Under the pieces are notes generated by a model that saw only the letters and a program-made list of their open reading frames with translations, was not told the origin of the DNA and did no database searches. From Clostridia bacterium (GTDB lineage: Bacteria > Bacillota > Clostridia > Christensenellales > UBA1242): DNA of 37,208 nt. The translations under genes were made by a program, and so were the position numbers. The stretch lies in assembly GCA_045588795.1 (NCBI GenBank), contig JAZNEY010000054.1, forward strand, positions 1 through 37,208, read 5' to 3'. Positions 1 through 37,208 of the stretch are shown piece by piece; within the stretch, counting starts at the first letter, position 1, and each line of letters starts with the position of its first letter.

Positions 1-1
1 A

Positions 2-3000
2 ACCTTTTCATCAGATTTTCTTGCAAAAGACTACGCTGGTCCAATCGTTGCAAGGGGCCTGTTTGCAAAGACTTCAATACTTCCACAAGAGACTCCTCAA
101 CCAACTGCAATCCGTGAACAACTTGTAGATGAAAGTGGTAACGAAGTTTCGGTATTTGACAGCGGTGATGCAATAAGTTTAAGGGTTGTCAATTACGACT
201 TCCCAAATTCAACTGTTCTTGATGGTGAGGCGTTATCAAATTATATTGGAATGACTCACGGAAGTGGGCTTGCATCAACGATTAAAAAAGATGGCGATAG
301 TGGTGCAACAGGTATTTTACAGGGTGCGCTAAATTACTTATATGTTCAAGGTGATGGTGTAAGCGGTGTTGGAAATTGTGATGAGGATAATGCGTGGGGC
401 AATCTTTACACAAATTCAAATATAAAGTACTACAATTTAAGTGGAGAGGCCGGCTCTCAAACGGTTACATTCTACGACAAAGATGGTTATGCAATGCCTT
501 GGGGTGGAGACTATGCAGATGTAACTAAAATGGTGGTTACCGAACACGCTCCTGTTAATCTTTATTACATTTACAACAAAGAGGGGTTGTATTTCCCAAT
601 AGTTTCCTATTCAGAACTCGATACAATGTCTTTGGCAGAACACTTAACTATGTTTATGACAAACATAACAAATGTTGAGGCTGTTGGAATTCTTGAAAAT
701 AGTTTGATAATTAGGTGCAAAGCAGATCTTATACAATTCAAGCCTGATGGTGCAGGAAATGGTTTTACAACTATTAGTATGCTTGTTGGTGCAAGGGTTG
801 ATGGAATTGCTCAAAATGGCTACAGCGATTTTGTAACAGCTGGCGTTTTTGAAATTCCAAAATTTTACAACATTATTGGCACAGTAGACACTTCTCCATT
901 TGATCCAGATGCTCCAGCGGTTAATTACGGTAAAAAACCTGGTGATAATGTATCATATATCGCAGACCCATACTCTTTTATGGGTGTTGGTTTTGTTAGC
1001 GTATATGGCACATATCTTGAAAACTTATATGTTAAAAATGGTGCAATTTATACGGGCAGTGGAAATACATTCCTTTCTATTAATGATTTAACTGAATTAT
1101 ATTATAATTATTCAATAGATTATATGAATCTTGAATCGAAGTTTGTCGCAAATATCCTTTATGAAATTCAAAGCGATAGCGGAAGTTTTTCGGGCGTATC
1201 TGCATATTACAAGAATTTGATTTTTGATAGCGGGGAAAGTTGGAGTATTGATACGACAACAGTTGATGTTTCTTCGCCTAGTGCTATTTACACTTATATA
1301 ACAAATGGGGCGGGAAGTGGTCATATTGCAACCTATCAACAAATTATTTATTCAATGCTTTATGGTCAAAATTTCTTGATTGGACTTGGGGCTTGTGTTC
1401 AACCGCTTGACCCAACACACTTTGGATATACACAAACTGGCGAAAATGTTGATGTTACTCTTTATTCTGCGGTCAACTCAGTTGTTGCAAGTGGTACACA
1501 AACTGATGCTGAAATTGCAGGTATAAGCACTGATGCCGGAGAGGGTAAAGATTATGGAAAGGTTTCAGTTGATGTTGAAGTTCCTATTAAGGTTGTAATG
1601 CGAAGCGGTAACAATAAATCAAGGGTTGAAGCCGTCCTTGTTAATGTAGATGAAACATCCGCCCCTGGTAAATATGAGGGACATGATGTTTACGATTATC
1701 TACTTATAATGAAACTAAACTTCACAAAGTGCGGTGGTTTTGCATTTGGTGCAAGTATTTCAAATGTTGTTTTGGAAGCACCTGATGGAATGGCTGAAAA
1801 AACATATATTGTTTTGAAAAATGGTGCACTTCATTGTCCAACTCTTGGAAAGTATATTTTAACAATTGATGCTATGAAACAAATTGCAATGACAGCGGGG
1901 GCAACAGAACTTGATGGGCTTGTTTATTCACAAATGTTTGATATGCATACAATCGCAGAAGCGGACAACAGATATATTTATTTTGAAAGAGCACAATTCT
2001 TGCTTAGCCCAATATTCGATTTTGCTTTCCACGCTAAGGATAATATCTTCAAAGGTATTGCAGTAAGGCTTGCTGTTGGATTTGTTAAAACATATGATGT
2101 TAATGTTTTATATAGGCTTGAAAATGGTGGATTCTTATTAAATTACAACTTCAATACAAGCACTGGTATTGCGGTTGGAAACCTATTTGATATGAGGTAC
2201 ATTAATCCAATTGTATTTATATTCGCAACAGCAATTATATTTGGTATGCTTTGGAATATGGTTTGGAACCTTATTACAAGAATATACGAAATTGGTATAA
2301 GATTTATAATCTTGCCGGCAGTTCTTTCTGTTGATGTTCTCTCAGATGGTAAGTTTAAGTCGTGGAAAGACGCTGTTATTGAAAAAATTATGGCGGCATA
2401 TTCAGTTCTTATAATGTTAAATCTGTATTTTGCATTGATACCATCAATTGAAGAGATTACAACGGGGTTAATTTCTTGGGAAGATCTTCCATCAACATTT
2501 ACTGGCTTATTTGCAAATATTGGAGCAACGGGTGGTGGCGGATTACTCGCAAGCATTGGACTTTCGGGTGGTATTAAGTCAATTATTCCAAAATTAATTG
2601 GTGCTTGGGAAATTTCAGAAACCTCAATAATCGTAATTACTGGCTGGCTTAACAAACTTATCTTTATGATGTTTTTGCTTGTTCTTACAACACTTGTAAA
2701 ACAAGGTCCAAAAATACTTGGTAAATTTACTGGCACAGAGGATGATATCGCAGATAATACAACAACCAAAAGAATTACTGATATGAAAGATGAGTATGAC
2801 AAATCTTTGGTTGGTACAGGTTTAAGAGAACTTGGAACAATGGGTACAAATCTTGCTGTAAAGGGTACAAGTGCTGCATTTAAAGGATTTTCAAATCTGC
2901 TTGGAAATAAGAGCACATCACAATCATTTAATGTTAGTACTTCACTTGGTGGTGGGCTATCTGGTGGTAGTTACTCATCAAGCAGTTTCACTTCACCTCG

Positions 3001-4069
3001 TGGAAGCAGGTATGGTGCCGGAGGTAGGGCATTTGAACCAGACACTGGTATTGGTGGAAATAATGGTGAAGATGAAAATAAAGAGAAGAAGTCAGGCGGA
3101 CTTATGAATATGCCTACTGCTGATGCTGGCGGAGAAACAGTTGTTGTCAAAGGCGGTGGCGGAAGTTCTTATTCATCTGGAGCCTCATCTTCAAGAGAAC
3201 CTGAAAACCCATATGAGACACCAATTGAAATTGATGAAAACTTATCTGCAGAAGAAATGTACAAAAAGGCTGAAGAGTTACGTCAAGATTCTAAAGCTAA
3301 GAGAGAAGAGGCTGAGGGGCTTATTCAAATGGCTGAAGATGATATTAGAATTCAAGAACAAGCTATGGCTGACCTTGAATCTGAAATGTTAATTATTCAA
3401 CAACAACTTGAACAGGCTCAAGTCAGAAGAGGCGAAGCATATGACCTTAAGAGACAAGCTCAAGCAAATGGTCAAAATAGTGGTGAGGCAAGTGCTATTT
3501 GGGAGGAAGAGAGCAGAAGAATTAAGGAATTCCAGGCACAAATCAAGATTATTGAACAGAAGATGGAATATGTTAGACAACGAGAAGAAGAAGATTATGA
3601 TATGCTTGATAGCGCTGAAAGACTTGCAAACGAATCTGTCCTTAGTGAACGAGAGGGAGATATGTACTTCCAAGCTGCACAAGATAAAGAATATAATGAA
3701 ACCGTATCTCGTGCTGAAATGGATGCTCTCAAAGCGGATTTTGAGGCTTTGGTTGATGAAACAACAAGAGTTGAAAGTGAGACAATCGATAGTCTAAATG
3801 AAATCAGAGCAAATGGCGTAGAAAAACGAGACTTTGAAGCCCTATTTGATGAAACTGCAAGAGTTGAAAGTGAAACTATTGATGCTCTTGATACAAAAGC
3901 AGATGCTGGAAAAGTTGCACAGGCTATGAATACAAAGGCGAATGCTGATTTAGTTGAGGGTGTTGTAAAAGATATCGGTAAAGCGATTAATAACAAAAAA
4001 CGAGATATAAATATTGACATTGATATCGATCTTAGTAGAAGAAAAAAAGATGATTCAGATGATGAATAA
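2..4069 (+). CDS. Giant membrane protein, 5'-truncated by the window edge (at least 1355 aa): large N-terminal presumably extracytoplasmic region, multi-helix TM module, Gly/Ser-rich spacer, ~300-aa charged coiled-coil tail
   Basis: The frame of the listed 251..4069 ORF is open from nt 2 with no stop, so the ATG at 251 is not the true start. Hydrophobic segments lie at ~nt 2200-2700 (IVFIFATAIIFGMLW, IMAAYSVLIMLNLYFALIP, LIFMMFLLVLTTLV). The TM module aligns with those of the 2291-aa and 944-aa proteins. TAA stop at 4067-4069. Confidence 0.8.
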   Translation, partial: TFSSDFLAKDYAGPIVARGLFAKTSILPQETPQPTAIREQLVDESGNEVSVFDSGDAISLRVVNYDFPNSTVLDGEALSNYIGMTHGSGLASTIKKDGDSGATGILQGALNYLYVQGDGVSGVGNCDEDNAWGNLYTNSNIKYYNLSGEAGSQTVTFYDKDGYAMPWGGDYADVTKMVVTEHAPVNLYYIYNKEGLYFPIVSYSELDTMSLAEHLTMFMTNITNVEAVGILENSLIIRCKADLIQFKPDGAGNGFTTISMLVGARVDGIAQNGYSDFVTAGVFEIPKFYNIIGTVDTSPFDPDAPAVNYGKKPGDNVSYIADPYSFMGVGFVSVYGTYLENLYVKNGAIYTGSGNTFLSINDLTELYYNYSIDYMNLESKFVANILYEIQSDSGSFSGVSAYYKNLIFDSGESWSIDTTTVDVSSPSAIYTYITNGAGSGHIATYQQIIYSMLYGQNFLIGLGACVQPLDPTHFGYTQTGENVDVTLYSAVNSVVASGTQTDAEIAGISTDAGEGKDYGKVSVDVEVPIKVVMRSGNNKSRVEAVLVNVDETSAPGKYEGHDVYDYLLIMKLNFTKCGGFAFGASISNVVLEAPDGMAEKTYIVLKNGALHCPTLGKYILTIDAMKQIAMTAGATELDGLVYSQMFDMHTIAEADNRYIYFERAQFLLSPIFDFAFHAKDNIFKGIAVRLAVGFVKTYDVNVLYRLENGGFLLNYNFNTSTGIAVGNLFDMRYINPIVFIFATAIIFGMLWNMVWNLITRIYEIGIRFIILPAVLSVDVLSDGKFKSWKDAVIEKIMAAYSVLIMLNLYFALIPSIEEITTGLISWEDLPSTFTGLFANIGATGGGGLLASIGLSGGIKSIIPKLIGAWEISETSIIVITGWLNKLIFMMFLLVLTTLVKQGPKILGKFTGTEDDIADNTTTKRITDMKDEYDKSLVGTGLRELGTMGTNLAVKGTSAAFKGFSNLLGNKSTSQSFNVSTSLGGGLSGGSYSSSSFTSPRGSRYGAGGRAFEPDTGIGGNNGEDENKEKKSGGLMNMPTADAGGETVVVKGGGGSSYSSGASSSREPENPYETPIEIDENLSAEEMYKKAEELRQDSKAKREEAEGLIQMAEDDIRIQEQAMADLESEMLIIQQQLEQAQVRRGEAYDLKRQAQANGQNSGEASAIWEEESRRIKEFQAQIKIIEQKMEYVRQREEEDYDMLDSAERLANESVLSEREGDMYFQAAQDKEYNETVSRAEMDALKADFEALVDETTRVESETIDSLNEIRANGVEKRDFEALFDETARVESETIDALDTKADAGKVAQAMNTKANADLVEGVVKDIGKAINNKKRDINIDIDIDLSRRKKDDSDDE
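3737..3922 (+). repeat. Two tandem 93-bp (31-codon) units inside the coiled-coil tail of the first protein
   Basis: DFEALVDETTRVESETIDSLNE.. (from 3737) and DFEALFDETARVESETIDALDT.. (from 3830). Confidence 0.8.
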
Positions 4070-4151
4070 AAATTCTTGAGTCATTTGAGCAAAATCATAT
4101 CGAAAAGATGTGAAAACTAAAATTTAATTTAACTTACCTCCCTTTTTCGCT

Positions 4152-4202
4152 GGTGGGGCAAGGCGGTTAATGATTATCGCTTTAATCGCCTAACTCCCCT
4201 CC
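4152..4202 (+). promoter_or_regulatory. Candidate structured RNA element in the 205-nt gap between the first gene and the VirB4-like gene
   Basis: Inner stem 4162-4170 (ggcggttaa) pairs with 4182-4190 (ttaatcgcc): 9 bp including one G-U, with an 11-nt loop. It is enclosed by 4152-4158 (ggtgggg) paired with 4196-4202 (cccctcc), 6 of 7 positions. GC-rich relative to its surroundings. Confidence 0.35.
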
Positions 4203-4274
4203 ACTAAAATAGGGCAAGGTTAAGATTAAATAAAAAGTGGCGACTTTAAACGCATTTTAATAAGGAGAAAAATA

Positions 4275-7200
4275 ATGGCAAGATTAATTCCAAGAAAGAC
4301 CAAGGTCAAAATTCAATTTTATAAGAATTTTACATTAACTGACGTTTTAGTTCTTTTTGGCGTAGTTGTGCTTGTTGCACTTGCATTTTTAAGTGGGCTA
4401 ACATTTAGGCTTATACTTGCTGTAGTTATTGGACTTGCGGGCTTGAGTTTGTTTGTTTCTGTTGCACCTGAAACAAGATTATATCAGTCAATAGGGCATA
4501 CAGCAAGGTTCTTGTTTGCTAACAAAACTTATACAAAAACAGACCCAAAAGTTACAAAAAACATCAAACTTATAACACCTTTTGAGGGCTTTGTTGATTT
4601 TTCTATGCACGACGGTGCTAGTGAGTCTGATGATATAAGTTTTATTGACTATGGTAGCTACTATGCAACGGTTATTGAAATTAGACCAGTTCAATTCTAT
4701 ATGCTTAGTGAGCAAAGACAGAACCAGTTTATTACTGCTGTTGATAACGCACTTAAAACTATTGCAGGCGACCAAGTAGTTTCTATCGTTAAAACAGAAA
4801 AACCTTTGGTTCTTGACTCTTATCTTGAAAATGAAAAGAGAAAAGTTTCTGATATTATTGCTTCTGCTGAAAGAGGTGATATTTCGGAAGATGAGCTTGA
4901 CCCAAGACTTGATATTATTGAAAGTCGTATGATTGGTCTTGAAAATTGTAATGTCGGCTCACCAAACACTATTATGAAAGAGCATTACTACTTTATCATT
5001 TATGGTAACGGTAAAGAATCTCTTAAAAGTTCAGCAAACCTTGTTGTAACAACATTTGATGGTGGTACAAACGGTTCGCTTCAAGCAAAAATCCTTGATA
5101 AACAAGGACTTGCAATATTCTTGAAGAGTACCTATAATGACACCTTTGATGAAAGAGAGATTTATGCTCTTAAACCAGAAGAATATATGGATTGGGTTTT
5201 ACCTAACAAAATTTCGTTTAGCGGTCGTGGTTTTACAATTGATGGCGTTCCACAATCTTCATTGATTATCGCTGACTATCCACTTGCTGCTCGTAATGCT
5301 TGGGGTAACTATTTCTTTAATATTCCGGGCTCAAAAGTTATTGTTAAATTTAAAACTGTCGGTATTGATGAAGCGGAGCGAAGAATCGATAACTCTGTTA
5401 TGGAAATGGAAGCTCAATATATGAATGGTGGTAAATCATCTAAAATGCTTCAACTTCAAACCCACATTCAAACATTAAACGAACTTTTGGTTTCGCTTAA
5501 AAATGGTAACGAAGCATTCTTTGATACATCAATCACTATTATTTCAAAACAAGAAATCAAGAAAAATGTTAAAACTATGCTTCGTAGAGGTGGTTTCAAG
5601 TTCAACGACTTGTTCTGCTCGCAAATTGATGGTTTTATCTCTGGTAATATCAGCCGTAAGATGGTACTTGGTCAATATGATAGAGGTATTAACTCTTCTT
5701 CACTTGCTGCGATTTTCCCATTCGTTTCTGACTCTGTTCAAGATGAAAAGGGTTTCTTCATTGGATATAATACCGAGCCATTATTCATTGACTTTTTCAA
5801 GCGTGATAAAGAAAGAATTAACTCGAATATGGTTATTATCGGTAAGTCCGGTTCTGGTAAGTCTTATGCAACAAAAGGTATTCTTTCTCACCTTGCATCT
5901 GACAATAGTAAAATTTATATTCTTGACCCGGAAAAAGAGTATGACAACCTTGTGCATAACCTCGGCGGAAAACTTATTGACGTAGGTTCTGCTAAGATGG
6001 GTAGACTTAACCCATTCCAAGTATTTACTACTCTTGATGATGAGGGTGATGAGGGACAAAATACTTCGCTTGCAACTCACTTGCAGTTCCTTGAGCAATT
6101 CTTCAAAATAATTCTTGATGGTATTACGACTGATGCGCTTGAAATTTTGAACGACTGCGTTAAGCAGGTTTATGAAAAGTTCAATATTACAGCAAACACA
6201 GATATTCAAAAACTTGATGCAAAAGATTTCCCAATCTTCCAAGATGTTTATGATTTTATCAATCGTAAGTTTAAAGAGTCGAAAGATGATTTCTATAGAA
6301 ACAACCTCCGTGTTATTATCACTTACTTAAACAAGTTCGTTTCTGGTGGTAGAAACAGTATGCTTTGGAATGGTTACTCTTCAATCACCGCAGATGAAAA
6401 CTTTATCGACTTTAACTTCCAGTCGCTTCTTGCAAACAAAAACGGTGATATCGCCAACGCACAGATGCTTTTGGTACTTCGTTGGATTGATAACGAAATC
6501 ATTAAAAATAAAGACTATAACGCAAAATATAACACTAAAAGAAAAGTTATTGTTGCAATTGATGAGGCCCACGTGTTTATCGACCCTAAGAAAGACGTTG
6601 CGCTTGACTTTATGTATAACCTAGCAAAACGTATTCGTAAGTACGAGGGTATGCAAATTATTATTACACAGAACTTGAAAGACTTCGTTGGTACACCATC
6701 TATCGCTCGTAAATCTACTGCTATTATCAACGCTTCGCAATATTCATTCATCTTCTCGCTTGCTCCTCACGATATCAACGACCTTGTTGAACTTTATGAA
6801 AAGGCCGGAAGAATTAATGAGGCAGAGCAAGAAAGTATCGTTTCGAGCCCAAGAGGTCGTGCATTTATGATTACAGGACCTTATAGCAGAACTACTTGCG
6901 ATATTACTCTTTCAGAACTTGTTATTGCAACATTTGAAAAACCTGATATCAAGGCTTATAAGAAACAGCAAGAAGAACTTGCAAAACAAGCAGCTCAACC
7001 AGTTCCTGGTGTCGTTGAAGAGGCTATTGAAAATGGACCTCCGATGGAAGAAAGTATAACTCCTGTTGTAGTTCCTGAACTTCCTGTTGAAGAATCTGGA
7101 CTTCCAGTAGTTGAAGAAACAACACCAGTTGAGGAGATGGAAGAACTTACAACTGAGGCTGTAACTGAAAGTGCTGAGGTAAAGGAAGAGGCTCCAGCTG

Positions 7201-7745
7201 TTGAAGAAGATTCTATGGAAACTGAAGAAGAAACCTCTGCGGTTGAAGATGAGACTGAAAAACAAGATGAAGAAGTTGAAGCAGGATTTAAACCTGTAAG
7301 TGGTGGATTTACGCCAATCAATGGTGGATTTACGCCAATCAATGCTGGAACAAAACCGACATCATCTGGATTCACTCCGATAAGTGGTGGGTTTACTCCG
7401 GTAAAGGCGAGTCCAAAGCCTGCAACTGACGCTGATGGAAGTCAAGGATTTACACCAATCAACGCAGGACAAAGTGCAGGAAAATCTGGTGCTACTCCGG
7501 TAAGTGGCGGGTTTACTCCGGTAAAGGCAAGTCCAAAGCCAGCGCCAGCAGGATTTACCCCAGTAAAGGCGAGTCCAAAGCCAGCGCCAGCAGGATTTAC
7601 CCCAGTAAAGGCAAGTCCAAAGCCAGCGCCAGCGGGATTTACTCCGGTAAAGGCAAGTCCAAAGCCAGCACCAGCCGGCTTTAAACCAACTAACGAGGGT
7701 GGAAATGGCGGAAATTCTTCTTTTCCAAAACCACATAAGCCTTAA
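4275..7745 (+). CDS. VirB4/TraE/ConE-family type IV secretion ATPase with a fused VirB3/PrgI-like N-terminal two-TM segment and a ~250-aa low-complexity C-terminal tail
   Basis: AAGGAG SD at 4262-4267. Two N-terminal hydrophobic helices (VLVLFGVVVLVALAFL, LILAVVIGLAGLSLFV). Walker A MVIIGKSGSGKSYATK (nt ~5841-5864). Walker B KVIVAIDEAHVF (~6546-6572). RKYEGMQIIITQNLKDF is typical of VirB4-family C-terminal domains. Length and domain order fit VirB4. Confidence 0.85.
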   Translation: MARLIPRKTKVKIQFYKNFTLTDVLVLFGVVVLVALAFLSGLTFRLILAVVIGLAGLSLFVSVAPETRLYQSIGHTARFLFANKTYTKTDPKVTKNIKLITPFEGFVDFSMHDGASESDDISFIDYGSYYATVIEIRPVQFYMLSEQRQNQFITAVDNALKTIAGDQVVSIVKTEKPLVLDSYLENEKRKVSDIIASAERGDISEDELDPRLDIIESRMIGLENCNVGSPNTIMKEHYYFIIYGNGKESLKSSANLVVTTFDGGTNGSLQAKILDKQGLAIFLKSTYNDTFDEREIYALKPEEYMDWVLPNKISFSGRGFTIDGVPQSSLIIADYPLAARNAWGNYFFNIPGSKVIVKFKTVGIDEAERRIDNSVMEMEAQYMNGGKSSKMLQLQTHIQTLNELLVSLKNGNEAFFDTSITIISKQEIKKNVKTMLRRGGFKFNDLFCSQIDGFISGNISRKMVLGQYDRGINSSSLAAIFPFVSDSVQDEKGFFIGYNTEPLFIDFFKRDKERINSNMVIIGKSGSGKSYATKGILSHLASDNSKIYILDPEKEYDNLVHNLGGKLIDVGSAKMGRLNPFQVFTTLDDEGDEGQNTSLATHLQFLEQFFKIILDGITTDALEILNDCVKQVYEKFNITANTDIQKLDAKDFPIFQDVYDFINRKFKESKDDFYRNNLRVIITYLNKFVSGGRNSMLWNGYSSITADENFIDFNFQSLLANKNGDIANAQMLLVLRWIDNEIIKNKDYNAKYNTKRKVIVAIDEAHVFIDPKKDVALDFMYNLAKRIRKYEGMQIIITQNLKDFVGTPSIARKSTAIINASQYSFIFSLAPHDINDLVELYEKAGRINEAEQESIVSSPRGRAFMITGPYSRTTCDITLSELVIATFEKPDIKAYKKQQEELAKQAAQPVPGVVEEAIENGPPMEESITPVVVPELPVEESGLPVVEETTPVEEMEELTTEAVTESAEVKEEAPAVEEDSMETEEETSAVEDETEKQDEEVEAGFKPVSGGFTPINGGFTPINAGTKPTSSGFTPISGGFTPVKASPKPATDADGSQGFTPINAGQSAGKSGATPVSGGFTPVKASPKPAPAGFTPVKASPKPAPAGFTPVKASPKPAPAGFTPVKASPKPAPAGFKPTNEGGNGGNSSFPKPHKP
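7284..7700 (+). repeat. In-frame GF(T/K)P-motif low-complexity region of the VirB4-like tail, including four near-perfect 42-bp units (GFTPVKASPKPAPA) at 7509-7676
   Basis: Direct reading: unit boundaries at 7509, 7551, 7593 and 7635. About 12 GF[TK]P motifs in total. Confidence 0.9.
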
Positions 7746-7790
7746 AAATGGTGATTAAAAACTTTTAAATTTTAGAAGGACAAAAGATAT

Positions 7791-10700
7791 ATGCAAATGA
7801 TGGTTAACATTATTAAAAATATTTTTGGAGTAGGTGCACAAAAAATTTGTGCGTCTGCTCTTTGTTCTCCTCATTTGCAGAATGTTTTGTCTGTTCTTTG
7901 TGAAGCAAGTACAGTAACAGTTGCAACTAATTCTATAATCAATGCATTTACTTCTATAATCGAGGGGCTTGCGGGAATTGTTATTGCTTGGTTCTTCTTA
8001 ATATCTAAATTCGTGTTCCAAATCGTTGACTTGATTCAATATTTAGTTTACAAACTTGCAGGTATTAATTTATCTTCTGAAATCACATTTGATTTGCCTA
8101 TTTTCAAAATTTTACTTTCAGATACAATTCTTGACCTATTTATGGCACTTTTCATTATTGGTTTGATTTTGCTTATCATTTTCACAATTATTGCTATTGT
8201 AAAATCTGAGTATGAAATTGCAATTGGTCTTGAACAAGATTCAAAGAAAGTAAAAAGAGCATCTGCTAAAATTGTTAAGTCAACACTTACTTCAACCGCA
8301 CTAATGCTTATAATTCCTTTCATTATGATTGCGGTTATGGCTTTTGGGTCGGTATTCTTAACCAGTATTAACTCGGTGTTAAACCCAGATGGTACTTCAA
8401 GCACAACTCTTGGAGGACAGGTCTTTGTGGCTTCTGCTCATAAGGCTAACAAATATCGAATCTACGCCGAGAAGAATGAGAGAATTCCAATCCTTTATGA
8501 CTTCGTTGACCCATACGACAATGGCACCGCTTATCTTTATACAAGAGATGAACTTGCAAATGAGTATGGTGCTTGGAATAGCGGTGAATCATATTACGCA
8601 AACCAAACTAATGGAGGGTATGCTTCGTTTGCCTCAACTTTGGTCTATAAGAACAACAAACTTTATAATAAACAAGATAACTATGGCGGATATGAAAAAT
8701 GGGTTTCAACACCTGAACAATATTACATTATGGCTGATTTTATTGATTATGCTGTAAAGAACAATCTTGAATTTTATATTAAAAATGCATCTGGTGAGGA
8801 TATTGATTGGGATAATAGTTCAAGTAATGTTAAAATCACTGATGGGGTATTCAATCCTGCAACCGGTACATTCACTCTAAGTTATGTCGATAACTCTAAT
8901 GTCAATAAATATGATGATAGTTATACTTTGACTTTGGAAACGGGTGAGTTTATTGCTTCTAGTCCTATTGCTGACACTACAAAGACTATCGCTGAACTCC
9001 TTGCAATTACAATGAATGAGGATATGGAGAGCACGGTAGACTCAAAACTATTCAGAATGCTTGAAAGGGTTGAGGGTAGCACAAATGTTGTAAAATGGAA
9101 AACTGAAAGCATTGACTACAACAAAGAAACATACACTGTTTATGAACTTACAAAAAGATATTATAATGTAACTACTGGTATGCTTGAGTCAAGGGCGACT
9201 GTTCCTGTCGCAAGAAAACAACCTGCTGGTGCTTATTATATTCTAAACAAAGATGAAGATGGTAAATATCATTATACAAACCAAGTAATTGAATATCATA
9301 ACAATGGTAAACTTTATCAAGATTTGATTGAGCCAGTTTATGTTTATGGCAACTGGCCGGAAAAATTGTATAATGACTTAAAAGTAATATTTGCTGATAT
9401 TAATATTGATAATTATATTAACTATGATAACTGGGCTGATATGCTTGGTGAATATTACGCCTCTGATTTGAATTTTGAAAATGGTGAAACCGTTTCATTT
9501 GCAACTACTTTAATTCACCCTCTTGGACTTATTATGTCAGAACTTTTCCTTGGCGTTACATTTGAGGAAGAGGGGCAGTTGACCGACTTCACATTTACTA
9601 CCCAATATATGAAAGATGTTATTCAGTCGATTTGTTTTGCGGTTGGGGGAGAAGAAGATTATTGGCAACTAAAATGTGAAATAGACTCTTTTGTTACAAT
9701 GTTCAATGGCTTGTTTACACCAATAATTGAAGAATTGCAAAAAATTGAAGGCTTTGACCTTTATGATGAAGATGAATATTCTGTTCAAGCCTATGTTTAT
9801 AAATCTTATCTTGCAAGCGTTATGCTTTCAGATAGTGCTAATGAATTTTTTGAAACTCTCGGCTACGAAATTTTGAATCTTAACAATTTGGCTGCGGTTA
9901 TTCATAATAGCAGTTCAAACAATTTATACAACTCGAATGGCGAGTTGATGTATGAAATTAAGTACAAAACTGATGATGATGGAAATTATTTAAAATTGCA
10001 ATTTTTGCCAAAGAATCCAGACTCTTACACCCGTGGTGCTATCGGTAAATATGTTTATAATGTAAGTGGCGCAAAAGCTGTTGTCTGTGATGAGAATGGA
10101 TATATTAGCGACACATCAAAATATGTTCCTGTTGGTGGTGTGTATGATATGTTCACTAGACTTAACGAGGATAATGGACACTATGAAATTTGGTATGGCT
10201 TAAGATTCTATGATGTAAATGAATATAATGAATACTACAGAGAACAACTAGACAAACACCCAAACAATGACATACCAACTTGGGAAGAGTTGTTTGCTCG
10301 TTATTTCACAACATATTATAAGGCTGGTTATGACCACGACAGAACATTCACTTATAATAATGAAACATATTCAATAGTCTGCGACACAAATGGAAACATC
10401 AAATTTATAAACAATGGCGGAAATCTTAGAATGATTAATTTGCCAACCGCAAGTGATGACTATGGTTTATATTTTGTTCCAAAAGAAGATACAGATTTTA
10501 TTGTTGAAAATGTTGGTGATACATTAAAATATAAGGTTCTTGTAGAAAATAAATATGTTACAGCTGACAAGGTTAATTTTGAAGATTATTTCGAACCTGC
10601 AAAAGTTAGACTTTATGTTTATGATAATGTAGAAAAAGCAAATCCAAATTCAAAAATAGGCCCTACACCTGCAAGTGATATTATCTTAAAGGGTGATGAT

Positions 10701-13700
10701 GAGGCTGAGGTTGATGAGATTTTAAGTTTTGCTATTGATTATTCTATTAAACTAGATACAGGACTTGGCAAATATGTCGTTCAAAACGAAGATATTATCA
10801 ATTGGCAAATAGATTTTCTATCACAAGATTATTACCTTTATGAAAAAGAATATATAGCAATTACCGAGCAAGTTTATCTAACTTATGATAATTTGCCACA
10901 AGAAAGCAAAGATTTGATTGATGGTGCTATTGATTATCTCTATAAGGTTTCTGAGCACGACACCGACCAAAGGAATGAAACTTTCTTACCGTACCTTGAA
11001 ATTTATAAAGCTGGAAGAGTTTATTTATCTGTTGATAAGAATGTCTATATTGAAGTTGAAGATATATTAAACGCTCCTATGATATCTAGTTACAAGGCTC
11101 TTGAGTTTGAGAAAAAATCGTTAAATGATTACGTTGATTACATAGTGGAAAATCAAAACAAGTCAACTAGAAGAGTCTATAAAGACAAATATCAAGAAAT
11201 TTGTAGCTATTATAAATATAACATTGTAAAATCTATTCAAGAGTATATGTCTTACAGAATTTCAACTGGGTATGAAGTTATTGTAAATGGTCAAAAGTTT
11301 ACAATTGAACAGGCTATGTCATCTACTGAATTTATGGAAATTGTCTTTGGAAACAATTTGACATATGATGGTCTCGTTGAGCAGTTATCTAGAGGCGTTC
11401 TACTTGATGATTTGACCAAGTTTAATAAATCTGCTATGACACTTATGTCATCACACTTGCAGGCTGATTTGAAAGAATTGCAAAGTGTTATTGATAAACT
11501 CGAAAGATATTTAATTGTGAATAAAGCGGCGTATAATTCTTCATCTGCTCCTGTAAGTCTTTCACTTACTGACCGTGAACTTGAAATTATTAATACTTTC
11601 TATAAAGTTAAAACAGGTGATGAACTTAATATTAACCTCAAAGGACTTTCAAAATATTTGCAATATGCAACTATTCCAACCCCAGCAGGTAAAGAACCAT
11701 CATTCAACTCTACAATGTATCAAAAAATCATTGATGTTTTGAAAATTTGTCAAGATGACCTTGGTATAATTATTCAAAGATATATGCAAGGCGATAACGA
11801 TATTTGCTCTACAACAGATTGTTCGACAAACATTGAAGCCTGCGTGCTTTTGAGTAGGTATGTTAGAACTATTGCTGATATCACAGAACTATCTTACGTT
11901 GACCAAAATTATAGCGGAATTATAGACAGCAACGGAACTTGGGGGATTCTTCGTGATTTCTTAAAAGATTTTGGTAGTCTTTGCTTTGATTTACAAACAA
12001 AATCTAACTTCAACTCTCTTTCTTATGGACAAAAAGATGAGGAAAGTTTAGTTGGTGCAAATACAACTTACATCTCTGAACTTCTCGATATGTTGAATGG
12101 TATGCTAATAGAGGTCGATTTTGGAAGTGAGGGCAAATCAATTACTGAAGTTGCGGGAATTGAAGATTTGATTGTCTTTGTGTATGATGAAGATGAAGAA
12201 GAATACATCTACACTGAATTAACTGGTGATAATTATTACTCTGAACTTATAAGTGAATCAAAATATTATATCGCTATTCTTTGTGATTATTTCGAAAAAA
12301 CCACAGAAGAATATCGCCAAATTATTGCAAACTCGCAAGAGGCTTACAATATGATGGTTAAATTTATGAATGGTAGATATACTATGCAACCTAATTCGCT
12401 TATATTTACAACATTTATAAAAGATTATATTGAATACTTTAAATACAATGCTGACACAACAGATGATTCATTCCTTGAATATATGTATGATGAATATTAT
12501 ATTGAGGTTGATAATAATCTCATGGGCGGAAATAATGAATTGTCTAATTCAGACAAATTGAGTTATTACTTTATGTATATGGAATCTTTTGACAACTTTA
12601 AATTTGCGAATAATGGAAATTATTATTCAGATTTGTCAACCATACAACAAAAGGTAGTTCAAGATGCAGTTAAGTATTACAAACAAATTAAAGATGAGAC
12701 TGAAACAACTCTTTCTGAGGACCTTGAGTACAGTTTAGAATGTTTAGAGAAATTAAATAGTTTTGTGTTTGGAGTTGGCGGAGAAAATCCAGAAAATGCT
12801 GGAGACGCTGAGATTGCTGATATACTTGAAAGCAATCTTGATATTATAAACCTTTATAATGTTCTTGATTTTATGGGGCTTGAGTTTGAGGTAGATAAAA
12901 ATTTAAGAGATTACAGAATTGATGCATTTAATCAACTAGTCGAATTTAGTGAGTATAGCGGTGAGAGTGTGGCTTCAATTCAAAGCAGATATCTTTCACT
13001 TTTGTATCTTGCTTGTTCAGACTTTACACTAAACCCTGAGGGTGCTTCTTATGTTGGTTTTGATGATAATTCAAAACAGATACTATTAAGTCTTGCTGGT
13101 GTTGCAAACAAGGCTGATGAACTTCTGGTTGATTTGCAATATGAGGGTAACTATTCTAGTTCGGTCGCTGATGAAAAATATGGAAGCATATTTATTATAT
13201 GTACTTACAATGAGTCAACTAAAAAATATGAGCCATTTATTTTTGCTTCGGAGCCTGACAAATATAATACTCCTGTTACAAATTATTACAGGTCTGTAAA
13301 CAACCAAGTTACATATTATCCAGTTATTGCAAAGGGAATTTTTGATGCATACGGAAATCCAACTGCAATTCGTGAGGTAAATGGAAATATTGAATTTTAC
13401 CGTGAGGAAGTTACAAGATTTAACCTTGCAACCATTTCTATGGACTTTTACACGGTTACACAAGAAGATGTTTCAACTAACTATGGTGTTGTGGGTAAGA
13501 TTGTTAACTCAATTAAGCAAACAATTAACAGATTTTTAGTTGCCGACTCTCTTGGTGATAGTTTTGAATATCTTGACACTGACCTTGAACCAGATATTTA
13601 TTATGGCACTAAAACAACTTGCATTTATCACCTTGATAGTGGATATGCAAACTTGAACTATATGTTCTATGAAAAGACAGGAATTGGTGTTACTTATCTT

Positions 13701-14666
13701 TATGATATTACACAACTAAACATTATTATTTTAGTTTTGGCTTCGGCTGTTATTTTGGACGCTATGTGGAAAGTGTTCTACGGAATAGTTAGTTCAATTT
13801 TCCAAATTGCTATTCTGTTTGCGATTTCTCCTGTTATTGTTGGGGTTAAACCTGTTAAGCCAGACGCCTATAAAAATTGGAAGAAAAATTTTGTTAAACA
13901 ATTCTTTGTGATGTATGGCTTTATTGTCGCTTTGAATTCTTACTTCATACTATTGATATTGATTGACAAGATGGGGTCGCTCATACCGGCATATAGCGAG
14001 AGAAGTATTTCAATATTGAATGATACAGCACTATTTAGTGGGCTTGATGTTCTAACTATAGTTTCTGTTCTTCTTTCAACTGCGGTCTTGATTGTTGCAA
14101 CTACGCTTCTAAAGAGTATGACAGATACATTCTCTGGAACATTATTTAGTGGTGATGATGCCATGAAGTCCGGCGCAAAAGTCAAGGGGCAAACAGAGGC
14201 TGTCGTTGCAGAGGGCGAATACTTTATGAGTGGATACCTTGCAAAAGACTCTATGGCAAAAGCGTACAGAGATGCTACAAGTTCGTTTGCACCACTGCTT
14301 GGACCTGATGCAATTAGAGAACGCATGAACGAGAGAGAGGCAGAAAAGAACAAGAAACTTGCAAAACAATACGAACAAGACTTAATTTCTCAAGGTGTTG
14401 ATTCTGCTAAGGCTTCTGACGCTGCTAAGGCTTACAGAGATGCTCTTAACGCTAATATTAAGGCTAGAAATGAACACGTTAAACAAGAAAATGACAGAAG
14501 AAAGAAGAGACTTGATGATCATAATAAGCGTATGACTCAATTCGTTCAACCTCCATCTGATCCAAAAGAAGTTAAATGTAAACATTGCGGAGCGAAGTTC
14601 AAAAAGAGTCAAGTTAAAGGCACTAATAAGTGTCCAATTTGTCAACAAAAGAATGCTTTTAAATAA
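7791..14666 (+). CDS. Giant (2291 aa) polytopic membrane protein in the VirB6/ConG/Orf15 gene position: N-terminal TM bundle, ~1700-aa Tyr/Asn/Asp/Glu-rich central domain, C-terminal TM bundle, Lys/Ala-rich tail ending in a zinc ribbon
   Basis: Uninterrupted 6.9-kb ORF; GAAGGA lies 10 nt upstream of the ATG. Hydrophobic helices at aa ~55-200 and ~1935-2110. CKHCG..17..CPICQ at nt 14577-14645. Immediately downstream of the VirB4-like gene. Confidence 0.85.
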   Translation: MQMMVNIIKNIFGVGAQKICASALCSPHLQNVLSVLCEASTVTVATNSIINAFTSIIEGLAGIVIAWFFLISKFVFQIVDLIQYLVYKLAGINLSSEITFDLPIFKILLSDTILDLFMALFIIGLILLIIFTIIAIVKSEYEIAIGLEQDSKKVKRASAKIVKSTLTSTALMLIIPFIMIAVMAFGSVFLTSINSVLNPDGTSSTTLGGQVFVASAHKANKYRIYAEKNERIPILYDFVDPYDNGTAYLYTRDELANEYGAWNSGESYYANQTNGGYASFASTLVYKNNKLYNKQDNYGGYEKWVSTPEQYYIMADFIDYAVKNNLEFYIKNASGEDIDWDNSSSNVKITDGVFNPATGTFTLSYVDNSNVNKYDDSYTLTLETGEFIASSPIADTTKTIAELLAITMNEDMESTVDSKLFRMLERVEGSTNVVKWKTESIDYNKETYTVYELTKRYYNVTTGMLESRATVPVARKQPAGAYYILNKDEDGKYHYTNQVIEYHNNGKLYQDLIEPVYVYGNWPEKLYNDLKVIFADINIDNYINYDNWADMLGEYYASDLNFENGETVSFATTLIHPLGLIMSELFLGVTFEEEGQLTDFTFTTQYMKDVIQSICFAVGGEEDYWQLKCEIDSFVTMFNGLFTPIIEELQKIEGFDLYDEDEYSVQAYVYKSYLASVMLSDSANEFFETLGYEILNLNNLAAVIHNSSSNNLYNSNGELMYEIKYKTDDDGNYLKLQFLPKNPDSYTRGAIGKYVYNVSGAKAVVCDENGYISDTSKYVPVGGVYDMFTRLNEDNGHYEIWYGLRFYDVNEYNEYYREQLDKHPNNDIPTWEELFARYFTTYYKAGYDHDRTFTYNNETYSIVCDTNGNIKFINNGGNLRMINLPTASDDYGLYFVPKEDTDFIVENVGDTLKYKVLVENKYVTADKVNFEDYFEPAKVRLYVYDNVEKANPNSKIGPTPASDIILKGDDEAEVDEILSFAIDYSIKLDTGLGKYVVQNEDIINWQIDFLSQDYYLYEKEYIAITEQVYLTYDNLPQESKDLIDGAIDYLYKVSEHDTDQRNETFLPYLEIYKAGRVYLSVDKNVYIEVEDILNAPMISSYKALEFEKKSLNDYVDYIVENQNKSTRRVYKDKYQEICSYYKYNIVKSIQEYMSYRISTGYEVIVNGQKFTIEQAMSSTEFMEIVFGNNLTYDGLVEQLSRGVLLDDLTKFNKSAMTLMSSHLQADLKELQSVIDKLERYLIVNKAAYNSSSAPVSLSLTDRELEIINTFYKVKTGDELNINLKGLSKYLQYATIPTPAGKEPSFNSTMYQKIIDVLKICQDDLGIIIQRYMQGDNDICSTTDCSTNIEACVLLSRYVRTIADITELSYVDQNYSGIIDSNGTWGILRDFLKDFGSLCFDLQTKSNFNSLSYGQKDEESLVGANTTYISELLDMLNGMLIEVDFGSEGKSITEVAGIEDLIVFVYDEDEEEYIYTELTGDNYYSELISESKYYIAILCDYFEKTTEEYRQIIANSQEAYNMMVKFMNGRYTMQPNSLIFTTFIKDYIEYFKYNADTTDDSFLEYMYDEYYIEVDNNLMGGNNELSNSDKLSYYFMYMESFDNFKFANNGNYYSDLSTIQQKVVQDAVKYYKQIKDETETTLSEDLEYSLECLEKLNSFVFGVGGENPENAGDAEIADILESNLDIINLYNVLDFMGLEFEVDKNLRDYRIDAFNQLVEFSEYSGESVASIQSRYLSLLYLACSDFTLNPEGASYVGFDDNSKQILLSLAGVANKADELLVDLQYEGNYSSSVADEKYGSIFIICTYNESTKKYEPFIFASEPDKYNTPVTNYYRSVNNQVTYYPVIAKGIFDAYGNPTAIREVNGNIEFYREEVTRFNLATISMDFYTVTQEDVSTNYGVVGKIVNSIKQTINRFLVADSLGDSFEYLDTDLEPDIYYGTKTTCIYHLDSGYANLNYMFYEKTGIGVTYLYDITQLNIIILVLASAVILDAMWKVFYGIVSSIFQIAILFAISPVIVGVKPVKPDAYKNWKKNFVKQFFVMYGFIVALNSYFILLILIDKMGSLIPAYSERSISILNDTALFSGLDVLTIVSVLLSTAVLIVATTLLKSMTDTFSGTLFSGDDAMKSGAKVKGQTEAVVAEGEYFMSGYLAKDSMAKAYRDATSSFAPLLGPDAIRERMNEREAEKNKKLAKQYEQDLISQGVDSAKASDAAKAYRDALNANIKARNEHVKQENDRRKKRLDDHNKRMTQFVQPPSDPKEVKCKHCGAKFKKSQVKGTNKCPICQQKNAFK

Positions 14667-14687
14667 TAAAAATTTATTGGTGAGTCT

Positions 14688-17522
14688 ATGAATTTAGTTA
14701 AATTTATGAACAATTTAATATTTAAAATCAACAGCCAGCACCTGCTTAAAAATGGTGCTGGCAAGGCTCAACGAACGCTTTTTAATGGAACGGGCGGAGA
14801 GACTCCAACCTTTCTTTCGGTTCTTATTGAGGGATTCATTGGAAGAATTACCGACATTGCTAATTACCTTATAAGAATAGTTTTCCAATTGCTTTATTTT
14901 GTTATTAAACTTGCACTTAACATTATGGACTTTTTGATGGTTATTGTTTCAGAACTATCGGGGCAGGCACAGGCTTTTGATATGGCAAAAGCAAATAGTA
15001 ACCTTGAAAGTTCAGATATTATTTTCAGATTTTTCTTAAATTCTGTTACTATGAAAATTTTAAAACGAGTATTTATTTTCTCGATTTTAGTATTAATTCT
15101 TGTTTCTATCATTGCTATTGTCAAAAATGAATGGCAAAGGGCTACTGATGATAAAGCAAGAGACGCAAAAGTTATTATCGTTAAATCTTTGAAAAGTTTA
15201 TTGATGATGTTTATTACGCCATTCGTTGTTATTGTTGGAATTATTTTCTCTAATGTTGTTTTAACTTCGGCAATTAACTCATTGAATGGTGGAAAAAGTT
15301 TCTTTAGTTTAGGCTCGGTTGTGTTTATGTCTAGTACATATAATGCAAACTGGTATCGAATATATGCTGACAATAATGATAAAATCCCAATATTGTTTGA
15401 TTACAATGGTGGATTTTACAATGCAGATAATGGTGATATTGATTTTGCTGGTGGGCAGTTTAATCTTGATGACCAAATGGCGGAGCTTAGAGCAAATGAG
15501 TATCTGACAAGTGGTTATAGTACATACTCAATGTTTAAAAATCAAGCATACTTTGAGTTTGACCAAGTTCCTGAAAATAGCACTTATTATTCTTTCTATG
15601 ATGGGGAACATTTGAAAACCAGCAGAATTGAATATTATGTTATGGCTGATTTTATTGACTATGCTATGGAAACCGGTCAAGAGTTCTATATTAAAAATGT
15701 CGAAGATGTATTTAATATAGCATATGATGCTTGTGAAGAGGCTCTCGATAATGGACTTGAACTTTATCCTTACGTTGAGGGCGGAAAAGCATCTCTTCAA
15801 ATTGATGAAGATTTTGAGATTTATTATTACAGGCTTGCTCAAATATTTAACAATATTGTTCCATATGAAAGGCTAGATGGGTCTGATGGACTTGTTGCCA
15901 AATCAATATTTAAAAATATTGATGATGAAATGGTACTTGACTTTGAAGATGACAATATTGAAAGTTATAAATTCAATGTTTATTATGATGGCTATCTATT
16001 AAATTCGTGCGGGGATATGGGAACTATTGAGCCTGAGGTCGTTGAGGGACCTGGTGGTGAGCAGGTTACAGTTTACCCTGAGACAGCAGTAACTTATGAG
16101 GCCTTTTCTGGCGCTGATGATGAGGCGTATGGGGCAAAATACGTCTATTGCTACAAAATGTCTATTCCTTTAAATGAGGACCAAACGCAATTTACAACAA
16201 TATTTGTTCCGGTTTTCCAAAACTCTAATAACAATAGTTATTTTAAGTTTAATAGTGATTACTTGTCTGATGCAAGTGAGGATAGACCATATGAATCAAT
16301 GTTTCTTGCAAGGGGCGGTTTTGATACAACTGGCTTTCCAACAGCAATTAAATCATATGGAAACGATATTGTCTTTTATAGACACGACTGCGATAGTGTA
16401 GGATTGTTCAAGGCAAAACCTCAACTTAGTTATGTTCAGACTGATGAGAATACTGGGAATCAAGAAGTTATTGAGGCTGAGGGCGATTTCTTTTCAAGAG
16501 TCCTTGGTTTTGACCAAGACAATGTGAGGCTTGCACTTGACATTAAAATGGACACAATGCCAACATTTACAAAAACGGTTTTTGATGTTACAACTTTTGA
16601 TGATGGTCTTTATAAATTGAATTATAGTTTTGTCGGGACAAATTTGAGGCTTGCTAATGTCTATGATACATTAAACATAAATTTTGCAATCTTAACATTT
16701 GCAAGTTGGAAGATGATGAGTACATTTTTCTTCTTGATATTTGCTCTTTTGAGACGACTTCTTGAACTCACTGTTTTCTGGTTTACTTATCCTGCTTGGC
16801 TTGCATCATTCCCGCTTGATTCAAATGATAATATCACAGAGGGTACAACCTTTGCTATGTGGAGGTCTAACTTCATTGATAGGGTGCTTGCAGTCTATAC
16901 AACATATATCGGACTGGTGCTATTCTTCGTGCTTGTGCCGGTTATTGTAGGTATTGATTTTGCAGTTACTATTGTTGGTTCAATAAGTCCTGAAAGTTGG
17001 CTTGCATATATTCCTCCAACATTTATTGCTTGGGTGATTAGAACAATGTTTGTTCTTGTATTATTCACTATGGTTGAAAGAATTAATGAAATCATTAACG
17101 ACCTTGTTGGTGGTGGAAGATTATCTAATTTTGATGCTTCCGGAAAAGATACCTTTGATGATTCTATTAAAACTGTTAAACTCGGCTATTCAACATTTAG
17201 TATAAGAGAAAACTTTAAAAAGGCAAAGGGAGCAGTTGCTGACGGTGTCCAAACTGGTTTGAATTTGATACCGGGTAAGGCGTTTATAGATGAGGGGGCA
17301 ACTGCTGTTCGACATATTTCAAATAATTCTAAACACGCAAAAGCAGTTAAGGCACTCGTATCAACTTCATTATCTGGTGCAACTGACGCAAAAACGGAAA
17401 TTGCAAAGGCTGGATTTGAAAAACTTACAAAAAGACATTCTGATGGAAATCCTAAAAAAGATGAAAGTGCTGGATTCAAAAATATTGAAGAACGCGCAAG
17501 CAAGAGTGGCAGAATTGTTTAG
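14688..17522 (+). CDS. 944-aa polytopic membrane protein, shorter paralogue of the 2291-aa protein
   Basis: Starts 21 nt after the previous stop. Blocks shared with the 2291-aa protein include IAIVKNEW/IAIVKSEY and NANWYRIYADNNDKIPILFDY vs HKANKYRIYAEKNERIPILYDF. Also shared are YYVMADFIDYAMETGQEFYIKN vs YYIMADFIDYAVKNNLEFYIKN, plus the C-terminal TM module. Confidence 0.85.
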   Translation: MNLVKFMNNLIFKINSQHLLKNGAGKAQRTLFNGTGGETPTFLSVLIEGFIGRITDIANYLIRIVFQLLYFVIKLALNIMDFLMVIVSELSGQAQAFDMAKANSNLESSDIIFRFFLNSVTMKILKRVFIFSILVLILVSIIAIVKNEWQRATDDKARDAKVIIVKSLKSLLMMFITPFVVIVGIIFSNVVLTSAINSLNGGKSFFSLGSVVFMSSTYNANWYRIYADNNDKIPILFDYNGGFYNADNGDIDFAGGQFNLDDQMAELRANEYLTSGYSTYSMFKNQAYFEFDQVPENSTYYSFYDGEHLKTSRIEYYVMADFIDYAMETGQEFYIKNVEDVFNIAYDACEEALDNGLELYPYVEGGKASLQIDEDFEIYYYRLAQIFNNIVPYERLDGSDGLVAKSIFKNIDDEMVLDFEDDNIESYKFNVYYDGYLLNSCGDMGTIEPEVVEGPGGEQVTVYPETAVTYEAFSGADDEAYGAKYVYCYKMSIPLNEDQTQFTTIFVPVFQNSNNNSYFKFNSDYLSDASEDRPYESMFLARGGFDTTGFPTAIKSYGNDIVFYRHDCDSVGLFKAKPQLSYVQTDENTGNQEVIEAEGDFFSRVLGFDQDNVRLALDIKMDTMPTFTKTVFDVTTFDDGLYKLNYSFVGTNLRLANVYDTLNINFAILTFASWKMMSTFFFLIFALLRRLLELTVFWFTYPAWLASFPLDSNDNITEGTTFAMWRSNFIDRVLAVYTTYIGLVLFFVLVPVIVGIDFAVTIVGSISPESWLAYIPPTFIAWVIRTMFVLVLFTMVERINEIINDLVGGGRLSNFDASGKDTFDDSIKTVKLGYSTFSIRENFKKAKGAVADGVQTGLNLIPGKAFIDEGATAVRHISNNSKHAKAVKALVSTSLSGATDAKTEIAKAGFEKLTKRHSDGNPKKDESAGFKNIEERASKSGRIV

Positions 17523-17537
17523 TAAAATTAAGATAAT

Positions 17538-17569
17538 AAAAGAACAAGTCAACTTGACTTGTTCTTTTG
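17538..17569. terminator. Bidirectional intrinsic terminator between the convergent 944-aa gene and fba
   Basis: aaaagaacaagtcaacttgacttgttctttt: near-perfect palindrome flanked by an A-run and a T-run. Confidence 0.8.
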
Positions 17570-17673
17570 CTTGTATTTTGTGTTTTGTTTATTGAAATCA
17601 ATGGGATATTGCAAAATAGTTGTTATCTTTAAAAATAAGATGTTACAAAGCAATCAGTGATTGTTTTCATTCT

Positions 17674-18582
17674 CTACTTTCTAAATAACGACATACATTC
17701 TTTTACATATTCAGTTATGTTTTTGCTTGCGTATCCAAGTATCTTTCTTGGGTCAAAGACTTCTGGATTGTTTGTTGTAAATTCACGGATTGAGCCAGCA
17801 AAACATAATCTTAAATCTGTGTCGCAATTGATTTTTACAATTGGAGTTTCTGTTGCCATTTTTTGAATGGCTTTTGCTGGAATTCCTTGTGCCTTGTTAA
17901 TTACGCCACCATAGGCTTTAAATCTGTCAACAAGTTTCTTATCGACTCTGCTCGCTCCGTGACATACAAGAGGGAAATTTGGAAGCGTTTTATCAAGTTC
18001 TTCTAGGATATCAAATCTGATTTGTGGCTCGGTTGTTCCCTTGTTTGCTCCGTGTGCTGTTCCTATGCTTACAGCAAGGCAGGTAATACCAGTTTTTTCA
18101 ACAAACTCTTTCGCCATCATTGGGTCTGTAAAGTGTGAGACCTCACTTGATTGTTCATCTTCAACACCAACAATTTCGCCAAGTTCACTTTCAACTGATA
18201 CATTTTTCTTCTTTGCGTATTCAACAACTTCTTTCGTGCCTTTGATATTCTCTTCAAAAGGTAAGTGGCTTAGGTCAATCATTACAGAAGAAAAACCTGC
18301 GTCAATCGCTTTTTTACAAACTTCAATATTTTTTCCGTGGTCAAGGTGAAGTGCTATTTTTGATGGACTCTTTTCGGCTAGAGTTTTAACAATTGCAACC
18401 AGTTCATCAAACCCTGCGTATTTACAAGCAGATTCGCTTGCTTGTAAAATTACTGGAGTGTTCATCTCTTCGCTTGCCTTTATTATCGCTTGTGCAAATT
18501 CAAGATTTGAGATGTTAAACGCTCCTATTGCATAGCCATTTTTTCTTGCATCATTTAACATTTCGGTCATATTACAATACAT
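17674..18582 (-). CDS. fba: Class II fructose-1,6-bisphosphate aldolase
   Basis: NGYAIGAFNISNLE, LHLDHG, AVSIGTAHG and VCHGASR motifs. I chose the start at MYCNMTEML (ATG at 18582), 9 nt downstream of AGGAG, rather than the ORF-track start at 18615. Confidence 0.9.
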   Translation of the reverse strand: MYCNMTEMLNDARKNGYAIGAFNISNLEFAQAIIKASEEMNTPVILQASESACKYAGFDELVAIVKTLAEKSPSKIALHLDHGKNIEVCKKAIDAGFSSVMIDLSHLPFEENIKGTKEVVEYAKKKNVSVESELGEIVGVEDEQSSEVSHFTDPMMAKEFVEKTGITCLAVSIGTAHGANKGTTEPQIRFDILEELDKTLPNFPLVCHGASRVDKKLVDRFKAYGGVINKAQGIPAKAIQKMATETPIVKINCDTDLRLCFAGSIREFTTNNPEVFDPRKILGYASKNITEYVKECMSLFRK

Positions 18583-18617
18583 AAAAATTACTCTCCTAAA
18601 ATTTAATTTATACAATT

Positions 18618-18647
18618 ATTATAAATCTTTTCAAGTGTCATTTGCAA
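18618..18647 (-). promoter_or_regulatory. Putative fba promoter
   Basis: Minus strand: TTGCAA (18647-18642), 18-nt spacer, TATAAT (18623-18618). Confidence 0.4.
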
Positions 18648-19048
18648 CTTATTTTGTGTCTTTGTAATTAAAAGTTATCTAACTCGCTGGCTAAATTTTG
18701 GCTGTTTTTTAGGCTAATATCACAAGCAAACCACTACTAAAATTTTGAAAATTTACACTGATTTTGTTTTTTAGTTTTGTACCACCACAAAAGGTGCTAT
18801 CGCTTTTAAGTCTTTATTCAAAAACAAGGTAAAATTTTAAAACGGTGCAAATTTGGGGCTGATTTTGCGAGTGTAAAAAATTAAAAGTTTAAAAATTGGC
18901 AAAAATTCAAAATTTTAAAGTGCTATTTATGTTGAATAATTTGAGTGCGATTTTGTCGATTTTGTTTTCAATTTTCGTTTGCAGATTTTCTAGAATAAAT
19001 AAAATTTTGGCAGGCATTGTTTGCTTTTAAAATTTTGAAAAATATTCG

Positions 19049-19078
19049 TTGCGAATAGTAACTCTCTCGTGTTATAAT
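19049..19078 (+). promoter_or_regulatory. Putative promoter of 19114..19773
   Basis: TTGCGA, 18-nt spacer, TGtTATAAT (extended -10). Confidence 0.5.
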
Positions 19079-19113
19079 GAAAGAAGAAAAACAACAAGTT
19101 TGGAGAAAAATAT

Positions 19114-19773
19114 ATGGACGGAATTGAAATTTTAAACAAGTTAAAAACAACCGGCTATAAACCGGAAAATTCAAAAGAGGAAGAATTTATTTACGCACTT
19201 AAATCTAATGGGTTTGTGTTTTTTGATAAAGCACTTTCACTCTTTAAACTTCAACCGGATACAATAATCGAAGATGGGGTTGAAGAAGTTCGCTTGTCGC
19301 TTAATGCGAAAGTTCAATCTCTTGGGCTTTTTGCACTGAACAATAATTTTAGACCATCACTTGAAAGGGTTGTTGCTGAGCCATTTTTGCAACTTAACTA
19401 TTTAGGGCTTATGGAAGATATTGATTGGGTGAAAGTCTTGGGAGAACATTCTCTTGGCGAAACCTTTGACTGCGTTGTTGTGGGTTATGCTAAAAGTAGT
19501 GATAATGAGGCATATCAAGTTGAGCTTCCAAACTCGGTAAAGCCACTTCGCTATTGCAAAAATAAAAGAGCGGACAATCCTTACTTTACCGTTTCTCTTT
19601 CAAAACGAGGAAAAGAAAGGGATAGCAGTTTGCTTGAATTTACACCAATTAGAAGAACTCTTTGCAAGATGAGACTCGGGGTAAAAACCTCGCAAGGGAT
19701 ATTCTTTAATAAAGAAGATATTCAAAATGCTGGTGTGTCAATGACAATTAATAAAGCCTCTTTTTATGCGTAG
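19114..19773 (+). CDS. Hypothetical protein (219 aa), no domain recognised
   Basis: ORF with its own extended -10 promoter and a downstream terminator; GGAGAAAAA lies upstream of the ATG. Confidence 0.6.
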   Translation: MDGIEILNKLKTTGYKPENSKEEEFIYALKSNGFVFFDKALSLFKLQPDTIIEDGVEEVRLSLNAKVQSLGLFALNNNFRPSLERVVAEPFLQLNYLGLMEDIDWVKVLGEHSLGETFDCVVVGYAKSSDNEAYQVELPNSVKPLRYCKNKRADNPYFTVSLSKRGKERDSSLLEFTPIRRTLCKMRLGVKTSQGIFFNKEDIQNAGVSMTINKASFYA

Positions 19774-19792
19774 GATTGTATAATGAAATAAT

Positions 19793-19836
19793 AAACTCGG
19801 GGTAGGAGTAAATTCCTTATCGAGTTTTTATTTTTT
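19793..19836 (+). terminator. Intrinsic terminator after 19114..19773
   Basis: aaactcg..cgagttt stem with inner agga/tcct pairing, followed by tttatttttt. Confidence 0.6.
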
Positions 19837-19849
19837 GCCTAAAATTTAG

Positions 19850-20929
<1,080 letters not shown>

Positions 20930-20956
20930 ATTTGATTATTACTAAAAATCTTTATT

Positions 20957-20988
20957 GGCAGAGGGAAAATTCCTCTGCCTTTATTTTA
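20957..20988 (+). terminator. Intrinsic terminator after gapA
   Basis: ggcagagg / cctctgcc stem (7-nt loop) followed by tttatttta. Confidence 0.8.
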
Positions 20989-21010
20989 TATTAATATATA
21001 ATTTATTTAG

Positions 21011-21039
21011 TTGTAAAATTGCACGATTTGTGTTATTAT
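21011..21039 (+). promoter_or_regulatory. Putative promoter of the TM2-mnmA-trpS operon, followed by an 8-bp inverted repeat (21042-21061)
   Basis: TTGTAA, 17-nt spacer, TGtTATTAT. Then atatagta-gtct-tactatat around the expected transcription start. Confidence 0.45.
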
Positions 21040-21095
21040 TTATATAGTAGTCTTACTATATTTAATTTTATTTCTCGCTTTGGGGGTGTTTTGCT

Positions 21096-23086
<1,991 letters not shown>

Positions 23087-23107
23087 AACTTGGAGTTGTA
23101 AATAAAA

Positions 23108-24139
23108 ATGGAAAAGAAAAAAAGATTTCTAACAGGCACAAGGCCAACTGGTCCGCTTCATATTGGACACCTTGCTGGTGCTGTTTCTATGTGGGTTAAA
23201 CTTCAAAATGAGGGCAAGTATGACCCGTTTGTGTTCATTGCTGATGTTCAGGCACTCACAGACAATGCGGATAATCCAGAAAAAATTAAAAATGGTGTTG
23301 TTTCTCTTATGCTTGACTATTTGGCTTGTGGACTTGACCCTGAGAAAACTACTCTGTTTATTCAAAGTCAAATACCTGCACTTAATGAACTTTCTATGTA
23401 CTATATGAATCTTGTGTCTCTTGCAAGACTTGAGAGGAACCCGACAGTTAAAACTGAGATTCAAAACAATAAATTTGGGGCGTCTATCCCTGTTGGGTTT
23501 TTAACATATCCAATCAGTCAAACTGCAGATATTACTGCTTTTGATGCTGACTTCGTTCCAGCCGGCGAGGACCAATCTCCTATGATTGAGCAGGCAAGAG
23601 AAATTGTCCGCTCGTTCAATAGAATTTATGGTGAGTGCTTGGTTGAGCCTGATTTGATGCTTTCTGGTAATAAGTCTGCAAGAAGAATACCTGGAACTGA
23701 TGGCAATGCTAAGATGGGAAAATCTCTTGGTAATTGTATCTATCTAAATGATGAGCCTGAGGTTATCCAAAAGAAAGTTATGGGAATGTATACTGACCCA
23801 AATCATATTAAAGTGTCTGACCCGGGCGATACCAAAAACAATCCAGTGTTTATCTATCTTGAAACTTTTGCAAAAGACCAAGAAAAGGTTGCTGAGATGA
23901 AAGCACACTATGAAAGAGGCGGGCTTGGTGATGTCGTTTGTAAAAAATATCTAAATGAGGTTTTGCAAGAGGTTATTGCTCCAATTCGTGAAAGACGCAA
24001 AGAACTTGAAAAAGATATGGATAGAATTTACAAAATCTATGAAGAGGGCTCAAAAAGAGCTAATGCTGTAGCCGAAGCAACGCTAAAAAGAGTTAGAAAG
24101 GCTATGGGTGTTGAGTATTTTGAGGATAGGAAGAAATAA
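23108..24139 (+). CDS. trpS: Tryptophan--tRNA ligase
   Basis: TGTRPTGPLHIGHLAG (HIGH), KMGKS (KMSKS), GEDQ; 343 aa. Confidence 0.93.
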   Translation: MEKKKRFLTGTRPTGPLHIGHLAGAVSMWVKLQNEGKYDPFVFIADVQALTDNADNPEKIKNGVVSLMLDYLACGLDPEKTTLFIQSQIPALNELSMYYMNLVSLARLERNPTVKTEIQNNKFGASIPVGFLTYPISQTADITAFDADFVPAGEDQSPMIEQAREIVRSFNRIYGECLVEPDLMLSGNKSARRIPGTDGNAKMGKSLGNCIYLNDEPEVIQKKVMGMYTDPNHIKVSDPGDTKNNPVFIYLETFAKDQEKVAEMKAHYERGGLGDVVCKKYLNEVLQEVIAPIRERRKELEKDMDRIYKIYEEGSKRANAVAEATLKRVRKAMGVEYFEDRKK

Positions 24140-24333
24140 TGGACATACAAAGCAAAGAAGCAAGAGTGCAAGAGCTTACTCTTCAAAAAAAACAGCTTGA
24201 AGAGCTTTTGCAGGAGATGCGAAGAAAAAGGCATTCGGGAACTGATGATGACCGTGCTGAAGATTTTATGGAAGAATATTACAGAGATTTGCTAGAAGTT
24301 GAAAGAGAACTTGATTTACTAAAAAATAATTAA
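24139..24333 (+). CDS. Small charged coiled-coil protein (64 aa), hypothetical
   Basis: TAATG stop/start overlap with trpS suggests translational coupling; heptad-like charged sequence. Confidence 0.5.
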   Translation: MDIQSKEARVQELTLQKKQLEELLQEMRRKRHSGTDDDRAEDFMEEYYRDLLEVERELDLLKNN

Positions 24334-24352
24334 TTTAAAAATGAGGTAAAGA

Positions 24353-24718
24353 ATGGCAAAAGAAAAACATCAAGGCAAAAGAATTTTTGTCGTTGTTGAA
24401 GAAAATAATGATTCAAGGGTTAAACTTTGTTTCCTTGATGACCAACAAACTTCGGGTAAAGAAACACTCGGTACTTTTAAAAATATAGAAAACGATAGTG
24501 ATTTTTATTATGTTGTTATTAAAAATCTTAATTCAACAAATTTAAGGAAACCACCTGAATATAAATTTTTAGATTCTGATAACAATGAAGTAAAGGGCAT
24601 TAGGTGTGAGGGTACTGCTGATAAGGTTTTGAAACTTGAGGCAATCTATACAAAAGATGCTGGTGAAATTTCTCAAAAATACAGAGAAAGGCTTTTAGAA
24701 AGCGAGAGTGCTCAATAA
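24353..24718 (+). CDS. Hypothetical protein (121 aa)
   Basis: ORF with GAGG upstream (aaaaatgaggtaaagaATG), followed by a hairpin terminator. Confidence 0.6.
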   Translation: MAKEKHQGKRIFVVVEENNDSRVKLCFLDDQQTSGKETLGTFKNIENDSDFYYVVIKNLNSTNLRKPPEYKFLDSDNNEVKGIRCEGTADKVLKLEAIYTKDAGEISQKYRERLLESESAQ

Positions 24719-24748
24719 TAGTTTTAAAAGCGAAAAAAGGTAAAAAAC

Positions 24749-24797
24749 AATAATGGACATAATACTAAAAAAATGAATGTGTCCATTATTTGATTTT
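24749..24797 (+). terminator. Probable terminator after the trpS-distal small ORFs
   Basis: aataatggaca / tgtccattatt 11-bp stem (long 20-nt loop) followed by tgatttt. Confidence 0.5.
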
Positions 24798-24841
24798 GCT
24801 TGCAAATGTTTTTTTCGTGTGGGACTATGATTGATTCCCTC

Positions 24842-24870
24842 TTGACTAATTAAGCATTTAGTAGTATATT
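24842..24870 (+). promoter_or_regulatory. Putative proS promoter
   Basis: TTGACT, 17-nt spacer, TATATT. Confidence 0.5.
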
Positions 24871-24901
24871 TTTATTATATTAATTTAGGAGATATGTTTT
24901 T

Positions 24902-26326
24902 ATGAAAAACAAAGCAATTACATCAAGAGATGAGGATTTTGCAAAGTGGTACACTGATATTGTAAAGGCGTCAAAACTTGCAGATTATTCTGGGGTAAAA
25001 GGTTGTATTGTTTTCGAGCCAAACGGTTATGCGTTGTGGGAAAAAATGCAAGCTGTTCTTGATAAAAAATTTAAAGAACTTGGACACCAAAATGTCTATA
25101 TGCCAGTTTTAATTCCTGAGTCGCTTTTAAAGAAAGAGGGTGAACTTGTTGCAGGTTTTGCTCCTGAGGGGGCGTGGGTTACTATGGGCGGAAATAATGT
25201 CCTTGAAGAAAGGCTTATGGTAAGACCAACAAGCGAAACATTGTTTAGTAATTACTATGCTGGTAAGGTAAACTCTTATCGTGATTTGCCTCTTTTATAT
25301 AATCAATGGTGTAATGTTATGCGTTGGGAAAAAGAAACAAGGCCTTTTCTTAGAACTAGGGAATTTTTGTGGCAAGAGGGTCATACTGTCCATGAAACAA
25401 AAGAGGAGGCTGAAAAGGAAACTCTTCAAATGCTTGAAGTGTACAGAGATTTCTTCGAAAACTATCTTGCAATTCCTGTTATTACCGGTAAAAAGACAGA
25501 AAAGGAAAAGTTTGCTGGTGCTGAATATACTTGTACCGTTGAGGCTCTTATGTATAATGGCGTATCGCTTCAAAGTGCAACTTCTCACTACTTTGGACAA
25601 AAGTTTTCGAAAGCATATGGCATACAGTTTTTAAACCGTGAAAACAAACTTGAAAATGCTTATCAAACATCTTGGGGCTCAACAACAAGAATGATTGGTG
25701 CTCTTATTATGGTGCATAGTGATGATAATGGGCTAGTGTTGCCTCCAAGAATTGCACCAAGGCAAGTTGTTGTCGTTCCAATTACTGGTGATGAAGATGT
25801 TATGAAAATTGCAAGAGATGCTAACGACAAATTAAAAAATGCGGGCATTACTTCATTTATTGATGACAGCGATAAGTCTTGTGGGTTTAAGTTCGCAGAA
25901 CACGAAGTAAATGGAATTCCTGTTCGTGTTGAAATTGGGAAAAGAGACCTTGAAAAAGGTTTGATAACAATTGCAAGAAGAGATACAAGAGAAAGAATCA
26001 CTGTTCCAGTAGACTCAGATATTGTGTCAGTTGTAACTGAACTTATGGAAAACATTCAAAAGAATATGTTTGAAACCGCAAAGAAAAGAAATGATAGCAA
26101 AACATACAATGCAACTACCTTAGAAGAAGTTAGAAACATTATGGAAAATAAACCGGGTTTTGTTAAGGCTATGTGGTGCGGTGATAGCGCTTGCGAAGTT
26201 AAAATGAAAGAAATTCGTGGCACAAAGTCAAGGTGTATTTTAGAGGGCGAAGAGCCAATCTCTGACACTTGTGTTGTTTGCGGAAAGAAAGCCACACATA
26301 AAGTTGTTTGGGGTATTCAGTACTAA
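24902..26326 (+). CDS. proS: Proline--tRNA ligase, archaeal/eukaryote-like architecture (no INS editing insertion, C-terminal Cys-rich domain ending in Tyr)
   Basis: DFAKWYTDIV...DYSGVKGC, RPTSET, FLWQEGH, class II motifs, C-terminal WCGDSACE...CVVCGKKA...WGIQY; 474 aa. Confidence 0.92.
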   Translation: MKNKAITSRDEDFAKWYTDIVKASKLADYSGVKGCIVFEPNGYALWEKMQAVLDKKFKELGHQNVYMPVLIPESLLKKEGELVAGFAPEGAWVTMGGNNVLEERLMVRPTSETLFSNYYAGKVNSYRDLPLLYNQWCNVMRWEKETRPFLRTREFLWQEGHTVHETKEEAEKETLQMLEVYRDFFENYLAIPVITGKKTEKEKFAGAEYTCTVEALMYNGVSLQSATSHYFGQKFSKAYGIQFLNRENKLENAYQTSWGSTTRMIGALIMVHSDDNGLVLPPRIAPRQVVVVPITGDEDVMKIARDANDKLKNAGITSFIDDSDKSCGFKFAEHEVNGIPVRVEIGKRDLEKGLITIARRDTRERITVPVDSDIVSVVTELMENIQKNMFETAKKRNDSKTYNATTLEEVRNIMENKPGFVKAMWCGDSACEVKMKEIRGTKSRCILEGEEPISDTCVVCGKKATHKVVWGIQY

Positions 26327-26352
26327 TTTTCAAATCAATAATAAACTAATAA

Positions 26353-26386
26353 GGCAGAAGAGATTTCTCTTTCTGTCTTTTGTTTT
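26353..26386 (+). terminator. Intrinsic terminator after proS
   Basis: ggcagaagag / ctctttctgtc stem with one bulge, followed by ttttgtttt. Confidence 0.7.
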
Positions 26387-26451
26387 GTATAAAATTGTAT
26401 AAAAATGGGGACAATTGTAAAAAATAGTAGATATTTTATTTTAAAGGGGTA

Positions 26452-26480
26452 TTGAAATTTTGCACAAAGTGTGTTAAAAT
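26452..26480 (+). promoter_or_regulatory. Putative promoter of the sigma-like gene pair
   Basis: TTGAAA, 17-nt spacer, TGtTAAAAT (extended -10). Confidence 0.5.
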
Positions 26481-26521
26481 TTATAACAACAAAATTAAGA
26501 GTGTTGTTTGGGGGATAAAAT

Positions 26522-27703
26522 ATGCTTAGTGGTTATGATTTAAGTTTGGATAATTCTGAGAATTTAAAACTTGCGGAGTTGGCTTTGAAAAAGACTAGAA
26601 AAAAGGATAAGCCTGCAAAAATGTTTCAACTTGCTCAAGGTGGAGATGATGAGGCGTTTGTTAAAATTTACGAGCACTATAAGCCATATGTCGAATATTT
26701 ATATTTTAATCAAGCTGGGGCGACTATTGATGGAATTGACACCGAAGAACTTGCTTCCGCTTATAAACTTGCGTTAATTGAGTCAATCCGTGAGTTTGAT
26801 GAAAGTGAACATTCATCTGCTAGAAATTTGATAAAAAGAAACTGTTTGAATAATCTTTCTAGAATGAGGGCAAAACTTACAAAAAATGGAAGAGGCTCGG
26901 TTGATAAGTTTGTGGCTATGGAAGAAAAACCAGCAAGCGTAAAAACTCGTACAACTGACCATACAAGCGTTAGGGTTGTTGGTGGAGAGGCAGAGAAAAC
27001 TCTTACTGAAAACTATATTGATAGATTATTGTCTCTTTTAGGTGTTGCTGATAGAGCGTGGCTAATGGGATATTTTAAATATCAAAAACTTTCAGATTAT
27101 GCTAGAAGTTTGGGGGTTTCGAAACAAAATTGTTCTTGGAGATTAAAAAAAATAGAAGAATTGTTGCTTGATAAAAAACAAGAGGTCGATAGTGCTTCAT
27201 CTGATTACTATGAGGCTAAAAAGAATATTAAGCAAATAGCAAAAGAAAGAGGAATCACAAGAGCTGAGGCAAGCCATCTTATAAGGCTACATAACTACAT
27301 TTATAATGGTGGGCAATATCCAGAAATGAAATCTTTTGAAACATCTGTTGCTGAGTGTGTTTTAACAAGCCGTGAATTTAGTTTCTTTAAAGCAACGAAA
27401 GTATACTCAACATATAGTTTTAGAAATGCATATAATAACGAATACTATGAAAATGTTCAATCTGCTACAAGGCAGGTTAGTAGGGCAATGTCTAAATTTA
27501 ATGTAGTTGCTGATTGCATAGAAGATGGAGAGGGTGCTAGTCCTTTATCAAAACAAGAATACGAAAAAATGAATCGAGCGGAAAAAGCGTTTTATGGTGC
27601 AGTTTATGCTTACGCTATTGAGGGCGACTTGAAACCAAACATCTCAGATAAAATTAAACAATCGCTTATGGTTGCAAATGGTGAAAGCGAGTCGGCTGAA
27701 TAA
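26522..27703 (+). CDS. Sigma-70-family-like protein (region 2-like and region 4-like segments) with a ~180-aa C-terminal extension
   Basis: AQGGDDEAFVKIYEHYKPYV.. (region 2.1/2.2-like). DRAWLMGYFKYQKLSDYARSLGVSKQNCSWRLKKIEELL (region 4 HTH-like). Second HTH-like KQIAKERGITRAEASHLIRL. Own promoter at 26452-26480. Confidence 0.6.
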   Translation: MLSGYDLSLDNSENLKLAELALKKTRKKDKPAKMFQLAQGGDDEAFVKIYEHYKPYVEYLYFNQAGATIDGIDTEELASAYKLALIESIREFDESEHSSARNLIKRNCLNNLSRMRAKLTKNGRGSVDKFVAMEEKPASVKTRTTDHTSVRVVGGEAEKTLTENYIDRLLSLLGVADRAWLMGYFKYQKLSDYARSLGVSKQNCSWRLKKIEELLLDKKQEVDSASSDYYEAKKNIKQIAKERGITRAEASHLIRLHNYIYNGGQYPEMKSFETSVAECVLTSREFSFFKATKVYSTYSFRNAYNNEYYENVQSATRQVSRAMSKFNVVADCIEDGEGASPLSKQEYEKMNRAEKAFYGAVYAYAIEGDLKPNISDKIKQSLMVANGESESAE

Positions 27704-27847
27704 GCATAATATAAAACATAATTTTGGTTTTGTAGTAATATGATTGGTTCTTTTATGGATAAAGATTAAGGTGTTACAGTTTGTGTCGTGAAAGGTTTTT
27801 GAGAAAAGAGTGTTTTATAAATTTTTAAATATAGTGGGGGATTTTTT

Positions 27848-29050
27848 ATGCTTACTGGCTATGATTTGACTGCCATAAACAGTCAAAACTTGGAGATTGC
27901 AAAAGAGACTTTAAATAAAAGAGTGAAAAATAAGAATATTGAAGAATTGATTAAAAAGGCACAAGGCGGAGATGAAAGTGCCTTTCTTCAAGTTTATGAA
28001 TATTATAAACCTTATACAGAATATTTGTTTTTTAAACACGGGGGTGCATTAGTTGAGGAAATAGATGTTGAAGAACTTTCAACTATGTACAAAATGGCTT
28101 TAATTAAGTCAATACAAGTTTATGATAGGTCAGTTTATGGTGCTATGAGCACTTGTATCGCTGAGCATACATTGAGAAATCTTAATATCTTAATCGGTAT
28201 TGCAAATAGCAAGGGAAAGGGTGATGTTAGTGAAATTGTGTCAATGGACACAAATCTTTCTAAAAAGAACGGTTATAGTTCTGTCGATATGATTTCAAGT
28301 GTTCGCTCGTATAATGAAAATTTGAATGAAGTCGAAAATGAAACTTTGGTTTACAGGCTTTTGTCTCTTCTTGATGAAAAAGATAGAAAGTGGCTTCAAG
28401 GTTATTTTGAATCTCAAAGATACAGTTTATATTCTAACTTGATTGGGCTTTCTAGGCAAAGGTGTTGTCAAATTTATGATGCAATTGAGGCTAAACTTTT
28501 AAAGATTAAGGGCAAATGCGATATAATTGCAAGGGACTTTTATGAGGAGAATAAGTCTATTGGTCAAATTGCCGAAGAAAGAGGAATGAAAAGGGCAGAG
28601 GTTGCTTATTATGTCCGATTGAACAATTATATCTATAATGGTGGAAAACTTCCAAAGATTAATGATATTAAATACTCAATTGCAGGCTGTGTGCTGAGCA
28701 GTGAAGAATTTGAAATTTTTACTAAGTCAATGAATAGACCTGCTGAAAGTTTGATTGATGAGTATGGAGTAGATAGTTACCAGAATGTGATTTTGCCGGT
28801 TGTGCGAAAAGTCAAACTCGCTGAGTCGAAAATGAATATTGTTGCTCGCTATAACGAGTGCGGGAAAGTAAAAGGCGACTACGCAAAAAAGGAATTGCAA
28901 TTGATGGGCGAGAATGAAAAAAGTTTCTATGCGTTGCTTTACAGATATTCTTACCTTGGCGGGGATAAACCATTGATGCCAAAATCTGCAAGTGAAAGAC
29001 TTGTGAAAAGTCTTGATGGAATTGCCGAGCGAAATGTTTTTTGTGGTTAA
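27848..29050 (+). CDS. Sigma-70-family-like protein, paralogue of 26522..27703
   Basis: Collinear similarity with the upstream paralogue: MLTGYDL, AQGGDESAFLQVYEYYKPYTEYLFF, DRKWLQGYFESQRYS..GLSRQRCCQIYDAIEAKLL, QIAEERGMKRAEVAYYVRLNNYIYNGG. Confidence 0.6.
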   Translation: MLTGYDLTAINSQNLEIAKETLNKRVKNKNIEELIKKAQGGDESAFLQVYEYYKPYTEYLFFKHGGALVEEIDVEELSTMYKMALIKSIQVYDRSVYGAMSTCIAEHTLRNLNILIGIANSKGKGDVSEIVSMDTNLSKKNGYSSVDMISSVRSYNENLNEVENETLVYRLLSLLDEKDRKWLQGYFESQRYSLYSNLIGLSRQRCCQIYDAIEAKLLKIKGKCDIIARDFYEENKSIGQIAEERGMKRAEVAYYVRLNNYIYNGGKLPKINDIKYSIAGCVLSSEEFEIFTKSMNRPAESLIDEYGVDSYQNVILPVVRKVKLAESKMNIVARYNECGKVKGDYAKKELQLMGENEKSFYALLYRYSYLGGDKPLMPKSASERLVKSLDGIAERNVFCG

Positions 29051-29145
29051 TAGAAGAGGTGCAATTGCCGAGAGGAATGTTTTCTGCTGTTAATAGAAGA
29101 AATGGAGTTACCTAGCAAAAATGTTTTTTTGTGGATAAAAAAAGA
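29015..29145 (+). repeat. Three degenerate tandem units (43, 43, 45 bp) derived from the last codons plus stop of the second sigma-like gene
   Basis: Unit 1 is gatggaattgccgagcgaaatgttttttgtggttaatagaaga. Unit 2 is ggtgcaattgccgagaggaatgttttctgctgttaatagaaga. Unit 3 is aatggagttacctagcaaaaatgtttttttgtggataaaaaaaga. Confidence 0.8.
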
Positions 29146-29178
29146 GATGGAATTTTGATTAAATTTTCCATCTCTTTT
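29143..29178 (+). terminator. Probable terminator after the sigma-like pair and the 43-bp repeats
   Basis: agagatggaa / ttccatctct 10-bp stem followed by tttgc..; the T-tract is short. Confidence 0.5.
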
Positions 29179-29397
29179 GCTTGATTTTAGTTTTTAAATT
29201 TTTGTTTATAATTTAGGTTAAATTTTTAAAATATTCAATGTTTTATTTTGTTTTCTTTTGAAATTGGGTTTAAATTTGCCCCGTTTTGGTTGTTTTGTAT
29301 TTTTGTGGTTAATTTATCGCCCGCAAAAGCTCTGCTTGAAAATTGGCGAAAATATCAAATCAAAAACGGGGGATAAATTGAATATCTTTTGCTTTCT

Positions 29398-30468
29398 TTA
29401 TTTAAGTTTGAATGTCATCAAAACTGGGTTGTGGTCGGAGTTTTTAAAGCCTGCGTCAACAACCTCATAAGAAATAACTTCGACATTTGAACTTACTAGA
29501 AACCCATCAAGCGTGATTGTGAATGTTGTTCCTTTTTCATAGCCAGCTCCTGTATCACGACAAGATGCAACTGGATTTTCTTCGTTGTAGCCCGAAACTA
29601 ACGAAAAGTTTTCAGGTATTATTTCGGTTGGGAATGGCTTTGCCCACGAATAATCTTCGCCCGATATTCCAAATACCTCGCCCGAGTTTCCGAGTAAATC
29701 TTTGTTGAAGTCGCCACCTGCAATTATATATTTCCCAAGAGCTAGTTCTGCTTTCATATCCTCAAATAATACCACAAGTTGCTCGGTTGCAATTGACCCA
29801 TCTTTTGTGTAGGCGGATAGGTGGACATTGTATAACACAAGTTCATTTCCGTTATTTGCTTTGATAATGCTTTTTGAGTAGCACCTGTCAAGGTCTAAAA
29901 ATTTTCTAAAACCTTTTTCAATAGGCAAACTGTATCTTGTTGCTTTTTCAATTTTGTATTTTCCCATTGTGATGATTCCTGCCTCACTTTTTCCGTGTGG
30001 GCTTGTAAATGGGTAGAATAAGTATGGAGAGTCGTAGTTAAGTGCAAATGTGTGTGAGTAGTCAGTGAAGTGGTCGGTGTACATTTTTGCTTGGTCAACT
30101 TTAAAGCTCCTTGTTGCTTTTGTGTCAACCTCTTGAAGTAAAACAAGGTTTGGGTTTTTGGTCTCAATTGTTGCAATCATTCCGTTTACATTCTTGATGA
30201 TTTCATCTTTTGAGTAGCCTCTTGAATATTCTCCTCCGTCCATAAAGAAACTGTAATCTTCGGAGTAGGCTCCAAAGCCTGTGTTGAATGACATTATTGT
30301 AAGATTTTCATTCGCGTGAATTAAGTTTTCGTTTCGGTTCGTTACAGCAAGGGCTAGGTTGTCCTCTACTCTGTGATAGGCAATTACCACATACAGCAAG
30401 TAACCCGAAACTACAACCAAGAGAGCAAGTACGACTGAAAGCACGCCTTTTAGCAGTTTTCTTATCAT
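29398..30468 (-). CDS. Membrane-anchored endonuclease/exonuclease/phosphatase (EEP) family protein
   Basis: N-terminal TM helix (VLSVVLALLVVVSGYLLYVVI), LVLLQEVD, GGDFN, C-terminal NSDHNPV. Confidence 0.8.
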   Translation of the reverse strand: MIRKLLKGVLSVVLALLVVVSGYLLYVVIAYHRVEDNLALAVTNRNENLIHANENLTIMSFNTGFGAYSEDYSFFMDGGEYSRGYSKDEIIKNVNGMIATIETKNPNLVLLQEVDTKATRSFKVDQAKMYTDHFTDYSHTFALNYDSPYLFYPFTSPHGKSEAGIITMGKYKIEKATRYSLPIEKGFRKFLDLDRCYSKSIIKANNGNELVLYNVHLSAYTKDGSIATEQLVVLFEDMKAELALGKYIIAGGDFNKDLLGNSGEVFGISGEDYSWAKPFPTEIIPENFSLVSGYNEENPVASCRDTGAGYEKGTTFTITLDGFLVSSNVEVISYEVVDAGFKNSDHNPVLMTFKLK

Positions 30469-30575
30469 AAAATTAGTTCTCCTTTTGTTCTTATTGATTT
30501 TAGCATATCAAAATATTATTTATATAGCAAGGAAATTTAATTGCATATAAAAATTTTTTAAAAGCCTATCACAAG

Positions 30576-30604
30576 TTGACTTTACTTACATAATATAATA
30601 AAAT
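30576..30604 (+). promoter_or_regulatory. Putative promoter of the ABC exporter operon
   Basis: TTGACT, 17-nt spacer, TAAAAT. Confidence 0.45.
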
Positions 30605-30658
30605 ATCAAGGTATGTATAAGTCTATGTTTTCTAGATTTGACATACCTTGATTTTTGC
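30605..30658 (+). promoter_or_regulatory. Terminator-like leader hairpin containing a 12-codon mini-ORF (30613-30651, MYKSMFSRFDIP-TGA): candidate attenuator of the ABC operon
   Basis: atcaaggtatgt (30605-30616) pairs perfectly with acataccttgat (30641-30652). An inner 8-bp stem pairs 30619-30625 with 30633-30639. The hairpin is followed by tttttgcttatttt and lies 22 nt upstream of the ABC start codon. Confidence 0.45.
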
Positions 30659-30680
30659 TTATTTTATGTGAGGAAATTTT

Positions 30681-32426
30681 ATGTTTAAACTTTTGAAGAA
30701 TTTAAAAAAGACAGATTTTTTCTATTTGTTTTTTGCGGTCGCTTTTATTGTTTTACAAGTTTGGCTTGATTTGACTCTTCCAGACTATACCGCTAAACTT
30801 ACAGAAGAAATTCAAAGGTCCGGAACAATATCTATGGCTGTTGTTTGGAATAATGGATTTATGATGCTCCTTTGTGCACTTGGGAGTATGCTTTCGGCTT
30901 TCGCTTGTGGTTTTTGCACAATTAAAGTCGCAAGTTCTTTTTCATACTATACTCGGGAGAAAATGTTTTCAAAGGTTGCCTCTTTTTCAAGTTTTGAGAT
31001 GAAAAAGTTTGGCACCCCTAGTTTGATTACAAGAACAACTAATGATATTAATCAAGTCCATATGTTTTTGGCTCTTGGCTTTCAAATGCTAATTAAGGCG
31101 CCGGTGCTTGCCACTTGGGCTATCTGTAAAATATCTGCAACCAGTCCAGAGTGGACAAAGGCAACTATTGCTTTTATTCTTGTTATATTGATTGTGGTGG
31201 CTATTTGTATTTCTCTGTGCTTGCCTAAGTTTAAGAAAATGCAGTCGCTGACAGATAACCTAAATAGTGCAACCCGTGAAAGTGTGTCGGGTGTTCGTGT
31301 TGTTCGAGCTTTTAATGCTGAAAAATATCAAGAGGGAAAATTTGATGAGGCAAATGTTGCTCTTACAAAATCTGGACTATTCACTTCAAGGGTTATGGGT
31401 ATTTTGTCGCCTGTTATTTCACTTTGCTTGAATGGGCTTTCTCTTGCTATTTATTGGATAGGGGCTTACCTTATAAGTTCAACCGTGATAAGCGAAAGGG
31501 CTGTCGTTTTTGGGAAGATGATGTCATTTATGCAATATGGTATTCAAACAGTTGTTGCATTTATGATGCTTGTTATGATTTTCATTGTTCTTCCAAGAGC
31601 GCTGGTTTCTGCAAAAAGAATTAATGAAGTTCTTGATGAGGTGCCAGTAATCGACTCAAATGAAAGCGGTGAAACTGAAAGTGATAGTGCTGGCGTTATT
31701 GAATTTAAAAATGTAGATTTTCGCTATTATGATGGGGCGGAGGATTGTATCTCAAATTTATCATTTAAAGCAAACAAAGGTGAAACGGTTGCAATAATTG
31801 GTGCAACAGGGTCTGGTAAAACCACGGTTATTGACCTTATCCCAAGATTTTATGATGTAACTGGTGGGGCGGTTTTGGTTGATAACAAAGATGTTCGAGA
31901 TTACAACTTTGAACGCTTGCAAGAAAAAGTTGCGGTTGTTTCGCAAAAAGCGGTTTTGTTTAAGGGTGATATAAGAGGCAATGTCGCTTATGGCTCAGAA
32001 GTTGTTGATGATGAAAAAATTATACAGGCTTTGAAACTTGCAAAAGCCGATTTCGTGTTTGAACTTGATGATGGGCTTTCTTCTAATGTCGCACAAGGTG
32101 GCACGAACTTTTCGGGCGGGCAAAAACAAAGACTTTCTATCGCAAGGGCTATTTATAAAGATGCTGAGATTATTATCTTTGATGATAGTTTTTCTGCTCT
32201 CGACTATAAAACTGATATGGAAGTTCGGGCAAACATTAAAGAAAATTTTGATGAGAAAACTATTATAATTGTTGCTCAAAGAATTGGCACTATTAAAAAT
32301 GCGGATAAGATTCTAGTGCTTGATGAGGGCAAACTTGTCGATTGTGGAACTCACGAGTATTTGCTTGAAAATTGTGCTCTATATAAAGAAATTGCCCTTT
32401 CACAATTAACTAGGGAGGAACTGTAA
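30681..32426 (+). CDS. ABC exporter permease/ATPase half-transporter; Walker B is followed by Asp instead of the catalytic Glu (degenerate-site subunit)
   Basis: Six-helix TMD followed by an NBD. Walker A GATGSGKTT, signature FSGGQKQRLSIARA, Walker B IIIFDDS (nt ~32181-32189). Confidence 0.9.
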   Translation: MFKLLKNLKKTDFFYLFFAVAFIVLQVWLDLTLPDYTAKLTEEIQRSGTISMAVVWNNGFMMLLCALGSMLSAFACGFCTIKVASSFSYYTREKMFSKVASFSSFEMKKFGTPSLITRTTNDINQVHMFLALGFQMLIKAPVLATWAICKISATSPEWTKATIAFILVILIVVAICISLCLPKFKKMQSLTDNLNSATRESVSGVRVVRAFNAEKYQEGKFDEANVALTKSGLFTSRVMGILSPVISLCLNGLSLAIYWIGAYLISSTVISERAVVFGKMMSFMQYGIQTVVAFMMLVMIFIVLPRALVSAKRINEVLDEVPVIDSNESGETESDSAGVIEFKNVDFRYYDGAEDCISNLSFKANKGETVAIIGATGSGKTTVIDLIPRFYDVTGGAVLVDNKDVRDYNFERLQEKVAVVSQKAVLFKGDIRGNVAYGSEVVDDEKIIQALKLAKADFVFELDDGLSSNVAQGGTNFSGGQKQRLSIARAIYKDAEIIIFDDSFSALDYKTDMEVRANIKENFDEKTIIIVAQRIGTIKNADKILVLDEGKLVDCGTHEYLLENCALYKEIALSQLTREEL

Positions 32427-32427
32427 T

Positions 32428-34242
32428 ATGGCTGGAATGATGGGTGGCGGTCCACGAATGAAAGGTGGTCGCCCTGAAAAACTTGACTTTGGTGCTCTAA
32501 AAAGAGTCATTAAATATTCAAAACCTTATTATCTGTCGGTTGTGCTAAGTTTGATTTTTGCTTGTCTTGGTGCAGTTGCAACTATTATTGGCCCTGATAA
32601 AATTAGTGAAATTGCGGACATTATTGGAGTTTGTGTAAAGTTTGGGGTTCCTATGAATATTGATGGAGTGCTTCAAATTTGTTATTTGCTGGTTGTGATT
32701 TATGCTCTTGGTGGGATATGCTCTTATGCTCAGCAATTCATTATGAATACTATAACTCAAAAAATGTCTAAAAGACTTAGAAATGATATAAGCGAAAAAA
32801 TAAATAGGTTGCCTCTTTCGTATTTTGATGGGACAACCAAAGGCGATATTTTGAGTCGTGTTACTAATGATGTCGATATGATTGCTCATACTTTAAGTTC
32901 ATCAGTTGCCAATCTTTTAAGTGCACTTGTGCTTTTTGTGGGCGTAACTTTTATGATGTTTAGGGCAAATTGGATTCTTGCTCTTGTTACAATCTTTACT
33001 GCGGTTGTTGGCTTTGTGTGTATGACAATTATTATCGCAAAATCTCAAAAGTTTGTTAATAAAAGGCAAGAATATATCGGCGATATCAATGGACATATTG
33101 AAGAGGTTTATTCAAATCATCACGCAGTGAAATCTTATAATGCGGTCGATAATGAAAAAGCAAGATTTAAAGCACACAATGACAATATCCTAAATGTTGA
33201 GTGGAAAGCAGGGTTTTTGTCGGGTTTGATGCACCCGATTATGCTTTTCGTTGGAAATTTGTCATATGTATTGATTTTTGTGGTTGGTGTTGCTTTAATC
33301 AATGCCGGAAGTACAGCAGTTTCAATTGGAACGCTTATCTCGTTTACTATCTATTCAAGGCTTTTCAGTCAACCGCTTCAAACTTTTGGACAGAGTATGT
33401 CGCACCTGCAACAGTGTTCTGCCTCTTCTAAAAGGGTTTTCGAAATGCTTGATGAGAAAGAAATGGAAAATGAAGAACACAAAACTCTTTACCTTGACCC
33501 AAGGAATGTTAGAGGTGATGTAGAGTTTCAAAATGTTAGGTTTGGCTATAATGATAGCGAAGTTGTTATTAAAGATTTCTCTGGAAAGTTTAGTGCTGGG
33601 CAAAAGGTCGCAATCGTTGGGCCGACGGGAGCCGGGAAAACGACACTCGTAAATCTTTTAATGAGGTTTTACGAAACAGACTCGGGAGAAATTAAAATTG
33701 ATGGCGTTTCAACAAAAGACTTGACCCGCTCGAATGTTCACAGCCTTTTCGATATGATACTTCAAGATACTTGGCTTTTTGGGGGAACTCTTCGAGAAAA
33801 TCTTGTCTATAATAAGCCTGGTGTGTCAGATGAAACTCTAGAAGTTGTATGCGGGGCGGTGGGCTTGAAACACTTCGTTGATACTCTTCCAAATAGGTTC
33901 GATACCGTGCTTGATGAAAACACTTCGCTTTCAGAAGGTCAAAAGCAACAAATTACTATTGCAAGGGCTATGATTAAAAATTCGCCTCTTTTGATTTTAG
34001 ATGAGGCGACTAGCAATGTCGACACAAGAACGGAAATTGTTATTCAAGAGGCTATGGATAAACTCCTCTCTGGCAGAACTTCTTTTGTCATTGCTCACAG
34101 GCTTTCAACTATTAAAAATGCAGATGTTATTTTGGTTTTAAAAGATGGCGATATTGTTGAACAGGGTAGTCACGAAGAATTGCTTAGCAAAAATGGGTTC
34201 TATGCTGAACTTTATAACAGTCAATTTGCTGATTTTGATTAG
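32428..34242 (+). CDS. ABC exporter permease/ATPase half-transporter (consensus Walker B Glu, non-canonical signature LSEGQ)
   Basis: Walker A GPTGAGKTT, signature LSEGQKQQITIARA (~33928-33942), Walker B LLILDEATS. Starts 1 nt after the partner's stop. Confidence 0.9.
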   Translation: MAGMMGGGPRMKGGRPEKLDFGALKRVIKYSKPYYLSVVLSLIFACLGAVATIIGPDKISEIADIIGVCVKFGVPMNIDGVLQICYLLVVIYALGGICSYAQQFIMNTITQKMSKRLRNDISEKINRLPLSYFDGTTKGDILSRVTNDVDMIAHTLSSSVANLLSALVLFVGVTFMMFRANWILALVTIFTAVVGFVCMTIIIAKSQKFVNKRQEYIGDINGHIEEVYSNHHAVKSYNAVDNEKARFKAHNDNILNVEWKAGFLSGLMHPIMLFVGNLSYVLIFVVGVALINAGSTAVSIGTLISFTIYSRLFSQPLQTFGQSMSHLQQCSASSKRVFEMLDEKEMENEEHKTLYLDPRNVRGDVEFQNVRFGYNDSEVVIKDFSGKFSAGQKVAIVGPTGAGKTTLVNLLMRFYETDSGEIKIDGVSTKDLTRSNVHSLFDMILQDTWLFGGTLRENLVYNKPGVSDETLEVVCGAVGLKHFVDTLPNRFDTVLDENTSLSEGQKQQITIARAMIKNSPLLILDEATSNVDTRTEIVIQEAMDKLLSGRTSFVIAHRLSTIKNADVILVLKDGDIVEQGSHEELLSKNGFYAELYNSQFADFD

Positions 34243-34261
34243 TTATAGATAATTTTTGATT

Positions 34262-34297
34262 ACGACTCACCGGTTTATTTGGTGGGTCGTTTTTTTT
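34262..34297 (+). terminator. Intrinsic terminator after the ABC operon
   Basis: acgactcacc / ggtgggtcgt stem (one G-U) followed by ttttttt. Confidence 0.8.
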
Positions 34298-34305
34298 GTA
34301 AAAAG

Positions 34306-34334
34306 TTGATTTGTTTACAAATTTGTGGTATAAT
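34306..34334 (+). promoter_or_regulatory. Promoter of the first repeat-protein gene
   Basis: TTGATT, 17-nt spacer, TGgTATAAT (extended -10). Confidence 0.6.
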
Positions 34335-34362
34335 ATAGCAAAATATATTAAGGGGTGTATAT

Positions 34363-35277
34363 ATGGCAAATATAAATGGTATGATTGTTACAAAGGAAGA
34401 TATTAATAATTATGTTGCACTGGGTGGGTCTTTGGATCTATTGTCGGAAGAACAATTGAGTTGTATTGAACAAAAAAGTATTGAACAATATGTGGAAAAC
34501 GGTGGAAGTTTGGACTCTCTTACACGAAAACAGCGAAAAGAGGTTCGAGAAGTAATCAGAACTATGGATATTCCGAGTAGTTTTGATTTGAGTGGTCTTT
34601 CTGCGGAAGAGAGAAAAGCAGTTTCGCAAGAAAGAATAAATCAATATGTGGCAAATGGTGGTAATTTGAGTGGTCTTTCTGCGGAAGAAAGAAAAGCACT
34701 CCCACAAGAAAGCATAAATCAATATGTTGCAAATGGTGGGGATATTAGTATGCTTACAAAAGAAGAGAGGTCGGCGGTTCCATTAGAATGTAAAAAACTA
34801 TACATTGTGAATCAAGGTAATCTTGAACACTTGACAGAAGATGAAAAGGTGTACAGCCCCGTAGGGATTCTTATTGCAAAAGCTTCTGGTGGGTGTCCGA
34901 ACATTGAAAGAAAAGAGTATGAGGCACAAGGTGGTAATTGTGATGATTTTGAAGTTGATGAAAGAATGGTTGATTCTTTGATTTTATTTGCATCAGGTAA
35001 ATTAAAGAGTGATGACTTGCCATCTTCAATTTTTGTGAATTATGCAACAAGAAAAACCTTGCTTAGAATTATTAAGGCTAAGAATGTGAATGATTTCTAT
35101 AAACAATACAATAAAAAGAAGCGAAAAGGCGCTATTGAAGATAAAATAATGAGGGGTTTAGAGGAAAAGTATGCTGAAATAGAGTCGGCTGTAATTCGTA
35201 GACAACTTGAAGTAATTGATGAGTATGAAACATTGGCACAAGAAAGAAAGAGTGCTATGGTTGAAGAAAATCAATAG
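34363..35277 (+). CDS. 26-residue tandem-repeat protein (about 6 units) with a conserved C-terminal domain; hypothetical
   Basis: Units such as ESINQYVANGGDISMLTKEERSAVPL. Own promoter (34306-34334), GGGGTG SD, paralogue at 35462. Confidence 0.8.
   Translation: MANINGMIVTKEDINNYVALGGSLDLLSEEQLSCIEQKSIEQYVENGGSLDSLTRKQRKEVREVIRTMDIPSSFDLSGLSAEERKAVSQERINQYVANGGNLSGLSAEERKALPQESINQYVANGGDISMLTKEERSAVPLECKKLYIVNQGNLEHLTEDEKVYSPVGILIAKASGGCPNIERKEYEAQGGNCDDFEVDERMVDSLILFASGKLKSDDLPSSIFVNYATRKTLLRIIKAKNVNDFYKQYNKKKRKGAIEDKIMRGLEEKYAEIESAVIRRQLEVIDEYETLAQERKSAMVEENQ
34396..34863 (+). repeat. 78-bp coding tandem repeat array, about 6 units (third unit degenerate)
   Basis: 26-aa periodicity. The exact 23-mer ttgagtggtctttctgcggaaga occurs twice, 78 bp apart. 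Confidence 0.8.
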
Positions 35278-35360
35278 GTTTAGTTGGAAAAATAACAGAA
35301 AAACGTTACTTTATAATGGTTAGTTTGCAGATTTTGATTAGTTATAGATAATTTTTGATT

Positions 35361-35396
35361 ACGACTCACCGGTTTATTTGGTGGGTCGTGTTTTTT
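35361..35396 (+). terminator. Duplicated copy of the ABC terminator, now terminating the first repeat-protein gene
   Basis: Same hairpin as 34262-34297, followed by gtttttt. Confidence 0.75.
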
Positions 35397-35404
35397 GTAA
35401 AAAG

Positions 35405-35433
35405 TTGATTTGTTTACAAATTTGTGGTATAAT
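35405..35433 (+). promoter_or_regulatory. Promoter of the second repeat-protein gene (duplicate of 34306-34334)
   Basis: TTGATT, 17-nt spacer, TGgTATAAT; identical sequence. Confidence 0.6.
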
Positions 35434-35461
35434 ATAGCAAAATATATTAAGGGGTGAATTT

Positions 35462-36787
35462 ATGGCGAATATAAATGGTATGGTTGTTACAAAGGAAGAT
35501 GTTAATAAGTATGTTGCACTTGGTGGAGATATATCTTTATTGACAGTCGAGCAATTGGTTTGGGTAGAACAGGAAAGTATAAATAAATATGTGTCAAATG
35601 GTGGCAATTTGCGTAGTATTCCAACTGATAAGCGAAAAGCAGTTCCCCAAGAATGCATAAATCAATATGTGGCAAATGGTGGAGATCTTTATGTCCTTAC
35701 GGCAGAAGAGAGGAAAGCAGTTTCCCAAGAAAGCATAAATCAATATGTGGTAAATGGTGGTCATTTGGGTCTTCTTACAGTTGAGCAGAGGGCTGGAGTT
35801 CCCCAAGAATGCATAAATCAATATGTGGCAAATGGTGGAGATCTTTATGCCCTTACAGAAGAAGAGAGGAAAGCAGTTTCCCAAGAAAGCATAAACCAAT
35901 ATGTAGCAAATGGTGGAAACCTTGATATCCTTACAGCAGAAGAGAGAAAAGCAGTTTCCCAAGAAAGCATAAACCAATATGTAGCAAATGGTGGAAACCT
36001 TGATATCCTTACAGCAGAAGAGAGAAAGGCAGTTCCACAAGAAAGCATAAATGGAAATGTGGTAAATCGTGGATATTTTGATCTTTTTACAGAAGAAGAG
36101 CGAAAAGCAGTTCCGCAAAAATGCATAAATCAATATGTAGCAAATGGTGGTTGGCTGGAAGATCTTAACCCAGAAGAGAGAAAGGCTCTTCCACAAGAAT
36201 GTATAAATCAATATGTAGCAAATGGTGGATGCCTTGATGTCCTTACAGAAGAAGAGCGAAAAGCAGTTTCAGAAGAATCTAAAAAATTATACATTTTTTA
36301 TGGTAAAAGTGTTGAGGATCTTCCCGAAGAAGAAGGAGTTGGCAGGCTGTGGTATACTTATGCAACAATGTCTAAATCACCTCGTCGTTTTTATCGTGAA
36401 ACTAGCGCAAGTGAAGGTGCGAATTTGGGTGTTCTAAGAGAACACCTCAATCCTGATGCTGAAGCGACAAATTCTTTAATTTTATATGCATCAGGAAAAA
36501 TTAAAAGTGAAGATTTGCCATCATCAGTTTTTTTCTATACAGAAACAAGAGAATCTTTACTTAACATTATTAAGAATAACAATATTGACAAGTTTAATAA
36601 ACTATGTGACAAAATGGGGTATACAGATGTTGTTCCAGATGATGTAATTAGTCACTTTGAAGATAAATGTGCCGAAATAGAGAATGATGTGGTTCGCAGA
36701 CAACTTGAAGCGATTGATGAGTTTGTGGCATTAGCACAAGATAAGAAAAAGGCCACAGTTGAAGAAATTCAAGAATGGAGTTGGTAA
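35462..36787 (+). CDS. 26-residue tandem-repeat protein (10 clean units plus 1 degenerate) with a conserved C-terminal domain; hypothetical
   Basis: Units ESINQYVANGGNLDILTAEERKAVSQ. The C-terminal blocks LILYASGKIKSEDLPSS and VVRRQLEAIDEF are shared with 34363..35277. The upstream region is duplicated. Confidence 0.8.
   Translation: MANINGMVVTKEDVNKYVALGGDISLLTVEQLVWVEQESINKYVSNGGNLRSIPTDKRKAVPQECINQYVANGGDLYVLTAEERKAVSQESINQYVVNGGHLGLLTVEQRAGVPQECINQYVANGGDLYALTEEERKAVSQESINQYVANGGNLDILTAEERKAVSQESINQYVANGGNLDILTAEERKAVPQESINGNVVNRGYFDLFTEEERKAVPQKCINQYVANGGWLEDLNPEERKALPQECINQYVANGGCLDVLTEEERKAVSEESKKLYIFYGKSVEDLPEEEGVGRLWYTYATMSKSPRRFYRETSASEGANLGVLREHLNPDAEATNSLILYASGKIKSEDLPSSVFFYTETRESLLNIIKNNNIDKFNKLCDKMGYTDVVPDDVISHFEDKCAEIENDVVRRQLEAIDEFVALAQDKKKATVEEIQEWSW
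35495..36274 (+). repeat. 78-bp coding tandem repeat array, 10 units
   Basis: 26-aa periodicity. Units 6 and 7 (35885-35962 and 35963-36040) are 75/78 identical. Confidence 0.9.
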
Positions 36788-36789
36788 GT

Positions 36790-36897
36790 ATGAATAGAGC
36801 AGATTTTAATAGATATATGAATAAAAAATTTGATAAAATGATTGCAAAACTTTGTCCAAAACCAGTAGAAAAAGAAGTTAAGGACAACAAGAAATAA
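36790..36897 (+). CDS. Possible small basic protein (35 aa, MNRADFNRYMNKKFDKMIAKLCPKPVEKEVKDNKK)
   Basis: The ATG lies 2 nt after the repeat-protein stop, with GGAG 9 nt upstream. Below the ORF-track length cutoff; no other support. Confidence 0.25.
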   Translation: MNRADFNRYMNKKFDKMIAKLCPKPVEKEVKDNKK

Positions 36898-36927
36898 TCA
36901 TTTAAACTATGTTTTACAATGAAAATT

Positions 36928-37208
36928 TCAATTGAAAATAATTAAAGTGAATAAAAACAGGGGTGGGTTTTTCCGTACTCTGTTTTTATTTGCTATTATT
37001 GACTTTTTTAATTCTTCATTGTCTGTTGATTGAGCTAATTTACCTAATTCATCATAACAATATTGAACTGCTAAAACATTATCTGCTTTATCAACATATT
37101 TATCTCCACCGCGATTTACTCTTGCTTCGATATTTGCAAAACAAGTTAAAATTGCCATTTCAATATCAACAGCATATTCTCTTGGAAATTTTGGATTCTT
37201 ACATAAAT
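36928..37208 (-). CDS. Hypothetical protein, N-terminus probably outside the window
   Basis: The minus-strand frame stays open upstream of the listed ATG (37158) to the window end (..LCKNPKFPREYAVDIEMAIL..). Ends in TGA. The hydrophobic tail overlaps a hairpin-like sequence, so the 3' end is uncertain. Confidence 0.4.
   Translation of the reverse strand, partial: LCKNPKFPREYAVDIEMAILTCFANIEARVNRGGDKYVDKADNVLAVQYCYDELGKLAQSTDNEELKKSIIANKNRVRKNPPLFLFTLIIFN

Follow-up and report, generated by a model that had tools for sequence, protein, structure and literature searches.

Among described systems, the only set of homologues of this locus that can be detected by sequence comes from the ICEs and plasmids of Mycoplasma and Spiroplasma (ICEA CDS15-CDS16-CDS17 plus CDS5; Mbov_0395/0396/0397; MMCAP2_0565/0566). 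The M. agalactiae ICEA module encodes a small pilin-like protein, a polytopic membrane protein, and VirB4 in that order, accompanied by a VirD4, and the locus described here resembles it in these respects (PMC12857230). Transfer of ICEA requires CDS15, CDS16, and CDS17, and the CDS16 family is regarded as a likely VirB6-like component (PMC12857230, PMC6030558). On a Spiroplasma plasmid with an Mbov_0396 protein, the gene order is TM protein, VirB4, and VirD4-like protein. The Mycoplasma/Spiroplasma module is likewise without VirB8-like and hydrolase genes. However, these systems are mobile (with a DDE transposase or plasmid-borne), their hosts are wall-less and use genetic code 4, and they have one CDS16 of ~300-350 aa, whereas the present locus is chromosomally fixed in walled Clostridia and has three paralogues ranging in length from 944 aa to over 2291 aa.

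The Patescibacteria (CPR; Southlakia epibionticum; Wang 2023) also have a monoderm, chromosomal type IV secretion system (T4SS), which is MPF_FATA-derived, lineage-wide, mostly without a relaxase, equipped with PF18895 VirB2-like pilins, and regarded as conjugation machinery that took on a host function (PMC12102498). CPR loci differ in that they keep VirB1-, VirB3-, VirB6-, and VirB8-like parts and six-pilin arrays, their hosts are ultrasmall epibionts, and giant triplicated VirB6-like proteins have not been reported for them. The archaeal Ced/Ted systems are, as we propose here, domesticated chromosomal machinery with a VirB2-like pilin, a VirB6-like channel, a VirB4-like ATPase, and no relaxase; they are conserved across an order and import DNA (PMC9905601). 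Ced/Ted has no detectable sequence similarity to the Clostridia system, however, and no giant ectodomains have been described for it.

The Rickettsiales rvh system is chromosomal and vertically inherited, as the present locus appears to be, and also has several tandem, greatly enlarged VirB6-type proteins. In contrast, rvh is a diderm MPF_T system with VirB7-11, and its VirB6 proteins are enlarged by hydrophilic extensions, not by insertion between membrane halves. ICEBs1 ConG, Tn916 Orf15, pCW3 TcpH, and pLS20 p028 are polytopic and encoded beside VirB4 like the giants, but they belong to mobile systems with VirB8-like proteins, hydrolases, and relaxases. An earlier note on this DNA had drawn on ConG/Orf15 and rvh. 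Both comparisons turned out to be analogies only: no sequence relationship to rvh was detected, short relatives of the giants match the pLS20_p028 profile weakly, though significantly, at 33-48 bits (E 1e-8 to 1e-13; cut-off 150), and the detectable homology is to Mbov_0396/MMCAP2_0566. We found no published description of this locus, and nothing relevant in the literature on T4SSs of Christensenellales/Christensenellaceae.

Organization of the locus

The window (the whole 37,208-nt stretch of Clostridia bacterium DNA analyzed here) is best explained as covering the distal two thirds of a locus for type IV secretion that takes up ~25-30 kb of the chromosome. Four co-directional T4SS-operon genes span positions 2-17522, with inter-gene gaps of 205, 45, and 21 nt (Table 1), and a scan of the 205-nt gap between gene 1 and virB4 found no terminator-like site. 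The hairpin after gene 4 is the downstream boundary of the module and is common to the T4SS operon on the plus strand and fba on the minus strand. ORF and hairpin analysis bore out the four-gene layout, the gap sizes, and the terminator against fba that the earlier note had described. Base composition shows no break at the T4SS/fba junction, and ORF analysis of the window showed that the standard code suits its genes, in-frame TGA codons posing no problem. As had been reported, there are no tRNA genes in the window; an Rfam scan of it retrieved no family, and profile searches found no relaxase or integrase domain anywhere in it.

Table 1. Coordinates of the T4SS genes, their parts, and the downstream boundary in the window.
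Feature	Position (nt)	Strand	Length or residues (aa)	Remarks
Gene 1 (position p-1)	2..4069	+	at least 1355	5' end cut by window start
Gene 1 ectodomain	2-2104	+		
Gene 1 C-terminal membrane half	2105-2746	+	702-915	
Gene 2, VirB4-family ATPase	4275..7745	+	1156	
VirB4 hydrophobic stretch	4317-4475	+	15-67	53 residues, interrupted by Arg
VirB4 Walker A	5841-5864	+	523-530	GKSGSGKS
VirB4 Walker B	6555-6572	+	761-766	AIDEAH
VirB4 tail tandem repeat	7512-7683	+		42-nt x 4.1
Gene 3 (position p+1), giant CDS16-like/VirB6-like protein	7791..14666	+	2291	
Gene 3 N-terminal membrane half	7947-8498	+	53-236	
Gene 3 ectodomain	8499-13619	+	~1700	
Gene 3 C-terminal membrane half	13620-14159	+	1944-2123	
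Gene 3 zinc ribbon	14577-14642	+		CxxC...CxxC
Gene 4 (position p+2)	14688..17522	+	944	smallest of three paralogues
Gene 4 N-terminal membrane half	14847-15398	+	54-237	
Gene 4 ectodomain	15399-16586	+	~400	
Gene 4 C-terminal membrane half	16587-17117	+	634-810	
Hairpin terminator	17537..17569	both		14-15 paired bases, T-runs each side
fba, class II fructose/ketose-bisphosphate aldolase	17674..18615	-		TIGR00167 273.5 bits, above cut-off

The VirB4 ATPase

Gene 2 carries the Walker A and B motifs of a VirB4, as had been claimed. Its N-terminus is basic and is followed by a hydrophobic stretch that fits a two-helix hairpin, which may be a fused VirB3-like part, again in line with the earlier claim. 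After aa ~885 the protein continues as an acidic and then Pro/Lys-rich tail, the coding sequence of which includes a tandem repeat. The protein matches the NF045975 VirB4_plasma profile at 573.9 bits across aa 5-881, where the curated cut-off of 590 is not reached; judged from these matches, it is a close outgroup of the Mollicutes-ICE VirB4 and not an equivalog. Other profile matches are CD1110 (1.2e-45), TraC (4e-34), TIGR00929 (VirB4_CagE; 2.4e-20), and Pfam P-loop_TraG (75 bits, above its cut-off), and the sole PDB match is the VirB4 C-terminal domain 4AG5 (5e-48). Clustering of the ATPase with the HerA/FtsK type, on which the T4SS assignment would have failed, was ruled out, FtsK_SpoIIIE being matched at just E 0.01 against strong VirB4-specific matches. 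VirB4 is also encoded among T4SS parts, with CDS16-like genes on both sides and, in relatives, VirD4 and pilins upstream. Its best plasmid matches are in Spiroplasma and Bacillus, both monoderms, and it is 26-30 % identical to the Spiroplasma VirB4. The exact window VirB4 is not in database records, and genomic context was therefore drawn from relatives.

Three giant VirB6-like proteins

The other three genes encode paralogues by BLASTP (genes 3 and 4, 2e-33 and 4e-11; genes 1 and 3, 5e-19; genes 1 and 4, 1e-12). The earlier note had described a shared C-terminal TM module, and the strings it quoted are present in the translations. The paralogy is solid, but the extra length comes from an insert that separates two membrane halves, and from a long tail. 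Beyond the C-terminal module, the similarity of genes 3 and 4 extends to an N-terminal membrane module and some of the ectodomain. Gene 1 is missing its N-terminal membrane half owing to the window edge; its orthologue in a close relative (L001) has the N-terminal module, and gene 1 orthologues of 1862-2854 aa have both membrane halves. The tails vary: that of gene 1 is 440 aa long, acidic, and coiled-coil, that of gene 4 is 134 aa, and that of gene 3 is 168 aa, strongly basic, and ends in a zinc ribbon with weak zinc-ribbon Pfam matches. The p+1 tail is basic across all orthologues, with the zinc ribbon in the closest of them. From a crude hydropathy scan, which supplied the helix and topology calls, each ectodomain would be inserted between membrane helices 3 and 4, and the long charged tail would be cytoplasmic.

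The closest family is the ~310-aa CDS16 family (Mbov_0396/MMCAP2_0566). Across the three giants, the Mbov_0396 and MMCAP2_0566 profiles score 35.7-66.6 and 48.4-85.3 bits, respectively, with E down to 5e-24, and the cut-offs of 70 and 90 are not reached. Gene 3 comes nearest, at 85.3 bits for NF045848 (cut-off 90) and 66.6 bits for NF045889 (cut-off 70), each profile matching as two stretches, an N-half and a C-half, split by the insert. Gene 4 matches the same two profiles at 1.6e-17 and 6.5e-9, and gene 1 at 7.7e-13 and 2.1e-10 on aa 707-915, where a C-half profile also matches. In contrast, short relatives of 444-771 aa, which belong to the same VirB4 tree as the giants' loci, pass the curated cut-offs (NF045848, 125-258 bits against 90; NF045889, 68-120 bits against 70), and hhalign of a gene 4 membrane-only profile to the Spiroplasma plasmid Mbov_0396 protein gave a probability of 87.5 % (E 3.6e-6). 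Because the sub-cut-off matches, the passing short relatives, and the alignment to the Spiroplasma member agree, we class the giants, on profile evidence, as homologous but divergent, insertion-bearing members of the CDS16 family. They are unlike typical CDS16 proteins, which are contiguous and encoded just upstream of VirB4: inserts of ~400-1700 aa divide the profile match, and of the three copies two lie downstream of VirB4. The position of three paralogues beside VirB4, together with the CDS16-family matches, agrees with the earlier placing of these proteins in the VirB6 position.

Structure and Pfam searches gave less. None of the three giants matched Pfam TrbL/VirB6 (PF04610) at E <= 1, and searching PDB sequences with a profile built from short CDS16-family members returned noise only. 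A membrane-only AlphaFold model (pLDDT 62) retrieved nothing at E <= 0.001 by Foldseek; DotA ranked second (E 0.21, probability 0.66) and R388 TrwI/VirB6 fifth and twelfth (E 0.6, probability 0.57, TM 0.40), so that the likeness of the modelled membrane domain to a VirB6/DotA fold is suggestive only. The gene 4 ectodomain is modelled at pLDDT 80-92, and the full-length gene 4 model also retrieved nothing at E <= 0.001, its best matches being phage portal proteins at probability 0.1. Scores just under the NCBIfam cut-offs, the want of a TrbL/VirB6 Pfam match, and non-significant fold matches count against reading the locus as a domesticated T4SS.

Upstream genes and flanks in relatives

The upstream part of this locus would lie outside the window and was inferred from relatives with 70-83 % VirB4 identity. 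The full locus is a composite of such relatives, no single locus spanning the whole cluster, and flanks were inspected for ~10 kb on each side. All close relatives with DNA extending that far encode a VirD4 coupling ATPase just upstream; it is full-length with all three Pfam domains and passes NF045973 (283 bits; cut-off 250). Two VirB2-like pilin genes also lie upstream in relatives, passing Pfam PF18895 at 27-33 bits (cut-off 26.6) and matching NF045849. Adjoining VirD4 is a gene for a surface protein of ~750-1,000 aa with a signal peptide, a beta-rich ectodomain, and a C-terminal anchor by sequence. Its 985- and 747-aa versions match no Pfam or NCBIfam family, and it is not recognisable as a relaxase by either. 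Reconstructed in this way, the full locus would have the surface protein and VirD4 on one strand and, divergently, two pilins, VirB6-like 1, VirB4, VirB6-like 2, and VirB6-like 3 on the other. The earlier statement that VirD4 is absent is thus true of the window but is an edge effect, and the stripped-down, single-ATPase system then proposed does not hold, since relatives have VirD4, two pilins, and a large surface protein immediately upstream.

In relatives, both cluster ends directly abut housekeeping genes: one end borders gpr-rpsT-holA-comEC, the other fba-gapA. The upstream order in three of them (L004, L090, L092) is VirD4, surface protein, gpr, rpsT, holA, comEC, and a fourth (L007) has murI, recG, and rpsT in its upstream flank. 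The fba junction is the same in four relatives (L001, L011, L017, L021) and is also present in distant loci. A complete conjugation set with an integrase immediately upstream had been named as the finding that would make this an ordinary ICE; the relatives show the gpr-rpsT-holA-comEC genes there, with no recombinase or relaxase. Pfam searches of the window and of the relatives' cluster and flanks (~10 kb each side) found no relaxase or integrase family, although a relaxase may be encoded elsewhere in the genome. No VirB8-like or hydrolase family, components expected of the MPF_FATA conjugation class, was matched in the cluster. These results agree with the absences and the housekeeping context first noted. 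The suggestion of a wall-less or thin-walled host was not upheld, given the standard code and the finding that relatives carry murI and the gene for the spore germination protease (gpr) next to the cluster. A walled cell without a dedicated hydrolase or VirB8-like scaffold counts against the domesticated reading.

Conservation and inheritance

The giant architecture is syntenic in at least 19 species-representative genomes, labelled Clostridia or Clostridiales by NCBI, with more distant relatives labelled Christensenella or Catabacter, and the giant clade is monophyletic in the VirB4 tree. Reading frames 900-3300 codons long remain unbroken in ~19 species at 31-38 % G+C. The locus keeps its position even across genomes whose VirB4 proteins are just 55 % identical. 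Pairwise identities of VirB4 and the adjacent fba are correlated (Pearson r = 0.91 over 12 loci), as are those of VirB4 and VirD4 (r = 0.97). Between the window and L001, VirB4 is 80 % and fba 59 % identical, and VirB4 is less conserved than gapA. Transfer of the segment as one piece would also make VirB4 co-diverge with an adjacent gene, although the housekeeping genes in the flanks are single-copy. The ectodomains evolve fast, being 31-43 % identical where VirB4 is 80-82 % identical. Since the three paralogues form position-specific clades, the triplication is old and predates the clade, and every copy has stayed intact.

These patterns are best explained by vertical inheritance, which would have fixed the locus in a clade of uncultured gut Clostridia. 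The genomes examined have the marks of a domesticated T4SS, namely a conserved chromosomal site, co-divergence with host genes, and no relaxase nearby. The fixed site and the co-divergence with fba favor the earlier proposal of a domesticated chromosomal machine over an ordinary ICE. That proposal was to fall if the TM module were unrelated to VirB6-like proteins and the locus sporadic; the module is related to the CDS16 family, and the locus is widely syntenic.

Mobile cousins and origin

Three loci in related Clostridia (L047, L046, L059) have the same T4SS type with a compact CDS16-like protein of 306-467 aa. L047 carries a MobL relaxase, a primase, a methylase, and a large serine recombinase by Pfam, and the other two have phmmer homologues of some of these genes; by gene content, these compact cousins ride on true ICEs. 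Other lineages are reduced down to an orphan VirB4 (L039-type loci), beside which the proteins x221 and x575 are not CDS16-like, even by relaxed HMM searches. The apparatus is probably of one lineage with the minimal Mycoplasma/Spiroplasma conjugation module, with its pilin Mbov_0395, Mbov_0396 (CDS16), and VirB4 Mbov_0397 (CDS17). In the present clade, the relaxase and recombinase would have been lost, the CDS16-like gene triplicated before the clade radiated, and each copy would have gained a large extracytoplasmic domain between helices 3 and 4 plus a long cytoplasmic tail.

Possible function and alternative explanations

We consider it likely that the locus encodes a domesticated monoderm T4SS, a conjugation apparatus kept by the host as a VirD4-coupled, contact-dependent translocator. 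The three paralogues would form a hetero-oligomeric membrane channel or platform on which the pilins assemble, with VirB4 docking via its hairpin to power assembly and translocation. The 400-1700-aa ectodomains could cross the wall, make an exposed, fast-evolving contact surface, and stand in for the missing VirB8-like and hydrolase parts, although their wall-spanning or adhesive role is a guess. VirD4 would bring in a cytoplasmic substrate for delivery to or into a cell in contact. For the substrate, we give nearly even chances to DNA, in kin-to-kin transfer of chromosomal DNA or mobilisable elements as in archaeal Ced/Ted or Mycoplasma chromosomal transfer; protein effectors are somewhat less probable, and some other cargo is unlikely.

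The alternative that survives best, though we hold it to be improbable, is an apparatus for surface display or adhesion, in which the work of the ATPases ends with inserting, assembling, or extending the giants and pilins and nothing is transferred to another cell. The size and rapid divergence of the ectodomains next to a conserved VirB4, the separate large surface protein, and the VirB2-like pilins would all suit such a role, and VirB4 is the pilus-assembly ATPase in Gram-negative systems. However, a full-length VirD4 is conserved and co-diverges with VirB4, and we know of coupling proteins solely as substrate receptors.

Still less probable is a competence machine that takes up DNA in the manner of Helicobacter ComB or archaeal Ced/Ted. 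It would share with Ced/Ted a minimal, chromosomal, relaxase-less set of pilin, VirB6-like protein, and VirB4 (PMC9905601), and the basic paralogue tail with its zinc ribbon would fit, but VirD4 is kept here whereas ComB has no coupling protein, and relatives also encode the usual ComEC uptake channel. The direction of transport is not readable from sequence, which we count against this reading.

An ordinary ICE or integrated plasmid whose relaxase, integrase, and att sites merely lie outside the window is very improbable and already largely refuted. In its favor, each component has its closest described relatives among ICE or plasmid proteins, related genomes hold true ICEs with this T4SS type, and VirD4 is kept; against this, both cluster ends in relatives abut housekeeping genes with no recombinase or relaxase there, the site is the same across genomes at 55 % VirB4 identity, and VirB4 co-diverges with fba with no compositional break. 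A decaying ICE relic without current function, trapped in the chromosome, would account for the absence of relaxase, integrase, hydrolase, and VirB8-like genes and for the orphan VirB4 of other lineages, but it is hardly credible when such long frames are intact in ~19 species, VirB4 and VirD4 are conserved at housekeeping level, and three paralogues have each been kept since before the radiation.

Going further than the domesticated translocator we favor, we suggest tentatively, and at somewhat less than even chances, that this is the first host-fixed T4SS of walled Bacillota: order-scale, vertical, relaxase-less, serving the cell's own cell-to-cell traffic, and marking the Clostridial source lineage of the Mycoplasma ICE apparatus. 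The machine would have VirB2-like pilins and three giants, and such traffic might be kin DNA exchange or partner contact or feeding. If true, the system would stand beside the essential Patescibacteria T4SS and archaeal Ced/Ted, as a conjugation-derived machine, pilin genes included, kept without a nearby relaxase at one chromosomal site over deep divergence. It would give the minimal Mycoplasma ICE apparatus, itself a puzzle, relatives in walled cells and a plausible lineage of origin. The literature states that VirB2-type pilins among monoderms are known only from Patescibacteria, and this locus would extend them to abundant uncultured gut Clostridia. Christensenella is a genus with reported host-health associations, and the locus is a concrete candidate for exchange between cells of a gut lineage with Christensenella-labelled relatives. 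Lastly, the VirB6-like proteins of this family form a size series from 306 aa to more than 3,000 aa, which shows insertion-tolerant sites and may be useful for structural work on monoderm T4SSs.

The four-gene operon and its surroundings

Four co-directional ORFs (g1 to g4) with intergenic gaps of 205, 45 and 21 nt were mapped in the window, in agreement on ORFs, strand, gaps and terminator with the earlier note, which had described four genes at 2-17522 ending at a bidirectional terminator against fba; the motifs and protein strings that it quoted are likewise present in the translations. A scan of the 205-nt gap between g1 and g2 detected no terminator-like site. Past fba, the window contains gapA, mnmA, trpS, proS, two ABC exporters and a few uncharacterised genes, base composition is unchanged across the fba junction, and domain searches of these genes beyond fba retrieved no relaxase or integrase domains. 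A tRNA search of the window found none, and an Rfam scan of the whole window at gathering thresholds returned no family, including no T-box upstream of trpS or proS (22900-24950 included). Between proS and a gene of the Exo_endo_phos family, two adjacent paralogous proteins of ~395 aa carry HTH_16/HTH_10 domains with a weak sigma-70 (ECF) match.

Coordinates of features in the window and in loci of related genomes (L numbers)
Sequence	Positions	Strand	Feature
Window	2-4069	+	g1, first giant paralogue, at least 1355 aa, open at window start
Window	4275-7745	+	g2, VirB4 ATPase, 1156 aa
Window	7061-7105, 7284-7349		further repeat positions in VirB4 tail
Window	7512-7683		42-nt tandem repeat in g2 tail, 4.1 copies, 92 % matches, encodes GFTPVKASPKPAPA repeats
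Window	7791-14666	+	g3, second giant paralogue, 2291 aa
Window	14577-14642		zinc ribbon CxxC-x14-CxxC, end of g3 basic, predicted cytoplasmic tail
Window	14688-17522	+	g4, third giant paralogue, 944 aa
Window	17537-17569	both	hairpin terminator, 14-15 bp, reads as terminator either way
Window	17674-18615	-	fba, adjoins hairpin
Window	26522-29050		HTH_16/HTH_10 protein pair
L039	9998-12670		orphan VirB4, about 890 aa, 45-47 % identical to window VirB4
L047	2-22422		MobL relaxase, VirD4, 1486-aa protein, pilin, 467-aa CDS16-like protein, VirB4, BspA-type LRR protein, Toprim primase, C5 DNA methylase, large serine recombinase
L091 (JGI contig)	9048-14174		VirD4, 611-aa neighbour, two small ORFs, at rpsT/murI/holA/comEC site

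The VirB4 ATPase

Judged by its sequence, g2 is a VirB4, as the earlier note had recognised. Residues 5-881 match NCBIfam NF045975 ("Mbov_0397 family ICE element conjugal transfer ATPase") at 573.9 bits, slightly below the equivalog cut-off of 590; CD1110, TraC and VirB4/CagE models also match, and a search of PDB sequences hit only the C-terminal domain of VirB4 from Thermoanaerobacter (4AG5, E 5e-48). Per hydropathy, the N-terminus consists of a basic stretch and then a 53-residue hydrophobic hairpin. Past residue ~885 lies a low-complexity tail, longer than in relatives (about 890-970 aa in total), in which an acidic stretch precedes the repeats.

Identity and architecture of the giants

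The paralogy of g1, g3 and g4, already claimed in the earlier note, is certain because of their pairwise BLASTP E-values (2e-33 and 4e-11 for g3 against g4, 5e-19 for g1 against g3, and 1e-12 for g1 against g4). A Pfam search assigned no family to any of them. All three match NF045848 (MMCAP2_0566 family) and NF045889 (Mbov_0396 family), two NCBIfam models of ~310 residues derived from ICE proteins of Mycoplasma. The matches in g3 and g4 come in two parts, the first model half falling near residues 60-250 and the second half 400-1700 residues later. When 88 related loci were searched with half profiles, 78 proteins contained both halves, which lie 7 to 1708 residues apart in proteins of 387 to 2854 aa, and the short family members exceed the curated cut-offs of both models. 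A membrane-only profile of g4/g3 type aligned by hhalign, at 87.5 % probability, to an annotated Mbov_0396-family protein from a Spiroplasma poulsonii plasmid, where the membrane-protein gene is followed by a small ORF, VirB4 and a VirD4-like gene. On the strength of these half matches, the short members, the hhalign result and the plasmid gene order, the giants are read as insertion-bearing descendants of CDS16 of the Mycoplasma agalactiae ICEA. ICEA cannot transfer without CDS16 (PMC6030558), and the protein has been described as "likely the VirB6-like component" (PMC12857230).

A kinship of the giants with VirB6 itself, as had been proposed, is plausible but unproven, since no sequence match to Pfam VirB6/TrbL was obtained and the structural ranks are non-significant: in a Foldseek search of a membrane-only model (pLDDT 62) against 350,000 chains, DotA ranked second and R388 TrwI/VirB6 fifth and twelfth, all with non-significant E-values. 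The parallel that the earlier note drew to the tandem enlarged VirB6 genes of Rickettsiales is kept as an analogy only; the detectable homology is to the Mollicutes ICE module, to which this system belongs by homology while narrowly missing the family's equivalog thresholds, and from which it differs in being neither mobile nor compact.

A hydropathy scan combined with the positive-inside rule, a crude approach, suggests that each giant comprises three helices, a large insert outside the cell, three further helices and a cytoplasmic tail. Because g3 and g4 share sequence at both ends of the insert by BLASTP, the insert is taken to be a shared core ectodomain, about 400 aa long in g4 and further expanded in g1 and g3. 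AlphaFold models the g4 ectodomain as mixed alpha/beta with pLDDT 80-92, and Foldseek retrieved no significant match for it in the PDB. Across orthologues, the tail of the first paralogue is a charged coiled coil of 440-1830 aa, and that of the second is about 165 aa long and strongly basic in every case; the zinc ribbon that ends the latter is found only in the window and its two closest relatives (L001 and L009). The ectodomain proteins diverge far faster than VirB4, with best tblastn segments of 31-43 % identity against 82 % in the comparison of the window with L001. Within the giant clade, one sub-branch (L023, L025 and L026) has a downstream paralogue of up to ~3310 aa, and its proteins of 1692-2513 aa and ~780 aa upstream of VirB4 fail the CDS16-like half profiles, which suggests further divergence or replacement.

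Genes beyond the window edge

No exact entry for the window VirB4 was found among indexed proteins. Metagenome assemblies contain more than 400 homologues, with identities of 54-93 % in the 120 best clusters listed. The order on the 309-kb contig L001 (VirB4 82 % identical) is a 989-aa protein (-), VirD4 (-), two ~112-aa proteins, a 1989-aa giant, VirB4, a 2175-aa giant, a 944-aa protein and fba (-), which is the window arrangement plus its missing part. The ~112-aa proteins pass Pfam T4SS_pilin (PF18895) and match NF045849 ("Mbov_0395 family pilin-like conjugal transfer protein"), and the relatives' VirD4 passes NF045973 (CD1115 family). The protein beside VirD4 combines a beta-rich ectodomain with a signal peptide and a C-terminal anchor, and it has no family match in Pfam or NCBIfam. 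The window's own upstream half would, by comparison with these relatives, comprise pilins, VirD4 and the surface protein.

Walking outward from VirD4 in five more assemblies, we reached gpr, rpsT, holA and comEC in L004, L090 and L092, and murI, recG and rpsT in L007 and L008. Within about 10 kb on either side of the cluster in relatives, no recombinase or relaxase families were detected, nor any VirB8-like, hydrolase or integrase genes. The absences that the earlier note listed for the window hold in relatives too for relaxase, integrase, VirB8-like protein and hydrolase; the lack of VirD4 is an effect of the window edge, as VirD4 lies upstream in relatives such as L001. The locus can be split, since in L091 the part comprising VirD4, the surface protein and the small ORFs leads on to proS and other genes instead of to the giants and VirB4, apparently through rearrangement.

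Distribution and inheritance

Among genomes sampled at one per species, at least 497 stretches encode a relative. By their record titles, the best 80 are all from uncultured gut or rumen Clostridia, and the more distant ones are labelled Christensenella, Catabacter or Ca. Caccopulliclostridium. By ORF maps, the 19 species representatives with a VirB4 at least 50 % identical have one common architecture: pilins, a giant of 1860-2850 aa, VirB4, a giant of 1970-3310 aa and a third paralogue of 810-1260 aa, followed by fba or gapA wherever the locus extends that far. This giant clade is monophyletic in a VirB4 distance tree. The paralogues cluster by position rather than by genome, which places the triplication before the clade, with all three copies kept. 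Pairwise identities of VirB4 correlate with those of the adjacent fba (Pearson 0.91, 12 loci) and of VirD4 (Pearson 0.97); between the window and L001, VirB4 (about 80-82 %) is better conserved than fba (59 %), and it is less conserved than gapA. The shared architecture and the co-divergence of VirB4 with fba bear out the suggestion of a housekeeping-flanked chromosomal machine, and on these comparisons the cluster appears to be fixed in the chromosome.

The neighbouring VirB4 clade holds real ICEs (L047, with L046 and L059 of the same type). The MAG containing L047, CALWEA01, also carries a second, different VirB4 locus (L060). A third clade contains both fba- or gapA-adjacent clusters with a single CDS16-like gene of 770-1500 aa and orphan VirB4 genes lodged between fba and the end of the ribosomal operon at rplQ (L039, L030, L043, L071, L087, L033 and L061). 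The orphans follow secY-adk-map-rpsD-rpoA-rplQ and precede fba and hflX, their neighbours are soluble Lys-rich proteins of ~221 and ~575-670 aa, and neither a CDS16-like gene nor a pilin or VirD4 is found within 10 kb of them. Such a VirB4 is lone and conserved in a core-gene slot. The simplest history would be that an ICE-type apparatus was captured at this site in the chromosome and lost its mobility genes, after which it expanded in one lineage and shrank in another; the direction of this history (one capture, several, or re-mobilisation) would hinge on the root of the tree.

Proposed working and substrate

The window encodes a VirB4 with a membrane hairpin and three retained paralogues in the VirB6 position with huge predicted extracytoplasmic inserts, to which relatives add VirB2-like pilins, a complete coupling ATPase and a surface protein. 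The paralogues would form a hetero-oligomeric channel or platform, their ectodomains crossing the wall and presenting a variable contact surface. In the R388 structure, VirB2 assembles on VirB6, and by analogy the pilins would assemble on the paralogue platform; VirB4 would energise the machine and VirD4 would feed it a cytoplasmic substrate. Our literature searches turned up no description of this system from Clostridia. The chromosomal T4SS of Patescibacteria and the Ced/Ted systems of archaea resemble it in lifestyle.

DNA as the substrate would accord with the conjugative ancestry, with the basic channel tail and its zinc ribbon, and with almost all known monoderm T4SS moving DNA (PMC12857230). 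The absence of a relaxase near the cluster points instead to protein, or to an unconventional DNA route, an argument also made from the missing relaxase for Patescibacteria (PMC12102498) and Ced/Ted (PMC9905601). A purely adhesive role or ComB-like uptake is disfavoured because VirD4 has been kept. In our estimate, DNA has slightly less than an even chance of being the substrate, protein is a real possibility, and anything else is unlikely.
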